DNA from: Blastocatellia bacterium
GTDB lineage: Bacteria; Acidobacteriota; Blastocatellia; UBA7656
Length of the DNA stretch: 64,000 nt
NCBI GenBank assembly: GCA_035315885.1
Contig: DATFXM010000058.1
Coordinates: 10,317-74,316, forward strand
Direction: 5' to 3'
The notes under the pieces: model-generated
What the model was told of the DNA's origin: nothing
Database searches by the model: none
Seen by the model: the letters and a program-made list of their open reading frames with translations, nothing else
Program-made: the position numbers and the translations under genes
Shown: positions 1 through 64,000 of the stretch, one piece after another
How positions within the stretch are numbered: position 1 is the first letter of the stretch
Layout of the letters: each line of letters begins with the position of its first letter

Positions 1-113
1 CTCGGGTTTCGGGTTTCGGGTTCGTTAGATTCAGTATGACTCTATCTCACATTAGGCGTCTTTCGAGTCTCCATCTAATGAACCCTAAACCCTAAACCCG
101 AAACCCTAAACCG
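1..113. repeat. Family-T element. It has a (GGGTTTC)n arm at 4-24, a ~50-nt spacer, and a (CCCTAAA/CCCGAAA)n arm at 83-112. The left arm may be cut by the window edge.
   Basis: GGGTTTCGGGTTTCGGGTTCGTTAGAT (4-30) is the near reverse complement of ATCTAATGAACCCTAAACCCTAAACCCGAAACCC (74-106). Confidence 0.8.
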
Positions 114-247
114 TTTTCCAGCCATTCGTGGTAAAAATCATATTGCGCACCGGGTGGCCGGCACATATTATGTGCGCCTCACTCGGCGAGATCGTGTGGC
201 TCGCCCAGTTCAACAAACAAAAAAACAAAATAACAGGAGCAGATTCG

Positions 248-637
248 ATGAAGAAACTTTTTGTTCTTCTGTCCGTTTTGACGCTGGTGGTTGTTGCCGG
301 CGCCCAGAACAAAAACACTTCGGTCAAGTCCAAAGCCGCCAAAACCGCCACAGACTGTGCCGGGGTTGACGACTCGAAGCTCACCGCGGACGTCAAAGAG
401 AGGCTGTCGAATACGCCGTCTCTCAAGGATTTCAAAATTGATGTTTCAGTGAGCGGCGCGGTCGTGACCCTCACCGGTTCGGTGAAGACTGGACTGAACA
501 AGGGCCTCGCGTCTTCTCAAACCAAGCGTGTCCCATGCGTAAAGAAAGTGGAGAACAAGCTGACAGTGGAGGCTAAGCCTGAAGGCAACAGCAACCGCAA
601 GCCCAAGTCAAAGAAGACTCCGAATAAGAACGCGTAG
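248..637 (+). CDS. Secreted BON-domain protein
   Basis: ORF 128..637 trimmed to ATG 248, which follows AGGAG. Signal peptide MKKLFVLLSVLTLVVVAGA. BON-like segment LTADVKERLSNTPSLKDFKIDVSVSGAVVTLTGSV. Confidence 0.75.
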   Translation: MKKLFVLLSVLTLVVVAGAQNKNTSVKSKAAKTATDCAGVDDSKLTADVKERLSNTPSLKDFKIDVSVSGAVVTLTGSVKTGLNKGLASSQTKRVPCVKKVENKLTVEAKPEGNSNRKPKSKKTPNKNA

Positions 638-643
638 TTTCTA

Positions 644-735
644 ACTTCGTAGTCCCGCTTTGAGCCGAAGCCCATGATGAAGACCCAGTCTCATTCAATC
701 CTGAATGTCTTCCGGCTGAAGGCGGGACTACGAAC
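644..735. repeat. Imperfect 27-nt inverted repeat between convergent genes, possibly a bidirectional terminator-like hairpin. It is not heptamer-based.
   Basis: ACTTCGTAGTCCCGCTTTGAGCCGAAG (644-670) pairs with CTTCCGGCTGAAGGCGGGACTACGAAC (709-735). It lies between the BON stop (635-637) and the DUF885 stop (740-742). There is no T-run. Confidence 0.5.
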
Positions 736-739
736 ACTT

Positions 740-2572
740 TCACTCGAGCAGTTTCCCTTTGTCACCAGGCATGAGCATCTGCCGCTGAATCCAGAGCGGA
801 GCGTAGCCGTTGGACAACAGCCTGTTGTGAAAGTCCTCAAGCGAAAAGTTGTCGCCCTGGTAGTGCTGATAATCGCTGCGCATCTTTAGAATCGCAAGTT
901 TGCCTACAGAGTAAACGAGATAAAGCGGGTCGAACGTACCGCGGCTCGCTTCGATCTTCGCAGGCGTCTCACCCATATAACCGTTATCGATGAAAAACCG
1001 CGTTGCCTGCTGCACAGTCATGCCGGCGGTGTGCAGCCGGATTCCGCACTCGAACCTGCACAATCGAAGGAGCGCGTCGGCAAGCTGGCCAAGACGCAGC
1101 TTCGGATCGCCGTCGCCAAATCCTTCGTCAAGCATCATCTGCTCGGTGTAATGAGCCCATCCCTCGACAAAACTGCCGGGCAAGAACGCGACCGTCCGCC
1201 TGACAACCGACTCGACGCGGTTCAGATATTCTCCTTGCACGAAATGACCGGGATACGCTTCGTGTATCGACGTTGTCCAAAGCTGCGCATCGTTGACTGA
1301 GGCGAGATACTCTTGCTTCTGTTTGTCAGTCCATGACGGGTCGACGTCGGTGATCATATACCTCGACGGCAGAGGCCGAGTCTCGAACGGCCCGGGCGTC
1401 CACATACTTGCTGTCGACCAGCGCATGAAATCCGGCGACTGGGACACCTCAACGTGAACGTCACGAGGCAGCCCGACAATGTGTTTGTCCTGAATGAACT
1501 GAAGCAGTCGCTCGAGCCTGTTTCGCGCCTCGCGGACCAGCGTCCCCGGACTGGGATGTTCCTTCTGCACCTCGGCCCAAACCGTCGCCGCGCTTTTGTT
1601 AGGATCAATCAAAGCAGCGGTGTGCCTGAACTCCGTCTGAGTCTTCGCAAGCTCGCGGTCGGCGATCTTCAGCAAGGCGGAGACCGGCATATCGATGCCT
1701 TCCTCGTACCTGAGTCGGGCTTCGTAGTTGTGCAGGCCGATGGCGAAGCTCGGCGTCGGATCAGGCTTGATCTGCTCCAGCAGTTTGATGTGCTTCTCTA
1801 TTGCCTCGGACGCTACGCGAGTCGACTTACTGAAATCTTTCTTGAGAGCTGGATTGGCCACCGACTTGAACGCGGTGGGCAATTCTTTCTGGATGAAGCT
1901 CAACATGCCTCGGTTGTTCTCGATCGCGACTCGCAACAGAGTTGCATCCGGTCTGTGAACGTTTGCACGAGCGTCTTCCAGGAATCGAGGGATCTGCTTT
2001 TCCTTCGATATGAGATGCTTGAGCCGAACCTCTGCAGGCGCGTACTCAAAGATGACCAGCGGCAACAACGCCGTAGACAAAACTTCAGTGTACATTGCCG
2101 GATTTCGCTCAAAGGCTTTGATCTGCTCGAGCTCCAGAAGCCTTGAGGACACGTTCGATGAAATGATCTGGTAGTCGAACAGATCTGACAGGCCGAGCTC
2201 CAGCCTGGGAATTTTGGCAATCTTGGATTGAAAATGCCTTATCGCTGCCACTTCCTCCGCGATCGCCAGCGGGCTGAAGTCTTCGAGCTTATCGTCCCAG
2301 GCATGCACTCCGCTGGACAAAGCGAGGGATGGATGACGACTGTGCAGATCGTCAATGTACTCCCTGACCAGTGAAGGAAACGTTGCAGCCGCCATCTCGC
2401 TTTTTGTCTCGCCTTCCTGCCCTTTCCTCTTTACCAATGCGAGCGCCGAACAAACACTTGTCGCCATCAGTACTGCCGCGATCACGCTTTTACCGATGAC
2501 CAGACACGAACCATCCAGTCGAGACCTCACCTTTATTTTCAATCCGCCTTTCCTATTTCTTGACGTCTTCAA
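740..2572 (-). CDS. DUF885 family protein (metallopeptidase-like)
   Basis: 610-aa ORF. Motifs HEAYPGHFVQ and EGWAHYTEQMM are typical of DUF885. N-terminal hydrophobic segment. The start codon is uncertain (20-nt overlap with proC). Confidence 0.8.
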   Translation of the reverse strand: MKTSRNRKGGLKIKVRSRLDGSCLVIGKSVIAAVLMATSVCSALALVKRKGQEGETKSEMAAATFPSLVREYIDDLHSRHPSLALSSGVHAWDDKLEDFSPLAIAEEVAAIRHFQSKIAKIPRLELGLSDLFDYQIISSNVSSRLLELEQIKAFERNPAMYTEVLSTALLPLVIFEYAPAEVRLKHLISKEKQIPRFLEDARANVHRPDATLLRVAIENNRGMLSFIQKELPTAFKSVANPALKKDFSKSTRVASEAIEKHIKLLEQIKPDPTPSFAIGLHNYEARLRYEEGIDMPVSALLKIADRELAKTQTEFRHTAALIDPNKSAATVWAEVQKEHPSPGTLVREARNRLERLLQFIQDKHIVGLPRDVHVEVSQSPDFMRWSTASMWTPGPFETRPLPSRYMITDVDPSWTDKQKQEYLASVNDAQLWTTSIHEAYPGHFVQGEYLNRVESVVRRTVAFLPGSFVEGWAHYTEQMMLDEGFGDGDPKLRLGQLADALLRLCRFECGIRLHTAGMTVQQATRFFIDNGYMGETPAKIEASRGTFDPLYLVYSVGKLAILKMRSDYQHYQGDNFSLEDFHNRLLSNGYAPLWIQRQMLMPGDKGKLLE

Positions 2573-3377
2573 CCAGTTCCCTGGCGCGTTGAGTCGCCTT
2601 CACAACCGCTTTTATCAATGTGACTCGTAGACCGCCTTCTTCAAGCTCGAGTATACCGTCGATGGTGCAGCCGGCCGGCGTCGTTACCATGTCCTTGAGC
2701 TTCGCAGGGTGCTCCGCCGTTTCGAGCACCATGGAACCTGCGCCTACAACTGTTTGTGCCGCGAGCTCGGTCGCAACGTCTCTTGGAAGTCCGACTTTGA
2801 CTCCCGCTTCCGCGAGGGACTCGATCACTATGTAGATGAAGGCGGGTCCGCTTGCTGAGAGCCCGGTGATCGCATCCATGTGCTTTTCGTCAGCGACGAC
2901 AGTCCGTCCGACTGAATCGAAGATGAACTTCGCCAGAGACACGTCTGCGGCGGTCGCGTATTTTCCGGGAGCGATTCCGGTCATGCCTTTGTTGAGCTGA
3001 CTCGGAGTATTCGGCATAGCGCGAATGACCGGAACTGCTGCTGACAGATGACTCTCAATGACGCCGGTACTAACCGAGGCCGCAACCGATATCAGAAGCT
3101 GCGAAGGTCTAAGGGACTCGCCAATCTCATTGAGCACCGCGGGAACGGTTTGCGGCTTGACGCTCAGAATGACAACGTCCGCCTGTGCTGAGGCGTCGCG
3201 ATTCGAGAGCGTCCCCTCGATTCCGAAACGATCGCGAATATAGTCCAGACGGATCTGATGACCTGCTGTGACGCGAATGCTACCGGGCTCGGTCACTCCA
3301 GCTTGCAGCAAGCCTTTGATCAAGGTCTCGCCGAGTTTCCCCGCTCCCAGGACCGCGAGTCTCTTCTCTCCGAGCAT
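2553..3377 (-). CDS. proC: Pyrroline-5-carboxylate reductase
   Basis: Rossmann motif LAVLGAGKLGETL; P5CR-like RAMPNTP and TTPAGCTI segments. The start was moved from 3437 to ATG 3375-3377, which is preceded by AAGGAG. Confidence 0.9.
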   Translation of the reverse strand: MLGEKRLAVLGAGKLGETLIKGLLQAGVTEPGSIRVTAGHQIRLDYIRDRFGIEGTLSNRDASAQADVVILSVKPQTVPAVLNEIGESLRPSQLLISVAASVSTGVIESHLSAAVPVIRAMPNTPSQLNKGMTGIAPGKYATAADVSLAKFIFDSVGRTVVADEKHMDAITGLSASGPAFIYIVIESLAEAGVKVGLPRDVATELAAQTVVGAGSMVLETAEHPAKLKDMVTTPAGCTIDGILELEEGGLRVTLIKAVVKATQRARELVEDVKK

Positions 3378-3477
3378 TTTGTGACTCCTTAGTTCTTCAA
3401 ATTGCTTCGTCCCATTGTCATCGAAGGTCTCGAGCAATGTTTATAGCTGGTTTCGACGATCCAACGCAAAGATGCAG

Positions 3478-3682
3478 GGCGGAAGGTCGGAGATGAGGGG
3501 ATGAGGAGAAGGGCGAAGGGGCCAAGGGGGCGACCCGGAGACGCGGGGAGGAGGGACGCGGGGACGTGGAGAGGAGGAGGTGGCATTATGCTCGGAGACG
3601 GCGAGAAATGCAGACATCGAAGAGGTCTGCTCCGTGTCGCCCCTTCGCCCCTTTGCACCTTCCCCTCATCTCACTTTCCGCC
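3478..3682. repeat. Family-E element. It is a ~45-nt imperfect inverted repeat (GATGAGGR units plus a GGCGAAGGGGC core) with a ~115-nt spacer, in the divergent proC/cysK region.
   Basis: GGCGGAAGGTCGGAGATGAGGGGATGAGGAGAAGGGCGAAGGGGC (3478-3522) pairs with GCCCCTTCGCCCCTTTGCACCTTCCCCTCATCTCACTTTCCGCC (3639-3682). Confidence 0.75.
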
Positions 3683-3750
3683 GCTTTGCGCACCTCTGCT
3701 TAATCCTGCTAGGCTACGCATTCAAATAAACCTGTCACCGGGACATTCAC

Positions 3751-4695
3751 TTGCTAAACCGACCAAAGATCTGCAACGACATTCTCGAAACGATTGGACA
3801 CACACCGCTGGTACGCCTCAATCGGCTTCCCCGCGCGGGCTCCGCCGAGGTTCTGGTCAAACTCGAGTCCTTCAACCCAATGAGGAGCGTCAAGGACCGC
3901 ATCGGGTTCTCCATGATCGATGCCGCCGAACGCGAAGGCAAGATTGCGCCCGGCAAGACGACAATCATCGAGCCTACGTCCGGAAACACCGGCATCGGCT
4001 TGGCGATGGCCGCCGCGGCCAAGGGCTACCGAATGATTCTGACGATGCCTGATTCAATGAGCGTCGAACGCATCAGAGTTCTGCAGGCGTTAGGCGCTGA
4101 AATCGTACTCACTCCCGAGAAACTACAGATGAAGGGCGCGATAGCAAGAGCCGAAGAGCTGCTCCTGGAGATTCCCGACAGCTTCATGCCGCAGCAGTTC
4201 GACAATCCAGCCAATCCTTCAATTCATCGCGAGACTACCGCTGTAGAAATAATCGACGACACCGATGCGCAGCTTGATGCCTTCGTAGCAGGTGTCGGCA
4301 CAGGTGGAACGATCACAGGAGTGGGTGAGACGCTCAAAGAGCGGCTGCGGGACGTCAGGATCATCGCAGTCGAGCCCAAAGATTCCGCAGTGCTGTCGGG
4401 TGGACCACCCGCACCCCATCTCATCCAGGGCATCGGCGCCGGATTCATACCTTCAGTCCTCAACATGGAAATAATCGATCGCATCATTCCCGTCGAGTAT
4501 CAGGATGCGAAGGACACTGCGCGCCGTCTGGCGCGCGAGGAAGGAATCCTTTGCGGCATCTCGTCGGGAGCTGTCTGTTGGGCGGCCTTGAAAGTGGCCA
4601 CCGAGATGACTACCGGGCAGCGAGTCGTCGCAGTGCTGCCCGACCTCGGGGAGAGATATTTGACAACCGATCTGTACGCATTCGACGCGGAATAA
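3751..4695 (+). CDS. cysK: Cysteine synthase A (O-acetylserine sulfhydrylase)
   Basis: IGHTPLVRLNRL, PLP-lysine motif SVKDRIG, and TSGNTGIGLA. TTG start as in the track; the exact start is uncertain. Confidence 0.9.
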   Translation: MLNRPKICNDILETIGHTPLVRLNRLPRAGSAEVLVKLESFNPMRSVKDRIGFSMIDAAEREGKIAPGKTTIIEPTSGNTGIGLAMAAAAKGYRMILTMPDSMSVERIRVLQALGAEIVLTPEKLQMKGAIARAEELLLEIPDSFMPQQFDNPANPSIHRETTAVEIIDDTDAQLDAFVAGVGTGGTITGVGETLKERLRDVRIIAVEPKDSAVLSGGPPAPHLIQGIGAGFIPSVLNMEIIDRIIPVEYQDAKDTARRLAREEGILCGISSGAVCWAALKVATEMTTGQRVVAVLPDLGERYLTTDLYAFDAE

Positions 4696-4713
4696 TGCAA
4701 GGAGCCAACGAAA

Positions 4714-5241
4714 ATGACTGACCTTCGCTTTCCGATCGGCAAGGCTCAACTCGAGCGCGACCTGACCGGCGCAAGGCGCCGCGAGTTGATCGACCAGATT
4801 GCGGCGGCGCCTGAAAACTTGAGAAAGGCAGTCCTCGGTTTGAAAGAAGAGCAGCTTGATACCGAGTACAGACCCGGCGGCTGGACGGTGCGGCAGGTTG
4901 TTCATCACGTGCCCGACAGTCATTTGAACTCGTACATCCGATTCAAGCTGGCGCTGACCGAAGACGAGCCTACAATCAAGCCTTACGACGAGGCGGCCTG
5001 GGCTGAGCTTCTAGAGGCTCGAACCGCACCCCCGGAAATATCACTCGGGTTGCTTGATGCGCTGCACCAACGATGGGTTCTTCTGCTGCGGGAGATGAGT
5101 TCGGGCGACTATCAACGAACCCTCAGGCATCCGGAGATCGGACAGCTCTCACTCAACGAAGTGCTCTGTATCTATGCGTGGCATGGTCGTCATCACACCG
5201 CGCACATCACCGCACTCCGCGACCGGATGGGCTGGAACTAG
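4714..5241 (+). CDS. DinB/YfiT-family metal-dependent (thiol) transferase-like protein
   Basis: 175 aa. His triad context HHVPDSHLNSY ... AWHGRHHTAHI is typical of YfiT/DinB. AAGGAG precedes ATG 4714. Confidence 0.75.
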   Translation: MTDLRFPIGKAQLERDLTGARRRELIDQIAAAPENLRKAVLGLKEEQLDTEYRPGGWTVRQVVHHVPDSHLNSYIRFKLALTEDEPTIKPYDEAAWAELLEARTAPPEISLGLLDALHQRWVLLLREMSSGDYQRTLRHPEIGQLSLNEVLCIYAWHGRHHTAHITALRDRMGWN

Positions 5242-5259
5242 CCGACACTCAATTGAATT

Positions 5260-6774
5260 ATGCAAAGAACTGCTCGCGTCTGCGCGGTGATCACCGAAGA
5301 GACGACCGCCGGTGCGCTGCGAGCACTTCAGGAGTCGGCGCGTGTAGCGGATCTCGCGGAGATTCGACTGGACTACCTGCGTGACTTCGATTTTGGCGAG
5401 CCGCGGAATCTGTCTGTGTTCCTCGAACGCCAGCCGCTTCCGGTGATCATCACCTGCCGGGATGTGGATGAGGGCGGACACCAAGCGCTGGACAACGACC
5501 TGCGCCTTCGGCTGCTTGCGGAAGCCAGCCGAACCGCGGACTACTCCGACGTTGAAGCCGTCCACTACGCTCGGCTCATTGAGCTCGGCGCCGATACCTC
5601 GCGGCTGATTGTCTCTTATCACAATTTCAAAGAAACCCCTGCCGACCTCGATTCAATTTATGATCGACTAGTGTCGTTCCCGGCGGCAATCCACAAAATC
5701 GCCACGTTGGCGCAACACGCCAGCGACTGCTTAGCACATTTCAAGCTTCTGGAAAGAGCTCAGCGGGAGCGTCGAGATCTCATTGCGATTGCGATGGGAC
5801 ATCGCGGGATAATCTCGCGACTACTGGGGCCGAGTCGAGGAAGTTTTCTGACTTACGGCTCTTTCGGTCGAGAAAAGGAAAGCGCGGCGGGCCAGCTCAC
5901 TTGCCGGGAGATGACCAGGAGATATCGCATTCGCGATCTCTCAACTAAGACTAGAATGGTAGGAATCATCGGCCGTCCGGTTGCTCATTCGGCGTCTCCA
6001 GCGATGCATAACGCGGCGTTCGCTGAAACCGGCCTTGATTTCGTCTACGTGCCTTTTGAGGTCGACGACGTGAATGAGTTTGTTCGGCGAATGATTCTCG
6101 TGTCGACTACGGAGTCTGGTCTCGACTTTCGAGGCCTGAGCGTCACGATTCCGCACAAGTCCGCGATATTGAATTTGGTCGATGAGCTGGACCCCATAGC
6201 TAGCGCGGTGGGCGCAGTGAACACGCTGGTGATAGATCATGGAAAACTCCATGGGTACAACACCGACGTGCGCGGCATGCTGGCACCGCTTGCTGAAGTG
6301 CTGTCAATCGAAGATCACAGCTTTGCGGTTATCGGTGCGGGCGGTGCAGCACGAGCGGTTATCTGCGGATTAAAGTCTCGCGGCGCGCGTGTTGAGGTCT
6401 TTGCGCGTGACCCAGCGAGGGCAAGCGGGATCGCCGGCGATTTCGACGTCAAGATCAAGCGTCTCGATGATCTGCATAAGAGCGAGGCTACTGTACTGAT
6501 CAACGCGACTCCGGTCGGAATGCATGGACACAGCGAGGGAGTGAGCCCCGTATCTCCTGACGTATTTGAGGGACGAATTGCCGCCTATGACCTGATATAC
6601 AATCCGGCCGAGACTCAGTTCCTGAAGGACGCCCGCGAGCGTGGTTGTCTCACGCTCAGCGGCATGGAAATGCTGGTGACTCAGGCTGCCGCGCAGTTCG
6701 AGCTCTGGACCGGAAGGAGCGCTCCGGTTGAAGCGATGCGCAAGGCATGCCTTGAGTATCTCGCTGAAAGCTGA
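5260..6774 (+). CDS. aroDE: Bifunctional type I 3-dehydroquinate dehydratase / shikimate 5-dehydrogenase
   Basis: The N-terminal ~230 aa are AroD-like (RVCAVITEET..LAEIRLDYL..IVSYHNF). The C-terminal part is AroE-like (GIIGRPVAHSASPAMHNAAF, SVTIPHK, GAVNT, GYNTD, GAGGAARA). Confidence 0.85.
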   Translation: MQRTARVCAVITEETTAGALRALQESARVADLAEIRLDYLRDFDFGEPRNLSVFLERQPLPVIITCRDVDEGGHQALDNDLRLRLLAEASRTADYSDVEAVHYARLIELGADTSRLIVSYHNFKETPADLDSIYDRLVSFPAAIHKIATLAQHASDCLAHFKLLERAQRERRDLIAIAMGHRGIISRLLGPSRGSFLTYGSFGREKESAAGQLTCREMTRRYRIRDLSTKTRMVGIIGRPVAHSASPAMHNAAFAETGLDFVYVPFEVDDVNEFVRRMILVSTTESGLDFRGLSVTIPHKSAILNLVDELDPIASAVGAVNTLVIDHGKLHGYNTDVRGMLAPLAEVLSIEDHSFAVIGAGGAARAVICGLKSRGARVEVFARDPARASGIAGDFDVKIKRLDDLHKSEATVLINATPVGMHGHSEGVSPVSPDVFEGRIAAYDLIYNPAETQFLKDARERGCLTLSGMEMLVTQAAAQFELWTGRSAPVEAMRKACLEYLAES

Positions 6775-6935
6775 CCTTCGCCTGGATGATGAAGTTGCTT
6801 AGGATTCTCGTTGTGGATGAGACGAATTAATCAAAGTTTGCTGTCAAGAACCAACCGACAGCCCGTCTCGAAGAGGTTCTTATCTCCGCTCACTCGGGCA
6901 AGCGACCAACGTCATCCGACCCGCTCACAAAGCTC

Positions 6936-7595
6936 ATGCCGTCGAAACAAACCGTCAGCGCAGATTCAAAAGGTGAGTTCACAATCAACTCCCTGACTGC
7001 AGGTCTCTACCGGATCGACACCAACTTGCGGGGCGAGGACCTGTTCGTGCGGTCTATATCGCTTGAGCCTTCGGCGTCCGGTTCAAAAGGCTTCGATATC
7101 GCCTGGGCCGGGATCTCACTCAAAGTGGGTGAACAGGTCAAAGGTGTGATCGTCACGCTGTCGCAGGGAGCTGCAACGGTGAAGGGTCGCCTGGTGGTAG
7201 ACGAAAAACAGAAGCCTCCTGTAAACAAGATGCGCGTCTATCTCGTGCCCTCTGAAAAGGACACGGCGGACGATGTCCTTCGATATGCCGAGGCCGGTGT
7301 CGAAGGTGATGGCTCATTTGTAATGACGCACCTCGCGCCGGGCCAATACTGGATTCTTGTGCGGGAGGTTGTCGAACAGGACCGCTCAGGGAAGGAGCAT
7401 GCGCCGCTGGCCTGGGAGTCCGGCGGAAGGATGAGTCTGCGGTTCGAAGGCGAGGCGTTGAAAAAGACTCTGGACCTGGCACCATGTCAGCGCTTGTCGG
7501 ACTACGCGGTCACGTACGTTCCTTTGACCGCTCCATCCAAGCCGGCAAAACAACCACCAAAGAAACCATCGAGCACATCGAGTCAACCTCGGTGA
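6936..7595 (+). CDS. Hypothetical protein with carboxypeptidase-regulatory-like beta-sandwich repeats, possibly 5'-truncated or a pseudogene
   Basis: GEFTINSLTAGLYRI and GSFVMTHLAPGQYWI resemble CarboxypepD_reg repeats. There is no signal peptide at ATG 6936. The frame stays open upstream to an in-frame TAA at 6828-6830. Confidence 0.45.
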   Translation: MPSKQTVSADSKGEFTINSLTAGLYRIDTNLRGEDLFVRSISLEPSASGSKGFDIAWAGISLKVGEQVKGVIVTLSQGAATVKGRLVVDEKQKPPVNKMRVYLVPSEKDTADDVLRYAEAGVEGDGSFVMTHLAPGQYWILVREVVEQDRSGKEHAPLAWESGGRMSLRFEGEALKKTLDLAPCQRLSDYAVTYVPLTAPSKPAKQPPKKPSSTSSQPR

Positions 7596-7675
7596 TGTTG
7601 TAGAGTACGCCCTCCCTAGCTCGCCAACTGAAACACAGTGGACTTTTCGGATTTAAGACTGATTGGAGGATTCGC

Positions 7676-8152
7676 ATGGGCGCTGAAAAGGGTGAACTGG
7701 CCCCGGACTTCGAGCTGCCGAGCCATCTGGGGCAGAAGGTAAAGCTGTCCAGCTATCAAGGAAAGAAAAACGTATTGCTTGCATTTTATCCGTTGGCGTG
7801 GACTGGTGTCTGAACGATGCAGATGCCCTCGTACGAGGCTGACCTTGGCCGATTCGAGAGGCATGAAACCCAGGTACTGGGTATCTCAGTCGATTCAGTT
7901 CCCTGCAATGCCGCGTGGGCCAAGAGCCTCGGCGGTCTTTCGTACGACCTCCTGTCAGATTTCGAACCGAAGGGTGGCGTAGCGAGGATGTATGGGGTGT
8001 ACCGCGAGGAAGGCTACAGCGAGCGAGCCCTCTTTCTGATCGACAAGTCAGGCAAGATCGTCTACAAGGACGTTCACGAAATTGGAGACAAACCCGACAA
8101 CGAGGTGATTCTCAGTTTGCTGGAGACCTTGACTGAGGGGAAGAGGAGATGA
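7676..8152 (+). CDS. AhpE-like 1-Cys peroxiredoxin with in-frame UGA (7811-7813) at the peroxidatic position; candidate selenoprotein, otherwise a nonsense pseudogene
   Basis: ATG 7676 follows GGAGGA. The 45 codons MGAEKGELAPDFELPSHLGQKVKLSSYQGKKNVLLAFYPLAWTGV are followed by TGA, then continue in the same frame as track ORF 7817..8152 (TMQMPSYEADL...LLSDFEPKGGVARMYGV...). P-LAW-T-GV-[TGA] fits the Prx PxxxTxxC motif. Confidence 0.7.
7811..7813 (+). other. In-frame TGA; candidate selenocysteine codon
   Basis: Same frame as ATG 7676 and as ORF 7817..8152. It occupies the Cys slot of PxxxTxxC. Confidence 0.55.
7823..7864 (+). promoter_or_regulatory. Candidate bacterial SECIS-like stem-loop, 10 nt downstream of the UGA
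   Basis: AUGCC-CUCG (7823-7831) can pair with CGAG-A-GGCAU (7855-7864), giving 9 bp with one bulged A. An inner GGCU/GGCC helix has a 6-nt apical loop. Folded by eye only. Confidence 0.3.
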
Positions 8153-8255
8153 GGAGATGAGGAGAAGCGGCGAAGGGACGGGGAGAGACGCAGTGAACCA
8201 AAGGACCTTTCTCGGGTTCGCCTCTTCGCCTCATCTCCTCATCCCCTCATCTCCC
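8143..8255. repeat. Family-E element. (GAGGAGAT)3 plus a GGCGAAGGG arm, a spacer, and a (CCTCATCY)3 arm, between convergent genes.
   Basis: GAGGAGATGAGGAGATGAGGAGAAGCGGCGAAGGG (8143-8177) pairs with CGCCTCTTCGCCTCATCTCCTCATCCCCTCATCTCCC (8219-8255). The Prx TGA (8150-8152) spans the junction of units 1 and 2. The TlpA-like stop (8255-8257) abuts the other arm. Confidence 0.85.
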
Positions 8256-9265
8256 TATTCCTTTCCCAGTTTGCCTAGCAGGTCTCCGATCTTGCTCGAG
8301 AGTCTGGGACCCCTGAGTCCCGTAGCCTTAACGACGCCGTCCTGATCGATCAACACCGCATAGGGGATCGCACGTACCCCATAGAGTCTGGCAATCTTGT
8401 TATTCCATCCTCCGCCGTCGAAGAACTGAGGCCAGGTGATTCCCTGCTCTTTCATATAAGACTTGAAGGCGCGCTCGTCGCGGTCCAGATTCACTCCAAT
8501 CATCACGAATTGTTTGCCGTTGTACTTGCTCCAGATCTTTTTCACGTCGGGCATCTCCGCGCGGCAGGGCCCGCACCACGAAGCCCAAAAATCGAGCACC
8601 ACGACCTTGCCCTTGAAGGCCTCCAGCGACAGGTTCTGACCGTCGAACGACTTCACTTCGAACACCGGCGCCGACGGCTCTCCGGTGTTGCGCGGATTCG
8701 CGAGAATACCTCTGACCTCGCTCGCCTCCGGAGCGTTCGGTTGTTTTTCTAGGAAGGTCTTGAACGCCGCCTTACCCTCTTCGGCTTTGCCGACCTTGAT
8801 CAGCGCGTGACCCAGGTTGTAGTAGGCCTGGGCTATACTCCCCTGACTCATATCGATGGCGCGTCGAAATTCGCTGACTGCCTCGTCGTACACCTTCTTG
8901 TCACTCATCAGAAACAGTGCGACGCCCAAACCGTTATGCAAGCCGGCCTCGTTTGAGGCTTTCAACGCGATTCCCTCTCTGAATGCGCCGGCGGCTTCTT
9001 TAAATTTTTGAGCCTGCAAATAGCTGGAGCCGATCATCTCGAAACATTCAGGGCAGGTTCCCTTTCTCAGCTTGATGGCATTTCTGAATGAGCTTACTGC
9101 TTCGTCGAATCGAGCCGAATGCATTAGTTCGAGTCCGTGGAGAAACGCGGCCTGCGATTCATCTCCGTTCTCCATTGCCGGATTTCGAAACACTTCCTGG
9201 CCGTTCACAGAAGAACCGATTACGACCAGCGACAGAATCACAAGTCTGGCGACCATGAGCCTCAT
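8255..9265 (-). CDS. Secreted TPR-repeat / TlpA-like thiol:disulfide oxidoreductase fusion
   Basis: Signal peptide MRLMVARLVILSLVVIGSSVNG. TPR-like repeats in the N-terminal half. Thioredoxin fold with FWASWCGPCRAEMP (CxxC). Confidence 0.85.
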   Translation of the reverse strand: MRLMVARLVILSLVVIGSSVNGQEVFRNPAMENGDESQAAFLHGLELMHSARFDEAVSSFRNAIKLRKGTCPECFEMIGSSYLQAQKFKEAAGAFREGIALKASNEAGLHNGLGVALFLMSDKKVYDEAVSEFRRAIDMSQGSIAQAYYNLGHALIKVGKAEEGKAAFKTFLEKQPNAPEASEVRGILANPRNTGEPSAPVFEVKSFDGQNLSLEAFKGKVVVLDFWASWCGPCRAEMPDVKKIWSKYNGKQFVMIGVNLDRDERAFKSYMKEQGITWPQFFDGGGWNNKIARLYGVRAIPYAVLIDQDGVVKATGLRGPRLSSKIGDLLGKLGKE

Positions 9266-9319
9266 ACCAAACTCCTTCTGCGTTATTAAGCGCTTCCAGT
9301 GTCCGCTAAGTCGGGTCCT

Positions 9320-9979
9320 CTAAGTATGCCCGAGCTTCAGCTCGATTCGGCCGGCCTTATCGCCGCCCAGGCCCTTGACTACAAGAAGCAACTCGCCCAG
9401 ATCGGCCAGGTCTGCAGGAAAACGAAAGAAGATCAGTCCGTGGCGAGCATCACCCGGGCTGATCTGCTTTTGCTGATCAATTGCATAGGAAGCGAAATCG
9501 GCCAGTGATTGTTTGTAACCCGCCACATTATACGCGGAAACGCCGTAGTAAGAAATCAAACGTTTGTAAGCCTTGCTGGATTGGGCCTCACTGAGTGCCC
9601 GGCCACTGGACGTAGACAACTCAAAGCGGGCTCTCCGGATATCCAGCGGCGTGTCGGCGCGGTTTTCGATTTCAACCCTCACGGCCAACAGTCCGGCAAG
9701 GAGCAGGTTCGCATCAAACGTATCGAGGAGCGCGGCTTCATCGATGATTGCCACTGCACGTACGGCGATTCTCGGCGACTCGTATTTGGATTCCGGTTCT
9801 GCCGCTGGAAACTTGATGTTGGTTTTGACATTGAAAGGCCGGCCACAGCCGGCGGACAGCAAAATGGCTAGCGCAATGAAGATGACGAGCACAATACGCG
9901 CGGTTTTTTTTCGGATCGTGTCTGGCACGGTCGTGATGCTATTAAAGGGGCGAAATCGTGTCAACTTGCTAGGGTCCAA
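9320..9979 (-). CDS. Hypothetical lipoprotein
   Basis: 219-aa ORF with a lipobox-like LLSAGC after a hydrophobic segment. I recognise no family. Confidence 0.55.
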   Translation of the reverse strand: MDPSKLTRFRPFNSITTVPDTIRKKTARIVLVIFIALAILLSAGCGRPFNVKTNIKFPAAEPESKYESPRIAVRAVAIIDEAALLDTFDANLLLAGLLAVRVEIENRADTPLDIRRARFELSTSSGRALSEAQSSKAYKRLISYYGVSAYNVAGYKQSLADFASYAIDQQKQISPGDARHGLIFFRFPADLADLGELLLVVKGLGGDKAGRIELKLGHT

Positions 9980-10033
9980 ACGCGTATGCTAACGTCACTA
10001 TTTTCGCTTCAGCAGGGGTTTTCAGGCTGAGGA

Positions 10034-10197
10034 GGGTTGGGGTTTAGGGTTTCGAGTTTAGGGTTTCGAGTTGGAGTTTTGAGGACTACGCGGACCCTAA
10101 GTTGAAACCATTCGAAACGGGAAAGTGTCGTTCAGGTTTTTCGGTTAGACCCGGGATCGAAGGCGATCTCGAGAAAGAGCGAACCCTAAACCCCCTC
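10034..10197. repeat. Family-T element in a divergent intergenic region. The G-rich arm is 10034-10084 and the C-rich arm is 10180-10197.
   Basis: GGGTTGGGGTTTAGGGTTTCGAGTTTAGGGTTTCGAG pairs with CGAACCCTAAACCCCCTC. There are four G-tracts within 10034-10063. Confidence 0.8.
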
Positions 10198-10208
10198 GTA
10201 GAGGGCCT

Positions 10209-10730
10209 ATGATTCGATCTTATAAAGGTGTGCAGCCGCAGATTGCGAAAACGGCGTTCATTGCCGAAAACGCGTCGATAATCGGCGACGTGCATATCGG
10301 CGAGCACTCGAGCATCTGGTACAACTGCGTGCTGCGTGGCGATTGCTACTACATTCGCGTAGGCGAGTACTCGAATATTCAGGACGGCACGATCATTCAC
10401 GTGACTAACGGCAGGTTTCCGACAATCATCGGCAACAAAGTAACCGTAGGTCACGGCGTCGTGCTTCACGGCTGCACTGTCAAAGACCGTGCGCTTATCG
10501 GCATAGGTTCAATTGTTCTCGACGAAGTTGTGATCGGCGAGGAGTCTTTTATTGCCGCCGGATCGCTCGTTACACCCGGAACGATCATTCCGCCGCGCTC
10601 GCTGGTCATGGGTTCTCCCGCAAAGGTCAGGCGCCCGGTCACCGATCAGGAGATCGCTCGGATCGATCAGCACTGGGAGCACTACATAGAGTACAAAAAC
10701 CATTACCTGTCCGAAGGTAGTACGCAGTAG
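10209..10730 (+). CDS. Gamma-carbonic-anhydrase-like / hexapeptide-repeat (LbH) protein, YrdA/PaaY-like
   Basis: The N-terminus AFIAENASIIGDVHIGEHSSIWYNCVLRGD and the hexapeptide repeats are characteristic of the family. Confidence 0.85.
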   Translation: MIRSYKGVQPQIAKTAFIAENASIIGDVHIGEHSSIWYNCVLRGDCYYIRVGEYSNIQDGTIIHVTNGRFPTIIGNKVTVGHGVVLHGCTVKDRALIGIGSIVLDEVVIGEESFIAAGSLVTPGTIIPPRSLVMGSPAKVRRPVTDQEIARIDQHWEHYIEYKNHYLSEGSTQ

Positions 10731-10869
10731 GCGGTAGGCAGTTGGGCAGTCGAACTTGGGACGAACGCCAAAGCGGTTTTAGATCCCGCTATTGAAGAAG
10801 AGTTTGATTACTTAGGGTGCAGAGCTGCACAGTGCCTACTGCTTGCCGCCTGCTGCATACTACCTACTG
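10724..10869. repeat. Family-Q element. GCAGTAG-type arm at 10724-10752, spacer, CCTACTG-type arm at 10835-10869.
   Basis: GCAGTAG GCGGTAG GCAGTTG, then CCTACTG CTTGCCG CCTGCTG CATACTA CCTACTG. The stop TAG (10728-10730) of the preceding gene is the last 3 nt of the first unit. Confidence 0.85.
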
Positions 10870-10878
10870 TTAGAGCAG

Positions 10879-12144
10879 ATGATTTCAAGAGTTCGAGGCA
10901 CACAGGACATCGTACCCGCGCGTTTCACCGACAAAGTGGACGCTCAAATCGAGCTGTGGCTACTGGTCGAGCAAACCGCACGAGAGGCGTTCAGACGATA
11001 CGGGTTTGCGGAAATCCGAACCCCGATCATCGAACATACAGAGCTGTTCGATCGAGGTGTTGGAACCGAGACCGATGTCAATAAAGAGATGTACACTTTC
11101 GAAGATGGTGGAGAGTCGGTTTCGTTGCGTCCCGAGTCTACGGCGTCCGCGGTGCGAGCCTACAACGATCAGGGCATGTTCAATCATCCGGGGCTGATCA
11201 AGCTCTTCTACATCGGTCCGCAGTTTCGTCGCGAGCGCCCGCAAAAGGGCCGCTATCGCCAGTTTGGACAAATCGGCGTAGAAGTTCTCGGCCAAAGCGA
11301 TGATCCGGCTATCGAAGCCGAAGTCATTCAGATGCTCGACTGGTATCTGAAAGAGCTCCAGATCACTGACGTCAAGTTGCTCATCAACTCGATCGGCGAT
11401 GAAAAATGCCGACCAGGATACATCGCTACCTTGCGGGAGGCGATCAGTCAGCGACTCGATCGGTTGTGCTCAAATTGTCGCGGGCGATATGAAACAAACC
11501 CGCTCCGGGTTCTCGATTGCAAAGTCGAATCGTGCCAGCCGGTGTTGAACGAGCTGCCTACAATAACCGGGATGTTGTGTGACGAATGCGAGGCACACTT
11601 TTCGTCATTCAAGTCCCTGCTTGCTGAATCGGGAATTGAGTACGAGATCGTGCCGCGACTGGTTCGCGGACTGGACTATTACAAACGCACCACTTTCGAG
11701 CTGATCGGAAGCCGGCTGGGTGCGCAGAACACGATAGTAGGCGGCGGTCGCTATGATGGGCTCTCAGAGCTGATCGGTGGTCGCCCTGCCAAAGGGTTCG
11801 GCTTTGCGTTTGGAATCGAGAGGATGGTGATGAGTCTCCCGCCCGATGCGCTAGCGGGCGTCAAGGTTCGCCCTGACTTGTTCATTGCGTACATCGGTGA
11901 CGAGGCTCGCTTGCATTCCTTCAGGCTCGCGGCGAGGCTCCGCGCTGCGGGACGAAGCGTGGTCGTAGACATCGAGGGTAAGAAACTCAAGAAAGCCCTG
12001 GCGGTGGCTGACAGCGTCGGCTCTAGGTATTCTGTGATCGTGGGCGAAGACGAGATCAAGACCGGCAAATACACCTTGAGGAATATGACTACCGGGGAAC
12101 AAAGGAGCGTTGCGGAGGAGGAGATTTTGAGTTCTGAGTTCTGA
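10879..12144 (+). CDS. hisS: Histidine--tRNA ligase
   Basis: Class II aaRS motifs (RGTQDI, FRYERPQ-like FRRERPQKGRYRQF, GGGRYDGL). The start was moved to ATG 10879, because track start 10843 lies inside the repeat arm. Confidence 0.92.
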   Translation: MISRVRGTQDIVPARFTDKVDAQIELWLLVEQTAREAFRRYGFAEIRTPIIEHTELFDRGVGTETDVNKEMYTFEDGGESVSLRPESTASAVRAYNDQGMFNHPGLIKLFYIGPQFRRERPQKGRYRQFGQIGVEVLGQSDDPAIEAEVIQMLDWYLKELQITDVKLLINSIGDEKCRPGYIATLREAISQRLDRLCSNCRGRYETNPLRVLDCKVESCQPVLNELPTITGMLCDECEAHFSSFKSLLAESGIEYEIVPRLVRGLDYYKRTTFELIGSRLGAQNTIVGGGRYDGLSELIGGRPAKGFGFAFGIERMVMSLPPDALAGVKVRPDLFIAYIGDEARLHSFRLAARLRAAGRSVVVDIEGKKLKKALAVADSVGSRYSVIVGEDEIKTGKYTLRNMTTGEQRSVAEEEILSSEF

Positions 12145-12314
12145 GTCTTGCTTATTCTTGCTGTGGCATTGCTGGCGCTCCTTAGCGGACCGCGGCGGCG
12201 AAAACTCAACACTCTGAAGTCGGACCTTTAAACTCGATCAGATCTCAGATCTCAAATCTCAAATCTAAAAACTCAGGACTCAGGACTCAGAACTCAGAAC
12301 TCAGAACTCAGAAC
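12131..12314. repeat. Family-S element filling the hisS-aspS spacer. (GTTCTGA)2 at 12131-12144, an ~90-nt spacer, and 11 tandem TCARRWC units at 12238-12314.
   Basis: Units TCAGATC x3, TCAAATC x2, TAAAAAC, TCAGGAC x2, TCAGAAC x3, read directly. The hisS TGA (12142-12144) is the end of the second GTTCTGA. Confidence 0.9.
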
Positions 12315-12318
12315 TACC

Positions 12319-14094
12319 ATGCTGGACTCACTTGGAACACTGAAGCGCACTCACTATTGCGGCGAGCTTCGTCCGGAGCACGCCGGTGAAAACGTAAGAC
12401 TGATGGGATGGGTCCATCGACGGCGAGACTTTGGCCCCCTTACGTTCATCGATCTTCGCGATCGCGAGGGCATCGTTCAAATCGTCTTCGACGAGGACAA
12501 GAATGCTGACGCACACCGGCGCGCCAAGGAGTTGCGCAGCGAGTACGTTGTTGCGGTGATCGGCAAAGTGGTTATGCGCGACCAGGACAAGGTCAACCAG
12601 AATCTCAAGACCGGGCGAGTCGAGATAAAAGCGAAGGAGCTTTACATCCTCAACGAGGCAAGGACGCCGCCGTTCGAGCTCGACGCGAATCGCGCGAGTG
12701 AAGACGTGCGGCTCAAGTATAGATATCTCGACCTTAGACGAGACAAGATGCAGTACAACATTCGGTTGCGGCATCGAGCGGCATTGGCGGTGCGGCGCTA
12801 CATGGACGATCAAGGATTTGTCGAAATTGAAACGCCGATGCTGATTCGCACGACTCCGGAAGGAGCGCGTGACTATATCGTGCCGAGCCGGTTGACGCCC
12901 GGATACTTCTACGCGCTCCCGCAGTCTCCGCAGATCTTCAAGCAGCTTCTGATGGTCGCCGGTTATGACAAGTACGTTCAGATCGCGCACTGCTTCCGCG
13001 ACGAGGACCTTCGCGCGGATCGACAGCCGGAGTTCACTCAAATTGATATCGAGATGAGCTTCATCAGGCCCGAAGACTTGTTCAAGGTCATCGAGCCGCT
13101 GATGGTCGAGCTATGCAAGCTGATTGAAGTGAAAGTGGACATTCCCTTCCCCAGGATAACCTATGCGGAAGCAATGCGACGATACGGTTGCGACAAGCCG
13201 GATACAAGGTTCGGGATGGAGTTCAATGACCTCTCGAGCCATCTCGATGGTACCGACTTCACGCCATACAAATCCGCGCTCGAGTCCGGAGGGCAGGTAA
13301 AGGCGATAAACGTCAAGCAGGGCTCCAAGTATTCTCGTAAGAACTACGATGAGCTGACCGAGGTTGCCAGGCGATTTGGGGCGACCGGCATGGCATGGAT
13401 CAGGACCTCCGAGTCGGGCGAAATCAGCTCGGCCCTTTCCAAGTCGCTCGGCGACGATAAGGTCGCAGAGCTTTGCCGAGCCGCCAATTCGGAGCCGGGA
13501 GACTGTCTGCTCATCGTGGCGGGGAAACCGTCCATAGTCGCGGCTTCGCTGAATGCGTTGCGGCTCGAAGTAGCCGAACGCGAAAGTCTGATTGACCAGC
13601 AGAAGTTCAATTTTCTCTGGGTCACCGAATTCCCGATGTTCGAATACAACGAGCAAGCGGACCGCTTTGAAGCAATGCATCATCCGTTTACCAGCCCGCG
13701 TGATGAAGATCTCGGCAGACTCGAGAGCGATCCAGGCTCGGTAATCGCGAAGGCTTACGACCTGGTGTTGAACGGGGTGGAGCTGGGGAGCGGCTCTATC
13801 CGAATCCACTCCCGGGAACTCCAGCGTCGCGTGTTCAGCGCGATCGGCCTGTCGGACGAAGAAGCGCGAGCAAAGTTCGGTTTCCTGTTGGACGCGCTCG
13901 AATACGGCACTCCGCCACATGGCGGAATTGCGTTCGGATTCGATCGGCTCATAATGCTGCTGGCGCGAGAGAAATCCATCCGCGAGGTGATTGCGTTTCC
14001 AAAGACCAATACCGCGACCGACTTGATGACTGAGGCCCCCGGTCCGGCATCGAAAGATCAGCTTAGCGATCTGCGTATTCAAATAGTTGACTGA
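12319..14094 (+). CDS. aspS: Aspartate--tRNA ligase
   Basis: 591 aa. OB-fold N-terminus, FRDEDLRADRQPEFTQID, GGIAFGFDRL. Confidence 0.95.
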   Translation: MLDSLGTLKRTHYCGELRPEHAGENVRLMGWVHRRRDFGPLTFIDLRDREGIVQIVFDEDKNADAHRRAKELRSEYVVAVIGKVVMRDQDKVNQNLKTGRVEIKAKELYILNEARTPPFELDANRASEDVRLKYRYLDLRRDKMQYNIRLRHRAALAVRRYMDDQGFVEIETPMLIRTTPEGARDYIVPSRLTPGYFYALPQSPQIFKQLLMVAGYDKYVQIAHCFRDEDLRADRQPEFTQIDIEMSFIRPEDLFKVIEPLMVELCKLIEVKVDIPFPRITYAEAMRRYGCDKPDTRFGMEFNDLSSHLDGTDFTPYKSALESGGQVKAINVKQGSKYSRKNYDELTEVARRFGATGMAWIRTSESGEISSALSKSLGDDKVAELCRAANSEPGDCLLIVAGKPSIVAASLNALRLEVAERESLIDQQKFNFLWVTEFPMFEYNEQADRFEAMHHPFTSPRDEDLGRLESDPGSVIAKAYDLVLNGVELGSGSIRIHSRELQRRVFSAIGLSDEEARAKFGFLLDALEYGTPPHGGIAFGFDRLIMLLAREKSIREVIAFPKTNTATDLMTEAPGPASKDQLSDLRIQIVD

Positions 14095-14123
14095 TCGCTG
14101 TCGCGCCACCGAAAGGCTGCTCT

Positions 14124-16178
14124 ATGAAAAGTTCCCGCTTGGGGCGCTTCGCCGCTGCCCTCCTGTCTGTTGCACTCACGTCTCTGATCGCGTTAGCGGG
14201 CGCAACATCCGGCACCGTCCGCAACCACAATTCTGAACCGCAGGGCCAGGCTGTTCTCGAGACCGGAAAGTTTCGCCTGCACAAGTTCGAGCAGCCAATC
14301 GGCGAAGAGGTTTATGAAGTCTCTCGCGACGGCGACTCCCTGGTCACACACAGCTCGTTTGCTTTTACCGACCGAGGCACGCGTGTTCCGCTCGAAGCCA
14401 CTCTCAGAACCCGACAGGATCTGTCTCCCGAGCGCTTCGAGATCAAAGGGCAAACTTCGCGTCTCTCTCAAATCGACACCACAATCGAGATCACCGGACG
14501 AAAGGCGAGCATTCGCGAGCAGAACAAGAATCGCGAGGCGGAAACAGGAGATCGCTTTTTCACTATCGCAGGTTACGCACCTGCCGCGATTCAAATGCAG
14601 ATGGTTCGTTACTGGCAGAGTCACGGAGGCTCCGGCTCCCTCTCGACTCTGCCCGGAGGGCAGGTTGGAATCGAGTTCAGAGGTCGCGACAAGATACAGG
14701 CCGAAGGCAAGCCGGTTGAGCTTGATCGGTACATCGTTACCGGCGTGATCTGGGGCCGCGAGTCGCTGTGGTTCGATTCAAACAAACAACTCATCGCAGA
14801 GGTTGCGCTGGACGCCGAGTTCGATCACTTCGAAGCGATACGCGAGGGTTACGAATCGGCGCTTTCTTCATTCGTGTCGAAAGCGGCGGAAGACGGAATG
14901 GCGGTTCTGGCCGAAATGGCGCGGCGAATAAGCCCGGCTCGCAAAGGCGCGCTTGCGATTGTGGGCGCGACACTTGTTGACGGTACCGGCCGGCCACCGA
15001 TCAACGATTCGGTGATCGTAATCGAAAACGACCGCATCATTTCTGCCGGACCTAGAAAGAGTGTGAAAGTGCCGGCCGGCGCGCGGGTCATAGATGCGAA
15101 AGGAAAAACCGTACTGCCGGGCCTCTGGGAGATGCACGCGCACTTCGAACAGGTCGAATGGGGACCGATCTACCTTGCTGCCGGAGTCACGACCTGCCGG
15201 GATGTCGGTAACGAATTCGAGTTTATCACTTCGGTACGGGACGCAATCCAGGCGGGCCGAGGTCTTGGGCCGAGGATGTTGCTTGCGGGGATCGTTGACG
15301 GTGACGGTCCATCGGCGCTCGGAGTCATTCGCGCCAATACTCCGGAGCAGGCGCGAGAAGTCGTCAACCGTTACAAGAAAGCTGGGTTCGCTCAGATAAA
15401 GATCTACAGTTCGGTCAAGCCGGAGATATTGAGAGCGATTTGCGAAGAAGCTCATCGGCTGGGAATGACGGTGACCGGGCACATTCCCCAAGGAATGAAC
15501 GCGATTCAGGGCGTCGAAGCCGGGATGGATCAGATCAATCACATTCAGTACATTCCACCGGTTATGTTGCCAAAGGAGAGGAAGCCCGGTGTGCCGGCCA
15601 CCGTAGATCTCGAATCGACGGAAGCCAAACAGTCGATTGCATTCTTCAAGGAGCACGGCACGGTCCTCGATCCGACTATGGCATTGATGGAGATTCTCAC
15701 TCACTCAAGTGCCGACCCGGTTTCGAGCTTCGAGCCAGGTATTCAAAAGGTCGCACCGGAGCTCTCTACACAACTGCAGAACACCGGCGTACCCGCTGGT
15801 GCCGCGGCACGCGCAAAAGCGACGTTCGATCAGTGGATGAACGTGCTCGCAGCACTTCACAAAGCGGGCGTCCCGATCATTACCGGCACAGATCAAGCAG
15901 TCCCGGGACACAGCCTGCATCGCGAAATCGAGTTGTACGTCAAGGCGGGGTTCACGCCCATGGAAGCCATCCAGGCCTCGACGATAGTGCCCGCCAGAGT
16001 GATGAAATTGGACAAAGAGACGGGCACCGTTGAAGCAGGTAAGCGGGCAGACTTGATCATACTGGACGCGAATCCACTTCAGTCCATTAGCAACATTAGA
16101 ACGGCAAGGTTTGTTGTGGCGGCGGGCAAGCTCTACAACTGCGCAGAACTCTGGAAGAGCGTCGGGTTCACGCCTTAG
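14124..16178 (+). CDS. Secreted amidohydrolase-family protein
   Basis: Signal peptide. LPGLWEMHAHF metal-binding motif. The C-terminal GTD..PG.SLHREIEL and KRADLIILDANPL are typical of the amidohydrolase superfamily. Confidence 0.8.
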   Translation: MKSSRLGRFAAALLSVALTSLIALAGATSGTVRNHNSEPQGQAVLETGKFRLHKFEQPIGEEVYEVSRDGDSLVTHSSFAFTDRGTRVPLEATLRTRQDLSPERFEIKGQTSRLSQIDTTIEITGRKASIREQNKNREAETGDRFFTIAGYAPAAIQMQMVRYWQSHGGSGSLSTLPGGQVGIEFRGRDKIQAEGKPVELDRYIVTGVIWGRESLWFDSNKQLIAEVALDAEFDHFEAIREGYESALSSFVSKAAEDGMAVLAEMARRISPARKGALAIVGATLVDGTGRPPINDSVIVIENDRIISAGPRKSVKVPAGARVIDAKGKTVLPGLWEMHAHFEQVEWGPIYLAAGVTTCRDVGNEFEFITSVRDAIQAGRGLGPRMLLAGIVDGDGPSALGVIRANTPEQAREVVNRYKKAGFAQIKIYSSVKPEILRAICEEAHRLGMTVTGHIPQGMNAIQGVEAGMDQINHIQYIPPVMLPKERKPGVPATVDLESTEAKQSIAFFKEHGTVLDPTMALMEILTHSSADPVSSFEPGIQKVAPELSTQLQNTGVPAGAAARAKATFDQWMNVLAALHKAGVPIITGTDQAVPGHSLHREIELYVKAGFTPMEAIQASTIVPARVMKLDKETGTVEAGKRADLIILDANPLQSISNIRTARFVVAAGKLYNCAELWKSVGFTP

Positions 16179-16196
16179 ACCCTTCGAAACAACCAA

Positions 16197-16244
16197 ATCT
16201 GAGTTCTGAATTCTGAGTTCTGAGCAGTAGCGCCTCTGAGTTCC
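16197..16244. repeat. One-armed family-S array that ends in a family-Q unit
   Basis: ATCTGA GTTCTGA ATTCTGA GTTCTGA GCAGTAG CGCCTCTGAGTTCC, between convergent stops (16176-16178 and 16268-16270). I saw no clear reverse-complement arm. Confidence 0.7.
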
Positions 16245-16267
16245 AAAAACGAACGGGATTGGCAGGC

Positions 16268-16999
16268 TCACTCGCGGCGCTTGCCGGCGACCAAAGCGGT
16301 TCGCGCGGGCAACAACGGATGGTCGCCATAGCGCTTGATTCGTCGCACCGTGAACCCGATACTCCGTAGCTCTGCGGCAATTTCATTGGCCCGATAGAGT
16401 TGCTGCACGTGTAGTTCTTCCGAGCGCCGGTAAGCGCGGCCCGATCTCCTGAACGTGACTATTCTGCGAGTCAGGATGCCGTCCTCTTCGCACTTCTCTG
16501 TCATCACTGCCCAGCCGTCGCCTTCGAGGTGAGACTTGACCTTTGTGCCCAAGGCCACTTGTCCGTGCTCGGCGATGTCGAAGAGAAAGATTCCGCCAGG
16601 TTTGAGCGCTTCGAACACTCTTTTGAAAAGTCGAGAAAGCGAGTGGCTATTCTTCCGGCCATCGGCCACGTAGTTGACGCACTCTCCAATCGACGTGACC
16701 GCTACACACGGCGGCAGCTCGGCATCAAATAAAGAACCCACCTTGAAACGGGCTGCTGGAGCGTTCTTTCTGGCAAGGTTGATCATCGCCGGAGAGATGT
16801 CTAAACCCAACACGGAATATCCGGAGTTGCATAGCCGGCCGGCAAGCGCTCCGCTGCCACATCCGAGATCGACTACGAGTCCCTCGTCGATGCCTCTTTG
16901 CCTCAGGATGCGCGCAACTTCGGCGGCGGCGGCCACTGAAATGCCGCCAAACCCGCGGTCGTGTATGAACGCCAAGTCTTTCTTGTACGAATCACGCAT
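16268..16999 (-). CDS. Class I SAM-dependent methyltransferase
   Basis: Motif I VVDLGCGSGALAGRL, and LKPGGIFLFD. Confidence 0.8.
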   Translation of the reverse strand: MRDSYKKDLAFIHDRGFGGISVAAAAEVARILRQRGIDEGLVVDLGCGSGALAGRLCNSGYSVLGLDISPAMINLARKNAPAARFKVGSLFDAELPPCVAVTSIGECVNYVADGRKNSHSLSRLFKRVFEALKPGGIFLFDIAEHGQVALGTKVKSHLEGDGWAVMTEKCEEDGILTRRIVTFRRSGRAYRRSEELHVQQLYRANEIAAELRSIGFTVRRIKRYGDHPLLPARTALVAGKRRE

Positions 17000-17102
17000 G
17001 ACCAGCCTCAGCTACGCTCCCATTACAACGCCGGCCTCAGTCGACAAGCAAACCGGGGCAGCGACTTTTGATGAGGTTCGATGAGATGTAAGCTTAGTAC
17101 GT

Positions 17103-17765
17103 ATGCGCAAACATTTTGACATCGTTACTTTTGATTGTTACGGAACTCTGATTGATTGGGAAAGCGGCATATTCAACGCCTTTCAGACCGGGATCCCGGG
17201 AGCAAAGCTGGAGCGAGCTACGTTGATCGAGGCTTACCATCAGATTGAGCCTAAGTTGGAAACCGGCGAATACATTCCGTATCGCGACGTGCTGGACCGC
17301 GCGGCTGCGCTGGTTGCATCGCGACTCGGACTCGAGATCCCGAAGGGAGACCAACGGTTTTTGTCCGCGAGCATCGGTTCCTGGCCACCCTTCCCGGACA
17401 CGAATCCGGCGCTGCTGAGGCTCGCGACTACCTTTCAGCTCGGAATCCTGTCTAATGTCGATGACGATTTGCTGCGGTACACGCTTCGCCATCTGAAGGT
17501 GATATTTAACCCGATAGTGACTGCCAAGCAGGTCCATTCCTACAAGCCCGCGCACGCTCACTTTCGGCAAGCACGTCGTCGCACTACCCCAAAGCGACTG
17601 CTTCACGCTGCCCAGAGTTATTATCACGATGTCGTGCCTGCCAAAAGGCTGGAGATCCCCGTTGTCTGGGTCAATCGAAAAGGAGAAAAGGCCCCCAGGA
17701 CCGGGCCTCTGCCGGATTTGGAAGTGAAAAATCTCGAGGAGCTGGCGGATCTGCTCGGCGTGTAG
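17103..17765 (+). CDS. HAD-superfamily hydrolase (haloacid dehalogenase type II-like)
   Basis: Motif I VTFDCYGTLIDW, and SNVDDD. Confidence 0.75.
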   Translation: MRKHFDIVTFDCYGTLIDWESGIFNAFQTGIPGAKLERATLIEAYHQIEPKLETGEYIPYRDVLDRAAALVASRLGLEIPKGDQRFLSASIGSWPPFPDTNPALLRLATTFQLGILSNVDDDLLRYTLRHLKVIFNPIVTAKQVHSYKPAHAHFRQARRRTTPKRLLHAAQSYYHDVVPAKRLEIPVVWVNRKGEKAPRTGPLPDLEVKNLEELADLLGV

Positions 17766-17771
17766 CGACAG

Positions 17772-18248
17772 CTACTGCTGAGCGGCCTTGATGGCCTGTA
17801 TCACTTCGTCGTCACTGGGTCTGAAGATCGGGAACACCGATTTGCGATAACGGATTACTCCGTCGCGATCGATGACCACCACTGCTCTCTGTGCCATGCC
17901 GAGCAACGACTTCACCTTTAGAAGCCTTATCACTTCGCCCCGCTCGTCGGCCAGAAGCCGCTGCGGCAAGCCGTGATGCTCCGCGAATCCCTTGTGCGAC
18001 TCAACCGTGTCCACCGATACAGCCACAACTTCGGCTCCAGTAGCCTGGTAGTCGGCCCAGCGATCGCGCATGCTGCACATCTGTTTGGTGCAAACAGCGG
18101 TCTCGTCCTTCGGATAAAAGACGAGCGCTACTACTTTGCCGCGGTGATCTGACAGCCTCCACGTTTTTCCACTTTCGTCTTTGAGCTCGAAGTCCGGAGC
18201 TAACTCTCCCGGTTCGGTACCTATTGACCGTCCGCTGGCAGCGCTCAT
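17772..18248 (-). CDS. bcp: Peroxiredoxin, Bcp type
   Basis: APDFELKD.., FYPKDETAVCTKQMC (PxxxTxxC with a resolving Cys 5 residues later). The start was moved to ATG 18246-18248, which follows GGAGG. Confidence 0.85.
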   Translation of the reverse strand: MSAASGRSIGTEPGELAPDFELKDESGKTWRLSDHRGKVVALVFYPKDETAVCTKQMCSMRDRWADYQATGAEVVAVSVDTVESHKGFAEHHGLPQRLLADERGEVIRLLKVKSLLGMAQRAVVVIDRDGVIRYRKSVFPIFRPSDDEVIQAIKAAQQ

Positions 18249-18325
18249 TTGTCGTGACCTCCACGCGGCGTATTTCTCACGCGGCATTCTGCTGCCGCAC
18301 CACACAGAAATCAAGCGCGCCGGCC

Positions 18326-19633
18326 TTATTTGGGCGGCGCAATCGCAGAGTACTTTTTCAATATTCGTACGGTCTCGTCGATCGGAAGCGCCTGAACCGT
18401 TCGGCCACGGCCCGTCACCGTCGTAGCGCGAAACAGCGAATTGTAAACCGCTTCTTCCGTAGCCTCGATAACCGCAAGAAAAAGGGGTGAGACCGCATCG
18501 TTTGAAAGAACCTTTGTCTCTCGAGTACTGGCTGTCGATCGGCCGCTGCTTTGGATTCGAAGCTCAGCCGCGGTGGAGAACGCGATAGCATAGTCGCCAC
18601 TGCCATTGCTCGCTGCTGAGCCGGTGCGCCCCAATCCGAGCATTGCCCTCGCGGCGAGCCGCTGCAGGTTTCTATGGTCAATCGGAGCGTCGGTGGCTAT
18701 GACAACGATCACCGAACCGTCCGCCCGATCATCAATCGCCCTGGTCCGTTCTGAGCCCGGCTGCGGGGATGAATCGCGTCCAGTCAGCTCATCTTTCAAG
18801 TAGTACTTGCCCAACTCACGACCTACGGGTGCGCCCGCAATGGTCAAGACTCCTCCGTAGTTCGTCTGGACCAGAACTCCGACTGTGTATCCTCCAAGCG
18901 ATGCGGGGAGTTTGCGCGAGGCCGTCCCGATGCCTCCCTTGAAGCCAAACGCGACCGTTCCTGTTCCGGCTCCGACGCTGCCTTCCTCGACTGGTCCTCC
19001 CTTGGCCGACTTGATCGCGTTTATCACGTCTTCGCGAGTGATGTGGCGGCCGCGGATGTCATTCAGAAACCCGTCGTTGGTTTCGCCTACCAGGGCATTG
19101 ATCGATTGCACGTCCTCATTTCCAGGTAAGCCGAGTATGTAGTCTAGAACCGCATCGGCTACTCGCGGAACGCTGAGAGTTGATGTCAGCAACACCGGGG
19201 TCTCGATCTCGCCCAGCTCGTTGACCTGTGTAGAGCCAGCCAGCTTTCCAAAGGCGTTGCCGATGTACACCGCGCCGGCTACTTTTTCGCGAAACAGGTT
19301 ACCGCCGTGCGGAAGTATTGCCGTAACGCCGGTGCGAATATCGTCACCCCTGATTATGGTGGTTTGGCCGACGCGGACTCCGGCTACATCGGTGATCGCG
19401 TTCAGTTGACCCGTCGGTAAGACGCCGCAGTTAATTCCCAGATCGCGTGCTCTGGGCCGCGGCTCGGCGGAGCCGCGATCACTTCCTTTCTGGAGAGGAG
19501 CCTCTGGCTGAGCCATCTTTTCCCTCGCGGAGACAAACGTAATCGGCTGCAAGCAAAGCACAAGAATCAAAAGAGATGAGCGCACTGTACCTCGAAAATA
19601 ACTGATGATTTTTGATTTAGCATGATTTATCAT
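18326..19633 (-). CDS. P1/S58 (DmpA-type) aminopeptidase family protein, secreted
   Basis: NAITDVAGVRVGQTT, GVTAILP, GTASR-type self-cleavage region. N-terminal hydrophobic signal. Confidence 0.75.
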   Translation of the reverse strand: MINHAKSKIISYFRGTVRSSLLILVLCLQPITFVSAREKMAQPEAPLQKGSDRGSAEPRPRARDLGINCGVLPTGQLNAITDVAGVRVGQTTIIRGDDIRTGVTAILPHGGNLFREKVAGAVYIGNAFGKLAGSTQVNELGEIETPVLLTSTLSVPRVADAVLDYILGLPGNEDVQSINALVGETNDGFLNDIRGRHITREDVINAIKSAKGGPVEEGSVGAGTGTVAFGFKGGIGTASRKLPASLGGYTVGVLVQTNYGGVLTIAGAPVGRELGKYYLKDELTGRDSSPQPGSERTRAIDDRADGSVIVVIATDAPIDHRNLQRLAARAMLGLGRTGSAASNGSGDYAIAFSTAAELRIQSSGRSTASTRETKVLSNDAVSPLFLAVIEATEEAVYNSLFRATTVTGRGRTVQALPIDETVRILKKYSAIAPPK

Positions 19634-19754
19634 CTCGAGGCTGTCGTTTCAACTAATCCCCCTCAACGTGCTCCCCGGCATATGCTCCCAGATAACTTGG
19701 ACTGAAATCGCGTGAGGATCTGTTTGACTCACGACCGCCAGGACCGGAGGCAGG

Positions 19755-21668
19755 ATGCTCCAGTATGCGCTTGACGAGAGTGCCCAGGAGGCACTGGTCA
19801 CAGAAGGCGTTCTTACCAACGAACAGTTAAGCAAGGCCCGCGATATACACGGTCGTTTGGGCACGCACACGTCGCTGTGCGACGTGCTGGTCGAAATGCA
19901 CATGATCAGCAGGCCGCGCCTTGAAGAATTCGTCAAACGGCACCGGCCCAGACCGAGCCTCAGCGACATCCTCATTTCAAGGCGTCTGGTAACCGAGCAC
20001 GACGTCCTCGCCGCTCGCGAGGTCCAGCGAAAGAGCGCGCCAAGGTCAAAACGAATCGGCGAAACGCTCGTCGAGATGGGGCTCATCGAAGAACGCCACG
20101 TGATCGAGGCGCTCGCCGAAGAGTTCTCTCTCAAGATCTTTGATCCGGACATAACAGAAATCGATGTGGATCTGGTGCGCAAGATCTCTCTCAAATATTT
20201 GAGACGCCAGGTTGCGCTTCCGATCAAGCTCGACGCCGCGCAGCTCCATCTTCTGGTGGCTGACCCGACGATGACTCCATTCTTCGAGGAAATCGAACGG
20301 CTTTTTGCTTGCAGATTGAGGCTCTCGCTCGCCACCTCCGCTACCATTCAACAAAAGCTCGATTTGGTGGATGCCTTGTTGCAGGGCAAAGACGCGGGCA
20401 TCGGCGACTATCAGAAGGTCAAGTACCATTCGCTCGAATCTCAAACGCTGGCGCAAGCTGAAGACCGTATTATCAACGCAGTCGATCAGTTTATCAGGTC
20501 AGCGATCGAGGAAGGCGCATCGGACGTACACCTCGAGCCGATGGCTAACAAACTGCGAGTGCGCTACAGGATTGACGGCGTGCTGGTTCACAAGATGGAT
20601 TTTCCCCGGGACTACACGCCACGCATCGTGTCGCGCATAAAGATTCTGGCGGACGCCGACGTCGCCGAACGCCGAAAGCATCAGGATGGCCGAATCTTCG
20701 TCAAAACCGACAAACAGGAGATCGACATTCGAGTCTCCTTCTACGCGACGGTTTTTGGGGAGAACGTCGTACTGAGAATTCTAAATAAGGCCTCGCTGAT
20801 CAGTCTGCAGGAGCTGGGCTTCGCTCCAAACATCCTGCGGCTTTACAGTGAGGATGTTCTTGCGACGCCTTCGGGCATAACCCTGATCACCGGCCCGACC
20901 GGTTCCGGGAAAACAACTACGCTCTACAGCTCGATCGATCACTGCAACGACCCTACGGTCAAGATCATCACCTGCGAAGACCCGGTTGAATATGTAATCG
21001 ACGGGATCTCGCAATGCTCGATCAATGAGAAGATCGGTCTTACGTTTCACGAGACGCTGAGATCTATAGTCAGGCAAGATCCGGACATCATAGTGATTGG
21101 CGAGATTCGCGATCGGTTCTCGGCTGACGTAGCAGTTCAGTCCGCGCTGACCGGGCACAAGGTGTTCGCGACGTTCCACACCGAGGATTCGGTAGGGGCG
21201 CTCGTGCGGCTGATTAATATGGAAATTGAAACCTCGCTGATTGCGTCTACGATCGGGGCAGTCCTGGCGCAGCGGCTCGTTAGAAAAGTGTGCTCGAACT
21301 GTCGAGTCGAGGACCAGCCCGACGATCGAGTGCTGCGCCGGTTCAGGCTTCAGCGTGAGCAGCTCAAGGGGTTTCAGCTCTTCCGTGGCAAGGGATGTTC
21401 GGCTTGCAACTTTACCGGCTATCGGGGACGGCTTGGAATCTATGAGCTGCTGGTGCCCAACGGCGAGATTCGAGACGCAATCCTCCAGAAGCGCACGATG
21501 CAGGAAATCAGACAGATGAGTCTGGATAGCGCCAATCTCTGCACAATGCAGGAGGATGGCATGGTAAAGGCCCTGCGCGGGACCACGACTCTTGACGAGG
21601 TCCTCGAGAACGCGCCGCGGGTATTCCACCAGCGGTCACTGGAAACTCTGTTGTCTATAGCAGGATGA
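19755..21668 (+). CDS. GspE/PilB-family secretion ATPase with N-terminal MshEN/T2SSE_N-type domains
   Basis: Walker A GPTGSGKTTTLY, ITCEDPVEY, Asp/His boxes, GEIRD, and a C-terminal CxxC..CxxC tetracysteine. Confidence 0.88.
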   Translation: MLQYALDESAQEALVTEGVLTNEQLSKARDIHGRLGTHTSLCDVLVEMHMISRPRLEEFVKRHRPRPSLSDILISRRLVTEHDVLAAREVQRKSAPRSKRIGETLVEMGLIEERHVIEALAEEFSLKIFDPDITEIDVDLVRKISLKYLRRQVALPIKLDAAQLHLLVADPTMTPFFEEIERLFACRLRLSLATSATIQQKLDLVDALLQGKDAGIGDYQKVKYHSLESQTLAQAEDRIINAVDQFIRSAIEEGASDVHLEPMANKLRVRYRIDGVLVHKMDFPRDYTPRIVSRIKILADADVAERRKHQDGRIFVKTDKQEIDIRVSFYATVFGENVVLRILNKASLISLQELGFAPNILRLYSEDVLATPSGITLITGPTGSGKTTTLYSSIDHCNDPTVKIITCEDPVEYVIDGISQCSINEKIGLTFHETLRSIVRQDPDIIVIGEIRDRFSADVAVQSALTGHKVFATFHTEDSVGALVRLINMEIETSLIASTIGAVLAQRLVRKVCSNCRVEDQPDDRVLRRFRLQREQLKGFQLFRGKGCSACNFTGYRGRLGIYELLVPNGEIRDAILQKRTMQEIRQMSLDSANLCTMQEDGMVKALRGTTTLDEVLENAPRVFHQRSLETLLSIAG

Positions 21669-21674
21669 GAGGAA

Positions 21675-21751
21675 GTTCTGAGTAGGGAAAAGAGAGTTCG
21701 GAGTACTGAGTTCTGACTAGGTAAGCAGACTCAGGACTCAGGACTCAGAAC
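21675..21751. repeat. Family-S element between convergent genes
   Basis: GTTCTGA...GTTCGGA GTACTGA GTTCTGA (21675-21716) and TCAGGAC TCAGGAC TCAGAAC (21731-21751). The last unit overlaps the stop (21751-53) of the minus-strand gene. Confidence 0.85.
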
Positions 21752-23427
21752 TACCTATGTCGTCCGTGCCTGCGAGACGAAGCGCGTTCTCGATAGTGGC
21801 CGGCACGGCGACCCGACCCGCGGACCTGTTTCGGTATCTTTACCGTCTGTCCCTTCCGCAGCTCGCCGCTTGACGACATTCGATTCACTCGGGCCAGCTC
21901 CCGAGCTGAGATCCCATACCGCTTTGCCAGACTCGCAATCGTATCGCCGCGGCGAACGGTGTATGACGCGAGTTGTACTCGATAGGCTGAACGATATCCT
22001 TCAGCGACATCGTCGGCCGGCAGAATGATTCGCCGGCCCATGCGCTTCTCCTCGGGAAGCGTGGCGTAGGCGACCTCAAACTGCTTCTTCATCCCTTTCG
22101 GAATCTTGATCGTGTACCGAGCACCTGGCGGGCTGGCTCCGCGCCGCAGCTCGGGATTCAAATCCTGAATGACCTCATAAGGCACACCCAGAAGGTCGCC
22201 AACGACTTTCAAATCGGTCTGCGAAGGAAGATCGAACGTCTCGAAATTCAGCGCCGGATCAGAGCTCACGTCAAATCCGTAGCGCTTCTGGTTCTTGCTT
22301 ATGATCATTATCGAAAGGATGATCGGAACGTAGTTTCGAGTCTCCTGCGGCAATAGGCCGCGTCGATAAAGCTCCCAGAAGTCTGCGTAGCCGCACCGAG
22401 CCACCGCGCTATCTACGCGGTTCTCACCTGAATTGTAGGCGGCCATTGCCAGAAGCCAGTCACCAGCAAAGTGCTCATTCAACCAGTGGAGGTACCGGGC
22501 AGCGGCGCGCGTCGATTTCTCCGGCTGTGAGCGGTCATCTATCCACGTCGTCTGCGCCAGACCGTACCGCTGGCCAGTTGATGGTATGAACTGCCAGATA
22601 CCTTTCGCCGCTGCTCGAGACAAAGCGGCCGGCTTCCAAACCGATTCAGCCTGCGCAAGCCACATCAAGTCTTGCGGGACCTTCTCTTCCTTGAAGATCT
22701 TCTCCACCATCTGCCGGTACCGGCCCGAGCGCTGCAGTCCCACTTCCATGGTGGAGCGGCCGCGCCCAGCTACAAAGTAATTCAGAAACTGAAACACCGG
22801 CGGCGCGACCGTGAAATCAAAATCGTACTTGCCGAAGATTTTGATGCCTTCCGGAGTAACGGTGGCCAGCTCTTCTTCCTTTATTTGCGACAGCTCATCA
22901 AGCACCGACGGCTCAGAGATCTCCGGTCGCAGCGCGTCTTCGTGCTTGTCGTCGGCCAGAGCTTCGTACTTATGAATTCGTTCGATCAGCCGGTGGTAGT
23001 AGATCTCGAGCTTTGCGTCGGCACGCAGATTCGCGCCGGACTGCAGGATAACGTCGAGCGCGTCATCGAACAGCTTGCGTGCGATCTCAGGCAAGCCTTT
23101 GCTCATGGCTTCTTCGCCGCGCTTAAAGGTATCTTCAGCGCGGTCGATTATCTTCTGAGAATCCACAGGCTGCTTCAATCCAGTTTCCGGAGCCGCTTTT
23201 GGAGGATTTGTCAGCGCCTGATTTGCAGGTGACGCGTTGATTCCTGGCGGGTTTGTAGCCGGAGTCGCCGGCGATGCATTGGCTTTACTTGTCGAGGCCT
23301 GCTCAGCTTCAGTGCCTGGAAGCTTTTGCTGGCCGGCCAGTACGGTGGCCGGGCATATGCCACCTAGAAGCAGGGTCGATGTCAATGTAGTGACCGCACA
23401 CCTGCCCCACAATCTGTCAATCTTCAT
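21751..23427 (-). CDS. Lytic transglycosylase (SLT domain) with C-terminal LysM, MltD-like
   Basis: Signal peptide. AESVWKP..KGIWQFIPSTG and AAYNSGENRV (SLT). YTVRRGDTIASLAKRYGIS (LysM). Confidence 0.88.
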   Translation of the reverse strand: MKIDRLWGRCAVTTLTSTLLLGGICPATVLAGQQKLPGTEAEQASTSKANASPATPATNPPGINASPANQALTNPPKAAPETGLKQPVDSQKIIDRAEDTFKRGEEAMSKGLPEIARKLFDDALDVILQSGANLRADAKLEIYYHRLIERIHKYEALADDKHEDALRPEISEPSVLDELSQIKEEELATVTPEGIKIFGKYDFDFTVAPPVFQFLNYFVAGRGRSTMEVGLQRSGRYRQMVEKIFKEEKVPQDLMWLAQAESVWKPAALSRAAAKGIWQFIPSTGQRYGLAQTTWIDDRSQPEKSTRAAARYLHWLNEHFAGDWLLAMAAYNSGENRVDSAVARCGYADFWELYRRGLLPQETRNYVPIILSIMIISKNQKRYGFDVSSDPALNFETFDLPSQTDLKVVGDLLGVPYEVIQDLNPELRRGASPPGARYTIKIPKGMKKQFEVAYATLPEEKRMGRRIILPADDVAEGYRSAYRVQLASYTVRRGDTIASLAKRYGISARELARVNRMSSSGELRKGQTVKIPKQVRGSGRRAGHYRERASSRRHGRHR

Positions 23428-23643
23428 CCTGTTCTCTATCCTTCTGGATTAAGGCTGTGCTGATACACTAGCTCCAAATCCCCTAAGCTTGAGTTCGCGC
23501 TAACCGCGGGACCGGCGGGCAAGGGGGCCTATGTCCAACGGCCGACTTCTGCGCACTCCCTTAATCAATTTGGTACCTTATAACACGCAAATACGGAGGG
23601 GTCAATAAAATAGCCGGTCGCAACAAATTTGAAAGAACTTTAC

Positions 23644-26030
23644 TCAGGCTCCTATCGCGGTCTTCAACGCCTGCCGCACCGAATCTATGAACACGAAACT
23701 GACGTCCTTGAGCAACTCCTTAGGGACCTCCTCGAGATCCCGCCGGTTCTGTTGAGGCAGCAGAATTGTAGTCACCCTGGCCCTACGCGCCGCCAAAACC
23801 TTCTCCTTGATCCCGCCAACGGGCAAAACGTTCCCTCGCAGCGTGATCTCACCGGTCATCGCCACCGACCGTTTCACTCGCTTTCCCGATAGTGCCGAAA
23901 CCAGCGCGGTCGCCAGGGTCACTCCCGCAGACGGGCCGTCCTTCGGAATCGAGCCCTCCGGGACGTGAATGTGGATGTCGTACTTGTTGAACTTGTCCGG
24001 GTCGATCCCCAGTTCTTCGGCTCGCGCTTTCGCCCACGAGAAAGCGGCCTGCGCCGACTCCTTCATAACATCGCCGAGCTGGCCGGTCAGCATCAGCCCG
24101 CCCTTTCCTGAAGTCAGGAGCGCCTCAATGAACAGCACGTCGCCTCCTGCCGGCGTCCAAGCCAAACCGGTCGCGACTCCAACCTGATCTTTCTTCAGGA
24201 CCTCGTCCGGGTGAATTCTGGGGACTCCGAGAAAGTCGTGAAGCTTGTCCGGAGCTATTCGAACCTGCGAGCCGTCTCCTTCCGCGACTCTTCGCGCGAC
24301 TTTGCGGCAGATGCTGGCAATCTCGCGTTCGAATTGCCGGAGTCCGGATTCGTGGGTGTATTGCTGAATGATTCCCCTCAGGGCGGTGCGGTTAATCGAT
24401 AGCTGTTTGCCGGTTATCCCGTGATTCTCGAGCTGCCGCGGGATGATGTGCCGCCGCGCTATCTCAACCTTCTCTTCTTCGGTATAACCCGCAAGGCGGA
24501 TAACCTCCATTCGGTCCCGCAGCGCCGGATGAATCGTGTCGAGCACATTGGCGGTCGTCATGAACATCACGTTTGAGAGATCGAAAGGAACTCCGAGATA
24601 GTTGTCGCGAAACGAGAAGTTCTGTTCGGGGTCCAACACCTCGAGGAGCGCTGAAGAGGGATCGCCCCTGAAATCAGCTCCTACCTTGTCAATCTCGTCC
24701 AGCATTATCAAAGGGTTGTTTGTTCCGGCCTGTTGTATCGACTGGACGATGCGGCCGGGCATCGCGCCGATGTAAGTACGGCGATGGCCTCGAATCTCCG
24801 CCTCGTCGTGAAGGCCACCGAGACTGAGCCGCTGGAACTTTCGGTTCAGCGCTCTGGCGATCGACCTTCCGAGGCTGGTCTTGCCGACTCCGGGAGGCCC
24901 GACCAGACAGAGGATTGGACCTTTGACTTTGTCTTTGAGCTTGCGGACAGCGAGCGATTCGATGATTCGCTCTTTGACCTTCTCGAGGCCGTAGTGATCT
25001 TCGTCCAGGATTGTTTGAGCCCGTTTGAGATCGAGATTCTCTTCAGACGATTTCGACCAGGGCAGCGCAACCATGACGTCGAGGTAGTTGCGAAGCGTCG
25101 CCGCTTCGGCGGCGTCGGGATGCATCCGCTCGAGCTTTTTGATCTGCCGGTCTACTTCTTCTTCCACCGGCTGAGGCATCCCGGCTTGTATCATCTTTTC
25201 GCGATACTGAGCTATTTCTTCGGCGAGCTCGTTGCCTTCCCCCAGTTCCGACTGGATCGCCTTTAGCTGTTGCCTGAGGTAGAACTCGCGCTGGGTGCGG
25301 TCGATTTCGCCCTTTGCCTGGGTGTTTATCTCCTGTTGCACCAGCAGCACGTTTATCTCTCGGGCAAGGAGCTCGTTGACGCGATGAAGGCGTTCTACGG
25401 GCTTCAGCTTTTCGAGCACGCTCTGGGCGTCCGATACCTTCAACTCGAGATTTGAGGCGGAGACGTCCGCAAGGCGGCCCGGGTCGTCCAGGTTGGCAAC
25501 AATTGCCATTACTTCCGAGGAAATGTTCTTGCCCAGCGTGATGGCCCGCTCGAGAGATGCGCGCACGTTGCGCATGAGGGCTTCGACCTCCAACTCGTCG
25601 GCGTCCGGCTCCGGATCCTGAATCTGATCGATGTGAGCGACCAGGTGGGGCATGTGTTCTTCGTAGCGGGTGACTCGAGCGCGGCTGAGGCCCTGAACCA
25701 GTATCCTGATCCGACCGTCGGGCATCTTCAGCATTCGCATTATGGCTGCCGCGGTCCCGTAGTTATAGAGGTCGGCGCCGCCGGGCTCTTCTTTTTCGAG
25801 GTCGCGCTGAGCGATCAACATGATCATGCGGCTCTCGGCCAGAGCCTGCTCTACGGCGCGGATGGACCGCTCTCGCTGCACGAACAGCGGGACGATCATG
25901 TATGGGAAAATGACGATGTCCCGAAGCGGGAGGACCGGCAGCGCGTCGGGAACCTTTACCTGACCGCTGCTGGTATCGATCTGGACTTCCTGCGTTTCCA
26001 GCATTGACGACATGTCTGTCGTGATTGAAC

Positions 26031-26034
<4 letters not shown>
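23644..26034 (-). CDS. lon: ATP-dependent protease Lon
   Basis: 796 aa. LON N-domain, Walker [10 protein letters not shown], proteolytic PKDGPSAG. Confidence 0.96.
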
Positions 26035-26495
<461 letters not shown>

Positions 26496-26535
26496 ATCTA
26501 AGGCCTCGGGTGAATGATTTGGATCGAGCGCGAGA

Positions 26536-27747
26536 TCAACCTCGCGCCGCGAACGCTTCTTCGGCTTCCTGCTCGGGTACTGCCTGCCCTGCTGAACCCT
26601 TGTCCGTGTCCTCGTCCACCTGGCGCTCGCCGAGCAACTTGAGGCGGTCAAGCGACAGGCCCTCCTTCGCCAGATAGTAAAGACCGAAGAACGTGGCGGG
26701 AGCAAAAATCAAGAGATGGAGGGTTATTGCTATCGATGCCGATTTGTTCTGTTCAATGCCGAGAAACGACAGCGCCGCCGCGGTCGCAGTATGAAACGGC
26801 CCCGTCGCTCCGCCCGGGGTAGGAATGACCGAGCCGAGCATCGACAGGCCCATGAGGAAAACCGCTCCAGTAAAAGGCACGGCCTCATAGGGCACTCCGA
26901 ACGCTCGCACAACAAGCAGGTGCGCCAGCGAAACCATCAACCAAAGCAGCACCGTGTAACCGACGGTGATCGTCAGCGATCGCGCATCGTGCAGCACCGC
27001 TAGACCCTCGGAAATGTGCCGCAACAAACTCAACAGGCCGCGCGCGATCGAGGTGGGCAGCCGGTTGAGTCTCGTCTCCAAAAACGCGAGCGCACCTTCG
27101 CGTTTCGTCCTGAACGCAGACAAACCGTAGATCCCCGCCGCAGCAACAAGCAGCAGCATGACACCGGTAACCTTGATCCAGCCGAAGACCCTCATCGCGT
27201 CGGCATCGTGCGCCACGTACTCGAAGAAGATCAGATTCACCGCAAAAAAGACTACGACCATGACCATGTCGAACACGCGCTCGATCATGACTGTGGCGTA
27301 GCTGGCCGATGGATGTACGCGGGACTTCACAGACAGGGCAGCCGGTCTGACGATCATCTCAGCGGCTCGCCCCATCACGAACAATGCTGAGAACCCCATC
27401 ATCGTGGCCCTGAACAGCGCGAGCAGCGGGGGCCGCGCCATGGGCTCCAGGAATACTCTCCATCTGAGCACGCGCACCCAGTAGGTTCCGACGAGGAGCG
27501 CGACTGCCAGCGCGAGTTGTTGCCAGTTAGCCTTTTTGACTTCTCCGGCCACGTCTCGCCAGTTGAGCTTGTGTACGAACCAGTAGACAAAAATGGCTCC
27601 CACCAGCAGGCTGAGGATGGACTTTAGTCGGGTGTTCACAGCGTCGGGAAAAAACCTCGTGCTATACTTCGCCAGGGCTGCCGCGGCGACTGTTTTGAGC
27701 GCGACCGTGCGCCCGTTGTATTCATCATCATTGCGGGACCAGTGCAC
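26536..27747 (-). CDS. Multi-pass membrane protein, lysyl-PG-synthase-TM/flippase-like (UPF0104)
   Basis: About 8 hydrophobic helices. The RVLRWRVFL motif region is typical of UPF0104. Acidic C-terminal tail. Confidence 0.6.
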
Positions 27748-27918
27748 TATCGACTGTATCGAGCGGGGATTCTAGCACAAAATGTGGACCACTCGCACGG
27801 CCGTCTGGTCCCGAGGGGACCAGGCCACGGGAACATTTTTCGTCACTATCTCGTTAAGCGATTTTGATGATGTGCGTGGATAAGGCGTGGGAATAAGGAG
27901 CTTGCGAGAAGGCGACAC

Positions 27919-28506
27919 GTGGGAGCAAGACTTGCGTTGACATCGAGCGATGCTGAAATCGTTCAGCGTTGTTTGGAGGGTGACCAGCAGGCGTGGTCGG
28001 AGATCGTCCGCAATTTTTCGCGGAGGATCTACAATCTGGCTTACCGGTTCACATCGAGTCACGGCGCTGCCGAAGATCTCACCCAGGAGGTCTTCATCAG
28101 AGTCTATCGCTCGTTGAATCAGTATGACGCCTCGCTCGGCGATCTTTCGAACTGGTTGATGCGGTTGGCGCGTAACCTGGTGATCGACGATTACCGGAAG
28201 CGGCAACGCACTCCGACTTCGGCAGGCGATGACCTGGCGGAGCACGAGTACCACCTTCCCTCATCGAACGATAGCCCTCAACGGTCCCTTGAACGCCAGG
28301 AGCGCCGCCTTCAAGTACTGGCGGCGATAAACAAGCTGTCTCCAGACCTGCGCGAATGCGTCATCCTTCGCGATATCGAGGAGTTGACGTACCAGGAGAT
28401 AGTCGACCTTCTTCAGATACCGGAAGGTACCGTGAAGAGCAGAATCAACCGCGGCCGTATTGAACTGGCTAAGGTGCTGCGCAGGATGAAGGTTAATCCA
28501 GATTAA
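27919..28506 (+). CDS. ECF-type RNA polymerase sigma factor
   Basis: Region 2 AEDLTQEVFIRVY, and a region 4 helix-turn-helix LTYQEIVDLLQIPEGTVKSRINRGR. Confidence 0.88.
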   Translation: MGARLALTSSDAEIVQRCLEGDQQAWSEIVRNFSRRIYNLAYRFTSSHGAAEDLTQEVFIRVYRSLNQYDASLGDLSNWLMRLARNLVIDDYRKRQRTPTSAGDDLAEHEYHLPSSNDSPQRSLERQERRLQVLAAINKLSPDLRECVILRDIEELTYQEIVDLLQIPEGTVKSRINRGRIELAKVLRRMKVNPD

Positions 28507-28651
28507 ATCCGTCTCATTCAGAGCGGACATTCCACCGCATCACATTGAGGGTTTTGAAAGTTGCAGTTTGGCGTGTACCCGCCAGGGCGGAACACGCGGT
28601 ATGAGTTATAGAGATGGCAGATTCAGAAACAAAGGATAAAAGTACGATACT

Positions 28652-29494
28652 ATGAAGTGCGGTCTATTCGAATCACTTATAAGCGATTACTTCGAAGGTT
28701 CTTTGAATCGGCGGCAGTCGGCTTCGTTTCTCGCACACTCGCTTACTTGTCGAGCCTGCAGAGCGTTGATGGACGAGGTCAAGGCGGTCATTTCCGACTG
28801 CCGAACGTCCTCTGCTTCCGAAGCTCTGCCGGAAGGACTGACCCACAGCCTGTCCGCGATTCCCGTGCTGCACGCGCCGTTCGAATGCGAAGCCTTCGAG
28901 GAATTGATAACCGAGTTTCTTGACGGCTTCGTGCCGGCGGGTGTCTATCACAAGTTCGAAGAACATGCCGCAAGCTGCGAGGCATGCTCGTCGATTCTCA
29001 CCGAAGTTGTATATGCGGTGGCCGCCTGTCACGGAGTTCACATCTACGAGCATTTTGATCCATCTAAGGAACTGATGGATCGCCTGGAAGCGATCGCACC
29101 ACCGTCACGAACAAAAGCCAGAATCAGGTTTGCCGCCAGCGCCCGGGCGCTTGTGGCACGACTCACGCCGCTGTCCACGCCGGGTCCGATGCAGAGCCTC
29201 TCGATGGGTCTCGCGCTACTTGGGCTCACCGTGGCGTTTGTGCTGGTCGGCTTCTCCGACGACGGAACTCTGGGAGGTGTTTATCGACAGGCAAATGTCA
29301 AAGCGGACGAACTCTACAATCGGGGATCTCGTGCCTATTCGCAGGCCGACCGAATTGTAGCCGAGATCAAGGAAGCAAAGTCCGATCTGGGTCAGCTTTG
29401 GAACGCGATGGGAGGTGAAACCGACTCCGAGGTCCGCAAAGACCCTGCGCCAAAGCGCGACGAGCTGGACCGGACCGACGAGAGAAGCAAGTGA
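28652..29494 (+). CDS. Anti-sigma factor with two tandem zf-HC2-like modules and one TM helix
   Basis: C..F..LISDYFEGSL..H..C..C (aa 3-37) is repeated as CEAFEELITEFLDGFV..H..C..C (aa ~79-112). TM helix LSMGLALLGLTVAFVLVGF. Confidence 0.75.
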   Translation: MKCGLFESLISDYFEGSLNRRQSASFLAHSLTCRACRALMDEVKAVISDCRTSSASEALPEGLTHSLSAIPVLHAPFECEAFEELITEFLDGFVPAGVYHKFEEHAASCEACSSILTEVVYAVAACHGVHIYEHFDPSKELMDRLEAIAPPSRTKARIRFAASARALVARLTPLSTPGPMQSLSMGLALLGLTVAFVLVGFSDDGTLGGVYRQANVKADELYNRGSRAYSQADRIVAEIKEAKSDLGQLWNAMGGETDSEVRKDPAPKRDELDRTDERSK

Positions 29495-29580
29495 AGGTCG
29501 CGATCCTTTGAACCCGGGCCACGCTGCATCCGTTTAGTTATGTGTAAGGCGCGAAAAGGAGCTGTAACGATACGGCGAGT

Positions 29581-30282
29581 ATGTACTGTTCATATCACTC
29601 TTCTACCAGGGCAAAGATTCAGTGTTCGAGTTGCGGGCGCTGGTTGTGCGTAGCTTGCGATCACCGAATCAAGGGGTACGCATACTGCCAGGATTGCATC
29701 GTGCTGGGGGTTCAACAGCTCTCAGGCCATGGATATCGTTCAACCGGTTCCTCCAAAGCGCCGATGGCTGCTCTGCTTGGTCTGATACCGGGGCTGGGTG
29801 CGGTGTACAACCGTCAGAACCTTAAAGCGGTTGTACACTTCTGCGCGGTTGTCGGCACTTTTCAGTTGACGCATCTTCATGTGCTTTCGGGTGTATTCGC
29901 TCTGGCGGGTGTGGCTCTCTACATCTGCACGATCCTTGATGCGTACCGGACTGCTCAAGCAATAGCGTCCGGCGAGAGCCCGCGAGCTAACGAAGAAAAG
30001 TTCAAGCGCTCGGTAGTCAAAATAGCTCCATTGGTCGGACTCGTCCTTCTGATAACCGGCATCCTGGCGGTAGTTCAAATGATTCATCCTTTCCCGCTGA
30101 TCGCGATGGCCAGGCTCCTTCCAGTCGCGCTGATACTGCTGGGAGGCTTCCTCCTGACTCGCTACTTCAAGAGGTCGCGCGAGCAATACGACTCTGAAGG
30201 CGGTGCCCCTTACATACTGGCGCAACATTCGTTTGGCCAAAAGTCGGGATCTCGGGTGAAGCTCGCCGAGAAGCGGCGATGA
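29581..30282 (+). CDS. B-box-type zinc-ribbon membrane protein
   Basis: The N-terminus C..H....A...C..CGR.LC..C.........YC..C is followed by about 4 TM helices (GLIPGLGAVYNRQN). Confidence 0.7.
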   Translation: MYCSYHSSTRAKIQCSSCGRWLCVACDHRIKGYAYCQDCIVLGVQQLSGHGYRSTGSSKAPMAALLGLIPGLGAVYNRQNLKAVVHFCAVVGTFQLTHLHVLSGVFALAGVALYICTILDAYRTAQAIASGESPRANEEKFKRSVVKIAPLVGLVLLITGILAVVQMIHPFPLIAMARLLPVALILLGGFLLTRYFKRSREQYDSEGGAPYILAQHSFGQKSGSRVKLAEKRR

Positions 30283-30301
30283 GCGATGCGCCAAACCTGA
30301 G

Positions 30302-32023
30302 ATGAGCGCACGACGCAAAACTGGAAGAGGAACGCTGCTGCTCGGACTGCTGCTGGTGGCGGCGGGAACGCTCTTCTTTATAGCCCCGGGCTCGTCTGTC
30401 GCCGGCTGGGTGATGCGTCTATGGCCGGTCTTCCTGGTTTGCGCAGGCGTCGCGCGCATTATGGGTTTCGCGGTCGAGAGGAAACCCAAGTCTCCCATCG
30501 GCGGGATGCTCCTGATCTTCGTCGGCGTTTTGTTCCTGGCGAGCAGGTTTGATCACGGCCTCAATGCGCTGCAGATCTATGGGAGATACTGGATTCTGCT
30601 CCTCGTGGTGTTCGGAGTCGTGGAGATTACGCGCCACTATTCCCATCGGCAAACGTTCGGCCCTCCGCCGCGCCTGTTCAGCGTAGGACGCATCCTGGTA
30701 TTGCTGCTGATCGTCGGATCAGGTCTGGTGGCCGGAAGGATTTCGAGAAATCCATCGGTGCTTTCTGCTCTTCACCTCTCCGGGTTTTCGAGAGGCCTGA
30801 GGGACTCGGTCCTCGGCGAAAGCTACAGTTTTACGGACAGCGCCCCGCTGACGTCGCTGGCGTCCGGAAAGAAAATCGTTGTCGAAAACAACTACGGCAG
30901 TTTGCGCGTCAACGGTGTCAACGGGCCTTTTCGCGCGTCGCTTGCGAAAAAGGTGAGCTCGTGGAGCCCCGAAGACGCGCAGCAGACTGCTGACAAAATC
31001 AAACTTCTGATTCGCGAAACCGCAGAGCAAGTCTATATCAGCACAAACCGGGACGAGATCCAGGGGCAGTTCACCACGGATATTCAGTTGGATCTGCCAG
31101 CTTCATCCCCGCTGTCGATAAACAATTCCTACGGATCGGTTACCGTCAGCAACCTGGAATCCAACGTTTCACTGCAAGCAAGCTATGGCGATGCGCGGTT
31201 GGATCATCTCAGCGGCAACGTTACCGCGCAGCTCAACTCGGCGGACATCGCTGCGTCCAGGATTGGCGGCAACCTGGAAGCCACCGGATTCAAGCACGCC
31301 ACAGTGTCCGATGTAGACGGATCAATAAGATTGTTCGGCAAGAACGGAGCGGTCGATCTGCGACAGGTCGACGGCGCGGTTCACGTCGAGGCGCCTCTTT
31401 CGAGAATAGCAGCGCAGGATTTGGGCTCGCCCTCCGAGATTCGAACCGAGCACGGCTCGGTAGAAATAACGCGAAGTTCAGACTTAACGATCGACGCTCC
31501 GGACTCGGAGGTGAGGCTGTCTGAGATCGAGGGCGACGTGAAGGTGAGCTCATCGAGAAAAGACATCAGGGCATCGTCTGTTTCAGGCGACCTGCAAGTG
31601 GAAGCGGAGCAGGCATCGGTTTACGCGGATGACATAACCGGCGAATCGGTGATCCAGACGTCTCGCGGCGAAGTGAATCTCCGGGGTTTTCATCAGGGGG
31701 CTCGCATCACAACGAGCTACCGGACCGTCACGCTTGTGCCTGCGGGAATCCCTGCCGGGGACATCGACGTGAGCAACCAGCGCGGAGATATAAAGCTGAC
31801 GATTCCCGCGAACAGCCGGTTCACCGTGGACGCGCAGAGTCAAAGCGGACTTGTGAAATCGGTCGGCTTTGGAAGTATCAACGCAAGGGGCGACAGTCTC
31901 AATGCGGTCGTCGGTTTGGATGGGCCAACTATTAAGCTCAGAACTTCGTACAAGAATATAGTGATTCAGGCAGCAGGCGCGGGTCAGGTTGCAGCCACCG
32001 CTTTCGTCAATGAAAACCGTTGA
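30302..32023 (+). CDS. Membrane-anchored DUF4097-type beta-repeat protein (LiaF/LiaG-like putative adhesin)
   Basis: About 5 N-terminal TM helices. The C-terminal half has repeated SYGS/DV..SNL..NV / G.V.L motifs. Confidence 0.65.
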   Translation: MSARRKTGRGTLLLGLLLVAAGTLFFIAPGSSVAGWVMRLWPVFLVCAGVARIMGFAVERKPKSPIGGMLLIFVGVLFLASRFDHGLNALQIYGRYWILLLVVFGVVEITRHYSHRQTFGPPPRLFSVGRILVLLLIVGSGLVAGRISRNPSVLSALHLSGFSRGLRDSVLGESYSFTDSAPLTSLASGKKIVVENNYGSLRVNGVNGPFRASLAKKVSSWSPEDAQQTADKIKLLIRETAEQVYISTNRDEIQGQFTTDIQLDLPASSPLSINNSYGSVTVSNLESNVSLQASYGDARLDHLSGNVTAQLNSADIAASRIGGNLEATGFKHATVSDVDGSIRLFGKNGAVDLRQVDGAVHVEAPLSRIAAQDLGSPSEIRTEHGSVEITRSSDLTIDAPDSEVRLSEIEGDVKVSSSRKDIRASSVSGDLQVEAEQASVYADDITGESVIQTSRGEVNLRGFHQGARITTSYRTVTLVPAGIPAGDIDVSNQRGDIKLTIPANSRFTVDAQSQSGLVKSVGFGSINARGDSLNAVVGLDGPTIKLRTSYKNIVIQAAGAGQVAATAFVNENR

Positions 32024-32066
32024 GCGGCCGGCAACCGCCACCACTGAGTTTTGAAAGGAGTGTGTT

Positions 32067-32258
32067 ATGGGTTTTCTCAGGTTTGTGCTCGGCATCGTGG
32101 CCTTCATCATCGCAGTCAAGCTGCTGGCGATTCTGCTGGCAGTCATCGGCTTTGCATTGAAGATTGTGTGGCTGGCGGTGGTGGTTGGGATCATTGTGCT
32201 AGTTGCGTGGGGCATCTATAAGCTGTTGACCCCGGATAGAGCTTCCGAGCAAGTCTGA
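32067..32258 (+). CDS. Small two-helix membrane protein
   Basis: 63 aa, almost entirely hydrophobic. AAGGAG lies 8 nt upstream of ATG 32067. Confidence 0.6.
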   Translation: MGFLRFVLGIVAFIIAVKLLAILLAVIGFALKIVWLAVVVGIIVLVAWGIYKLLTPDRASEQV

Positions 32259-32668
32259 TCCTGACGTCGGTTCGCGCTGGTCTCGACGCGGAGCCCGTGG
32301 CATCCAAGGCACGAGGCGTTTTCCCTGGGCCCCTCTCCTCCTGGCGTCTCCTTAGCCTTGGAGGCCCGGACTCCGCGTCAAAAAAACTTGCGAGCCCTGA
32401 CCTCCCCACTCCGGCCGTCTTGGCCGCGCCTTTGGCAACCATCGTAGAGCGCTTCAACTCTGATGTATTGCAAATTTCATAAATCTGTCTTCTAGCTGTA
32501 TGGAAGTATTGCCCCGTCACAGTTCGTTGTGATAGCCTCCCGCTTCGGTTTGGGCAGTAGCATCCCCTCACGGGCACAGTATAAGCATTACAAACAGTGA
32601 GCTTATCCGAAGTGTTGCCGTCTAAAATCGGGAACTGGGCCGAGTTTTCCGGTCCCAGGAGATGCTAG

Positions 32669-33526
32669 ATGAAAAAAAATGAGAAGGTGTTCACCTTTCT
32701 GGTAGCGCCAGGTTCGACGTCGAGAATCAAGCAATTCAGCATTCCTAAAAGAGCAGTGTATGGCGGCCTACTCCTCCTGATCGTTTTCTTTGCGGCTGGA
32801 TTCTATGCAGTAACGCGTGTGGCACAAACTGAGGCACTCAATCTCAGATACGCCGCCATCAAAGCCGAAAACGCCAAGCTAAAACAATCCAACGACGCCT
32901 ATGAGACTTCTTACGCCCGTCTTAAAGGACAAATCAGCTACGTCGAGGATATGTCGAAAGAGCTGTCTCGGCAGGCGAAGATGGAGCACCGGTCCGACAT
33001 CGACCAGCAGGTCGGAATGGGCGGTCCCGAGACGGTTGCTGCGTTAGACAGAGCCGCAAACCACCTCGAACGCGAAGTACGTCAACTGAATGACAAGTAC
33101 CGCTCGGACTTGTTGAGGCTTTCTTCGGTGCCGGGAACGCTGCCGGTCAAAGGCTACATCACCGACGGCTTTGGTCTGAGACGAAACCCGTTTAACGGAG
33201 AAGGTCGTGAGACTCATGAAGGAGTGGATATCGCAGTCGAATTTGGCACCCCGGTTCAGGCGACCGCGGATGGCTTTGTGATTCACGCGGGGCCCTACTC
33301 CGGTTACGGCAATCTTGTAGTCGTCTATCACACCAACGGAATCACCACCAGGTACGGTCATCTATCTCGAATCACCGTGGAAGCGGGACAGAGAGTCAAG
33401 CGAGGCGATCAGGTTGGACACGCCGGCAGTACCGGAAGGTCTACTGGTCCGCACGTTCACTACGAAATAAGAGAGAACGACCAGCCGGTCGATCCGATGA
33501 AATATGTCGGCCAGGCCCAGCCCTGA
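32669..33526 (+). CDS. M23-family metallopeptidase with coiled-coil N-terminal region
   Basis: TM/signal anchor. HEGVDIA, GYGNLVVV.H, GSTGRSTGPHVHYEI. Confidence 0.9.
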   Translation: MKKNEKVFTFLVAPGSTSRIKQFSIPKRAVYGGLLLLIVFFAAGFYAVTRVAQTEALNLRYAAIKAENAKLKQSNDAYETSYARLKGQISYVEDMSKELSRQAKMEHRSDIDQQVGMGGPETVAALDRAANHLEREVRQLNDKYRSDLLRLSSVPGTLPVKGYITDGFGLRRNPFNGEGRETHEGVDIAVEFGTPVQATADGFVIHAGPYSGYGNLVVVYHTNGITTRYGHLSRITVEAGQRVKRGDQVGHAGSTGRSTGPHVHYEIRENDQPVDPMKYVGQAQP

Positions 33527-33535
33527 ATTCCAGCT

Positions 33536-33886
33536 TCAGTTAAAGATATCCAGCAGGTCATCTACGACGTCAACTAGAGGCGAGCTCGGCGGAGTTTCGA
33601 CCGTTGAGCCCCCTCCTGCGCGAGGAACGGATTCAGGGTGATGAGGGTTGCTGACCTCGGTTACTCGGTGAAGATCCTGCTCGCGGGCTTTTATGAAATC
33701 CTCAGGGAGTCTGCGGCCGCAGTAGTTACAGGCAGGGCTTGCAAGCGCTAACAGCCTTCGATGGCAGTAAGGACAATCCCGAAAGTCCTGATCGGCGCTG
33801 CTGTCCGGATCGAACGGCGCGCCGCAGTTGGGACACTTGGTGTCGCCCTCGGCGATTGGACTTTTGCAGTAGGAACACGCCGGCAT
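33536..33886 (-). CDS. Zinc-ribbon domain protein
   Basis: 116 aa. CSYC..(n)..CPNC and CPYC..(n)..CNYC pairs. Confidence 0.55.
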   Translation of the reverse strand: MPACSYCKSPIAEGDTKCPNCGAPFDPDSSADQDFRDCPYCHRRLLALASPACNYCGRRLPEDFIKAREQDLHRVTEVSNPHHPESVPRAGGGSTVETPPSSPLVDVVDDLLDIFN

Positions 33887-34205
33887 TGATCTTAGCGCTT
33901 AGTGAGAATCTGATTTTTTTGGCGGCGGCAGCGTGAAGCTGGGAGGGGCAAACAGCGCAAAAATATCTTAGTCCCCACGCTGGCACAACAGTTTTCTGGA
34001 TTCGGGTTGATTTTGACTTATTGAGTTGGCGCTGTCCCCGCAATACCCAATTATGTGAGTCGGTTTCCCGCCAAGACCGCATCAAAGGTTCCGGAGCTTT
34101 GTGCTCTTTGCGTGAAACCCGACTTACCTATTCGCACATAGCGGGTCAGCACCAACTCATTCAGCAACGCGCAACCAAACTGAGACACCGCCGTCACCCC
34201 GTTGC

Positions 34206-34233
34206 TTGACACTGAATTTCTACGGACTATAAG
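34206..34233 (+). promoter_or_regulatory. Putative sigma-70-type promoter of the nuo operon
   Basis: TTGACA (34206-34211), a 16-nt spacer, then TATAAG (34228-34233), about 65 nt upstream of the nuoA ATG. Confidence 0.35.
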
Positions 34234-34298
34234 ATGCCTAGTCTTTGCTGTTGATTAAAAGCGCGACCTTGCCTTGCTTTTTCTGTCGCGGCCGAGAT

Positions 34299-34682
34299 AT
34301 GAGCAACTACCTTCCAGTTCTTCTCGTGTTCGTAATATCGATCCTGGTGGCCGGTGCGATCCTGATCCTTTCGAGGTTTGTGGGCAAGGGCCGTCCAAAT
34401 CCCGACAAGCTGGCGCCCTATGAATGCGGGGTCGAGCCGGTGGGCAACGCCCGAGAGCGACAGTCGGTGAAATTCTACATGGTGGCAATGGTGTTTCTGT
34501 TGTTCGACATTGAAGCCGTGTTTCTTCTGCCCTGGGCGGTGGTGTTCCGAGGCGTTCTGAAATCGGATGTTTATAGCCCGCTTAAATACATCTTCTACGG
34601 CGAAATGATGGTATTCGTCGTGGTGCTGTTTGTAGGCCTGATCTACGTCTGGCGCAAAGGCATACTAGAGTGGAATCGATGA
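34299..34682 (+). CDS. nuoA: NADH-quinone oxidoreductase subunit A
   Basis: PYECG..P.G.A...FSVKFY-type motif (APYECGVEPVGNARERQSVKFYMVAMVFLLFDIE). The start was moved to ATG 34299. Confidence 0.9.
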   Translation: MSNYLPVLLVFVISILVAGAILILSRFVGKGRPNPDKLAPYECGVEPVGNARERQSVKFYMVAMVFLLFDIEAVFLLPWAVVFRGVLKSDVYSPLKYIFYGEMMVFVVVLFVGLIYVWRKGILEWNR

Positions 34683-34741
34683 GTCTCGCTTCCTGATCTC
34701 AAGACCACAACCAATTCTTACGACAGCTCCGCTGACAGGTT

Positions 34742-35758
34742 ATGACAGCCCTGCTCCTCGAGTGGACCATCAAAATAGCCGTTCTTCTCGGCGTGTTGAT
34801 GACAGCCGTGGCCTACCTCACGCTGCTTGAGCGTAAGTTCATGAGCTGGATTCAACTGCGCGTTGGTCCCGACCGCGTAGGTTACTGGGGTCTGCTTCAG
34901 CCGGTCGCCGACGGAATCAAGATGATCTTCAAGGAAGACATCATTCCGCTGGAAGCAAACCGCGCAGTCTATCTCGCCGCACCGGCAATCGCGCTTATCG
35001 CGGCGCTCATGTCGATGATCGTGATCCCGTACGGCAGCCAGGTGAACGTCTTCGGGCGTGTGATCGATCTCCACGTGACCCGGATGAATGTCGGAGTTCT
35101 CTACGTTCTCGCGCTGACCTCGCTGGGCGTGTACGGTTTCGTGCTCGCCGGGTGGGCATCCAACAACAAGTACTCATTGCTGGGCGGTCTCCGATCAAGC
35201 GCCCAGATGATCAGCTACGAGCTTGCGTTCGGGCTGTCGATGGTTTCGGTGCTGCTGTACACCGGCACGCTGGATCTGGCGTCAATCGCCGAAGGTCAGA
35301 GCGGGTGGTACGGGCTCAAGTGGAATATAGTCCAGTTCCCTCTGATGTTCGTGTTTGTGGTCTTCTACATAGCGGCGCTTGCCGAAACAAATAGAACTCC
35401 GTTCGACCTGCCGGAGGCCGACTCAGAACTCGTTGCCGGATATCATACCGAGTACTCGTCGATGAAATTCGTGATGTTCCAGGTCGCCGAGTATCTGAAT
35501 TTGATCACTTCGTCGTCGATCGCCACGACTCTGTTTCTAGGCGGCTGGAACGGGCCGTTCGTAGATCGATTCCCTCTGCTCGGACTTGTATATTTCGGAG
35601 TGAAGGTGCTCGCGTTGATTTTGCTTGCGATGTGGATTCGCTACACGGTACCGCGGTTTCGATACGATCAACTGATGCGGTTTGGGTGGAAGGTGCTGCT
35701 GCCGATTGCGATCATCAACATAGTCATCACCGCGACCATCCTGTTGTTGAGGTCATAG
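34742..35758 (+). CDS. nuoH: NADH-quinone oxidoreductase subunit H
   Basis: LLERKFMSWIQLRVGPDRVG, AETNRTPFDLPEADSELVAGYHTEYS. Confidence 0.95.
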   Translation: MTALLLEWTIKIAVLLGVLMTAVAYLTLLERKFMSWIQLRVGPDRVGYWGLLQPVADGIKMIFKEDIIPLEANRAVYLAAPAIALIAALMSMIVIPYGSQVNVFGRVIDLHVTRMNVGVLYVLALTSLGVYGFVLAGWASNNKYSLLGGLRSSAQMISYELAFGLSMVSVLLYTGTLDLASIAEGQSGWYGLKWNIVQFPLMFVFVVFYIAALAETNRTPFDLPEADSELVAGYHTEYSSMKFVMFQVAEYLNLITSSSIATTLFLGGWNGPFVDRFPLLGLVYFGVKVLALILLAMWIRYTVPRFRYDQLMRFGWKVLLPIAIINIVITATILLLRS

Positions 35759-35762
35759 AGCG

Positions 35763-36281
35763 ATGCGTGGAGAGACAATCCTCTTTGTTGTTTTCGCGGT
35801 GCTCGCGCTTGTGACGGCATTGAACGTGCTGGTGCAGCGCAATCCGCTCTACAGTGCACTGTCGCTGATTGGAACGCTCGCATCATTGTCCGCTGTTTAC
35901 ATGACACTGCGAGCGCAGTTCATTGCGGCTGTGCAAATCGTAGTCTACGCCGGCGCGATCATGGTTCTGTTCGTGTTTGTGATCATGCTGCTGAACGTCC
36001 CCAAGGATCAGCCGCAGGTCGAGAAGCAGAAAGGCTTGAGGTACCTTGCGATCCCCTTCGCGGGTTTGTTGATTGCCGAGACTTTTACGGTGCTGCAACG
36101 GCTGCCCGCGAGGTCGATGCCGCCGCTGCCGGCCTCGGGTGGGGATCAAGCCGTAGGCACTACGTGGAGCATCGGTACCGCGTTGTTTACCGACTACCTG
36201 TTGCCATTTGAAGTTACATCGGTGCTGATTCTGATGGCGGTGGTGGGCGCAATGGTGCTTGCCCGGCGGGAGAACGATTAA
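35763..36281 (+). CDS. nuoJ: NADH-quinone oxidoreductase subunit J
   Basis: [31 protein letters not shown]. Confidence 0.9.
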
Positions 36282-36285
36282 TTTT

Positions 36286-36588
36286 ATGGCTCCTCTCACC
36301 TGGTATTTGGGACTCTCGGCCCTATTGTTCACCATCGGGGCAGTCGGTGTATTCATCAAGCGCAACGCGATCACCATCTTCCTGTGCATAGAGCTGATGC
36401 TCAACGCGGTAAACCTGGCGCTCGTCTCATTGTCTTCGTTCTTTGGCGATATCGGCGGCCAATTGTTTGTCTTCATCGTTATGACAGTAGCGGCGGCCGA
36501 GGCCGCGGTGGGGCTGGCAATCATAATCTCGATCTACAGGAATCGCGAATCGCTCAACGTAGACGAAGTGGACAACCTCAAGTTGTAG
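36286..36588 (+). CDS. nuoK: NADH-quinone oxidoreductase subunit K
   Basis: 100 aa. [24 protein letters not shown]. The start was moved to ATG 36286. Confidence 0.9.
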
Positions 36589-36607
36589 ACTGGGAAGGAA
36601 CCTCGAA

Positions 36608-38632
36608 TTGTTTGAATATCCGTTAGCCATCGTGGTCTTTTCGCCGCTGCTTGGCGCGGCGGTGCTTGGACTTTTTGGCAAGCGAATGAGTGAGAAGCTC
36701 ATCGGATCCATCGCCTGTCTGACGGTGGCGGTCTCGACAGTTTTCGCCTTCTACGCCTTCTTCGAACATCGGGCCGGGTTGGAAGCCGGCCAAAAATTTC
36801 ACGAGTACCTTTTCACCTGGATCAGCGTGGGCAGCTTTCGTGCGGATTTTGCGTTCGTACTCGATTCGTTATCTGGAATCTACATCTTGTTTGTCACGTT
36901 CGTCGCGTTTTGGATTCACGTTTTTGCTACCGGGTACATGCGAGGCGAAGATGGCTACTGGCGGTTCTTCGCTTACCTGAACCTGTTCATGTTCTCGATG
37001 CTGACGCTGGTGGTCGCGGACAATTTCCTTCTGATGTTCGTAGGCTGGGAAGGCGTCGGTCTCTGCTCGTATCTGCTGATCGGGTATTACTTCACAAAGG
37101 ACTTTGCAAACGACGCCGCCAAGAAAGCGTTCATCATGAATCGCGTTGGCGACTTCGGATTCCTGCTTGGAGTGATGCTCCTGTTCTGGAAGGCGGGCTC
37201 GATCTTTTACTTTGACGATCCGGCCAGAGGAATTCACGGCGCCTTCAACTGGGCGATGGCGCAGGTCGGCGATCCCCTCTCTTTCGCGTCGATCTTTGCG
37301 GGAGGAATCTCGACAATCGCAGTCCTGTTGTTCGTCGGCGCAACCGGGAAGAGCGCGCAGATTCCGCTCTTTGTCTGGCTGCCGGACGCGATGGCCGGAC
37401 CGACGCCGGTCAGCGCGCTGATACACGCGGCGACCATGGTGACTGCCGGAGTCTACATGGTCTCGCGCGCAAGCTCGATCTATGTTAAAGCGCCGGCAGC
37501 GATGTTGATCGTGGCGATCATCGGTGCCGGCACCGCACTGTTCGCAGCAACGATAGGCATCGCGCAGTGGGACATAAAGAAGGTTCTGGCTTATTCCACG
37601 ATTTCGCAGCTCGGTTACATGTTCCTTGCTTGCGGAGTCGGAGCATTTACCGCGGGCATCTTTCACGTTTTCACTCACGCCTTTTTCAAAGCGCTTCTGT
37701 TTCTCGGGTCTGGTTCGGTGATCGTAGGCATGCATCATGAGCAGGACATGCACCGGATGGGAGGGCTGAAGAAGTACATGCCGATTACCTACCGCACGAT
37801 GTTGGTGGGGATGCTTGCGATATCGGGATTCCCACTGTTTTCGGGCTTCTTCAGCAAGGACGCGATTCTCTACAACACCTTTGCAACCGGAATCCTCCCG
37901 GCCCCGTGGCCTCTACTTCTCTGGGCTGTCGGACTGCTGACTGCGCTTTTGACCGCGATCTACATGACTCGTCTTATCGTGCTGACATTCTTTGGCGATG
38001 AGCGCTTCGCCGAGCATTCGCACGACGCACACGATCACGGTGGAGGCAAGCCGCATGAGTCACCCCCTTCCATGGTTGTCCCGCTGGTGGTTCTTGCGGT
38101 GGGCGCCGCTCTCGTCGGATTCCTGGGGGTGCCCGACGCGTTTTGGAAAGGGGCAAACCTGAACTATTTTGAACGCCTTGTCGCGCCGTCGATCTCCACC
38201 GCTCGAGAATCGTTCGTGCTGACCGATACTATCCATGCAAGTGCAGGTGCAGCCGAGCATAGTTCGGAAGCAGGTGAAGAGATCGCCCTCGCAGTCGTGT
38301 CCTCGGTGGTTGCGATCGCGGGCCTCGCGCTCGGCTGGTTCTGGTTCAATCGCAAGCCGCTCTGGCAACCGCCTCGCCTCCTCGAGAACAAATACTATGT
38401 CGACGAAGTCTACGACGAAACAGTCATTCAGCCGGTTAAGCAGGGGTCGACCCGCCTGCTCTGGAAGACGATAGATGTCGGACTGATCGATGGCGCGGTA
38501 AACGGAGCCGCGGCGCTCGCAAGCAGACTCGGTGGAGGAATGAGATACATCCAATCGGGCCTCGCAAGAAGTTACGTGGCGCTGGTAGTCCTTGGAGCTC
38601 TCGTGCTGATCGCGTACTTCGTAATCAAGTGA
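36608..38632 (+). CDS. nuoL: NADH-quinone oxidoreductase subunit L
   Basis: 674 aa. FVGWEGVGLCSYLLIGY, GKSAQIPLFVWLPDAMAGPTPVSALIHAATMVTAGVY. Confidence 0.95.
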   Translation: MFEYPLAIVVFSPLLGAAVLGLFGKRMSEKLIGSIACLTVAVSTVFAFYAFFEHRAGLEAGQKFHEYLFTWISVGSFRADFAFVLDSLSGIYILFVTFVAFWIHVFATGYMRGEDGYWRFFAYLNLFMFSMLTLVVADNFLLMFVGWEGVGLCSYLLIGYYFTKDFANDAAKKAFIMNRVGDFGFLLGVMLLFWKAGSIFYFDDPARGIHGAFNWAMAQVGDPLSFASIFAGGISTIAVLLFVGATGKSAQIPLFVWLPDAMAGPTPVSALIHAATMVTAGVYMVSRASSIYVKAPAAMLIVAIIGAGTALFAATIGIAQWDIKKVLAYSTISQLGYMFLACGVGAFTAGIFHVFTHAFFKALLFLGSGSVIVGMHHEQDMHRMGGLKKYMPITYRTMLVGMLAISGFPLFSGFFSKDAILYNTFATGILPAPWPLLLWAVGLLTALLTAIYMTRLIVLTFFGDERFAEHSHDAHDHGGGKPHESPPSMVVPLVVLAVGAALVGFLGVPDAFWKGANLNYFERLVAPSISTARESFVLTDTIHASAGAAEHSSEAGEEIALAVVSSVVAIAGLALGWFWFNRKPLWQPPRLLENKYYVDEVYDETVIQPVKQGSTRLLWKTIDVGLIDGAVNGAAALASRLGGGMRYIQSGLARSYVALVVLGALVLIAYFVIK

Positions 38633-38650
38633 AGTGACCAGAACTCACGA

Positions 38651-40219
38651 ATGGATAATTACCTGCTCACGATAGTCACACTCCTGCCGCTCGCGGGAAT
38701 CCCTCTGTTGCTTGTGGCGGGAAAGAGCGAAACGACCTGGAAGTGGATCGCCTTGATTGTTTCCGTCGCGACCTTCCTGATATCGCTGCTTTTGCCGATA
38801 AACTTCAATTCGGCGGGTGGTCTTCAGTTTCAGGCCGACGCGCCCTGGATCAGCGCCTTCAACCTGGGCGTTCGCTATCACGTAGGTGTCGATGGGCTCA
38901 GTATCTGGCTTGTCCTGTTGACTACATTTCTGGTTCCGCTTGCTCTGATTTCCTCCTGGAATTCGATTCATCGACGGCTTCGAGAGTTTCTGATCGCAAT
39001 GCTCGCGCTCGAGACCGGCATGATCGGCGTCTTCGTAGCGATGGACCTGTTCTTGTTCTACATCTTCTGGGAAGTGATGCTTGTGCCGATGTACTTCCTT
39101 ATTGGCGTATGGGGAGGCGAGCGCAGGATCTACGCAGCGATAAAGTTCGTCATCTACACGATGATCGGTTCATTGCTGATGCTCGCGGGAATAATCGCTC
39201 TGTACTATTTGAATGGGCAGGCGACTGGCGGCAGATTCACATTCGACATTCCAACTATCACCGAGAACGTAAAGACCGGGGCGCTCCTGATAAGTCCGAC
39301 CAGCCAGAGCCTGTTGTTCTGGGCGTTCGCACTAGCCTTTCTCATCAAGGTGCCGCTGTTCCCGTTTCATACCTGGCTGCCTGACGCACACGTCGAGGCT
39401 CCGACAGCCGGCTCGGTGATCCTGGCCGGTGTCCTGCTGAAGATGGGAACCTACGGCTTGATGAGGTTCAACCTCCCTCTGTTTCCCGTTGCCGCGCACG
39501 AATGGTCGGTACTTATCTGTTCGCTGGCGGTAGTAGGAGTCATCTACGGCGCACTCGTAGCAATGGTTCAGCCGGATCTCAAGAAGCTAGTCGCTTACTC
39601 ATCGGTCAGTCATCTTGGACTCGTAGTGCTTGGCATATTCTCGTTCACCGATCAGGGCATGCAGGGCGCGATTTACCAGATGCTGAATCACGGTGTCTCA
39701 ACCGGCGCGCTGTTCTTAATCGTCGGAATGATCTATGACCGGCGGCACACAAGACTGATCTCCGAGTTCGGCGGGTTGGCACGGGTGATGCCAGCCTACT
39801 CCACTCTCTTTCTGGTCGTCGTTTTGTCTTCAATTGCGCTCCCGTTGCTAAACGGGTTCGTAGGCGAGTTCCTGATTCTCGTAGGAACGTTTACTTCTCC
39901 GGTTTTGCCCCACGCTCGTCTGTTCGCTTCTCTTGCGTCTATCGGCATGATCCTGTCGTCGGTTTACATGCTGTGGATGTACCAGCGAGTGATCCTCGGC
40001 GAGATGAAGAACGCTGAGAACGAACGGTTGGCGGATCTGAACAACAGAGAGAAGCTGGTCCTCGTCCCGATTTGTCTGCTGATTCTCTGGATGGGCGTCT
40101 ATCCCGCGGTGTTCCTTTCCCGAAGCGAACAAATGGTCAGAGCATTGAGAGGCAGAGTGACGTCGGCCGTCGAACGACCAGCGAATGTCACAGCAAACAA
40201 CGGAATCGAATTGCGCTGA
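38651..40219 (+). CDS. nuoM: NADH-quinone oxidoreductase subunit M
   Basis: 522 aa. FYIFWEVMLVPMYFLIG.WGG, KVPLFPFHTWLPDAHVEAPTAGSVILAGVLLKMG. Confidence 0.95.
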   Translation: MDNYLLTIVTLLPLAGIPLLLVAGKSETTWKWIALIVSVATFLISLLLPINFNSAGGLQFQADAPWISAFNLGVRYHVGVDGLSIWLVLLTTFLVPLALISSWNSIHRRLREFLIAMLALETGMIGVFVAMDLFLFYIFWEVMLVPMYFLIGVWGGERRIYAAIKFVIYTMIGSLLMLAGIIALYYLNGQATGGRFTFDIPTITENVKTGALLISPTSQSLLFWAFALAFLIKVPLFPFHTWLPDAHVEAPTAGSVILAGVLLKMGTYGLMRFNLPLFPVAAHEWSVLICSLAVVGVIYGALVAMVQPDLKKLVAYSSVSHLGLVVLGIFSFTDQGMQGAIYQMLNHGVSTGALFLIVGMIYDRRHTRLISEFGGLARVMPAYSTLFLVVVLSSIALPLLNGFVGEFLILVGTFTSPVLPHARLFASLASIGMILSSVYMLWMYQRVILGEMKNAENERLADLNNREKLVLVPICLLILWMGVYPAVFLSRSEQMVRALRGRVTSAVERPANVTANNGIELR

Positions 40220-41736
40220 TGGAACCGAATCAAATTGGAATCAATTATCAGGCGATATTGCCCGAGACCATAACCGGAGGAGTAGCGATCATCATCATGA
40301 TGATCGATGCGCTCTCGAGACGCATCGAACGCCGTGTTGCCGGAGGTCTATCGCTGCTGGGGCTGGCCGGGGCGGCGGTATCGGTGGCGACGATGTGGGG
40401 TCGCAACGCCGAACCTTCCTTTCGCGGAATGATTGTGACCGACCAGTTCAGGTTGTTCTTTGCTCTGATATTTCTGGTGGTCAGCTTTCTGATCGTCCTG
40501 ATTTCGATTCGCTGGATTCAGGAAGAGCAGCTTCCTACGGGTGAGTATTTCGCGCTGCTGATGTTTGCAACGACCGGCATGCTTTTCATGTCGGCAGCAA
40601 ACGATTTGGTGATGATTTTTCTCGGGCTCGAGATTACTTCGATCTCGACGTACGTGCTGTGCGGCTATCGCCGAACGGATTTGAGGTCCAACGAATCGGC
40701 GATGAAATACTTTATCCTGGGATCGTTCTCGACCGCTTTCCTGTTGTACGGAATGGCGTTTGTGTACGGCGCGAGCTTTCAGGCAGGAGCGCGGCCTGCT
40801 GCTACCACCAACCTGCAGTTGCTGAAGGAGCGAATCTCGTCTGGAGCCCTGTTTTCTCCAGAGATGCTGTTTGCCGGCGCGGCGATGATGATCGTGGGTT
40901 TTGGATTCAAGGTGGCCACCGCGCCGTTTCATGTCTGGTCGCCGGATGTCTACGAGGGCGCTCCGACGCCTGTCACTGCGTTTCTCTCGACCGGCTCCAA
41001 GGCCGCGGCGTTTGCTGCATTCTGCAGAGTCTTCATACTGACGCTGGCGGCGGCGCCGATCGCTGAAAGCGCGTTGATGCATTCGATTCACTCGGTGTGG
41101 GTGAATGCTTTGCAAGTAATGGCCATCCTCACGATGACTCTCGGAAATCTCGTGGCGATCGTTCAAGGCAACATCAAACGGATGCTGGCCTACTCTTCGA
41201 TCGCGCACGCCGGTTACGCGCTTGTGGGCATGGTTGCGTCCGATTGGAAGGCTGTAGCCTTTTACCTGCTCAGTTACGTAGTCATCAACATCGGCGCGTT
41301 TGCGATCATCGAGGTTTTTGCTCAAAGAGGCGACAAGCGGACCGAGATTTCCGATTATGCCGGCATAGGCTTTCAGTCGCTCGGGCTGGCCACCGCTTTG
41401 TCCCTGTTCTTGCTCAGCCTCGCCGGAATTCCGCTCACCGCCGGATTCATGGCCAAGCTGATAGTTTTCAAATCCGCCTGGGGCTCCGGCTTCCACGTCT
41501 TGGTGGTGATAGCCGTCATCAACAGCGCCATCTCGTGGTACTACTACCTGCGCGTTATTGTGGCAATGTTCTTTGCGGATCAGCAGCCCGAGTTCAAAGC
41601 TCCGACGCTCAACAGGTCCTTTGCCGCGGCGCTGGTGTTGACCATCATCGCAACTCTGTATTTGGGAATCCTCCCCGGTAGAGTTCTCGACACGCTGGAT
41701 CGTGCGACCGACCAGATCAGCCGGGCTAGAAAATGA
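40219..41736 (+). CDS. nuoN: NADH-quinone oxidoreductase subunit N
   Basis: The start is at ATG 40219, overlapping the nuoM TGA (TGATG). FLGLEITSISTYVL, FKVATAPFHVWSPDVYEGAPTPVTAF. Confidence 0.92.
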   Translation: MEPNQIGINYQAILPETITGGVAIIIMMIDALSRRIERRVAGGLSLLGLAGAAVSVATMWGRNAEPSFRGMIVTDQFRLFFALIFLVVSFLIVLISIRWIQEEQLPTGEYFALLMFATTGMLFMSAANDLVMIFLGLEITSISTYVLCGYRRTDLRSNESAMKYFILGSFSTAFLLYGMAFVYGASFQAGARPAATTNLQLLKERISSGALFSPEMLFAGAAMMIVGFGFKVATAPFHVWSPDVYEGAPTPVTAFLSTGSKAAAFAAFCRVFILTLAAAPIAESALMHSIHSVWVNALQVMAILTMTLGNLVAIVQGNIKRMLAYSSIAHAGYALVGMVASDWKAVAFYLLSYVVINIGAFAIIEVFAQRGDKRTEISDYAGIGFQSLGLATALSLFLLSLAGIPLTAGFMAKLIVFKSAWGSGFHVLVVIAVINSAISWYYYLRVIVAMFFADQQPEFKAPTLNRSFAAALVLTIIATLYLGILPGRVLDTLDRATDQISRARK

Positions 41737-41758
41737 CCGCGAAACGCCGGCTGTGAAG

Positions 41759-42304
41759 ATGGAAACTGGTCGAAAGAGGTCTAAACCCGCTGAGAATCGT
41801 TCTGTATCCTCCTCGGCTACCCAATCTGCCGACAACGTAGCGTCTGAGATCCTCAGACAACTCAACGATCAATCAATCGGCGCGATATACCGCGACAAAG
41901 TCCGTTCCCAGCGCACGCGTCGTTACGAGCTGCGGATCCCAAGGAACTCTCCAACGATCGACATAATGCACACTCTGTTGGGGATCGAGTTGAAAGTTGG
42001 AAAAGTCCGAATGCTGTGCCCCGATCTTGCTACGGCTCGATACCTTTCGGTGTTTGCCCGAATAGGTTGCGAGGAAGTGGCCATCCCCTATGACATAACA
42101 CAGATCTCATGGATCGCCGATGAGCTCGAATCGAGCTGGCACCGAATGATGCTGCTCGTGGAGCACTTCACCAGAGGTCGAACCGCTCGCCTCCGTTCGC
42201 TGGTTCGCCGCAAGTTGCTGACCCAGGTCAAAGAGAGCGTTCTTGCCGCCGGAGCCGGCTCGAAATTCCCTCATTTCAGCCAGCCGGCCCGCCGCCAACG
42301 ATAA
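41759..42304 (+). CDS. Hypothetical protein directly downstream of nuoN
   Basis: About 181-aa ORF, basic, with no TM segment and no motif I recognise. The start is ambiguous (41702 GTG or 41759 ATG). Confidence 0.45.
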   Translation: METGRKRSKPAENRSVSSSATQSADNVASEILRQLNDQSIGAIYRDKVRSQRTRRYELRIPRNSPTIDIMHTLLGIELKVGKVRMLCPDLATARYLSVFARIGCEEVAIPYDITQISWIADELESSWHRMMLLVEHFTRGRTARLRSLVRRKLLTQVKESVLAAGAGSKFPHFSQPARRQR

Positions 42305-42564
42305 AGCTTTTTTTGAGCGCGCGGCACGGGCAAGAAAAGCCCCACAAACCGTTTTTTTAGCTCTATATGCGCGCGGGGAAAACTATTGACTGGACCTGGC
42401 CCCTATCTTACCATCGAGCAACCTCGATAGAAGAAGATCGACAGAGCGTCCCCACTGATATCTGCATTCTCCCCGACTGCCCCTCCGGCTGATTCTGTTC
42501 AATCACTGCGCGGCCGCATACTCCATATGCATCGACGGCTCTGCGCTTCCGGGAGCACTCGAGA

Positions 42565-45500
42565 ATGGCTCGACCAATCCGTAGACTACCTCTGTTCTTT
42601 TTATTGATCACCGCTGTTTTTCTCGCGGGCCGCTCGCCGGCTCGCTCCGACTCGACGCCGGTTCACCCCAGGCAAAAATTCGATTCCACCTATCGAAGCA
42701 GAACATCCAAGCACAAAGTGATCGTCTACGCGGAGGAGTCCGGGCTGCGCGACGCGCTTCTAGAGTCGGGAGGCCAGCTCGTCGAAGACTACGGCGCGTT
42801 CGCCTTGATGAACGCACCGCAAGCCGCGGCTGAACAGGTAAGAGCCCAATCAAGGGCCGGGTCGGGCATACGCGACGACATGAACATGGTGCTGCTCAAA
42901 GCGCGACAGTTCGATACTACGACCGATCGTCTGATGTCTTCTTCATCAATCGGACCCCTCGAAAAAGCAGACAGGCAGCTCTACCTGGTGCAGATGATCG
43001 GACCGATAAAAAAGAAATGGAGAAACGCAGTAGAAGCCAACTCTGAAGTGATCGGGTACATCCCGAATAACACGCTTCTGGTTCGCGCTTCGGCAACCGG
43101 CATCGAACAGATAAGCAGGCTCGCGGCTGAAGACAACAGTTTCGTTCAGTGGACCGGCCTTTACTTTCCGGAATACAAGATCGCGCCCGAAATCTCAATG
43201 CGTTCGGACGAAGATATTCTCGCGACCATTGAGATCGCCGTCAGCGATCCGAACGACGCAGAGGTCGATCGAGCGCTCTCGATTGGAGACGCAACGCCTA
43301 TCGGTGGGCGGGCGAGCGTCGGCGGAATTTCCGATGTACGAGTCAGCATCCGTACCAGCAGGTTGCCTGACCTCGCGCGGCTCTCAAACGTCCTGTGGGT
43401 CGAGCCGTGGACGCCGCCGCAACTACTCGACGAAAAACAGGACCAGATCCTTGCGGGAAACTACAGCGGGAGTACGGTCTCGACTGCAGGCTACGTGAAC
43501 TGGTTGCAATCGAAAGGTCTCGCAACAACGCCTGACTTTGTCGTCGATGTGGCCGACAGCGGGATCGATCAGGGCGATCTCGATCCTCAAGTCATTCACA
43601 AAGACTTTTTGAACGCCGCCGAGGTGAACCGCGTAGTCTATGCCCGGTTCGTCGGCCAGCTAAATGTTCCCCAGGCTTCCGCCGAAGACATAAGCGGTCA
43701 CGGAACACTCAATGCCTCGATCGTGGGCGGCTTTAACACCAAGACTGGATTTCCTTTCGTAGACGGGGACAACTTTCACTATGGCCTGGGAGCGCATCCC
43801 TTCGTGAAACTCGGAGCCAGCAGAATATTCGCGCCCCAGTTTACAAATCCGGACCTTCAGGAGCTGGTCTCTAATGCTTACCGCGACGGCGCTCGCATCA
43901 CCAGCAATAGCTGGGGCGCGTACAACAACTCCTACAATTCCGATTGCAGAATCTACGACGCGCTGGTGCGCGATGCGCAGCCCGCAATAGATGGCCTACA
44001 GCCGATCAACATTATCTTTTCCTCCGGTAACAAAGGCGCCGGAGGCCATCTGTCTGTACCAGGCAACGCGAAGAACGTAATCGACGTTGGAGCTACAGAG
44101 GGCTTGCGGCCCGGAACTGACGGTTGCGCAATCGACAGCACCGGCGCCGATAACGTCAACCAACTAGCGGTGTTCTCCTCAGGAGGTCCGACCGATGACG
44201 GACGCAAGAAACCCGATATCGTCGCGCCCGGAACTCATATTCAAGGGGTTCAATCGCAGTCGACGAGCTTCGATGCAAGCGGTGTATGCGGACCGATGAA
44301 CACACCTGCAGGCCAGACCCTTTACACGTGGTCTTCTGGAACAAGTCATTCGGCACCGGCGGTTGCCGGCGCCGCGGCACTGGTTCGACAGTACTTTCAA
44401 CAATCGACGGGCCACCCACCGAGCCCGGCAATGACCAAGGCGTTACTGCTGAATTCAACCACGTACGTTTCGGGAAGCGGCGGAGGCGATAGCCTCCCCG
44501 GTGACCAGCAGGGTTGGGGACTACTCAATGTCGGCAAGACGCTCGACGGAACACCTCGCATGCTGATCGATCAGGACCGTACGCTAAGCGATGCCGGCGG
44601 CAGCGTAACAATTCAGGGTTCCGTTTCCGATCCATCCAAACCGTTCCGAGTTACGCTCGGCTGGACGGATGCACCAGGAAACCCGCCGGCTCTCGGGCCA
44701 GCCATCAACGACTTGGATCTCCGGGTACAGATCGGGGGAAAGACCTACCTTGGTAACAACTTCGGCGGAGAGTTCTCTGTTGAAAATGGATCGGCCGACC
44801 ACCTCAACAACGTCGAGTCAGTCTGGTTGCCGGCGGGGGTGACGGGCAACTTCACCATCACCGTAGTAGCGGTGAATATCGCGGCTGACGGCGTCCCTCT
44901 CAACTCCGATTCTACGGATCAAGACTTTGCCCTAGTTGTTTACAACGCGTCGTCATCGACAGGAGGAGGCGGCGGAGGCGGTGGCCCCGTAGACAATCCG
45001 CCGTCGGTTACCCTGCGATTCCCCGCAGGCGGCGAGACGATCATGGTCGGAAGCACTGCGCACATCACGTGGGATGCAGCCGATGATAAAGGCATCCAGA
45101 CTCAGGTGGTGGAGTTCGCTGCCGATGGCTTTACATTCAACACAATTGCGGAGCTGGGCGGAAGCGCACGCAGCTTCGACTGGCACGTACCCGCTCTGCC
45201 TAGCCATCTGGCCCGGATCAAAGTCACGGTCCTCGATGGCGTTAACTTGCCGGTGAGTTCCACGAACGCAATACCATTCACCGTCGAGCAGGGTCCTCCC
45301 GATCTCATACCGCCGTCAGTCACCTTGCTTGAGCCGAATAGCGACTCGATTGTCGGCGGGGGCAACACGATGATCATCAAATGGAGGGAGTCGGATAACG
45401 TCGGCGTGATCGAGCGGCGGATAGAGCTCTCTACAGACAGCGGGGAGTCGTGGCAGTTGATACTTACACTGCATGCGCCAAGCAGCGGTCAGCAGCAGGT

Positions 45501-45933
45501 GTACAACTGGCAGGTGCCGGGCGAGCTTTCAACACAGCGAGGCAAGCTGCGGCTCACTGTGTTTGATGGTGCGGGGAACTCGGCATCAGCGATATCGACG
45601 GGCAAGTTCGAGGTCTGGGCGATGCCGGTCATCACCAGGGTTCAGTACGACTTTGGGGTCAGCGGCGGGAAGGATCAGCTTGAGGTTACCGGGCGGAACT
45701 TCCGAATCGGTGATTCGGTCATCATGGTAAATGATCGTGACTTAGGCAAGATCCGGTTCCAGGACCGTTTCAATACGGGCAACGGAACGTGCAGTCGATT
45801 CTTCAGCGTGGACAAGAAGCTTTCAAAGAAGCTGCCGGCGAAGACTGACGTAAACATTAGAGTGCGCACCAACACCACAGAGCAGATCTCAGCGGGGTTC
45901 AGCTTCAAACGGGACAGACCACCGGGGCAGTAG
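42565..45933 (+). CDS. Secreted S8 (subtilisin-like) serine peptidase with C-terminal Ig-like repeat domains
   Basis: Signal peptide. Catalytic triad contexts VADSGID, SGHGTLNAS, SGTSHSAPAVAGAAAL. G9 linker. Two repeated ~100-aa modules (..ITWDA.DDKGI.. and ..IKWRESDNVGV..). Confidence 0.9.
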   Translation: MARPIRRLPLFFLLITAVFLAGRSPARSDSTPVHPRQKFDSTYRSRTSKHKVIVYAEESGLRDALLESGGQLVEDYGAFALMNAPQAAAEQVRAQSRAGSGIRDDMNMVLLKARQFDTTTDRLMSSSSIGPLEKADRQLYLVQMIGPIKKKWRNAVEANSEVIGYIPNNTLLVRASATGIEQISRLAAEDNSFVQWTGLYFPEYKIAPEISMRSDEDILATIEIAVSDPNDAEVDRALSIGDATPIGGRASVGGISDVRVSIRTSRLPDLARLSNVLWVEPWTPPQLLDEKQDQILAGNYSGSTVSTAGYVNWLQSKGLATTPDFVVDVADSGIDQGDLDPQVIHKDFLNAAEVNRVVYARFVGQLNVPQASAEDISGHGTLNASIVGGFNTKTGFPFVDGDNFHYGLGAHPFVKLGASRIFAPQFTNPDLQELVSNAYRDGARITSNSWGAYNNSYNSDCRIYDALVRDAQPAIDGLQPINIIFSSGNKGAGGHLSVPGNAKNVIDVGATEGLRPGTDGCAIDSTGADNVNQLAVFSSGGPTDDGRKKPDIVAPGTHIQGVQSQSTSFDASGVCGPMNTPAGQTLYTWSSGTSHSAPAVAGAAALVRQYFQQSTGHPPSPAMTKALLLNSTTYVSGSGGGDSLPGDQQGWGLLNVGKTLDGTPRMLIDQDRTLSDAGGSVTIQGSVSDPSKPFRVTLGWTDAPGNPPALGPAINDLDLRVQIGGKTYLGNNFGGEFSVENGSADHLNNVESVWLPAGVTGNFTITVVAVNIAADGVPLNSDSTDQDFALVVYNASSSTGGGGGGGGPVDNPPSVTLRFPAGGETIMVGSTAHITWDAADDKGIQTQVVEFAADGFTFNTIAELGGSARSFDWHVPALPSHLARIKVTVLDGVNLPVSSTNAIPFTVEQGPPDLIPPSVTLLEPNSDSIVGGGNTMIIKWRESDNVGVIERRIELSTDSGESWQLILTLHAPSSGQQQVYNWQVPGELSTQRGKLRLTVFDGAGNSASAISTGKFEVWAMPVITRVQYDFGVSGGKDQLEVTGRNFRIGDSVIMVNDRDLGKIRFQDRFNTGNGTCSRFFSVDKKLSKKLPAKTDVNIRVRTNTTEQISAGFSFKRDRPPGQ

Positions 45934-46136
45934 AGTTCTGAGTTCTGAGTCTGAGTTCTGAGACAATCCCAGAAGGGTTGCGTCGTATAGCCCAGGGTTG
46001 CCGTCCGCGGCTACCCTGCGGTACGTCGCATAATAATCGTCGCAACCCTGAAGGGTTGCGACACCATTCGAAAGCACATTCCGTCGAGGATCACGTTACC
46101 TCTCGATGGCCAAACTCAGCGCTCAGCACTCATCAC
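45934..46136. repeat. Family-S element whose spacer carries a GGGTTGCG-type REP-like module
   Basis: (GTTCTGA)x4-like arm at 45935-45961, immediately after the TAG at 45931-33. REP module at 45967-46062 (GGGTTGCGTCG..CCCAGGGTTGCCGTCCGCGGCTACCCTG..GTCGCAACCCTGAAGGGTTGCGAC). ACTCAGC GCTCAGC ACTCATC arm at 46114-46134, abutting the stop at 46137-39 of the minus-strand gene. Confidence 0.85.
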
Positions 46137-48182
46137 TTACTGCGCTGCAGCACGATACTTCTTCAATCTGTCCTCGATTGAATTTACCAGATCCTTATCG
46201 CCGGCCTCCGAAGCCAATTTCAGGGCTTCTTCGCCCGTCCTGATCGCATCGGTATACATCTTCTTCATAGCTAGTACCGCTGAGATAGCCTCAAGCGACA
46301 ACCCATCATGATCCCCCGTCAACTCCAGCGCACGCCCGGCAAATTGATCGGCCTCGTGAATTACGTCCGGGGGAACTCCGGAGACTACCAATTCAGTCGA
46401 GGTCTTGCTCGACGGGAGATCCCACTTTGAAAGCAGCGCAAGAGCGAGTCTACTAAATCCCGCCGCCCACTCTCGATCGACGGAGATAGCTCTACGATAA
46501 GCATCGATCGCATCATCGAGCCGTCCAAGCCGCTCATAGACAACGCCAAGGCCACAATAAGCCGGCGCATGACTGGGATCGAACCGCACCGCCAGGAGAA
46601 AATGATCTATTGCTTCGCTGTTGCGTCCCTCCGCCGCATGCACTTTGCCAAGATCGTAATGCGGAAAAGCGTATGTGGGTCGCAGCCGCAGTGCCTCCTC
46701 CAGTTCCGCCTTCCCTTCCTCGACTCGCCCAAGTCTGACGAGCGCTTCCCCAACATTACAGTGGGCACTCGCTGACTTAGGATCGTAACTCACCGCCAAC
46801 TGGAAATGCTCGAGCGCGTCCTCGTACGCTCCACGATCCGCGAGTTGAGCGCCGAGGTTTGTGTGACCTCGTGAATTCTCCGGCCGCTTCTTCACAACAT
46901 CGGCCCACATATTCAGAGGACTCTCGTAGTCGATATTTCGTCGCAGCGTCAGATAGCAGCACGACCCGACCACCAATGTGACCATAACCAGCGCCGCCAA
47001 CCGACCGCCTCTCTCCCTCGTTTGCACAACAGCGGTGAGACCTGCGTAGGCACCCAGCACAACAAGCACCACTACGCTGGCGAGCGGCAGATACATCCTG
47101 TGCTCGTAAGCAAGATCGGAGAACGGCATGAAACTCGAAGTCAGCCCCAGAATTCCGAAGAACCAAACTCCGACAAACGCGACCGCCAGTCTCTTCACTA
47201 ACGCGACGATCGTGGCTAGCCCGATTCCACCTACGATTATTGCTGAGGGCAGAACGTCCGAAAGACCGGAGGCCGGCGGCCACGCATAATCCAAACACAG
47301 ACCATCGGGCCAGAACGCCAGGCGCAAGTAATGCGTTATTACTGGAAGCTCCGAGACGAAGTAATGCAATGGGCTGATGCTTCGCACGCCGAAACCGGCG
47401 GTCAGGTTGAGCGGCGCCGCAACAATCGTGGCCGCCAGAATCAGCCACGTACTCGCGAGTCCAACATAGAACACCCAACGCCGCTGTAAGGCTTCCTTCC
47501 AGGAAGGAGAAACAAACCAGACATCGTAGAACAACACCATCATTGGCGCAGTAAGCATTACTTGCTTGCAAAGCATTCCGGCGCTGCACGCCGCAATCGA
47601 CATCGCAAACCAGCGAGTTTGAGTCCGCGACTCGAATCCTCTGATCGCGCAATAGATGGTTACTAGATACATCAAGCCCATCAGAGACTCGCAGCGCTGG
47701 CTGATGTAGGTCACTGCCTGGGTCTGAAGCGGATGAACCGTCCAGATGAGTGCGACTACCGCTGCCAACTGCGTTGCCGCGCCGCCAAATCTTTCCCTCA
47801 ATCCAGGTTGGAGGAGAGTTCGGCGAAGTATTCCAAACAGGCTCAGACCGGCGAGCAAATGTATAGTGATGTTCAGAAGATGGTAACTCCAGACATTGAG
47901 CTCGCTGATGGCGTAATTGAAAGCGTAGGTAAGGCCTATGAGTGGCCTCGACAAATTTTGGCGAGCGAACATTGCGGGCCACGGTGGCCACAGTTGGCGA
48001 ATCGAGAGATTGCTGACGATGTCCAGATCGTCAAAGATGAACGGCCCGTTCAGGCTGTTCGAGTAAGCCAGCAGTCCCGCGGCTACGATAACCACGGCTG
48101 CCACCGTTACTGAGACTTGCTGCGTTGGAGTTGGTGAAGATTCGGTTGAAGCTGAGTGAGCCTCACTGATTTGCGCAGTCAC
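46137..48182 (-). CDS. TMTC-like integral membrane protein with C-terminal TPR repeats (GT-C / DUF1736-type putative glycosyltransferase)
   Basis: 681 aa. About 10 TM helices in the N-terminal 400 aa, then several TPR units (AHCNVGEALVRLGRVEEG.., AYCGLGVVYERLGRLDDA..). Confidence 0.75.
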   Translation of the reverse strand: MTAQISEAHSASTESSPTPTQQVSVTVAAVVIVAAGLLAYSNSLNGPFIFDDLDIVSNLSIRQLWPPWPAMFARQNLSRPLIGLTYAFNYAISELNVWSYHLLNITIHLLAGLSLFGILRRTLLQPGLRERFGGAATQLAAVVALIWTVHPLQTQAVTYISQRCESLMGLMYLVTIYCAIRGFESRTQTRWFAMSIAACSAGMLCKQVMLTAPMMVLFYDVWFVSPSWKEALQRRWVFYVGLASTWLILAATIVAAPLNLTAGFGVRSISPLHYFVSELPVITHYLRLAFWPDGLCLDYAWPPASGLSDVLPSAIIVGGIGLATIVALVKRLAVAFVGVWFFGILGLTSSFMPFSDLAYEHRMYLPLASVVVLVVLGAYAGLTAVVQTRERGGRLAALVMVTLVVGSCCYLTLRRNIDYESPLNMWADVVKKRPENSRGHTNLGAQLADRGAYEDALEHFQLAVSYDPKSASAHCNVGEALVRLGRVEEGKAELEEALRLRPTYAFPHYDLGKVHAAEGRNSEAIDHFLLAVRFDPSHAPAYCGLGVVYERLGRLDDAIDAYRRAISVDREWAAGFSRLALALLSKWDLPSSKTSTELVVSGVPPDVIHEADQFAGRALELTGDHDGLSLEAISAVLAMKKMYTDAIRTGEEALKLASEAGDKDLVNSIEDRLKKYRAAAQ

Positions 48183-48224
48183 GGGGCAAGTTTAGGCGCA
48201 ACACGCACCTGCCGCAAGGAAGTG

Positions 48225-48525
48225 CTGAGTTCAACCCCGAAGGGGTTGCGTCGTCCAGCCCAGCGTTGCCGTCCGCGGCTACCCTGGGTAGAGGCCACCG
48301 CACCCGACGCAACCCTGTAGGGGTTGCGTCTTGAACCGCAAAGCACCGATTCGTGAAGGCGACACCACCACCCCTCAAAGAGTTGCGTATGGATTTGGAA
48401 CCGCCGTTTCGCAGGTCGTTGACGCAACCCTTACAGGGTTGCGTCGGATGCGGTGCCTTTACCCAGGGTAGCCGCGGACGGCAACCCTGGGCTGGACGAC
48501 GCAACCCCTTCGGGGTTGAACTCAG
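48225..48525. repeat. MITE-like palindromic element: ~62-nt terminal inverted repeats of the GGGTTGCG/CCCAGGGTAGCCGCGGACGGCAACCCTGGG module around a ~180-nt core
   Basis: Left end 48229-48290 (GTTCAACCCCGAAGGGGTTGCGTCGTCCAGCCCAGCGTTGCCGTCCGCGGCTACCCTGGGTA) is the reverse complement of 48460-48521 apart from one mismatch. The same module occurs at 45967-46062. Confidence 0.8.
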
Positions 48526-48630
48526 GACTCAGGACTCAGCACTCAGGACTCAGGACTCAGCACTCAGCACACAGCACTCAGCACACAGCACTCAGCACTC
48601 AGGACTCAGCACTCAGCACTCAGCACTCAG
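48520..48630. repeat. 16 tandem heptamers, ACTCAGG/ACTCAGC/ACACAGC (family-S reverse arm)
   Basis: Counted directly, 16 units with no spacers. They read CTGAGTx, carrying TGA, on the minus strand. The array starts 2 nt after the stop (48633-35) of the minus-strand gene. Confidence 0.92.
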
Positions 48631-48632
48631 TC

Positions 48633-49166
48633 TCATTCGCAATGTGTTACCCGAGTCTTAATCTTGAATGTAGTCTGTTCGGGGTCGATTACCCTGTCGG
48701 TAAGGATGATGTGAAACGGTTGGGTGATTACCAACATCACCGGACACGAGTCCTCGGGAATCACCTCCCGAACAACTATCTTGACCTTTTTCCCTGACCG
48801 GACTGCTCTTTGAATCGAAACGTCATACCCTGACGAAGGCTGATTGCCCTGGTAAACCGCAACGATGCTGTGTTGCGAAAAATCGACCTCCGGCGCCGGC
48901 GGAATCGGAAAGGTGTTCGACATCGTAGCCTTCCAAAGCGACTGCCAGGCATCGTTATCATTTATCACATAGGTCGCCGCCTGCGAGTGTCCGCAGGTGA
49001 AATGCTTTAGCACGGTTCCAAACGTGATTACTCGCGCCGAGACAGGCTCTTCCGCTTCCTGCGCGCTTGCTCGATTCCCTTCCGACGGGCGGCCACGCAC
49101 ATCGCCGACGGTCGAAGCGATTAACAACAACGAAAAGAGATACACAACGCTCTTGGGGGCAGGCAC
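48633..49166 (-). CDS. Secreted PrcB_C-like domain protein
   Basis: Signal peptide. IVAVYQGNQPSSGYDVSIQ...KVKIVVREVIP...ITQPFHIILT matches my recollection of the PrcB C-terminal domain pattern. Confidence 0.5.
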   Translation of the reverse strand: MPAPKSVVYLFSLLLIASTVGDVRGRPSEGNRASAQEAEEPVSARVITFGTVLKHFTCGHSQAATYVINDNDAWQSLWKATMSNTFPIPPAPEVDFSQHSIVAVYQGNQPSSGYDVSIQRAVRSGKKVKIVVREVIPEDSCPVMLVITQPFHIILTDRVIDPEQTTFKIKTRVTHCE

Positions 49167-49269
49167 GTTGATCCTCCTTTCATATCTGAAATGTCAAAGA
49201 CCCGCAAAACTCCACCAGATCCGCAATTAGATCTCGCCCGCTCGACCTCAATGCGGTCCGCTCAATATC

Positions 49270-50670
49270 CTAATAGATCACCGTCACAGAAGCGCCTCGG
49301 AAGTAGTGGCTGAGTATATCCTCGTAGCCGTAGCCCTCTTCCGCCATCACTGCCGCACCTATCTGGCATAAGCCGACTCCGTGACCCCAGCCCGCACCCC
49401 AAAGCACAAACGCCTTCGGATATTCAGACCCTGGGTGATCCTCGACGTCTATGACAAACGCCGAGCTATAAAGGTGGGACCTTGAAAACGCCCTCCGAAT
49501 CTCCAGCTCCTTTCCAATAACCAGCGTCCTCCGCTCGCCTCGGATGCGAAGCATGACTATTCTTCCCGACTTGCCTCGTTGAACGGGTTCAATCCGCGAG
49601 ATACGACCGAAATCCACGTCGATCTTTTCGCGGAGCAAGTCGGAGAGCTCAGTGTTCGAATAGGCCACTCGCCATCGATAAAAGTCCGACGTTTCCTGGT
49701 CGAACCCAGGCAGGATGCGACTCAACAATTCCCGCGAGCTGGCGTTACAAAAGGCGGGCGGAGAACTTCTAATCCACCTGTTCGAATTCTCCGGCTCCTC
49801 AAGCGGCAAGTCGAAGCCTTTGGGGCTTGACCCTCGGCCATCGTAGACGCTTACCAGATACGGCACGTGCTTGTCTTCCCACGCCGCCCGAAACTCTTCG
49901 GTCATTCCCCCGCAGCTCTTCGAATATCGCGCATCGCAGATCTCTCCGCCGCAGGTCAACACCAGGCCGCGAGTGTCCCCCACCGCTCTGAACGCTTCAC
50001 TTGATAGCGCCTTGGAAATGCCCTGATATCGTTGACAGTGATCGTCCGCGCAAACGTCGAAGCCGTCGTGCGACTGGCGGTCGTACCACCGGACTCTTTC
50101 ATGCCCATCATTGGTTCCGCCAAGAGAGCCGGAATCGCCGAGGCTGGGGCGGGCCGACATCTGCGACAACAACCAGCTCCTGGAAACAATCGAGTGCGCA
50201 CGCAGCAGTTCGGATGGGGACAATGCGCTCATCTCGGAAGAGATCACGCTCACCAGGTAGTCTTCGAGCGGGAGCTCGTTTACTACCCGAAGCTGCTCGC
50301 CTGCAGCGCGCAGCGAGATCGCGCCCTGAAACACTTGCGCTTCGCGGCGCTGCCAATGAAACTCGATTCCGATCGTAACGTCTTGAACGGTGACGCGACT
50401 CACCGCAAAGTCGACCGGCGTAAGAGTCAGCGATAAGGCCTCACCAACCTCACGATAAACTCGAAAGGCGGCCGAGGTGGCGATGCCTGGCACAGGCAGT
50501 TCCGACGCTCTGGTAATTGAAACCAGACCTGACAACTGTCGGGCCTCATACTCGCCTGTCACGAGCGTTGTGCCGTCCTCCGCTCGATATGATCCAATAA
50601 GCGAGAAACGCACGATCGGTGCGGTCAACAAACCAACTCGGATCACCGGTTCTCGCTCGAACGAATTCAC
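49270..50670 (-). CDS. SpoIID/LytB-domain protein
   Basis: HDGFDVCADDHCQRYQG, YSKSCGGMTE, GHGVGLCQIGA. GTG start overlapping the upstream stop (GTGA). No N-terminal signal or TM segment is visible. Confidence 0.85.
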   Translation of the reverse strand: MNSFEREPVIRVGLLTAPIVRFSLIGSYRAEDGTTLVTGEYEARQLSGLVSITRASELPVPGIATSAAFRVYREVGEALSLTLTPVDFAVSRVTVQDVTIGIEFHWQRREAQVFQGAISLRAAGEQLRVVNELPLEDYLVSVISSEMSALSPSELLRAHSIVSRSWLLSQMSARPSLGDSGSLGGTNDGHERVRWYDRQSHDGFDVCADDHCQRYQGISKALSSEAFRAVGDTRGLVLTCGGEICDARYSKSCGGMTEEFRAAWEDKHVPYLVSVYDGRGSSPKGFDLPLEEPENSNRWIRSSPPAFCNASSRELLSRILPGFDQETSDFYRWRVAYSNTELSDLLREKIDVDFGRISRIEPVQRGKSGRIVMLRIRGERRTLVIGKELEIRRAFSRSHLYSSAFVIDVEDHPGSEYPKAFVLWGAGWGHGVGLCQIGAAVMAEEGYGYEDILSHYFRGASVTVIY

Positions 50671-51704
50671 CAGAGCAACTCCTCCGACGAAGTCATCCAG
50701 TCGAGCATCTGGTTGATCGCCTCTTCGTCAAAGCTGACTTCACGATAGATCAAGCTCATAGTTGCGTCGTCGAGCTTCTCGAAATGGCTCCGCTCCGGAA
50801 CTACCACGACTCCCGCCATGTCGATCGCGCCCGGACTGATGGTCAGCTTCTCGGCTCCCTCATTGTAGTAAACAGACGGCCGGTGAGCTGCCCTGGGAAA
50901 GAGATACACGGTCCACAACCTGTTCGAATACACCGTGACGATGTTCATCATTGGTTCGACGCTGCTTGACAGGCGTCCCAGCTCGTCGAGCACTCGGTAG
51001 ATCCACTGCTCGAGCTCATCGAGATTGCCTCCGCGAAACACGACCACCGTTCTACCGCAGCGGCCCAACGTAAAGAGCTCAAATGTATTCGAAGCAGTCT
51101 CCTCGCAGGTTGAGCAATCTTCTGAAAGCGCGGGCTCTTCGTCGAACAAATGTTCCGCGATGGGCAGCAAGCTGCTCGAACACGCTTGGAAGTGAAGATG
51201 GTCCGGCGCGGACGCGCCGCACTGCGGGCCGTTGTATAACGCGAAGAACTCGGAGCCGAGGTCACGCGCCAGCTCCAGTAGAGTTCGGGCGTTTCCTTTG
51301 ATCTCCTGTGCCCCGTGTTGTCGATCAACGATCGAGAGATGATTTGCAAGAATCGGATATGGATTGCAGAGCACAACGAGATCGCGCCATGCAATGCCTT
51401 TCTCTTCCGGCGGCAGGTTTGAATCGCAAAGAAAACATGGACGCGCGGCTACCGAGCTCTGGTCTACGGCGGCCGCAGTGCTGCGAATGCGACCGGGATT
51501 GTACTGAGCCACGACTTCGGCTTCCGCCACGGACAGGCCTTTCGTCTCGATGGCGGTGAACGCCTTATAACCCTCGCGCATCAGCGGCCAGTGCTCTCGC
51601 TGATGAAGCACCAAGGCCTTCACGCGCTGAGAAAATGTAGCTTCGCTGCTCTCCAAATACCCGGCGAGTTCAGATTCCTGGATAAATCTGTCTTCCCAAG
51701 TCAT
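50667..51704 (-). CDS. DUF4922-like HIT/GalT-superfamily nucleotidyl-transferase/phosphorylase-like protein
   Basis: RPCFLCDSNLPPEE, NPYPILANHLSIV, GASAPDHLHFQAC (HxHxQ-type motif). ATGA overlap with the GT2 stop. Confidence 0.65.
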   Translation of the reverse strand: MTWEDRFIQESELAGYLESSEATFSQRVKALVLHQREHWPLMREGYKAFTAIETKGLSVAEAEVVAQYNPGRIRSTAAAVDQSSVAARPCFLCDSNLPPEEKGIAWRDLVVLCNPYPILANHLSIVDRQHGAQEIKGNARTLLELARDLGSEFFALYNGPQCGASAPDHLHFQACSSSLLPIAEHLFDEEPALSEDCSTCEETASNTFELFTLGRCGRTVVVFRGGNLDELEQWIYRVLDELGRLSSSVEPMMNIVTVYSNRLWTVYLFPRAAHRPSVYYNEGAEKLTISPGAIDMAGVVVVPERSHFEKLDDATMSLIYREVSFDEEAINQMLDWMTSSEELLW

Positions 51705-53179
51705 CGACTGTTCATCCTCTTTCGCGCGACAATCTCAAGACTCCGCAGATAGTCTTTGTAAGAGTCGTAGCGGTTTGCAGTCGCAATCGGCAGCGACGCG
51801 TCGGAATTCCCTTCCCACCTCCGCGCAAAGTAAATCGAATCGTAGATGCGGCCGATCTCGTACTCGCGGCTAATCCTCAATGCCGCGGCGTAATCCTCGC
51901 CGTAACTCGTGTTTGGCAATCCGCCCAGACCCCTCAACAGCACTGCGTCGAACGCTCGAGGAGCACCGAGTCCATTTATCCGCAACGCATTGTTCCGGCC
52001 GTTGTCGCGCGTCCATTCACGATGGTCGATGAGACCCGGCGGAATCGGCTTCAGATCGAAGTCGACGATTGTATAAGATCCGATAACCATGCCGTAGTCG
52101 CCTTCCTGAAACCTCGCCACCATTCGCGCTAACGTTCCACTTCCGGCGTAAAGATCATCGGAGTCCAACTGAACAGCATATCGGCCGCAATGTGGACTGA
52201 ACAGCGCTTCGTTCCAGCATCCGCCTATGCAGAGGTCGCGCCGCTCCGGTCGCAGATGAATCAGTCGAGAGTTCGATTGAGCTATCCCCGACAGGATCTC
52301 GGTTGTGCGGTCAGTCGAATGGTTGTCGACTACGATGACGTTGAAATCAAAGTCCGCATCCTGTGAGAGCGCGCTTTCAACTGCATCTGTGATCGTGCGC
52401 TCGCGGTTGCGCACCGGGATGATCACGCTCGCTCTCACTGTTTCGGAGTCGCGCAAAGCAGCATTCGGACTCTTGAATTGAGGCTCGAGAAAAGCACCGA
52501 TCCTCTTCAAGTGCTCGGTGACTATCTGCTCCATTTCGATCTGATACTCGCGTTGTCGCGGATCGACGTAGTCGAACTGTTTCTCACCAGATGATCGCAG
52601 GTCCATCGGCACGCGCGTGTACAGGAATTCGGGTATCCGGCTTATCCGAAAATCGATAGATAACTTGAGGCGCAGGTCGTAAAGAGCCCCCCAGCGAAGT
52701 TGCTGCGGCAACTCCCCATGTCTTGAAAGAGCAGCCTTGATTGCAGACGTCGAGAAAAGACAAAGCGATCCGAAGTCGAAACTATCGCGACAGCTCCCAA
52801 ACTGGAAGTCAATCAACGGATGATCCGAGATCCCCTCGGCGGACTCTTCCCTGAAATCGGAGTAGACCATCCCGGTCTCTGGATCATCGGCAATCGCGGT
52901 CAGTCTCTCCAGCATTCTCGAGCCGGGCCTGACCCAATCCGAAGCGCGGACCCAAAGAAGATAGTCTGAATCGAGGTTGGCAATGACTTGGTTCAGTCCG
53001 GTTGCCGTGGCTGCGGTGTCTTCGATGCGCACGACCTTTTGTGACCGCTCTTCTGGAAGTGACTCGGAGTCTCCGCACAAAAAGATCCTGTCGACCATAG
53101 GGCTCGCAGCAAACTCCTCGACGAGTGCGCCCGTTTGTTCGTTTGCCGCGCTTGTTAAGGTCACGCTGACGGTTGGCAT
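51701..53179 (-). CDS. Two-module family 2 glycosyltransferase
   Basis: The C-terminal half is canonical GT-A (SVIIPVRNRE..VIVVDNHSTDRT..QLDSDDLY). The N-terminal ~230 aa is a degenerate GT-A-like module. Confidence 0.8.
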   Translation of the reverse strand: MPTVSVTLTSAANEQTGALVEEFAASPMVDRIFLCGDSESLPEERSQKVVRIEDTAATATGLNQVIANLDSDYLLWVRASDWVRPGSRMLERLTAIADDPETGMVYSDFREESAEGISDHPLIDFQFGSCRDSFDFGSLCLFSTSAIKAALSRHGELPQQLRWGALYDLRLKLSIDFRISRIPEFLYTRVPMDLRSSGEKQFDYVDPRQREYQIEMEQIVTEHLKRIGAFLEPQFKSPNAALRDSETVRASVIIPVRNRERTITDAVESALSQDADFDFNVIVVDNHSTDRTTEILSGIAQSNSRLIHLRPERRDLCIGGCWNEALFSPHCGRYAVQLDSDDLYAGSGTLARMVARFQEGDYGMVIGSYTIVDFDLKPIPPGLIDHREWTRDNGRNNALRINGLGAPRAFDAVLLRGLGGLPNTSYGEDYAAALRISREYEIGRIYDSIYFARRWEGNSDASLPIATANRYDSYKDYLRSLEIVARKRMNSR

Positions 53180-53874
53180 ACCGGCCTGAGCACCATTACA
53201 CCGGACATCCGGTGTCGCTTAAGAAACGCTTCCAGCTCTTCATCGATAACAGTTCGAGCGGTTCGGCTCGCATGGCGCAGCAAGAGACGAGTCCCGCAGA
53301 TTGCGAGCCCGACGTGAAACGCGTCCAGGTTTTTCCTTGTAGAAGCGAAGACCAGAATATCGCCCGTGCGGATAATGGATGAGCTCTGAACAACCCATCG
53401 CTTGGGGAAGCTGCGGAAGGTCACGGTCCGCGGCTTCACTCCAGGCACAATATTCAAATGCCGGCGGTGCTTGCGCGCCGCGGCGCCCAGGGTTAAATCA
53501 CGCACAAAGCCTGCCGCCTGATTTTGGCGAGCCCAACCGACCATGTAGTGATTTCGCTTTGTCCAGGACATCTGGCCGTCCTGATACCTTATTCGTTTGA
53601 GCACACTGACGAAGTCTTTCATGTTTCGCGATTGAGAAGCGGCAAGGACAGTTTCGATGAAAGTCACACAATCAAATCCCCGGGCCGAGACGCTAAGCTT
53701 CTCATTTTGATCGGGACCACCGCCTAGCGGGTTGTCCAGATACGGCCGGCCCAGAAAATAACCCGACACTCCTTCGAGCTTCGAGCTCAAATCCTTGTTC
53801 CCAAAAGCGCTCGATATCGCCGCTTCGATATCGGCTTTGTCCCTTCGAGCAACTGAGTCGCGTTGTGTTGTCAA
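53161..53874 (-). CDS. DUF1460 (N-acetylmuramoyl-L-alanine-amidase-like) protein
   Basis: GRPYLDNPLGGG, FDCVTFIETVLA, IRYQDG, RNHYMVGWARQN, GDILVF, FHVGLA, LRHAS. No signal peptide. Confidence 0.7.
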   Translation of the reverse strand: MTTQRDSVARRDKADIEAAISSAFGNKDLSSKLEGVSGYFLGRPYLDNPLGGGPDQNEKLSVSARGFDCVTFIETVLAASQSRNMKDFVSVLKRIRYQDGQMSWTKRNHYMVGWARQNQAAGFVRDLTLGAAARKHRRHLNIVPGVKPRTVTFRSFPKRWVVQSSSIIRTGDILVFASTRKNLDAFHVGLAICGTRLLLRHASRTARTVIDEELEAFLKRHRMSGVMVLRPVCQPSA

Positions 53875-54124
53875 GATCGTCTCGACGAAAGCTGACTAAA
53901 GCGATTGTCCCCAAGGTTCGTTGCAGATCCAAGCCCGCGAAATAGACTTGAGGTAGCCCTCACCCCTCAACGCCTAATTAACTTAGACTGAACGCGGCGC
54001 GCCATTATAGCAAAAGGCCAGCGCACCACCGAGTTGCCGACCCGGCTCGCGTACTCTATTCTCTTCTGGTTTCATTGAAGCGCACGCGAACCAAACTGGA
54101 AGCTGTGCGAGAAAGCGAGAGCGA

Positions 54125-54349
54125 ATGATAATTCCATTCAGCGAGATTCGATCGTTGATTCCATATTACATCTTTAACGAGTTCGGCCAACTGACTGGGC
54201 AGTATGTTCACTACGACGAAATCATATGTGAGCGAGAGGGCGGCAGGGTCCGCATCTGGCTTAACAAGGAATCGCATGAGGCTCGCGATCCAGAGCGTCT
54301 GATATGCGATTATTCCGAAGACGATTTGAAAGGGCTGCCGAGGCAGTAG
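54125..54349 (+). CDS. Small hypothetical protein (74 aa)
   Basis: Non-repetitive ORF. Its TAG (54347-54349) is the end of the first GCAGTAG unit, the same arrangement as at other bona fide genes. No homology recognised. Confidence 0.35.
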   Translation: MIIPFSEIRSLIPYYIFNEFGQLTGQYVHYDEIICEREGGRVRIWLNKESHEARDPERLICDYSEDDLKGLPRQ

Positions 54350-54467
54350 GCAGTATGCAGTAGACAGTAAGCAGTAGGCAGTAGGCAGTAATACGCGACT
54401 CACTGTTTTGTTAGCAAAGGTCAAAATCGATAGAGCAACCTGCCTACTGCACACTGCCTACTGCCTA
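54343..54467. repeat. Family-Q element. Seven GCAGTAG-type units (54343-54391), spacer, CTGCCTA-type arm (54440-54467).
   Basis: GCAGTAG GCAGTAT GCAGTAG ACAGTAA GCAGTAG GCAGTAG GCAGTAA ... CTGCCTA CTGCACA CTGCCTA CTGCCTA. It is followed by AAGGAG and ATG 54484. Confidence 0.9.
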
Positions 54468-54483
54468 CTTTCAAGGAGAAGAA

Positions 54484-55599
54484 ATGAGAATCGAGACGTT
54501 CCAGATGGAGCGAATGCAGTCAACCTGGGAGAACCTGGTTCGGTACAATCTGTCCGAGAGCGGCGTCCATCCCCTCAGCCTCGCGGAACTAGTCGGTGAA
54601 GGTCAGGACCGCGCCGCGCTGCTCGCCACCGAGCTGGGATACGGACAATCAAACGGCACTGCGGAGCTTCGCCAGGCGATTGCCGCTTTGTATCCCCCCG
54701 CCGACGAGCAGAACGTACTCGTAACCACCGGAACCGCCGAAGCAAATTTTCTAGTGAGCTGGCTGTTGACCGATCCCGGCGACGAAGTCGTAATGATGTT
54801 GCCCAACTACATGCAGCTCTGGGGTCTGTTCAGGGGTTTCGGAGGAGAGATCAGACCGCTGCCTTTGGTTGAAGAGCTGAAGTGGGCTCCGGATCTGGAC
54901 CAACTCGAGCGCGTCGTCTCAGACAAGACCAAAGTGATCGCCGTCTGCAATCCCAACAACCCGACCGGTGCAATCCTCACCGAAGTCGAAATGAAGCGAC
55001 TCGTTTCAATTGCGTCTCGAGTAGGCGCCTGGCTTCTCGCCGACGAAGTGTACCGGGGCGCGGAGCTCAAACGCGATCTGACCCCAAGCTTCTGGGGTAT
55101 GTACGACAAACTGATCGTAACGAGTGGGCTATCGAAGGCCTACGGTCTGCCGGGCTTGAGAATCGGCTGGATTGTTTCAACCAGCGAGCTGATCGCCCGC
55201 GCCTGGTCGTATCACGACTACACCACTATCGGACCCGGCCCGGGCAACGATCTGCTCACGCGCATCGCACTACGGCCGGAGACGCGTCGAAAGCTGCTTG
55301 ACCGGACTCGCAGTATCCTGAACAAGAATTTTCCAGTCATACGCGATTGGGTAAAGAGTCACGGGGAGACCTTTTCACTTATACAGCCGGAGGCTGGCGC
55401 CATCGCCTACTTGAAATACCGGCTGGGCGTCGGCTCTCTCGAGTTTGTAGAACGCCTCCGCAAAGAAAAGGACGTTCTGATTGTCCCTGGCGAGCACTTC
55501 GCTATGGGCAAGTACCTGCGAGTCGGCTTCGGTTCGAATGCGGCTTACTTGCGAGAGGGCCTCGAACTCATCAGCGAGTTCATCCACGATCTTGGATGA
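54484..55599 (+). CDS. Class I/II PLP-dependent aminotransferase
   Basis: CNPNNPTG, and SGLSKAYGLPGLRIGW (PLP lysine context). Confidence 0.85.
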   Translation: MRIETFQMERMQSTWENLVRYNLSESGVHPLSLAELVGEGQDRAALLATELGYGQSNGTAELRQAIAALYPPADEQNVLVTTGTAEANFLVSWLLTDPGDEVVMMLPNYMQLWGLFRGFGGEIRPLPLVEELKWAPDLDQLERVVSDKTKVIAVCNPNNPTGAILTEVEMKRLVSIASRVGAWLLADEVYRGAELKRDLTPSFWGMYDKLIVTSGLSKAYGLPGLRIGWIVSTSELIARAWSYHDYTTIGPGPGNDLLTRIALRPETRRKLLDRTRSILNKNFPVIRDWVKSHGETFSLIQPEAGAIAYLKYRLGVGSLEFVERLRKEKDVLIVPGEHFAMGKYLRVGFGSNAAYLREGLELISEFIHDLG

Positions 55600-55636
55600 G
55601 GACGCTAGCAGCCGAAGAACAACGACCTGACCCGAC

Positions 55637-56662
55637 ATGAAGCTTAGACTTGCCTTTGCAGGACTCGGCAACGTCGCGCGCGAACTGGCGCGGATACTGG
55701 AGGAGCGCAGGTTAGAGCTTGGCCGAAGATCGATCGAGCTGACGACTACCGCTATCGCTACCGCTAATCACGGATGCGTAACCTGTGACCGCGGCATTGA
55801 ACTGATCGATGCGGCGCGCCTTGTTGAGCGGGGCGGCTCTCTGAGCGAACTGCCCGGTGTTGTCTCGCACTCGGAACCGTTTCAATTGATCGAACGCTGC
55901 AACGCCGACGTTCTATTTGAAACCAGCCCTTTAAACGCTACTGACGGCGAACCCGCCATTTCATACATCCGCGGAGCCCTTGCGCGAAGAATGCATGTCG
56001 TAACCGCAAACAAGGGTCCGGTGGCGTTTGCTCACAAAGAGCTGCGCGCTCTCGCGTCGCGGTTCGGCGTGGTCTTCAGATTCGAGTCCGCGGTGATGGA
56101 CGGTGCACCGGTGTTCAATCTCGTCGACGACTGCCTTCCGGGAGTCGAGGTCATCGGTTTTGAAGGCATACTCAACAGCACCACCAACCTGATTTTGTCG
56201 TCGATGGAGTCGGGTTTGGACTTCGGCGAGGCGCTCGAGAAAGCTCAACAATTGGGAGTCGCGGAAGCAAATCCGGACTTCGATATTGATGGATTGGATG
56301 CAACAATGAAGACCGTAGCGCTGGCGAATGTACTTATGGGCTCGAACCTCAAGCCGGCCGACGTCAGCACAACCGGAATCAGAGGGATCAATTCCGCCCA
56401 ACTCGCCGACGCCCATCGTGAAGGGTTTGCGATACGTTTGATCGCACGCTCCACGAGGACTGCCGGTGGCGTAGAGGCTTTGGTAGCGCCCGAACGAGTG
56501 GGGTTGAACACGCTTTTCGGAACAGCCACCGGTACTTCGAACGTGCTGCTTCTCCAGACTGACTTGATGGGAGAGCTTGCACTTTTTGAAAAGGATCCGG
56601 GCCTCCGCCAAACTGCTTACGGATTGTTCTCGGATCTGTTAAGAATTGCGGCTAGCTGTTAA
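55637..56662 (+). CDS. Homoserine-dehydrogenase-family protein
   Basis: N-terminal GLGNVA Rossmann fold. VVTANKGPVA, ESAVMDGAPV, GILNSTTN, AEANPDFDIDGLD. Confidence 0.75.
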   Translation: MKLRLAFAGLGNVARELARILEERRLELGRRSIELTTTAIATANHGCVTCDRGIELIDAARLVERGGSLSELPGVVSHSEPFQLIERCNADVLFETSPLNATDGEPAISYIRGALARRMHVVTANKGPVAFAHKELRALASRFGVVFRFESAVMDGAPVFNLVDDCLPGVEVIGFEGILNSTTNLILSSMESGLDFGEALEKAQQLGVAEANPDFDIDGLDATMKTVALANVLMGSNLKPADVSTTGIRGINSAQLADAHREGFAIRLIARSTRTAGGVEALVAPERVGLNTLFGTATGTSNVLLLQTDLMGELALFEKDPGLRQTAYGLFSDLLRIAASC

Positions 56663-56695
56663 GAGTTTGGAGCGCCACCGAACCAGGAAGCGACT

Positions 56696-57397
56696 ATGAA
56701 AACCTGGGAACTCGCCGGACAGCTTCTGATGTCGCTGGTGTTCGGTACGATCATTGGCATCGAGCGACAGTGGCACCACAAGACGGCCGGCATAAAAACC
56801 AATACGCTGGTGGCAGTAGGCTCGACCGCATTCGGGCTGATTTCTATCCATGGATTTGGCCAAACCAGCAATACGACACAAATCGCAGCCGGCGTTGTGA
56901 CCGGTATCGGCTTCATCGGAGCCGGCGTGATTATGCGCCGCGCGGGCAACGTTCAGGGGATTAACACGGCGGCGACGCTGTGGGCGACGGGGAGCATGGG
57001 GCTCGCGATCGGAGGGGGCTATTATGTCCTGGCGCCACTGCTGCTGATCACCATTCTGACTATTCAGTTTGCGCTGGGGTGGGTAGCTAGTGCGGTTGAT
57101 CGCCGCTCAAAAATGATCAACCCCCTCCTGGATTACCGCCTGAAAGTCACATTCGACGCGGCATCCGTCAATGAAGTGCGATCAATCTGGAGAGATTTAT
57201 CTGTGCGGGACGGTGTTCTGGTGACTGGGTATTCCGAGTCGTTGTTTGACGAAGGTACCTGCAGTCTTGAGGCGTCGTTTCAGGTGACCGATGCTCTGGT
57301 TCAAGAACCTACAATCCTGGCTCAGCGACTGGCTACACTCGTGGGCGTCAAGTCAGCGAGCGTATTCCGCGCTCCACCGGCTGAAAGGGAGTTCTGA
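56696..57397 (+). CDS. MgtC/SapB-family membrane protein
   Basis: GTIIGIERQWHHKTAGIKTNTLV, GVVTGIGFIGAG, with a soluble C-terminal domain. Confidence 0.85.
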   Translation: MKTWELAGQLLMSLVFGTIIGIERQWHHKTAGIKTNTLVAVGSTAFGLISIHGFGQTSNTTQIAAGVVTGIGFIGAGVIMRRAGNVQGINTAATLWATGSMGLAIGGGYYVLAPLLLITILTIQFALGWVASAVDRRSKMINPLLDYRLKVTFDAASVNEVRSIWRDLSVRDGVLVTGYSESLFDEGTCSLEASFQVTDALVQEPTILAQRLATLVGVKSASVFRAPPAEREF

Positions 57398-57410
57398 GAA
57401 CTCAGAACTT
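57389..57410. repeat. Minimal family-S palindrome containing both convergent stop codons
   Basis: AGTTCTGA (57390-97), a GAAC loop, and TCAGAACT (57402-09) form a perfect 8-bp stem. The MgtC-like TGA is at 57395-97, and the aldehyde-DH stop (TCA on the + strand) is at 57402-04. Confidence 0.9.
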
Positions 57411-59159
57411 AGAAAACACTTCGCGTTCTTCGCCAAGCTCTCGCGCAGACGGAGTGATTATCGTCTTTGAGCTAATGCGGATCTTCTGTTTCGCGGCGAT
57501 CGCCGTCTTTACATCCTCTTCGCAGACAAAATCGTAAACCCGCCCGTTCGCGAAGCCATTCGAGGCTCCCGCTACATTCGAGGGCTCATTGTGAGCCGGA
57601 CGCGGTTCGGCCGGAGTTGAACCGCTATGAGGCGGTGATGCCGCAGCGGCGCTCGACGATTCTGAAACGAGCTCCCGTACCGTCTGCTGTTGGTGCTGAT
57701 GCACCTGGCGCTCTGCGAGGAAACGGTCCACTAGCGCGGTGATTGCCGCCCTGTTTACACGCCCTCCGGTTTCTGCCGCCACTTGCACGCGCTCAACCGC
57801 CGCAGCCTGGTTGACCGGTTTGGTCTCGAATGCGATGCGTTTTACGTCGACGAGGTGCCGCGGAGAGATATTGTCAGAAGTGACGTTTCCTCCCCACGAG
57901 CCGCAACCCAGAGTCATAGACGGCTCGAGCTCGGTCGTGAATCCAATCGCACCCAGCGTGGACGGGCTGTTAACTACAACCCTCGACGCCGGCATCAACA
58001 GCCCGAATTCTTTTGCGGCCTCCCGGCTCTGAGTGTGAATCGAAGCCGTGTGCCCCATTCCTCCGTACCTCAGAATCTGTGCGCATCGCTCCGCACCCTC
58101 ACCCAGTCCATCGACAACATAGTAGGCCAGTATCGGCGACAGCTTCTCCATCGAGAGAGGGTGGTCCCGGCCGACGCCGGTCAACTGACATATCATCGCT
58201 CGAGTACCGTCCGGCAGAGTGATGCCGGCCATCCCAGCGATTATGCTCGCGCTCTTTCCAACTATTTTGGGGTTCAGAGTGTTAGTGCCGGTTGCCACCA
58301 CCTTTGTAAGAGCTGCCTGCTGCTCTTCATTTAAGAAGTAAGCACCTTCAGCGGCGAGTCGTTCGCGTACCTGCGCATCAAGCTGCCGGTCAACCACAAT
58401 CGCCTGCTCCGAAGAACAAATGGTTCCGTTGTCGAAGCACTTGCCTGTGAGAATGTCCTTTACGGCCTTCTGCACATTGGCTGTACGTTCGATCATTGCC
58501 GGCACGTTGCCAGGGCCAACTCCAAAAGCGGGTTTCCCCGAGGAATATGCCGCGCGAACCAGACCGATTCCGCCGGTTGCGAGAATCAAGGCGGTTCGTT
58601 TGTGCTTCATCAACTCCTGGGTTCCCTCGATGGTTGCGATAGTCATCGACCCGATTGATCCGGCTGGCAAACCCGCAGCTTCCCCCGCCTCGCGCATCAC
58701 ACGCGCTGTTTCGTTGATGCAGTTTGCGGCGGCCGGATGCGGGCTCAGCACCACGGCATCGCCGGCCTTTATCGCAATCAGTATTTTGAATATTGCGGTC
58801 GAAGTCGGATTAGTTGAGGGAATGATGGCTGCGACGACGCCGCGCGGCGAGGCTACATCAACCACATTTTCCGTTTCGCGAAGAATGCCTACGGTGCGAA
58901 TGGGTTTAATAAAGTTGTATATCTGTTCTGCGGAGAATCGATTTTTTGTTGCTTTATCGGCTGAGTTGCCGTAGCCGGTTTCGAGGTGGGCAATCTCTCC
59001 AAGCCTGAAAGCCTGCTCGGAGGCGACTCGCGCCATCGCGCCAACGATCTCGTCGATCTTTTCCTGAGAGAACGTCGCAAGGGTCTTCTGTGCCTGGTAG
59101 GCGCGCTCCACCAGTTCACGAGCCTGTTCGATCGACTGAGCGTCCTTGTCACTGCTCAT
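57402..59159 (-). CDS. Acylating (CoA-dependent) aldehyde dehydrogenase, EutE/PduP-like, with a ~130-aa C-terminal extension
   Basis: [17 protein letters not shown], catalytic Cys context [11 protein letters not shown]. Tail: an Ala/Ser/Pro-rich linker, then [38 protein letters not shown]. Confidence 0.85.
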
Positions 59160-59168
59160 AAGAACTAA

Positions 59169-59263
59169 GTTCTGACTTCTGAGTCCTGAGTTCTGAGTAG
59201 TGAAATTCTCGAGTTCCGCTTTGCCTGCAAGCGCACTAAGAACTCAGGACTCAGAACTAGAAC
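59169..59263. repeat. Family-S element between the BMC shell gene and the aldehyde dehydrogenase gene
   Basis: GTTCTGA CTTCTGA GTCCTGA GTTCTGA GTAGTGA (59169-59203), and TAAGAAC TCAGGAC TCAGAAC TAGAACT (59237-59263), which abuts the shell-gene stop at 59264-66. Confidence 0.9.
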
Positions 59264-59653
59264 TTACTTAACTCGCTCTTTGCTTGGCTGCAGGGGACGC
59301 TTGCCGTCCTCAGGATTGCCGGCTCCCAGTTGGCCTCGCGCGCTGCCAGATGCAATCTGGTAATTCGCACTGACGATACCGCTGGATTCGAGGACCTGCT
59401 CCAGTTCGCGGTGAGGGCGAGGAATCACGTGCACGCTCACGAGTTCTCCAACCCGGCGCGCGGCGGCTGCGCCTGCATCGGTAGCAGCTTTCACCGCGCC
59501 TACGTCACCCCTCACAAGGACCGTCACGTAGCCTGCACCAATATACTCACGCCCGACGAGCACCACATTGGCGGCCTTCACCATCGCGTCAGCCGCCTCC
59601 ACTGCGCCAACGAACCCCTTAGTCTCTATCATGCCCAGGGCTTCCATGTTCAT
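59264..59653 (-). CDS. Bacterial microcompartment shell protein, BMC-H (PduA/EutM/CcmK fold) with C-terminal tail
   Basis: [30 protein letters not shown]......[21 protein letters not shown] is the canonical BMC (PF00936-type) sequence. Confidence 0.92.
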
Positions 59654-59821
59654 TTATGCCTAACCTCCAGATTGGTCGCGCTCACCCAACACAGCGATTG
59701 TCAGTTCAGCGCGTTTACGAGGCGAATTATCTTAGGTGACTACTGTAAGCGCCAAACTAACAAAAGGCTTCTAGCGAGTCAAGCATGGGGTCTGCACAAC
59801 ATTGACGCAAAGAATCGCGAA

Positions 59822-59950
59822 GACGGTTTCGGGTTTACGGTTCAGGGTTTAGGGTTCGTCAGATAAAAGACTCGGATTGGCAGCAATGCTCGACAAAAGA
59901 CTACTGAATCAAACGAACCCGAAACCGTAAACCCAAAACCCTAAACCGTC
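59822..59950. repeat. Family-T element in the divergent BMC/rodZ region
   Basis: GACGGTTTCGGGTTTACGGTTCAGGGTTTAGGGTTCGTC (59822-59860) pairs with AACGAACCCGAAACCGTAAACCCAAAACCCTAAACCGTC (59912-59950). Confidence 0.85.
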
Positions 59951-60108
59951 TTTGCGGGTCCACTGGCTATGTGCTGCGCAAAACGTTGATGCGGCAATGC
60001 TTGACACCGCCGCGGTCTGACCTTAACATCTCGAACTTGAGCGGGGCCATCCTTTCTACCCCCACGATGAGTGTACTTAATGCAGTCAATGAGAGGTGAG
60101 TTCGGCTG

Positions 60109-61206
60109 ATGCCGACACTTGGTGAAGAGCTCAAACGACTGCGCGAACAGCGCGGCATTTCGCTTGCCGAAATCTCCGAAGCGACTCGAATAGGCACGCG
60201 CTTTTTGAAGGCCATCGAGACCGATAATTTCTCTGTCTTGCCGGGAGGCATCTTCACTCGGTCGTTCATTCGGACGTTTGCAAAGCAAGTCGGAATGGAT
60301 GAAGAACAGGCCATCCTGAAGTATCAGCAGCAAGCCGCCGGAGTCACTCTCGAAGCAGTCCCGTCAATAGAATCAAGCAAGCAGTCAGAAGCGCCGGAAC
60401 AACCTTCCCACCCGGTGAAACCGGCACCGCCAGTTGCTCCGTCCGCCTCGAAGGCTGCCCGCGAGAAGCGTTCTACAGGAGAGAAACAGACACCCAAAAT
60501 AGCGCCCAAACCGGTTGAGGAACCCAAGACGAAAGCCGCTCGACAAGCCAGTGAACCGGGCAAGCCGCGAGCGTACCGTTCTTCGAGCTCAACCAAGCCT
60601 TCGAGCTCAAGCAAGCCGCCCCAGGTGTTCGTTAATCAGAGTGGGCCTCCGAGGAGCTGGTCGCGGACGGTTATAGCTGCCGCAATTCTGCTGTTCGTTG
60701 GCGCCGCCGTTTACACGTTGGTCAAGCAGCTCAACAGAGCGACCTTCGACTCGAAGGGCACTACGACAGTCGTGGAATCCGCATCGAAAAACGCGGGGAC
60801 ATCCCAGAGCCCGAAGCCCGATGTGACTCGGTCCGTTTCTCAAGCCGATAAGTCGTCTAGCACTGCGGCGCCATCAACTACGAAAGTGGAGCCACAGCCG
60901 TCGCCTCAACCCTCATCAGCAAGCAGCTCGGGGGATGACAAGCTCGTGGTGAAGCTTATGGCCTCCAGCGGTGATAGCTGGATCAGGTATCAGGTTGACG
61001 ATTCAAGTCCGATGACGATGACGTTGCGACAAGGGCAGACGCAGGAAATCCCGCCGGCATTGAACCAAATCAAGTTGAACTACGGAGACCGAATGGTATT
61101 GAAGCTCACTATAAACAATCGTGAAGCGACGTTTCCGGCGGATACACCGAAATTCGGCTCACAGATTGTTATCTCTCGAGATAATTTGAAGTCATTCTTT
61201 CAGTAG
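60109..61206 (+). CDS. rodZ: RodZ-like cytoskeleton protein (HTH, TM, DUF4115)
   Basis: N-terminal HTH LGEELKRLREQRGISLAEISEATRIGTRFLKAIE. Pro/Ser/Lys-rich linker, one TM helix, and a C-terminal domain DSWIRYQVD.. Confidence 0.8.
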   Translation: MPTLGEELKRLREQRGISLAEISEATRIGTRFLKAIETDNFSVLPGGIFTRSFIRTFAKQVGMDEEQAILKYQQQAAGVTLEAVPSIESSKQSEAPEQPSHPVKPAPPVAPSASKAAREKRSTGEKQTPKIAPKPVEEPKTKAARQASEPGKPRAYRSSSSTKPSSSSKPPQVFVNQSGPPRSWSRTVIAAAILLFVGAAVYTLVKQLNRATFDSKGTTTVVESASKNAGTSQSPKPDVTRSVSQADKSSSTAAPSTTKVEPQPSPQPSSASSSGDDKLVVKLMASSGDSWIRYQVDDSSPMTMTLRQGQTQEIPPALNQIKLNYGDRMVLKLTINNREATFPADTPKFGSQIVISRDNLKSFFQ

Positions 61207-61234
61207 GCAGTAGGCAGTATGCAGTCTGCAGTAG
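61200..61234. repeat. Family-Q array (5 units) between convergent genes
   Basis: TCAGTAG GCAGTAG GCAGTAT GCAGTCT GCAGTAG. The rodZ TAG (61204-06) is inside the first unit. Confidence 0.85.
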
Positions 61235-61254
61235 CTGCTGCGCGTGCTCGGGGT

Positions 61255-61749
61255 TCAAAGATTTCTGACCATCAGATATCCGTCGTCGCCGCTTGTGTAG
61301 TAGCGTGGCATGCGGCGAATGATCTTGTAGCCGAGTCCCAGATACAATTTCTGAGCAACCTCGTTTGTCGTCCTGACCTCGAGCCTCACGCTTTTTATGG
61401 AGCGGCGCAGAAAACCTTGTTCGACCTCGTGCATAAGGGTGCGGCCGAGACCACGGCGCCGGTGGGTAGGTGAGACGCCGAGTGCTACGACGTGTCCGGT
61501 CTCGTCAGGTTCGATCATTCCGATGACGAAGGCAAGCATTTCGTGGTCAGGTGAAACCGCCTTGTAGCACACTGACTGCGCGTGAGAGAGAAGGTAGCGA
61601 ATCGTTTCTCGGTCGTACGCTTCCCCGTCGGAGAAGCAGCGCTGGTCAAGTCGCCAGCACTCGTTGAGATCGCCGTGTCCCATCTCGAGGACGATAGGCT
61701 CCATGAATGCAGGTTGATTGGTCCTGTCCTTACGACGTTTTGGCCACAT
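61255..61749 (-). CDS. GNAT-family N-acetyltransferase (RimI-like)
   Basis: Acetyl-CoA motif VALGVSPTHRRRGLGRTLM. 164 aa. Confidence 0.8.
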   Translation of the reverse strand: MWPKRRKDRTNQPAFMEPIVLEMGHGDLNECWRLDQRCFSDGEAYDRETIRYLLSHAQSVCYKAVSPDHEMLAFVIGMIEPDETGHVVALGVSPTHRRRGLGRTLMHEVEQGFLRRSIKSVRLEVRTTNEVAQKLYLGLGYKIIRRMPRYYTSGDDGYLMVRNL

Positions 61750-61835
61750 GCATCGAACCAGCTTATGGTCAGATCTACGTGCATATTATACGTCACCGCG
61801 TAGAAGATTACAGAGAAGAAAGTGAAACGCAGATT

Positions 61836-61976
61836 CGGTTTCGGGTTTCGGGTTTAGGGTTTTGGGTTTGCTTTATTCAGCATCCTCATTACGCGGTTTG
61901 CCCATCGATCCAAATCGTTAACCATAGCAATCCCCGCCACCCGAACCCGAAACTCGAAACCCTAAACCCGAAACCG
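61836..61976. repeat. Family-T element in a divergent region. It contains a canonical G-quadruplex motif.
   Basis: CGGTTTCGGGTTTCGGGTTTAGGGTTTTGGGTTTG (61836-61870) pairs with CCCGAACCCGAAACTCGAAACCCTAAACCCGAAACCG (61940-61976). GGGN4GGGN4GGGN4GGG lies at 61843-61866. Confidence 0.88.
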
Positions 61977-62062
61977 TATACCCGGATCGCTTGTAAGCCT
62001 TCACATTTTTCTTTTAATATCTGCGCTTTCTAAAGTTGGTTATTTCAGGACAAGGAGCATAG

Positions 62063-63247
62063 ATGCTTATAGCAAAGCGCGTCGCTGTGCTCGCGACTCT
62101 ACTGACGGCGTTCTCGGGTATTGCCGGCTGCAACAACTCGCGGTCTACCTCGAATCAGACAAGGCAGGCAGATGGACAATCCACCAAAAGCGCCAAATGG
62201 ATTGCCCAGTATCGATCTCCCCTTACAACAGGACTGACCGGACCAAATCTCACCTCCTACTTCTACAGCGGAATATCAGTAGTAAATCAGAACGTGGTGT
62301 TTGTCTGTGGCGACATGCCCGCCGGCAAGAACAGCGACGAACGAATCGGCGTCGTCCTCAAGACCGTCGACGGCGGTCAGAAGTGGTCTGAAAGCACGAT
62401 GCATGCGCCCGGCATGTCCATCACCACCCTCAACGGGATTCATTTTATCAACGAAAATATGGGCTGGCTCGTAGGCGCCGAAGGGTCCGAAGACTCTCGA
62501 AGCGGAGTTGTTCTCAAAACAACCGATGGCGGAACCAGCTGGTCCGCCGCGCGCCTCGTCGGAAAACAGATTCCAACCACAGTTCTTTTCACCGACGAGA
62601 ACACCGGCTTCATAGGCGGCGCGACTCCGCCGCCCGGTGAGGATGTGGGCGAAGGAGGGCCAAGCGCGATACTCGGAACAACCGACGGCGGCAAAACCTG
62701 GCAGCCTCAGATAAATCTCTCAATATCGATGTACGACCTGTACTTTCTGGACAAGATGAACGGATGGGCCTCCGGTTCCAAAGGCAGCATCTACCATACA
62801 AACGATGGGGGAAGAACCTGGAACTCGCAGCGCACGGAAATTGAGACCGGCGAGTCCATCGTCGTCCCCGGCACCGAAGGCTCGAAACTGTTTCGTGTGT
62901 TGGGCGTTCAGTTCACTGATCCCGACCACGGCTTTGCCGCGGCGGCCGCCGAGGAAGAAGACGCAGGCAGGCTTCTGGCGACGACAAACGGTGGTGTGTC
63001 CTGGACCAGACAATGGGTGAAGCCCGACTCTGGGATCCGAGATACTTTCTTTCTGAATCGAGATGAAGGATGGGCAGTAACCGAGCGAGGTTCTTTTGTC
63101 TATCACACGGTTGATGGCGGCCGAACCTGGCTCAGCGAGCAGGAGGTGTTCGAACAGGAGTGTACGCTTGTTCGGATTGGCGCGGCAGACGCGTCACACG
63201 TTTGGGCTGTAGGTGCCAGCGCTGTTTTTTTTCGGGTTAGCGATTGA
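62063..63247 (+). CDS. Lipoprotein with BNR/Asp-box repeats (Ycf48-like beta-propeller)
   Basis: Lipobox FSGIAGC. Six S/T-x-D-G-G-x-T/S-W motifs (TVDGGQKW, TTDGGTSW, TTDGGKTW, TNDGGRTW, TTNGGVSW, TVDGGRTW). Confidence 0.85.
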   Translation: MLIAKRVAVLATLLTAFSGIAGCNNSRSTSNQTRQADGQSTKSAKWIAQYRSPLTTGLTGPNLTSYFYSGISVVNQNVVFVCGDMPAGKNSDERIGVVLKTVDGGQKWSESTMHAPGMSITTLNGIHFINENMGWLVGAEGSEDSRSGVVLKTTDGGTSWSAARLVGKQIPTTVLFTDENTGFIGGATPPPGEDVGEGGPSAILGTTDGGKTWQPQINLSISMYDLYFLDKMNGWASGSKGSIYHTNDGGRTWNSQRTEIETGESIVVPGTEGSKLFRVLGVQFTDPDHGFAAAAAEEEDAGRLLATTNGGVSWTRQWVKPDSGIRDTFFLNRDEGWAVTERGSFVYHTVDGGRTWLSEQEVFEQECTLVRIGAADASHVWAVGASAVFFRVSD

Positions 63248-63267
63248 GCTCCGCAGAGGAGGTGTCT

Positions 63268-64000
63268 GTGCGCTTTCGACGAGAACCTCGGCTACGGTTT
63301 CTTGCACTACTGGTGGTCTGTTCTGCTGGACTGGTCTCGGAGGGCGAGGCCTATGCCCCACAAAAGAAGGGCAAGGCGGTAAGAGATCAACCATCAAGGC
63401 CGGCAAGTGTCGCACCGACGCCTCGAGAGGTGATCGGGTTTACTCCCGGAGACGATCGTAAGCTTGCGTCCTGGGCTCAGACCGTCGACTACTTCAGCAA
63501 GCTGGCGAAGGCAAGCGATCGGGTCTCGCTCGACGTGCTGGGCAAGACCACTCTGGGAAGACCCTTTGTGGTGGCGACGATCTCTTCCCCTTCAAACCTG
63601 TCCCGGCTGTCATACTTCAAAGAAATTCAGCGCAAGCTCGCCGACCCGCGAACCATCGGTTCGGATGATTCAAAGGCCGAGTCGCTGATCGCCGACGGCC
63701 GCACGATCGTTCTGATCACCTGCGGTATTCACTCTACAGAAGTCGGTGGGCCGCTCGCGTCAATGAACATCGCCTATAAGCTCGCGTCCGATGATTCGCC
63801 CGAGACTCGCGAGATTCTGGATCGTTGCATAATCCTGCTGGTTCCCTCGTTGAATCCAGACGGCGTGGACATCGTAAAAACATGGTACGACAAGACCCTG
63901 AATACCCAAGCCGAAGGCACCAGCCCGCCCGAGCTATATCACCACTATACCGGCCACGATAACAATCGTGACTGGTACGCGTTCACTCAAGTAGAGACTC
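63268..64000 (+). CDS. M14-family zinc carboxypeptidase, 3'-partial (runs off the window)
   Basis: Not in the ORF track, because it has no stop. GTG 63268 follows GGAGG. Signal peptide RFLALLVVCSAGLVSEGEAYA. Zinc motif context ITCGIHSTEVGG, then LVPSLNPDG..HHYTGHDNNRDW. Confidence 0.75.
   Translation, partial: MRFRREPRLRFLALLVVCSAGLVSEGEAYAPQKKGKAVRDQPSRPASVAPTPREVIGFTPGDDRKLASWAQTVDYFSKLAKASDRVSLDVLGKTTLGRPFVVATISSPSNLSRLSYFKEIQRKLADPRTIGSDDSKAESLIADGRTIVLITCGIHSTEVGGPLASMNIAYKLASDDSPETREILDRCIILLVPSLNPDGVDIVKTWYDKTLNTQAEGTSPPELYHHYTGHDNNRDWYAFTQVET

Follow-up and report, generated by a model that had tools for sequence, protein, structure and literature searches.

Inverted pairs of heptanucleotide repeat arrays at gene boundaries in a soil acidobacterium and their putative role as RNA hairpins

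The STRR repeats of heterocystous cyanobacteria have the heptamer units CCCCAGT, TTGGTCA and CAACAGT. STRR hairpins occur in the hupS-hupL intergenic region and close to the 3' ends of genes, and roles in transcript stability, translational coupling or termination have been proposed for them (PMC2670836). In Xanthomonas and Nostoc, arrays of the 7-nt units GGGAATC and GGGGA(C/T)T are strongly intergenic, keep their repeat type between species while differing in copy number, and are unlinked to mobile elements or surface genes (PMC4692102). Rehm et al. 2015 reported 70-75 convergent inverted GGGAATC array pairs per Xanthomonas genome, in which the G-rich strand is the coding strand and lies 0-50 bp from a stop codon or overlaps it or, alternatively, is the non-coding strand just upstream of ORFs (PMC4692102). 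Direct repeats of TAACTGA, which occur in Beggiatoaceae, cyanobacteria and Bacteroidetes, introduce stops into every reading frame; they overlap upstream stop codons and reach to within a few nucleotides of starts that lack a Shine-Dalgarno sequence (MacGregor 2015, PMC4679880). These sets are nearly all direct, with one inverted case in 170 sets, and they are oriented to the downstream start (PMC4679880).

Here, we analyze a 64-kb window of a MAG contig from Blastocatellia (Acidobacteriota), which represents an uncultured soil acidobacterium. We used TRF to locate tandem arrays, confirmed the units by direct reading of the sequence, and placed the arrays on a Pfam-supported gene map. TRF recovers the four families of tandem arrays that a sequence-only reading of this DNA had described, at essentially the same positions. 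The units are CTGAGTT, CTGAGTC and CTGAGTG in family S, GCAGTAG in family Q, and GGGTTTA/C in family T, while family E combines the 8-nt unit GAGGAGAT with the core GGCGAAGGG. Period-7/14 arrays number 20 when counted without overlap, compared to a mean of 1.3 and a maximum of 4 in 30 dinucleotide shuffles, an excess of approximately 15-fold. The non-coding part makes up only 9.7% of the window, yet it holds 22 of the 27 arrays of period 7, 8, 14 or 16. Two of the five nominally coding arrays merely overlap gene 3' ends (hisS and an AhpC-like gene), and the remaining three are chance matches of 2-2.6 copies. The intergenic restriction described in the sequence-only reading is borne out, and the paired heptamer arrays, which occupy approximately one third of the gene-to-gene gaps in the window, are real and non-random. 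We conclude that the elements are very probably heptanucleotide simple-sequence-repeat palindromes of the STRR or long-SSR type. The sites, with their folding z values, are as follows.

S1, 12128-12315: left arm (GAGTTCT)2.7 at 12128-12147, containing the hisS stop TGA (12142-12144); 90-nt spacer; 11-unit complementary arm at 12238-12315, ending 3 nt before the aspS ATG (12319); z -5.4/-4.5.
S2, 16197-16244, + strand: four S units, CAGTAGCGCC and one unit, 19 nt past the amidohydrolase stop; no reverse-complement arm; z +0.3/+1.5.
S3, 21675-21750: degenerate forward arm at 21675-21716, 7 nt past the T2SSE ATPase stop; complementary arm at 21728-21750, directly adjoining the stop (21751) of the SLT/LysM gene, which is convergent; z -2.9/-3.2.
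S4, 45931-46137: forward arm at 45931-45962, whose first bases are the S8-protease stop TAG (45931-45933); 150-nt spacer with GCAACCC..GGGTTGC hairpin modules; complementary arm at 46112-46137, directly adjoining the stop of the TPR gene, which is convergent; z -7.7/-8.5.
S5, 48221-48632: one forward unit at 48225-48232; nested near-perfect palindrome of ~310 nt at 48221-48529; 16-unit complementary arm at 48518-48631, starting 1 nt past the stop of the minus-strand PrcB-like gene; z -19.8/-25.8.
S6, 57386-57412: mini-palindrome GAGTTCTGAGAACTCAGAAC with ~1.4 units per arm, containing both convergent stops (MgtC TGA at 57395-57397; aldehyde dehydrogenase, reverse complement of 57402-57404); z -3.1/-4.0.
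S7, 59166-59263: arms at 59166-59199 and 59235-59263; spans, on the minus strand, the whole interval between the BMC shell gene stop (59264) and a point 7 nt upstream of the aldehyde dehydrogenase start (59159); z -5.3/-5.5.
Q1, 10720-10872: (GCAGTAG)-type arm at 10720-10750, containing the hexapeptide-transferase stop TAG (10728-10730); complementary arm at 10833-10869, ending 10 nt before the likely hisS ATG (10880); z -5.0/-3.6.
Q2, 54341-54472: 7-unit GCAGTAG arm at 54341-54391, containing the stop of a 74-aa ORF (54125-54349); complementary arm at 54440-54470, ending 13 nt short of the ATG of the aminotransferase gene (54484), an interval that contains AAGGAG; z -6.2/-6.5.
Q3, 61200-61234, + strand: single GCAGTAG-type arm of 4.9 units, the first of which holds the HTH_25 gene stop TAG (61204-61206); followed only by a vestigial complementary unit, CTGCTGC; z -0.6/+0.4.
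T1, 1-113: inverted GGGTTTN arrays; left arm at 1-23, cut by the window edge; right arm at 80-113, a canonical G4 motif; 15 nt upstream of a BON-domain gene (128-637, + strand); z -7.7/-6.4.
T2, 10034-10200: left arm at 10034-10075; weak right arm of ~2 units at 10180-10200; flanked on one side by a conserved promoter-like block (9936-9996) and on the other by the start of the hexapeptide-transferase gene (10209); z -3.5/-2.4.
T3, 59816-59956: 49-nt arms at 59816-59864 and 59908-59956, midway between the BMC (-) and HTH_25 (+) genes, which diverge, with promoter-like sites outside the element on both sides; z -7.6.
T4, 61830-61985: arms at 61830-61872 (a canonical G4 motif) and 61926-61985, midway (81/78 nt) between the GNAT (-) and BNR-repeat (+) genes, which diverge; z -5.8/-3.5.
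E1, 3478-3682: purine-rich arm (GGAGATGAGGGGATGAGGAGAAGGGCGAAGGGG...), spacer and pyrimidine-rich arm (3630-3682), between divergent proC-like (-) and PALP (+) genes; z -6.6/-7.2.
E2, 8134-8256: arm of three copies of GAGGAGAT plus GCGGCGAAGGG at 8134-8180; complement at 8206-8256; between convergent AhpC-like (+) and TPR-thioredoxin (-) genes, whose stops, TGA at 8150-8152 and TAG (reverse complement of 8255-8257), fall within the arms or directly adjoin them; z -4.7/-6.8.

Inverted pairs are present at 14 of these 16 sites, so the paired architecture that had been described throughout the window stands except at S2 and Q3, which are single-orientation arms. Array pairs dominate the window's inverted-repeat list, in which S1, S5, S7, Q2, T3, T4, E1 and E2 appear. 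The polarity is identical in all 14 pairs, with the G/U-rich arm 5' and the A/C-rich arm 3'; it is set on the 5'-3' single strand and is alike for both strands. The RNA folding z of the pairs ranges from -2.4 to about -26 on both strands. The arms of S and Q range from 1 to 16 units and are as unequal as had been noted (2.7 vs 11 units at hisS/aspS; 1 vs 16 near 48.5 kb), and the spacers are unique in sequence and in length (4 to ~290 nt). The lengths of paired arms show no correlation (rho of -0.15 and 0.20) and the unit variants of the two arms are not mirrored unit by unit, indicating that selection for a perfect stem is weak. The two arms of a pair behave as a single unit: arms of one pair share unit variants beyond what is seen in permuted pairs (0.486 vs 0.344, p = 0.008), and at one locus a G-type pair lies next to a C-type pair. 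The earlier description as tandem arrays holds for S and Q but not for T and E, whose arms are composites of ~45 nt with conserved borders rather than open-ended arrays; likewise, the pairs reported at S6 and T2 are present, but as a mini-palindrome and with a short right arm, respectively. Array units degenerate freely, array ends grade into related heptamers in many genomes, and copy numbers run from 1 to 46. In S, Q and E, stops in every reading frame are provided by the G/U-rich arm.

The position of the arrays relative to genes depends on the family. All seven S and all three Q sites follow stop codons, while all four T sites lie in 5' or divergent regions, a split of 10 vs 4 sites with zero exceptions (Fisher p ~0.001, hand calculation) that agrees with the sequence-only reading, although the status of Q2 as 3' of a gene rests on a predicted ORF, since the 74-aa ORF has no Pfam match. 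Family E has one site in each setting, one divergent and one convergent. Outer arms of S, Q and E2 that follow a gene contain its stop codon or begin 0-19 nt away, and at four of five junctions between tandem genes the second arm stops 4-14 nt short of the following start. Given its location between the promoter-like block and the hexapeptide-transferase start, T2 probably belongs to the 5' UTR of hexapep-hisS-aspS, an operon. Of nine convergent junctions, six contain an array and one a plain hairpin; at the remaining two, the genes are no more than 9 nt apart. Canonical hairpin plus U-tract terminators show no excess over shuffles in the window (21 vs 20.1; 20 vs 20.1), so something else must mark 3' ends.

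We compared these sites to related and unrelated genomes. Relatives with ~80% AspS identity keep the gene order, and their gaps lack the arrays or hold another heptamer pair: the hisS-aspS gap orthologous to S1 is 40-52 nt long and has no array, T2 is absent from the orthologous regions of L120, L123 and L124, and the hexapep-hisS gap of one relative holds (ATTGCGG)4...(CAATCCG)4. The arrays are thus lineage-specific, and since close relatives manage without them, any function is dispensable. The polarity recurs elsewhere, with FR:RF of 22:3 for S (119 loci, many phyla) and 19:3 for Q (54 viral contigs), where over 340 nt separate the arrays in each of the three RF cases. Lone arrays have a co-oriented gene end rather than a gene start within 30 nt on their 5' side in 19 vs 4 cases for S and 21 vs 1 for Q, and other heptamer families just past stops have more G than C on the sense strand (28 vs 10 cases, p = 0.005). 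Slippage-driven copy-number change, which the sequence-only reading had considered plausible, is still plausible, but copy number is unchanged in five assemblies of one related population (99.97-100% identity, one SNP apart).

The suggestion in the sequence-only reading that paired, gene-end-specific heptamer arrays were undescribed is not supported by the published literature (PMC4692102, PMC2670836, PMC4679880): this kind of element is already known from the STRR hairpins of cyanobacteria, the GGGAATC pairs of Xanthomonas, and the TAACTGA arrays. As in Xanthomonas, the units here are intergenic heptamers in convergent inverted pairs of the same polarity. They differ in that the units are not the same, only T is rich in G-tracts, several families coexist and are split by position, and the phylum is Acidobacteriota; moreover, divergent gene pairs have fewer of the Xanthomonas repeats than expected, whereas T is confined to 5' or divergent regions. 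The analogy to STRR that had been proposed is the right one (PMC2670836). Like STRR, several heptamer families are dispersed intergenically, some as intercistronic or gene-3'-end hairpins, but the units and the phylum differ. Systematic pairing and a stop-codon register are, to our knowledge, undocumented for STRR. The likeness to TAACTGA lies in the heptamer that stops all three frames, the overlap with the upstream stop, and the scattering of one unit over distant phyla; unlike TAACTGA, the arrays here are as a rule inverted pairs, and it is the upstream stop that anchors them. CRISPR does not describe the elements, nor, as had been stated, does REP/BIME sensu stricto. They resemble the REP/BIME and REPIN elements of Proteobacteria as dispersed intergenic palindromes at gene 3' ends and between cistrons, and REPINs are inverted doublets with a spacer; mosaic cases nest other modules, as do S4 and S5. 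However, each REP arm is one imperfect palindrome, 20-40 nt long, which has a conserved GTAG and for which there is a cognate RAYT, while the arms here are tandem heptamers of variable number. REP/BIME and REPIN elements are transcribed and form hairpins; for the arrays, the sequences show anatomy, polarity, location beside genes, potential to fold, lineage specificity and distribution, and transcription, any RNA effect and the mode of generation are what we infer.

The most likely role, which we hold with roughly even confidence, is that of a putative transcribed RNA hairpin at gene boundaries. A heptamer array would arise and grow by replication slippage, an inverted copy would form by intramolecular template switching or conversion, and the pair would expand outward until coding sequence is reached. 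Transcribed with its flanking genes, the pair may form a long, register-tolerant RNA hairpin whose G/U-rich arm would begin at the stop codon and whose A/C-rich arm would face the next start or the converging gene. At convergent junctions, such a hairpin could be a U-tract-independent 3' end or terminator; inside operons (hexapep-hisS-aspS, BMC-aldehyde dehydrogenase), it could act as an intercistronic stabilizer or decoupler similar to REP/BIME. T, which is G4-capable and lies in the 5' UTR or divergent promoters, may act via DNA- or 5'-UTR-level structure. Speaking for this reading are the non-random anatomy and folding of the pairs, their location at gene boundaries, their polarity here and in other genomes, the joint behavior of the two arms, and lineage specificity. 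Published precedent lends support, by analogy, to the kind of element and to the proposed roles (PMC4692102, PMC2670836, PMC4679880). Counting against an RNA hairpin role, array hairpins lack U-tracts, the transcribed strand folds better in just four of six unidirectional contexts, paired arms are uncorrelated in length, two sites have one arm only, and relatives do without the arrays. The strict polarity is not predicted by a hairpin-only model, and slippage alone does not explain why the same heptamers recur across phyla.

It is possible, although rather unlikely, that the arrays are a functionless by-product of lineage-specific heptamer slippage and template switching that seeds arrays where they are harmless. 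Polarity and stop-codon hugging would then be the mere footprint of purifying selection: all-frame-stop arrays can invade gene 3' ends without extending the ORF, and unstructured A/C-rich sequence is tolerated before start codons, the same tolerance argument that MacGregor made for TAACTGA (PMC4679880). The absence of arrays from relatives with identical synteny, the different family at an orthologous gap, the unbalanced, uncorrelated arms and degenerate array ends, and the housekeeping nature of the flanking genes (e.g. hisS, aspS, aminotransferase) all suit this account. However, a single unit turns up at seven (S), three (Q) or four (T) sites within 64 kb and again across many phyla, which argues against it because random seeding would vary the unit from site to site. 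It also leaves the split of T versus S/Q unaccounted for, arrays occupy almost all convergent junctions with room, and stop-free families are polarized in the same direction (G>C in 11 vs 5 cases, which alone is not significant; GCAGTCG pairs, FR 4:0). We regard as unlikely a model of binding-site arrays for a sequence-specific factor, in which the family would specify the factor that binds, acting on DNA (a nucleoid/gyrase-type protein, or cruciform/G4 structures absorbing positive supercoils at convergent and negative ones at divergent sites) or on RNA (S1, CsrA-like or Hfq-like proteins). BIMEs bind gyrase and IHF, and the single-strand polarity, the family-specific positions, the recurrence of units across phyla, the repeated AGGA motifs from ACTCAGG units, and the fall of the window's sole two canonical G4 motifs in T arms are as such a model expects. 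Yet no candidate protein is encoded in the window, units degenerate freely, only two of eight T arms are canonical G4, and a copy-number range of 1 to 46 is odd for a defined site.

Non-autonomous mobile elements of the MITE or REPIN-like type, with heptamer terminal inverted repeats mobilized in trans by a transposase or RAYT from another part of the genome, are a distinctly improbable explanation. The elements look insertion-like (130-170 nt) against relatives, their inverted arms and spacer resemble REPINs, S4 and S5 each enclose a further palindromic module, the composite arms of T and E are fixed, and an unrelated contig from a soil metagenome (L256) carries a true T element. Against this stand the unique spacers and variable S/Q arms, the absence of visible target-site duplications at E or T borders, arms that are not individually palindromic as REPs are, and the fact that none of the ~55 ORFs in the window encodes a transposase, Y1 or RAYT protein; Rehm et al. 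2015 found no mobile-element association either (PMC4692102). Contingency loci, in which copy-number change near starts or promoters switches neighboring genes, would fit tandem repeats directly upstream of starts or in promoter regions and unequal arms, but this is very improbable given housekeeping neighbors, the constant copy number in the five near-identical assemblies, and the location of most arrays past stop codons; phase variation was likewise rejected by Rehm et al. 2015 (PMC4692102). Finally, the source is a short-read MAG contig and the related contigs L006, L038, L082 and L232 break inside arrays, so long arrays may carry a wrong copy number. That the arrays themselves are an assembly artefact is nonetheless scarcely credible: their positions are frame-consistent with stop and start codons at the edges, five independent assemblies agree on one pair, and the same arrays are also present in closed chromosomes, long-read MAGs and isolates (e.g. 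NZ_CP123230.1, NZ_OZ221288.1, OY775912.1).

What is new here is not the kind of element but these repeat units and their occurrence in the phylum Acidobacteriota, the finding that S and Q units reappear, in unchanged polarity, across many phyla and viral contigs, and the division of families by position, S and Q versus T.

TRF places a period-7 (or period-14) array at essentially all of the positions where the sequence-only reading had claimed one, and a period-8 array at both sites of the E family. The period-7 arrays of the window have copy numbers of 2.3-15.9; E differs in having a unit of 8 nt. By direct reading of all 16 sites, the S unit is CTGAGTT, CTGAGTC or CTGAGTG, the Q unit is GCAGTAG, the T unit is GGGTTTA or GGGTTTC, and E consists of GAGGAGAT units followed by the core GGCGAAGGG. 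Single units are dispersed within the 64 kb over seven sites for S, three for Q and four for T. The window contains 20 non-overlapping period-7/14 arrays, compared with an average of 1.3, and never more than 4, in dinucleotide-preserving shuffles (n = 30). On a gene map of long ORFs with Pfam support, which assigns 90.3% of the window to coding and 9.7% to non-coding DNA, 22 of the 27 period-7/8/14/16 arrays fall in the non-coding fraction; two of the remaining five only overlap the last codons of a gene, and three are weak chance matches. The original observation is confirmed. Arrays are concentrated at 0-22 kb and 45-62 kb of the window, and the 23 kb at 22000-45000 (Lon, NrdR, a sigma/anti-sigma pair and nuo genes) carry no heptamer arrays.

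Inverted pairing, which had been claimed for all sites, is found at 14 of the 16, while the S array at 16197-16244 and the Q array at 61200-61234 have a single orientation and folding z-scores of about 0. The window's inverted repeats are mostly these elements, and RNA folding of the pairs gives z-scores of -2.4 to -26 on both strands. The S element at 57389-57410 is a mini-palindrome, and the right arm of the T element at 10034-10197 is vestigial. The description as tandem arrays has to be modified for T and E, whose arms are conserved composites of ~45 nt with shared borders and are not open-ended; the inner edge of the T arms bears the shared border sequence GGGTTCGTTAGAT.

All 14 pairs in the window have the same polarity: the 5' arm is G/U-rich (CTGAGTT, GCAGTAG, GGGTTTA or GAGGAGAT) and the complementary 3' arm is A/C-rich, an order that reads identically from both strands. 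Where the outer G/U-rich arm of an S element, a Q element or E2 (the second E site) follows a gene, it starts 0-19 nt past the stop codon of that gene or includes it. Examples of the stop codons concerned are the following.

8150-8152: stop codon TGA of the AhpC-like gene, at or in a G/U-rich arm
10728-10730: stop codon TAG of the hexapeptide transferase gene, at or in a G/U-rich arm
12142-12144: stop codon TGA of hisS, at or in a G/U-rich arm
45931-45933: stop codon TAG of the S8 protease gene, at or in a G/U-rich arm
61204-61206: stop codon TAG of the HTH_25 gene, at or in a G/U-rich arm
57389-57410: palindrome containing the stop codons of both the MgtC and the aldehyde dehydrogenase genes

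Given that 7 mod 3 is 1 and 8 mod 3 is 2, S, Q and E each have stops in all three frames within the G/U-rich arm. The E2 array encodes the last codons and stop of the AhpC/TSA-like ORF (7817-8152), and the array of S1 encodes those of hisS. The Pfam profile matches the AhpC/TSA-like ORF only from profile position 44 of 124, and this ORF may be truncated or frameshifted. At the other end of the elements, the A/C-rich arm ends 4-14 nt upstream of the next start codon at four of the five tandem junctions (upstream of aspS, hisS, the aminotransferase gene and the aldehyde dehydrogenase gene), and at these four the element spans the entire stop-to-start gap. At the fifth, the inner arm of the S5 element lies ~43 nt from the TPR start.

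Paired heptamer arrays that hug stop codons have been published (PMC4692102), as have other heptamer arrays at gene boundaries (PMC2670836, PMC4679880), so the earlier claim that they lack a precedent falls; the analogy with STRR heptamers and the overall description of the elements are upheld. In filamentous cyanobacteria, STRR heptamers form hairpins both between hupS and hupL and near gene 3' ends, with proposed roles in transcript stabilisation, translational coupling or transcription termination (PMC2670836). Xanthomonas genomes each carry 70-75 convergent inverted pairs of GGGAATC arrays, whose length varies by species while the repeat type is kept, and which are not linked to mobile elements (Rehm et al., PMC4692102). 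Their G-rich strand is either coding and 0-50 bp from or overlapping a stop codon, or non-coding and just upstream of an ORF (PMC4692102). All 14 pairs in the window comply with this rule, and elsewhere S, Q and further families follow it too. MacGregor (PMC4679880) described TAACTGA arrays, scattered across phyla, that supply stops in every frame, overlap upstream stop codons and adjoin start codons without a Shine-Dalgarno sequence. According to Mrazek et al. (2007), as relayed in that paper, the commonest class of long SSR in most genomes is the heptanucleotide repeat, for which they proposed polymerase slippage. A literature search for literal S or Q arrays returned no relevant paper, and a search for such repeats in Acidobacteria returned none.

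Among known kinds of repeat, the array pairs match heptanucleotide SSRs in their 7-nt head-to-tail units, non-coding bias, dispersal and polarity, and we conclude with high confidence that they are heptanucleotide SSR palindromes of the STRR or long-SSR kind. They differ from cyanobacterial STRRs in the strict sense in their units (CTGAGTY, GCAGTAG and GGGTTTM) and in their Blastocatellia host. REP, BIME and REPIN arms are imperfect palindromes of 20-40 nt with a conserved GTAG, whereas the arms in the window are tandem heptamers that are not self-complementary. The conserved internal sequence and defined length that copies of a MITE would share are not seen, the spacers being unique and 4 to ~290 nt long. 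CRISPR arrays consist of 23-50-nt direct repeats with unique spacers of comparable length; the units in the window are 7-8 nt long and contiguous, and the arms are inverted, not direct.

S5 also houses a near-perfect palindrome of ~310 nt (48221-48529), with 75-nt arms at 96% and 35-nt arms at 94%, which combines a CCAGGGTAGCCGCGGACGGCAACCCTGG segment with hairpin modules of the form GACGCAACCC-loop-GGGTTGCGTC. The spacer of S4 contains a half-copy of it (45964-46018), 87% identical. This palindrome is a further REP- or MITE-like repeat family, not related to the heptamer pairs in which it resides. The hairpin-module pattern GCAACCCN4GGGTTGC has one exact match in the window and none among 227 loci.

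Junction type separates the families. Six of the nine convergent junctions in the window have an array, one has an ordinary hairpin, and at the other two the gap does not exceed 9 nt. The hairpin (646-734; a 22-bp stem, 91% complementary, with a 45-nt loop) lies between a BON-domain gene and DUF885, and this is the sole convergent junction that has room and lacks a heptamer array. Canonical terminators, for which we required a U-tract after a short GC-rich hairpin whose loop is 3-8 nt, show no excess in the window (21 vs 20.1 and 20 vs 20.1 in shuffles). None lies at an array arm, and the sole match within an element is an interior module of S4.

T occurs in four copies, each in a 5' or divergent region. 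T3 and T4 are centred in the space separating two divergent genes, and promoter-like sites flank them on the outside. For T2, a promoter-like block shared with relatives lies upstream, which probably places T2 in the 5' UTR of the operon containing the hexapeptide transferase gene, hisS and aspS. This operon therefore carries T2, Q1 and S1 in series, and, lying inside one operon, not all of them can be full terminators. The promoter-like block is arranged back-to-back at 9936-9996 in the window and at 7873-7960 in the related lineage L120, and is present also in the related lineages L123 and L124. Its minus strand reads TTGACA-17-TAGCAT in the window and TTGACA-17-TAGGAT in L120, where the site is 7 nt from an ATG and suggests a leaderless mRNA; its plus strand has the extended -10-like sequence TGCTAACGT. 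The 5' end of the ORF at 9320-9979 is probably over-extended.

The genes that flank the arrays are ordinary housekeeping genes in DNA with a GC content of 56%. Among named homologues of the window's AspS, every one of the best is labelled 'MAG: Blastocatellia' or Acidobacteriota, the closest being 82% identical; a cyanobacterial or planctomycete host, which the GC content and the BMC genes could have suggested, is rejected on these grounds. A look-up of the exact AspS protein gave no entry, and its 90% cluster otherwise comprises protein-only records. An Rfam search of the whole window gives no matches at the gathering score. A BMC shell-protein gene lies directly upstream of an aldehyde-dehydrogenase-like gene (57402-59653), which may be a microcompartment locus; S7 lies between the two genes and S6 after both.

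Three related lineages, with 80-82% AspS identity, share the gene order TPR-thioredoxin, hypothetical, hexapeptide transferase, hisS, aspS. In two of them the gaps are 40-125 nt and there are no period-7 arrays in ~21 kb. The third (L124, GCA_037024495.1) has (ATTGCGG)4.4...(CAATCCG)4.6 at 8582-8669 in the gap between the hexapeptide transferase gene and hisS, where the window has Q1. A second pair in L124, (GATTTTA)...(AATCCAA) at 20580-20816, occupies a divergent region upstream of a T2SSE ATPase gene, and both pairs have the G/T-rich arm first. The absence of arrays in two relatives and the different unit in the third argue that the elements are lineage-specific and that an orthologous position may hold a different unit.

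Recurrence of the units is not confined to this phylum. An exact scan for (GAGTYCT)3.4 with one genome per species yields at least 119 loci, and those listed come from Acidobacteriota, Planctomycetota, Chloroflexota, Cyanobacteriota, Bacteroidota, Verrucomicrobiota, Nitrospirota, Gemmatimonadota, Actinomycetota, CPR and others. Among the S loci listed, 22 pairs have the G/U-rich arm first and 3 the opposite order, and lone arrays lie just after a co-oriented gene end, within 30 nt, in 19 cases and at a gene start in 4. Isolates with S arrays include Anaerophaga thermohalophila DSM 12881, Marinilabilia salmonicolor, Longilinea arvoryzae and Nostoc/Anabaena strains. For Q, (GCAGTAG)3 is present in 54 contigs of viral or proviral origin, with a ratio of G/U-rich-first to opposite order of 19:3, all three exceptions having arms more than 340 nt apart; the 5' side of the arrays faces 21 gene ends and 1 gene start. 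Two control heptamers occur in 18 and 3 contigs. Tandem heptamers as a class greatly exceed chance expectation, and Q is one common unit among others. In all fetched loci, for arrays of other heptamer families located just after a stop codon, the sense strand is richer in G than in C in 28 cases vs 10 (p = 0.005); for stop-free units the counts are 11 vs 5, which alone is not significant. The arms of one pair share unit variants above the level of permuted pairs (0.486 vs 0.344, p = 0.008), and arm lengths in pairs are uncorrelated. A metagenome scan with T arms is dominated by telomere-like (TTTAGGG)n satellites; many contigs (L233-L352) of Antarctic-lake or sea-ice type are long degenerate satellites of this sequence, which probably stem from telomeres or subtelomeres of eukaryotes and have no relation to the bacterial T elements. 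That scan gave one true T element, on a contig from soil, where it precedes a gene start by 144 nt.

We give about an even chance to the reading that the pairs are co-transcribed with the adjacent genes and that, at gene boundaries, the RNA folds into functional hairpins tolerant of register. These would serve as U-tract-independent 3'-end structures where genes converge, and as REP/BIME-like stabilisers or decouplers inside operons. This role is suggested by the exact stop-to-start or stop-to-stop placement, the arrays at nearly all convergent junctions with room, the absence of canonical terminators, the strong predicted folding, the matching of arm variants within pairs and the published analogies. 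Against it, the hairpins are missing a U-tract, two sites have a single arm and the relatives manage without arrays. The arms are also unbalanced, and a search for selection on the stem, as balanced arms or mirrored unit variants, found neither, unit-by-unit mirroring being absent. Furthermore, a hairpin alone gives no prediction of polarity. The main rival, appreciably less probable in our judgement, is that slippage and template switching generate the arrays as by-products that the genome tolerates, their orientation being filtered by selection acting on ORF ends and translation starts. The ends of S arrays in other genomes shade into related heptamers, which fits the expectation for repeats that mutate and re-expand. 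In several genomes (L092, L019, L005, L002 and L119) the S array runs straight into long arrays of one-mismatch or unrelated heptamers, for example CATTCGC-CTGAGTC x20-CTGAGCA, or units CTGAGAC, CTGCGTC, CTGAGGC and CTGAATC (L092 is Pararobbsia alpina chromosome 2). Such continuity shows unit turnover inside a single array.

Other explanations carry less weight. That the arrays are binding sites or DNA-structure elements seems improbable. Of the eight T arms, four have four G3 tracts and two satisfy a G4 definition of at least four G3 tracts joined by loops of up to 7 nt, and there are no other such motifs in the window. MITE- or REPIN-like mobility is very unlikely. No transposase, recombinase or RAYT was found among the ~55 ORFs of the window, and no target-site duplication was seen by eye at the borders of E and T, where orthologous empty sites are too diverged to fix insertion borders. 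Phase variation is harder still to credit, since the arrays are not hypervariable at the timescale of five assemblies of the third relative's population, which are 99.97-100% identical and have equal copy number with one SNP in the array. Assembly artefact has the least to recommend it; the S loci listed include closed chromosomes and isolates, and one contig of the third relative's population (L232) does end inside an array. Three narrower proposals were also set aside. Use of different families within an operon to prevent cross-pairing is rejected, because the TPR gene has an S element at either end (S5 and S4), and so has the aldehyde dehydrogenase gene (S7 and S6). Three-frame stops as the only cause of polarity are weakened by the stop-free units ATTGCGG (L124), GCAGTCG and the GGGAATC of Rehm et al., which share the polarity. 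Rho loading via a C-rich free arm is not consistent with a long arm that is A/C-rich in S1 and G/U-rich in S5.

A broader proposal, which we regard as a long shot, is that heptamer pairs are a widespread, unnamed gene-boundary punctuation in bacteria without canonical terminators. A conserved factor with sequence specificity could then write or read a limited cross-phylum vocabulary of units (CTGAGTY, GCAGTAG and others), with the G/U-rich arm always 5' and stop-anchored; S and Q could serve 3' ends, and T promoter or 5' regions.

What is new here is the occurrence of new units in a phylum new for the kind, and the division of four families among types of gene boundary. Also new are a polarity, G/U-rich-first and stop-anchored, that extends over many units and phyla, and a relative whose orthologous gap holds another unit. 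Even if the arrays are functionless, they cause MAG assembly breaks, mis-called gene ends (the array-encoded C-termini of hisS and the AhpC-like gene are examples) and spurious ORFs. The polarity and stop anchoring of unrelated units, the recurrence of the same units across phyla and the differing unit at an orthologous gap argue that position and architecture outweigh sequence. To the known hosts of such repeats the window adds Acidobacteria, for which we found no described example, and it offers a compact test case, with three families in one housekeeping operon.

Follow-up and report, generated by a model that had tools for sequence, protein, structure and literature searches.

An AhpE-like peroxiredoxin gene of soil Acidobacteriota with an in-frame UGA, almost certainly a selenocysteine codon, and two downstream hairpins that may form a bipartite SECIS element

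Could an in-frame TGA in the middle of a small peroxiredoxin (Prx) gene be a selenocysteine (Sec) codon, and, if so, which RNA structure would direct its decoding? This question is raised by a locus at positions 7676–8152 (plus strand) of a 64,000-nucleotide stretch of DNA from a Blastocatellia bacterium, hereafter called the window. Translation table 11 splits the gene in two, into an ORF at 7676–7813 (45 aa) and a second ORF at 7817–8152 (111 aa). An earlier note, made from the sequence alone, had proposed that the two belong to one reading frame, and translation confirms this. From ATG 7676, the frame runs for 45 codons into TGA 7811–7813 and continues in the same phase to the stop TGA at 8150–8152, giving a complete gene of 158 codons once the internal TGA is read through. 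A Shine–Dalgarno-like GGAGGA can be read off the sequence at 7665–7670 (plus strand), separated from the ATG by 5 nt, exactly as had been claimed.

The product has the features of a peroxiredoxin on both sides of the TGA. The Pfam family AhpC-TSA (PF00578) matched residues 6–130, spanning the TGA, with a score of 119.7 bits (cut-off, 26; E = 9.6e-35), and Pfam Redoxin also matched with 78.5 bits. The active-site motif P39-LAW-T43-GV-U46 (P39-xxx-T43-xx-U46) is present, as is the arginine R117. When aligned with AhpE of Mycobacterium tuberculosis (Mtb; FPLAFTGIC vs YPLAWTGVU), U46 falls on the peroxidatic Cys45 and R117 on the catalytic Arg116, and the TGA therefore does lie at the catalytic Cys site of the PxxxTxxC/U motif, where the note had placed it; the same position is given by the alignment of orthologues. 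The Pro, Thr, Arg and Cys/Sec-site residues are invariant across 13 aligned homologues.

The closest sequences in the PDB point to the same family, as the top seven matches are all Mtb AhpE (Rv2238c; best E = 1.8e-27). An AlphaFold (AF2) model built from 13 homologues (pLDDT 86.3, pTM 0.86) was compared with the PDB by Foldseek, and the top 12 matches were again all AhpE, with TM scores of 0.84–0.89 at 35–38% identity; the AhpE-like assignment, in preference to the Prx1/AhpC, PrxQ/BCP and Tpx subfamilies, is that of the nearest neighbour only, by sequence and fold, at this level of identity. All NCBIfam matches fell below their cut-offs (bcp, 61.9 vs 140; PrxU NF040737, 58.7 vs 270; Prx-SUH NF045827, 43.5 vs 298). 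Given the PrxU and Prx-SUH scores, we therefore classify the protein as an AhpE-like Prx outside the named Sec-Prx equivalogs. The 158-residue product shows no N-terminal extension or signal peptide and is, for lack of such an extension, probably cytoplasmic. Peroxide would convert Sec46 to a selenenic acid, which would then be reduced again, as happens with Cys45 in AhpE.

Does the organism possess the means to insert Sec? The window lies on contig C58 of a 6.9-Mb assembly that is 97% complete. A genome-wide search, which the earlier note had recommended after seeing no Sec genes in its stretch, found all four components in this assembly outside the 64-kb window. These are a tRNA-Sec (72 bits; anticodon tca (UCA) according to ARAGORN) and, by profile search, selA (580 bits), selB (358 bits, with an open frame of 650 codons) and selD (370 bits), the last of which itself contains a single in-frame TGA and is thus Sec-containing. 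All four score above the curated cut-offs. That the UGA is decoded in some other way, through near-cognate insertion of Trp or Cys or under a reassigned code, is extremely improbable: TGA is also the ordinary stop of the Prx gene and of most orthologues, so that the code is not reassigned and this variant was rejected, the site is that of a redox-active Cys, at which selenoproteins exchange Sec and Cys as a rule (PMC13188914, PMC1794560), and both the machinery and the Sec-specific hairpins described below would be left without an explanation.

Could the TGA nevertheless be a true stop, so that the locus is a pseudogene or a split gene that yields a 45-residue peptide, with a second product possibly started at ATG 7817? 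The two ORFs under table 11 are compatible with this reading, as are the many 104–107-residue "peroxiredoxins" in public protein databases, which are C-terminal halves starting past the TGA. The conservation of the TGA contradicts it. A close orthologue (61–75% identity) was found in 26 of 61 genomes of the same family and class, with TGA in the same column in 24 (FYPLAWTPVU), which represent many genera, and TGT in the other two (FYPLSFTPVC). A scan of all GTDB species returned at least 567 relatives, and, among the best 80 of these, which come from other GTDB species (MAGs of Blastocatellia, Pyrinomonadaceae and other Acidobacteriota), TGA occupies that column in 80/80. An even sample of the phylum (401 genomes) yielded 43 genomes with a homologue, about half of them Sec forms and about half Cys forms, and Sec forms from other Acidobacteriota families with identities as low as 44–58% were also present in this sample. 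Altogether, the TGA column is shared by 103 distinct Sec sequences from Blastocatellia, Pyrinomonadaceae and other Acidobacteriota, and the Cys forms carry TGT or TGC at the same place. The alignment of orthologues therefore shows Sec/Cys pairs and no decay.

The sequence upstream of the UGA also behaves as a coding sequence. Over the 36 codons 5′ of the UGA, the column entropy is 0.24, 0.20 and 1.19 at codon positions 1, 2 and 3, respectively, and these codons contain no stop in frame, compared with 18 and 43 stops in the other two frames. Such coding-type evolution excludes a stop followed by a restart at ATG 7817. Furthermore, the Pro, Thr and Arg of the active site have been retained, a C-terminal fragment alone would be without the active site, and the genome holds the complete Sec machinery. 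A pseudogene or split gene is thus very improbable, and we rejected this reading.

An assembly error at the TGA was also considered and rejected. Four sequencing runs of soil DNA metagenomes, each from a different sample and study, yielded contigs that contain the region 7650–7950, whole or in part, with zero differences and the same TGA, which is therefore not an artefact. The assembly itself may derive from one of the four runs; the remaining runs are independent.

Because tRNA-Sec, selA, selB and selD are present, the TGA column is kept, homologues carry Cys at this position, the upstream part evolves as coding sequence and the four metagenomes agree, we conclude that TGA 7811–7813 is almost certainly a selenocysteine codon. 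To judge from these comparisons, the insertion of Sec at this UGA does in all likelihood occur. It is also very likely that 7676–8152 is a single functional gene for a cytoplasmic AhpE-like Prx of a soil Blastocatellia-type acidobacterium, with Sec at residue 46.

Which part of the RNA, then, would recode the UGA? The entropy at third codon positions is lower after the UGA (0.95) than before it (1.19). We examined a diverse set of 55 Sec sequences, de-duplicated at 90% identity, and the two-hairpin layout was found in 51 of the 55 MFE folds, with a gap of 0–6 nt between the first hairpin (A) and the second (B) in 49 of these 51. A scan of 7650–8000 against Rfam at E ≤ 10 returned no SECIS family and only two chance matches.

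Hairpin B, at 7866–7884 (plus strand), is the only helix that RNAalifold retained in the consensus of the 55 diverse sequences. It adjoins the stem-loop drawn in the earlier note, where it had been missed, and we propose it as a candidate SelB-binding SECIS apex. Its core at 7868–7882, ACCCAG-GUA-CUGGGU (CCCA-GGUAC-UGGG), has a GU loop of the SECIS type that begins 59–60 nt past the UGA. In 55/55 sequences, all five pairs of the core are formed. Pair 64–78 is GC in 30, AU in 23 and GU in 2, and is broken in none; pair 66–76 shows a C-G/U-G exchange and pair 69–73 a G-C/A-U exchange. In 51/51 folds, a stem of 5–8 bp is capped by either a GUN triloop or an NGUNN pentaloop. The motif occurs in 103/103 distinct Sec sequences, in 0/11 Cys forms and in 0/4 exported paralogues, and the conserved structure past the UGA that a selenoprotein gene should show is thus present and specific to the Sec forms. 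Part of this conservation is driven by the protein, because hairpin B encodes a conserved peptide, [TA]-Q/H-V-[LV]-G. Both hairpins were compared with a null in which the protein of each gene was fixed and synonymous codons were re-drawn: for hairpin B, the mean z was −3.08 in Sec genes (87% below −2) vs −0.47 in Cys genes.

Hairpin A, at 7823–7864 (plus strand), is the stem-loop that had been noticed before. In the MFE folds, it runs from 10 nt past the UGA as AUGCCCUCG...CGAGAGGCAU, with an apical GGCU-GACCUU-GGCC. It is real, comprising the lower and upper stems of the MFE fold, and it is under selection; its implied role as the SelB-binding element is the part that probably does not hold. 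Hairpin A is present in the MFE fold of 55/55 diverse Sec genes and starts 10–16 nt past the UGA in 47 of them. Its lower stem covaries among clades (AUGCCC..GGCAU, AUGCCGU..ACGGUAU, UUCGGCG..CGCCGAA and AUCCCG..CGGGAU). RNAalifold dropped hairpin A from the consensus of the 55 sequences; the fixed-column consensus is missing because the register shifts between clades. Three fixed registers were tried (S1, 33–37/42–46; S2, 31–37/45–51; S3, 30–34/39–43) and rejected, as they gave ~80% pairing in some clades and none was general. Consequently, hairpin A was tested gene by gene against the synonymous-codon null, which gave a mean z of −2.37 in Sec genes (67% below −2) vs −0.30 in Cys genes. Dinucleotide shuffling of 7808–7875 gave a non-significant z of −1.16. 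An outer stem around both hairpins, forming a three-way junction (columns 11–14 with 85–88), appeared in some MFE folds and was dropped because the synonymous columns 12 and 87 showed no covariation in the alignment, as judged by eye. Both hairpins are under selection in the Sec forms only.

What happens to the hairpins when Sec is replaced by Cys? Sec and Cys forms are intermingled in a maximum-likelihood tree of 73 proteins, and well-supported branches force at least five changes between them. Two Cys lineages (P0022; and L043, L046, P0003, P0009 and P0013) lie inside a supported Blastocatellia–Pyrinomonadaceae Sec clade, and, from this nesting, they look like Sec-to-Cys reversions. For two nested Cys forms with DNA, L043 and L046, both hairpins are at the null level. 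A separate group of exported paralogues (L048–L051) is ~52% identical and carries the motif AFYVLAFTGGU; the genome of the window has no copy of this paralogue at E ≤ 1e-20.

The hairpins can be compared with the accepted model of the bacterial SECIS. The bSECIS consensus, attributed to Zhang and Gladyshev and summarized in PMC13188914, consists of an apical loop of 3–9 nt, N1-G-[G|U]-N-N2, on an upper stem of 4–16 bp, with 16–37 nt from the UGA to the loop, and some genes depart from it (PMC13188914, a 2026 review). The SECIS of E. coli fdhF is a 17-nt mini-hairpin located 11 nt from the UGA, in which SelB contacts U17 and G23, with U24 adjoining G23 in the apical loop (PMC8659212). Hairpin B follows the loop and stem rules of the consensus but departs from the 16–37 nt spacing rule, with its loop at 59–60 nt. 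Hairpin A, on the other hand, has the usual spacing (25–30 nt from the UGA to its apical loop) but lacks a conserved loop. Across the Prx family, the loop and spacing rules are never satisfied together by one hairpin.

Is there independent evidence that a hairpin of the B type serves as a SECIS in these organisms? The UGA of the genome's own selD is followed by GCUCA-GGUUC-UGAGC. Among relatives, 19 distinct selD genes carry the element as CGCCCAGGUNCUGGGCG, and its loop lies ~33 nt past the UGA. In the single Cys-form selD among the motif-bearing loci (L182), the element is degraded. The 15-nt hairpin of selD is the same as hairpin B of the Prx genes, GCCCAGGUNCUGGGC in Pyrinomonadaceae and ACCCAGGUNCUGGGU in Blastocatellia. 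The two encode the same peptide, AQVLG, and the apex that B shares with the selD SECIS of the clade is CA-GGUNC-UG.

We trained a covariance model on nothing but the selD hairpins and searched 55 loci with it. Of its 20 matches at E < 1, 19 were on hairpin B of Sec-Prx genes, and no match fell within the 11 loci of Cys forms or the 4 of paralogues. On the window alone, this model, which is too short for significance, placed hairpin B third, with 11.9 bits and E ~0.4. Its best match in the window, at 28462–28489 in the 3′ end of a sigma-factor gene, was rejected as chance because no in-frame TGA is nearby. When the whole genome was scanned for the CA-GGUN-CUG apex 3′ of in-frame TGAs, the credible coding matches were the Prx gene and selD only, and the genome of the window therefore offers no wider sample of spacings.

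How might a SelB-type hairpin act from such a distance? When UGA is in the A site, ~10–13 nt of the downstream mRNA lie inside the ribosome. We propose that the SelB and Sec-tRNASec encoded in this genome would recode the UGA, with the signal lying in the following ~75 nt of coding sequence and consisting of two parts. Hairpin A, starting at +10 to +16, could remain intact at the mouth of the mRNA channel while the UGA is in the A site. Folded, it would act as a spacer that brings hairpin B beside the ribosome, at approximately the canonical SECIS distance despite the 59–60 nt along the chain, and SelB bound to the GU loop of B would then deliver Sec-tRNASec. This model would account for the selection of A for stability and not for its loop, for the invariance of B and for the decay of both upon the change from Sec to Cys. 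We infer that B, not A, is probably the SelB site and that A is the spacer. Given a distance of 59–60 nt against 16–37 nt in the model and 11 nt in E. coli, either the spacer idea holds or B has another role.

The other role would follow if the gene encodes a selenoprotein and hairpin A at 7823–7864 is itself a canonical SelB-binding SECIS at the usual spacing, with B as an accessory. In that case, B might stabilize the fold of A, pause the ribosome, serve as a second landing site for SelB or have arisen as a by-product of peptide conservation. The position of A agrees with this reading, as it starts 10 nt past the UGA with its loop inside the 16–37 nt range, and close spacing is required in E. 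coli (PMC8659212); so does the selection on its synonymous sites, which is confined to the Sec forms. The window's own hairpin A even conforms to loose bSECIS rules, with a GACCUU loop (G first), a 27-nt spacing, a 4-bp upper stem and ~−19 kcal/mol. Its loop elsewhere in the family argues the opposite: there are 34 different apical loop sequences among the 55 genes, a G is found within the initial two positions in 18/55, and the G[G|U] rule holds in 2/55. Moreover, A shifts its register by clade and leaves no RNAalifold consensus, the GU loop sits on the invariant B, and B is identical to the hairpin that forms the selD SECIS in these organisms. We consider a SelB-binding hairpin A to be possible but unlikely.

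With B as the SelB site and A as the spacer, the family could represent a bipartite class of bacterial SECIS, in which the SelB-binding hairpin lies 59–60 nt past the UGA, about twice the maximum of the model, and an obligatory folded spacer occupies the normal place of the SECIS. On balance, we favor the existence of such a class. Its origin is probably a coincidence of coding, as the Prx peptide xQV[LV]G happens to encode GCCCAG-GUN-CUGGGC, the hairpin of the clade's selD SECIS.

The surroundings of the gene are as follows. Upstream of it are a gene of the DinB family, an aroD/aroE fusion and a small ORF, and a gene for a TPR and TlpA/ResA-like thioredoxin-fold protein (8255–9265, minus strand) lies downstream, convergent with the Prx gene. 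A long inverted repeat is found between the two convergent genes. A second peroxiredoxin of the Bcp type, which had also been noted, is indeed present in the window and is of the CxxxxC BCP type, but its ORF spans 17772–18314 and lies on the minus rather than the plus strand.

What does this locus add? Sec-peroxiredoxins have been known since 2001. Since Sec-Prx with a TxxU motif is already established, the gene itself is one more member, and little is added at the protein level beyond identifying as a selenoenzyme an AhpE-like cytoplasmic clade that is widespread in soil Acidobacteriota. The truncated 104–107-residue database records have a bearing on annotation and on estimates of selenium use in soil. 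The part that is possibly new is a displaced SelB-type hairpin behind a spacer hairpin, proposed here as a bipartite, long-range SECIS. If SelB does bind B, then neither the 16–37 nt rule of the predictors nor the strict 11-nt rule of E. coli would be general, and a folded spacer could replace linear proximity. The failure of current SECIS models on some bacterial selenoprotein genes would then have an explanation as well. In addition, the family offers a natural, sequence-rich system (>100 variants, with Cys-form revertants as controls) for studying the geometry of SelB, SECIS and ribosome.

Among known systems, the nearest at the level of the family is the "Prx" selenoprotein family (PF00578, TxxU motif), whose prototype is PrxU of Eubacterium acidaminophilum (PMC13188914, PMC1794560) and of which 12 Sec-peroxiredoxins were counted in 2006 (PMC1794560). 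The statement that Prx is among the known prokaryotic selenoprotein families is thus borne out by both sources, which include Prx with TxxU. Our gene shares with this family the AhpC/TSA fold, Sec at the peroxidatic position of PxxxTxxU, Cys homologues, genomes with selA/B/C/D and Sec/Cys interconversions on the tree. It differs in belonging to a short AhpE-like subfamily that is neither the PrxU nor the Prx-SUH equivalog, and in its conserved SECIS-type hairpin, which lies at 59–60 nt and not at 16–37 nt.

As an enzyme, the protein most resembles the 1-Cys peroxiredoxin AhpE of Mtb (PDB 1xxu, 1xvw and 4x0x), with which it shares its length and the active-site Pro, Thr and Arg, and which is its best match in sequence and fold. 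On the other hand, the window protein has Sec in place of Cys45 and an extra Cys77 (VPCN) that is absent from AhpE. The mycothiol/mycoredoxin system that reduces AhpE would not be expected in Acidobacteriota.

As for the recoding signal, the arrangement shares with the canonical bSECIS of the E. coli fdhF type a hairpin in the coding sequence past the UGA, and B has the small apical loop N1-G-U-N-N2 on a stem of 5–8 bp; at normal spacing, moreover, the same hairpin serves this clade as the selD SECIS. In contrast to the canonical element, the loop of B in the Prx gene is displaced, and the interval is taken up by a separate hairpin of ~40 nt whose loop varies. The exported AhpE-like Sec-Prx of Acidobacteriota (L048–L051) has Sec in the same column but differs in its signal-like N-terminal extension and in lacking hairpin B; it has instead a single canonical SECIS hairpin, GGCG-UAUCA-GGC-UGAUA-U-CGCC, with its loop ~24 nt past the UGA.

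The selD gene, with the motif SCSG-U-AAKL, is in Sec form both in the window's genome, on the minus strand of contig C105 (4422-5351; locus L018), and in the majority of the relatives (loci L170-L190); six relatives carry a Cys form without TGA. The SECIS hairpin of selD is CGCCCAGGUNCUGGGCG, the peptide encoded there is AQVLG, and both the hairpin and the peptide are common to selD and Sec-Prx, the AhpE-like peroxiredoxin gene with Sec46. Furthermore, two mini-hairpins of 4 bp lie between the UGA and the SECIS hairpin of selD.

Could such a hairpin persist in a Cys-form gene? L149, a Cys form from another family, carries a partial hairpin, UGCCAG-GUG-CUGGCC, at the place occupied in Sec-Prx by hairpin B (core ACCCAG-GUA-CUGGGU). 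It may be a SECIS remnant following a Sec-to-Cys change. On the other hand, the same nucleotides are codons for C-Q-V-L-A, and the pairing may be chance complementarity. The covariance model built from selD hairpins alone had its top match in the window at 28462-28489 (+) (15.9 bits, E 0.02), in the 3'-terminal part of a gene of the sigma-70 family (…IELAKVLRRM…). This site was rejected as a SECIS: there is no in-frame TGA near the match, and the score is a chance product of the AKVL codons.

Dozens of database entries of 103–107 residues, annotated either as "peroxiredoxin" or as "alkyl hydroperoxide reductase" (e.g., P0043, P0049, P0076, P0079 and P0086), are 73–83% identical to the post-UGA part of Sec-Prx; these are Sec-Prx genes called in truncated form. 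A second, different Sec-form homologue (…LVFYPLDWTP-V-UGA…) was seen in contig record 2 of the soil metagenome run X1, overlapping window 7808-7839, and is from another organism in the same soil sample. Many relatives also have an exported AhpE-like Sec-peroxiredoxin paralogue, represented by L048-L051 from other genomes, with the motif AFYVLAFTGGU, a signal-like N-terminus and a single, canonical SECIS (GGCG-UAUCA-GGC-UGAUA-U-CGCC, with a bulged U); a search of the window's genome at E<=1e-20 gave no copy of this type.

The convergent neighbour of Sec-Prx, at 8255-9265 (−), encodes a protein that combines TPR repeats with a TlpA/ResA-like thioredoxin-fold domain, and a similar WCGPC redoxin (L028, 125-556) adjoins the Prx orthologue of at least one further genome. 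Several relatives (L023, L025, L035 and L045) carry a typical 2-Cys AhpC/Prx1-type peroxiredoxin (FYPLDFTFVCPTEL ... GGLC) beside Sec-Prx, at a distance of about 1 kb; the window has no such neighbour. The gap up to the convergent gene is occupied by a long, imperfect inverted repeat (8134-8177/8206-8254; units like GAGGAGAT), with arms of 38–44 nt and 82–87% complementarity; a bidirectional terminator or REP-like element is the probable interpretation. The repeat begins within the final codons of the Prx gene, whose product has a C-terminal extension, TLTEGKRR, reaching into the repeat and lacking in the orthologues.

A second cysteine, Cys77 (VPCN; 7904-7906), lies 31 residues past Sec46. 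Many forms from Blastocatellia and Pyrinomonadaceae conserve it, as do some Cys forms, whereas others have Ser, Thr or Ala there. In position it resembles the resolving Cys that some PrxQ/BCP enzymes carry in alpha-3, and because of this likeness, a Sec46-Cys77 selenenylsulfide would be possible in the Cys77-bearing subset.

Follow-up and report, generated by a model that had tools for sequence, protein, structure and literature searches.

Polar hairpins built from tandem heptamer and octamer repeats abut and absorb stop codons in a Blastocatellia genome

A 64-kb stretch of the genome of a soil bacterium of the Blastocatellia, referred to here as the window, contains tandem arrays of 7- and 8-nt units that meet gene ends in a single orientation. 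The G-rich, C-poor arm lies 5′ on either strand at 13/13 paired sites (p = 0.0002), and all 13 gene ends that are flush with an array face this arm. We lean toward the view that the arrays are hairpin-forming tandem repeats of the LSSR/STRR type and that the stop codons inside them are a by-product of a G-rich-arm-first rule rather than a purpose-built device. Such a rule is already partly described for bacterial heptamer repeats, and earlier work has covered heptamer arrays, how they are placed and oriented relative to nearby ORFs, and the argument from reading frames (Rehm 2015; MacGregor 2015; Mrazek 2007). Few unexplained repeats of bacterial genomes are as common as heptamer arrays. The present case shows that they can form hairpins of strict polarity into which real stop codons are absorbed, with the same architecture built at orthologous sites from entirely different repeat units, and with GAGTTCT and GCAGTAG arrays lying flush with stops across many phyla as well as in viral contigs. 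A testable rule emerges, G-rich arm first and flush with the stop, and the roles to probe are termination, mRNA stability, and translational coupling in phyla without canonical terminators. The arrays also set the terminal codons of annotated proteins.

The window holds 24 arrays of 7- or 8-nt units, as compared to 0–2 (mean ~0.3) in 20 Markov shuffles. TRF recovers the same arrays, with copy numbers up to 15.9. The families found in this genome are GAGTNCT (7 sites in the window), GCAGTAG (4 sites), GAGGAGAT, GGGTTTN, and GGGGCGAA, and their arrays are intergenic or at intergenic edges, except for two weak ones (212-235 and 53772-53787). A typical site has two inverted arms flanking a spacer that is unique to it; some sites have one arm only. 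The 5′ arm begins at or over a stop codon, and the 3′ arm ends a few nucleotides before the next start or over a convergent stop. A first-pass annotation, made from the letters of this stretch alone, had reported stop codons in or near the repeats and had proposed a hairpin. Both observations hold: 13 of 13 stops lie inside a 7/8-nt array or ≤2 nt from one, read in the gene's own sense, and every array pair in the window is predicted to fold as a hairpin, as exemplified by the hisS-aspS region (predicted fold −67.5 kcal/mol, z = −5.7). Pfam supports 12 of the 13 genes whose stops meet arrays; a 74-aa ORF (54125-54349) is without Pfam support. The sites at gene ends are as follows:

8134..8175, + strand: octamer 5′ arm (GAGGAGAT / GCGGCGAA); the peroxiredoxin TGA (8150-52) lies inside it, where GAGGAGAT is followed by GA; stops in two frames only
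8217..8254, + strand: 3′ arm (ATCTCCTC / TTCGCCTC) adjoining the stop (8255-57) of a minus-strand thioredoxin-TPR gene
10722..10750, + strand: GCAGTAG-type 5′ arm holding the TAG (10728-30) of a hexapeptide-repeat (gamma-CA-like) gene at the end of the first GCAGTAG
10832..10862, + strand: CTACTGC-type 3′ arm, ~35 bp of pairing with 10722-10750, 16 nt before the hisS ATG (10879)
12125..12146, + strand: hisS-aspS 5′ arm, GAGTTCT x2.7, encoding the last 5 HisS residues (LSSEF)
12142-44, + strand: hisS TGA, within the second GTTCTGA of the preceding arm
12238..12315, + strand: hisS-aspS 3′ arm, TCAGAAC-type x11, stop-free on the + strand, 3 nt short of the aspS ATG (12319)
16198..16224, + strand: lone GAGTTCT arm without a partner, 20 nt past an amidohydrolase stop (16178)
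21704..21752, + strand: short GAGTTCT arm (21704-21718) and GACTCAG x3.6 arm (21728-21752), the latter overlapping the stop (21751-53) of a minus-strand SLT/LysM (MltD-like) gene
45927..45962, + strand: single GCAGTAG unit with an S8-peptidase TAG (45931-33), then GAGTTCT x4.4
46114..46137, + strand: ACTCAGC-type 3′ arm adjoining the stop (46137-39) of a minus-strand TPR gene
48518..48630, − strand: 16-unit GCTGAGT / CCTGAGT array, 2 nt past the TGA (48633-35) of a PrcB-like gene, without a partner arm
54341..54390, + strand: GCAGTAG x7 arm with the TAG (54347-49) of the 74-aa ORF at the end of its first GCAGTAG
54440..54469, + strand: CTACTGC x4 partner of the preceding arm, 14 nt before an aminotransferase ATG (54484)
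57391..57412, unstranded: mini-palindrome GAGTTCTGAGAACTCAGAACTTAG between convergent MgtC and aldehyde-DH genes, with stops at 57395-97 (MgtC, TGA) and 57402-04 (aldehyde-DH)
59165..59198, + strand: GAGTTCT-type arm whose minus-strand reading is stop-free, 5 nt upstream of an aldehyde-DH start (59159)
59235..59264, + strand: AGAACTC-type arm adjoining the stop (59264-66) of a minus-strand BMC-domain gene
61199..61234, + strand: lone GCAGTAG x4.9 arm with the rodZ TAG (61204-06) at the end of its first GCAGTAG

Identical variant units stand in blocks within the arrays, which suggests local duplication; in the 12238..12315 arm, the blocks are TCAGATC, TCAAATC, TCAGGAC, and TCAGAAC. The order of variant units in the 8217..8254 arm mirrors that of the 8134..8175 arm, and the mini-palindrome between the MgtC and aldehyde-DH genes corresponds to a 4-nt-spaced GAGTTCTGAGAACTC. 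The spacers between arms are unique, and therefore there is no shared mobile core. A single composite mobile element was also ruled out, as the spacers share no sequence beyond an unrelated palindromic element (45963-46113 and 48220-48517). This element lies in the spacer at 45963-46113, and a palindromic element of roughly 300 nt comes after the 48518..48630 array.

At all 13 flush gene ends, which belong to 11 intergenic sites in the window, the stop-bearing sense of the unit is turned toward the incoming gene, as the first-pass annotation had stated. Its further claim, that both genes of a convergent pair meet the stop-bearing sense, does not hold for two pairs with a single arm, which show the stop-free sense to the minus-strand gene: the arm at 16198..16224 lies 43 nt from the stop of a methyltransferase gene (16268), and the arm at 61199..61234 lies 22 nt from the stop of a GNAT gene (61255). 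Ahead of the starts at 12319, 54484, and 59159, the arrays read in their stop-free sense, and inverted pairs make up most sites. The argument that a 7- or 8-nt period walks a stop through the reading frames is arithmetically right, and the hisS-aspS 5′ arm has a TGA in all three (12128, 12135, and 12142). Coverage of every frame is, however, not general. Three frames are covered by 8 of the 13 flush arms, two frames by four arms, and one frame by one arm; when two non-flush arms are included, the count becomes 9/15.

Stop codons lack C, and their complements lack G; units that are G-rich and C-poor therefore often contain TGA or TAG, and the complements of such units are stop-free. Base composition would thus explain the stops inside the units, with the repeat period rotating each stop through the frames. 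Only the stop-bearing arm would be able to overlap a gene end, where it would take the place of the final few codons and of the stop; gain or loss of units would then leave the protein unchanged, an effect that is permissive rather than purposeful. The stop-free complement could extend right up to a downstream start. Arrays would be flush with genes in this orientation only, because the stop-bearing arm tolerates overlap and the complement reaches the start. The arrays probably expand by replication slippage of heptamers, with inverted duplication or pairing keeping the arms matched, and a few families would have proliferated in this Blastocatellia genome.

The polarity extends to arrays at which stops cannot discriminate. 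Inverted pairs with uninformative stop content are G-rich first in 22 cases and C-rich first in 5 (p = 0.0015). Gene ends at non-seeded arrays number 78 in the G-rich sense versus 41 in the C-rich sense (p = 0.0009). With the G/C skew fixed, stop content is without effect: a gene end in the G-rich sense is found for 28/130 non-seeded arrays of stop-bearing units and for 31/177 of stop-free units (p = 0.38). The class with a stop only in the C-rich sense, which would separate a stop rule from a G/C rule directly, is small (9 versus 5 arrays, a single pair). In the window, four divergent intergenic regions hold inverted G-rich/C-rich arrays in mid-region, so the arrays are not a gene-end feature alone. 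Stop content is indifferent to arm order there: GGGTTTC and GGGGCGAA-type units are stop-free, and GGGTTTA has a stop in both senses. The arrays of these families are as follows:

2..112, unstranded: GGGTTTC arm (2-22), unique spacer, and AACCCTA arm (79-112); G-rich first, GGGTTTC being stop-free in both senses
3495..3680, unstranded: G-rich octamer arm (GGGCGAAG / GACGCGGG) paired with TTCGCCCC-type units in the middle of a divergent region; units stop-free
10033..10072, + strand: GGGTTTA / CGAGTTT arm in a divergent region, with a short partner AACCCTAAACCCC near 10180-10200
59825..59947, unstranded: GGGTTTN arm (59825-59856) and NAAACCC arm (59916-59947) at the center of a 455-nt divergent region
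61837..61984, unstranded: GGGTTTC/A arm (61837-61869) and GAAACCC arm (61939-61984) at the center of a 313-nt divergent region

Within the window, stop-bearing families occur at gene 3′ ends only, and GGGTTTN and GGGGCGAA-type families occur in divergent regions only (Fisher p = 0.0007). Nine independent families of this clade adjoin gene 3′ ends, and 7 of them carry stops, versus ~34% expected from composition (p ~0.009); stop content is therefore enriched beyond composition. The overlap filter itself could yield such an enrichment. A pure overlap filter does not predict the split of families between gene 3′ ends and divergent regions.

The most probable role of the arrays would be at the RNA level, as a stem-loop at the transcript 3′ end, this genome being one that lacks canonical U-tract terminators. 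Between tandem genes, ribosomes that terminate at the first stop would open the stem and free the start of the next gene, resulting in translational coupling. The G-rich-first polarity may avoid a C-rich, G-poor nascent RNA arm that resembles a Rho loading site. Canonical intrinsic terminators were considered and rejected: 19 terminator-like sites were detected between 45000 and 63000, versus 18.0 expected, none of them at an array hairpin, and T runs do not follow the arrays. Known RNA families and tRNAs were searched for in the window with Rfam at gathering thresholds and with ARAGORN, and none were detected. Stem mismatches at tandem sites give no significant RNA-level signature (G-U 16 versus A-C 10).

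Syntenic relatives allow gene 3′ ends to be compared with those of an array-free relative (L121), as the first-pass annotation had suggested. The C-termini differ by 0–6 residues from those of L121, and the arrays therefore touch only the last 1–5 codons. For the fifth gene, the difference from L121 is up to 4 residues in the tail, and the overall length difference is mainly N-terminal. In other relatives (L122-L124), the same intergenic regions hold hairpins of other heptamers, flush with the same stops. These heptamers are AAATTGC, GGTTGCG, GATGAAC, GCGTGAA, AGGGATG, and TGATGCG, two of which, AAATTGC (L122) and GGTTGCG (L124), place stop-free units at an orthologous site. The appearance of different heptamers flush at the same stop codons fits the suggestion, also made at first pass, that the repeats seed at or extend from stops.

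The window has ~16 array sites in its 64 kb; L121 has none over 21 kb, and L122, L123, and L124 have one to three each. This lineage-specific presence would suit selfish or neutral repeats, either REP/MITE-like or slippage-driven, that have no function and are placed only by purifying selection on flanking genes. The unequal arm lengths of the hisS-aspS pair (19 versus 78 nt), the occurrence of single arrays, the lack of a functional theme among the genes beside arrays, and the mismatch counts, in which no RNA-specific G-U signature appears, are also consistent with functionless repeats. However, the flushness is striking, with a stop density ≤9 nt upstream of GAGTTCT arrays that is ~six times that further upstream, and the strict G-rich-first polarity persists without coding constraint, in divergent regions and in arrays that do not overlap a CDS. 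Moreover, hairpins recur at the same two intergenic regions of several relatives despite complete sequence turnover, which suggests that the structure is kept. We therefore regard functionless repeats as unlikely.

The relatives also bear on a birth of the arrays in situ, in which slippage would duplicate a gene's terminal heptamer including its stop, and the downstream arm would arise by hairpin-templated copying. Such a birth would be neutral because the first stop is kept, and the stops in the units would be inherited from an ancestral heptamer that contained one. The differing units of the relatives each begin at or contain the local stop. The first unit in L123, GCATAAG, holds a TAA stop and resembles the GCGTGAA units after it, and the L124 orthologue ends in CAG TAA where its window counterpart ends in CAG TAG, the first GCAGTAG unit. 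Spacers that are unique to each site would also be expected. Nevertheless, birth in situ appears quite unlikely, given that the same few families, GAGTNCT and GCAGTAG, recur at many unrelated genes of one genome, and that viral contigs carry 4–6 GCAGTAG sites each. A terminal CAG and stop that belong to the repeat are common to five genes, which points to overwriting rather than descent, and the divergent-region families, whose stops do not favor either arm order, share the architecture.

GAGTTCT arrays are found in >15 phyla, where they often start 0–7 nt past a stop or include one; of 64 long ORFs running into such an array, 33 terminate at positions −9 to +24 relative to where it starts. 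Genes in the fetched loci were defined as open frames of ≥300 nt, a crude proxy. Because this proxy inflates counts of stops in arrays in high-GC contigs, the test was repeated with a GC3 filter. After this coding filter, GCAGTAG arrays in IMG/VR viral contigs show the stop-flush orientation at a ratio of 29:1. A megablast search for the host of this viral cluster gave no match in phage or plasmid collections, the plasmid repeat query probably having been low-complexity-masked. A metagenome control with stop-free GGGTTTC x3 arrays gave 3/21 versus 0/22 flush arrays on larger contigs, with one sample dominating; its second commonest units are GGGTTTA (Arabidopsis-type telomere), and because long ORFs read through the arrays, the gene proxy is unreliable in this control.

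The orientation bias could also mean that the arrays were selected as a fail-safe translational stop in every frame, catching read-through or frameshifted ribosomes, together with a hairpin. The 13/13 flush window arms that are stop-bearing in the gene's sense, the 29:1 ratio in coding-filtered viral contigs, and the enrichment of stop-bearing units among 3′-abutting families of the clade are consistent with such selection. TAG-destroying variants are ~twofold under-represented in GCAGTAG arrays, and the CTGAG core is 96–100% conserved in the GAGTNCT arrays of the window, where variation is mostly at position 5. A fail-safe stop is, however, distinctly improbable. Five of the 13 flush arms leave at least one frame without a stop, stop-free heptamers occupy orthologous sites in relatives, G-rich-first polarity holds where stops cannot discriminate, and stop content has no effect once the G/C skew is fixed. 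The TGA positions are not the best conserved in GAGTTCT arrays across phyla, as ~52% of variant units destroy the TGA versus 43% expected, and the same architecture stands in divergent regions, where no ribosome arrives. Ho and Hurst are said to have found, in 2019, that bacteria show no selection for extra stop codons as a fail-safe, which also counts against it. Stop-free GGGAATC arrays in Xanthomonas and Nostoc obey the same rule of position and orientation (PMC4692102). The first-pass annotation had described a combined module of all-frame stop and hairpin; its embedded stops and its hairpins stand, but the all-frame stop as a selected function is not supported, on the grounds of coverage, relatives, polarity, and conservation. 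A class of stop-docking, G-rich-first heptamer hairpins that is widespread and actively propagated in many bacterial phyla and their viruses, and whose all-frame stops and stop-burying stem form a selected module coupling termination to transcript-end formation or downstream re-initiation, is just as improbable; if it exists, function and a dedicated means of spreading, rather than composition, would account for the 13/13 and 29:1 polarity.

Under the preferred reading, that of LSSR/STRR-type repeats with incidental stops, comparison with known systems separates what is shared from what differs. STRR heptamers were reportedly described in cyanobacteria by Mazel in 1990. LSSR and STRR repeats resemble the window arrays in their tandem 7-nt units, many copies, mostly intergenic location, sporadic phylogenetic distribution, and proposed origin by polymerase slippage; LSSRs have units of 5-11 nt in above-chance runs, a range that includes the 7- and 8-nt units of the window arrays, which likewise exceed chance and are mostly intergenic. 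PMC4679880 summarizes earlier work (Mrazek, Guo and Shah 2007) in which LSSR units were most often heptamers and slippage was proposed to generate them. Unlike LSSR/STRR repeats, the arrays described here form inverted hairpin pairs of the same family that span intergenic regions and are flush with coding boundaries, and several families occur together in one Acidobacteriota genome.

A precedent for the placement comes from GGGAATC and GGGGA(C/T)T heptamers in Xanthomonas and Nostoc, which are G-rich on the coding strand 0-50 bp past the stop (Rehm et al. 2015, PMC4692102). Some of them overlap the stop, and they are G-rich on the non-coding strand just before starts; they are rare between divergent ORFs, inverted copies exist, and their neighbors have no functional theme (PMC4692102). 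These heptamers and the window arrays are alike in that the G-rich strand is coding after stops and non-coding before starts. The Xanthomonas and Nostoc units are G-quadruplex formers and stop-free in both senses, whereas GAGTTCT, GCAGTAG, and GAGGAGAT carry stops, have no GGG tract, and form no G-quadruplex, a structure to which four units with a G-tract of ≥3 can give rise; the only potential G-quadruplex arrays of the window are GGGTTTN, in divergent regions. The frame argument has its counterpart in TAACTGA direct repeats of marine Beggiatoaceae, Cyanobacteria, and Bacteroidetes, which provide all-frame stops in tandem (MacGregor 2015, PMC4679880) and have been argued to limit overlap at CDS ends to ≤18 nt and to control placement (PMC4679880). 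TAACTGA shares with the present arrays a tandem heptamer with stops in three frames and the presence of one heptamer across distant phyla. Its stop-bearing sense, however, lies mostly just upstream of starts, in direct repeats only and without predicted structure, whereas the arrays of the window form hairpins and precede starts in their stop-free sense.

The arrays also resemble the REP/BIME elements of enterobacteria and pseudomonads, which are genome-specific extragenic hairpin families at gene 3′ ends in convergent and tandem regions. Stem-loops whose start lies ≤15 nt from a stop codon provoke tmRNA action and mRNA decay (PMC5009743). This link was reportedly made by Liang, Rudd and Deutscher in 2015. 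A REP is a single imperfect palindrome of 20-40 nt, typically with GTAG at its 5′ end, and is mobilized by RAYT transposases. GCAGTAG units contain a REP-like GTAG, whereas GAGTTCT, GAGGAGAT, and GGGTTTN do not, and the arms here, unlike REPs, are tandem heptamers with long unique spacers. No transposase was found among 18 window proteins scanned against Pfam. The MIRU repeats of mycobacterial operons, reported by Supply et al. in 1997, are said to be tandem intergenic repeats that overlap, at their two ends, the stop of one gene and the start of the next, a feature that the window arrays share; MIRU units, however, measure 40-100 bp, code for small ORFs, and do not act as inverted arms of a hairpin. 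A literature search for the exact arrays found nothing relevant.

LSSR copy number varies between strains through slippage. Other assemblies of the same organism are identical to the window across the arrays: they match at 99.9-100% with unit number unchanged, over short contigs (0.5-5.6 kb). Short-read assemblies are broken by the arrays, and contigs of other assemblies end inside them.

The window is a bacterial chromosome segment with 56% GC, and its nearest HisS homologues (72-76% identity) come from MAGs of Blastocatellia and other Acidobacteriota. A scan for Rfam families and tRNA genes detected none in it. TRF lists ~40 rows of period-7 and period-8 repeats, and our own periodicity scan returns 24 arrays, versus 0-2 in 20 Markov shuffles. 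The array families are listed below.

Array families in the window
GAGTNCT heptamers, N = T, C or G
GCAGTAG heptamers
GAGGAGAT octamers
GGGTTT(C/A) heptamers
GGGGCGAA-like octamers

Variant units are clustered in blocks within arrays, a pattern typical of local slippage, and the CTGAG core is almost invariant in the window's own GAGTNCT arrays. Short-read assemblies of the same organism (L120 and L299-L302; Logan SRR5262249, ENA ERZ27257190 and ERZ27257195; 99.9-100% identity to the window) have contig starts or ends inside arrays, at window positions 61876, 59925, 59182, 59255 and 8226; the arrays break up short-read assemblies.

The arrays form hairpins, with the G-rich arm first, that lie flush with coding boundaries. 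At almost every site, an inverted pair, A...rc(A), surrounds a unique spacer, and every inverted pair folds into a long stem (hisS-aspS region, -67.5 kcal/mol, z = -5.7). The arms are sometimes very unequal, as at hisS-aspS (19 versus 78 nt). Several pairs have their variant units in mirrored order in the two arms, with the inverted repeat running through the stop codon. Arm A is always G-rich and C-poor (13/13 pairs in the window, p = 0.0002), including at five sites where stop content gives the units no orientation. Four divergent intergenic regions carry arrays of the same architecture, in which stop content favours neither arm order: GGGTTTC and GGGGCGAA-type units contain no stop, and GGGTTTA contains one in both senses. 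U-tract terminators show no excess over expectation in the segment scanned (45000-63000), and none lies at an array. The aspS ATG at 12319 lacks a Shine-Dalgarno sequence, and a stop-free TCAGAAC array reaches to 3 nt before it (12289-12321). The array ending CAGAACTACC at aspS is seen again at 21743-21752, adjoining the SLT/LysM gene stop.

The first-pass annotation held that gene stop codons sit in or against the arrays. All 13 stops that it listed, read in the gene's sense, fall inside the first array units or at most 2 nt away. Clear Pfam domains support 12 of the 13 genes (Hexapep, HTH_25/RodZ_C, AhpC-TSA, MgtC, Aldedh, SLT+LysM, Peptidase_S8, TPR, Redoxin/Thioredoxin, BMC, PrcB_C and HisS); a Pfam scan of the 74-aa ORF found no domain. 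The HisS C-terminus is EEEILSSEF*, and GAGTTCT units supply its five final codons together with the TGA. Gln plus stop (CAG TAG or CAG TAA) closes five array-abutted genes (10728, 45931, 46137, 54347 and 61204), and at each the CAG codon and the stop are repeat sequence. These gene ends suggest that the final codon was overwritten by the element. At the convergent pair 45933/46137, the AGTAG and AGTAA gene ends both lie within the inverted repeat.

The frame arithmetic proposed for the arrays is correct, as the TGAs at 12128, 12135 and 12142 occupy all three frames. A stop in every frame is found in 8/13 flush arms, those containing or adjoining a gene's stop codon (9/15 with two non-flush arms); of the other flush arms, four have stops in two frames and one in a single frame. 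The stop-bearing sense was also said to face incoming genes from both sides. Because an inverted pair is identical on both strands, this amounts to the pair always being A...rc(A) with A stop-bearing. It holds at inverted pairs but not at two one-armed convergent pairs, where the second gene, 22 or 43 nt away, meets the stop-free sense.

Stop content and G/C polarity are confounded because stop codons lack C and their complements lack G. Non-seeded arrays in all fetched DNA were classed by the sense that carries a stop, and gene ends at the arrays were counted.

Gene ends at non-seeded arrays, by stop-carrying sense
Stop in G-rich sense only: G-rich sense 28, C-rich sense 12
Stops in neither sense: G-rich sense 31, C-rich sense 20
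Stop in C-rich sense only: G-rich sense 9, C-rich sense 5
Stops in both senses: G-rich sense 10, C-rich sense 4
All classes: G-rich sense 78, C-rich sense 41 (p = 0.0009)

At fixed skew, stop content has no extra effect in these arrays (28/130 versus 31/177, p = 0.38); the class that separates the two rules directly, with a stop in the C-rich sense only, is small. Among all inverted pairs, 74 are both stop-bearing-first and G-rich-first, versus 9 that are stop-free-first, and where stop content does not discriminate, 22 are G-rich-first versus 5 C-rich-first (p = 0.0015). These counts favour G/C polarity as the primary rule, and published Xanthomonas/Nostoc heptamers agree. Those heptamers, GGGAATC and GGGGA(C/T)T, are stop-free; they lie on the coding strand within 50 bp after stops, stop overlaps included, and on the non-coding strand before starts. 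They are seldom found between divergent ORFs, and inverted copies exist as well (PMC4692102).

Some observations still favour a rule based on stops in the units. In this clade, stops are carried by 7/9 independent families abutting gene 3' ends, versus ~34% expected from composition (p ~0.009). This enrichment could be explained by an overlap filter, in that a stop codon is replaceable only by a stop-bearing arm, an argument already made for TAACTGA by MacGregor (PMC4679880). Family and type of region are also linked in the window: families with stops are confined to places where a gene ends, and those of GGGTTTN/GGGGCGAA type to divergent regions (Fisher p = 0.0007), a split that the filter does not fully explain. 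GCAGTAG variants that destroy the TAG are ~twofold under-represented; among the GAGTTCT matches listed across phyla, TGA positions are conserved no better than other unit positions. A single composite mobile element is ruled out, as no sequence common to the spacers of different sites was found.

The syntenic contigs of four relatives (L121-L124; HisS identity 73-74%) were fetched with called genes. No array is present in the 21 kb of L121, where 52 nt separate hisS from aspS, versus 174 nt in the window. Protein C-termini differ between the window and L121 by only 0-6 residues, so the arrays reach no further into genes than the last 1-5 codons; the fifth gene compared (219 versus 198 residues) differs chiefly at the N-terminus. 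L122, L123 and L124 carry hairpins in the same two intergenic regions as the window, made of wholly different heptamers.

Arrays in the syntenic relatives
L122: AAATTGC arms, stop-free in both senses; a mutated unit, AAATTGA, supplies the gene's TGA
L124: GGTTGCG flush directly after TAA, unit stop-free
L124: GATGAAC units, hisS TGA inside
L123: GCGTGAA-type units after the gamma-CA-like gene (hexapeptide-repeat gene upstream of hisS)
L123: AGGGATG x4 + TCATCCC x4 pair, first unit 3 nt after a stop
L123: TGATGCG after aspS

Array sequence turns over between relatives, yet the same sites are reused. The architecture is kept (heptamer-arm hairpin, stop-flush, G-rich arm first) and the sequence is not; stops within the unit are common, not obligatory. 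Of the combined all-frame stop and hairpin module suggested earlier, the hairpins, embedded stops and orientation stand, but coverage of the frames is partial, relatives have stop-free units, and stops add nothing at fixed skew.

The association of stops with arrays extends well beyond the window, and hairpin heptamer/octamer arrays are widespread in bacteria and viral contigs. An exact search for GAGTTCT x3, with one genome per species, gave at least 119 loci. The matches listed span >15 phyla, among them Cyanobacteria, Bacteroidota, Chloroflexota, Planctomycetota, Acidobacteriota, Nitrospirota, Gemmatimonadota, Armatimonadota, Bacillota, Actinomycetota and CPR, and these arrays are mostly single. 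With open frames of at least 300 nt directed at the array as a gene proxy, 33/64 frames in the stop-bearing sense end at -9 to +24 of the array start among these matches, many loci reading TAG/TGA/TAA, then 0-7 nt, then the array. In the opposite sense, 9/69 end within 9 nt of the array and ~8 read through it to a stop within 71 nt. The orientation bias is ~2:1, not absolute. IMG/VR has 54 contigs with GCAGTAG x3, including a single cluster of 32 related high-GC contigs, and their pairs have the stop-bearing arm first in 16 cases versus 0 reversed. Among ORFs filtered for a coding-like GC3 signal, 29/40 incoming in the stop-bearing sense end at or in the array, versus 0/29 flush in the other sense, where one reads through. 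Many of these contigs contain several hairpin pairs each, and TAG-keeping variants (GCAATAG, GCGGTAG, GGAGTAG) are present.

Heptamer arrays, a Rehm-type orientation and the frame argument were known already. The window arrays are a variant thereof: heptanucleotide LSSR or STRR-type arrays that follow the Rehm-type rule and to which MacGregor's frame argument applies. The arrays would grow by slippage, heptamers being the favoured unit (Mrazek 2007, as summarised in PMC4679880), and stops in all frames would be a permissive by-product. Stop-bearing arms could overlap gene ends, where gain or loss of units would leave the protein unchanged. Because no RNA-specific G-U signature was found in the stems, and no variation in array copy number among assemblies of the same organism, we infer the functional steps. 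As their likely function we propose an RNA stem-loop at the 3' end of transcripts, in a genome without U-tract terminators. Where genes lie in tandem, the stem would be melted by the ribosome ending at the upstream stop; a stem-loop at most 15 nt from a stop is known to influence both termination and the fate of the mRNA (PMC5009743). The G-rich-first polarity may keep the C-rich nascent arm from exposure to Rho.

The AhpC/TSA peroxiredoxin ORF (7676-8152) is open upstream in frame across a TGA at 7811-7813 (..PLAWTGV*TMQ..) to the ATG at 7676, and may encode a selenocysteine peroxiredoxin or be split. In L124, gene calling divides the peroxiredoxin gene into two fragments (6219-6371 and 6381-6695), adjoining a GRDB-family gene. 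The GAGGAGAT units at 8134-8165 contain a perfect Shine-Dalgarno-like AGGAG, then AUG and TGA, such that the array is a repeated mini-ORF, AUG AGG AGA UGA, immediately 3' of the peroxiredoxin stop.

The GGGTTT(C/A) arrays (2-112, 10033-10072, 59825-59947 and 61837-61984) are similar to the telomere repeats of plants and, by sequence, have the potential to form G-quadruplexes. In contrast to the stop-bearing families, they lie at the centre of divergent (promoter) regions, as inverted pairs of the order G-rich...C-rich. Two intergenic regions, 45963-46113 and 48220-48517, share a different palindromic element, which is dispersed and built from GCAACCC...GGGTTGC modules. The latter copy is a near-perfect hairpin of ~300 nt in a region that folds to -281 kcal/mol, and it contains the sole canonical terminator-like hairpin found near an array.
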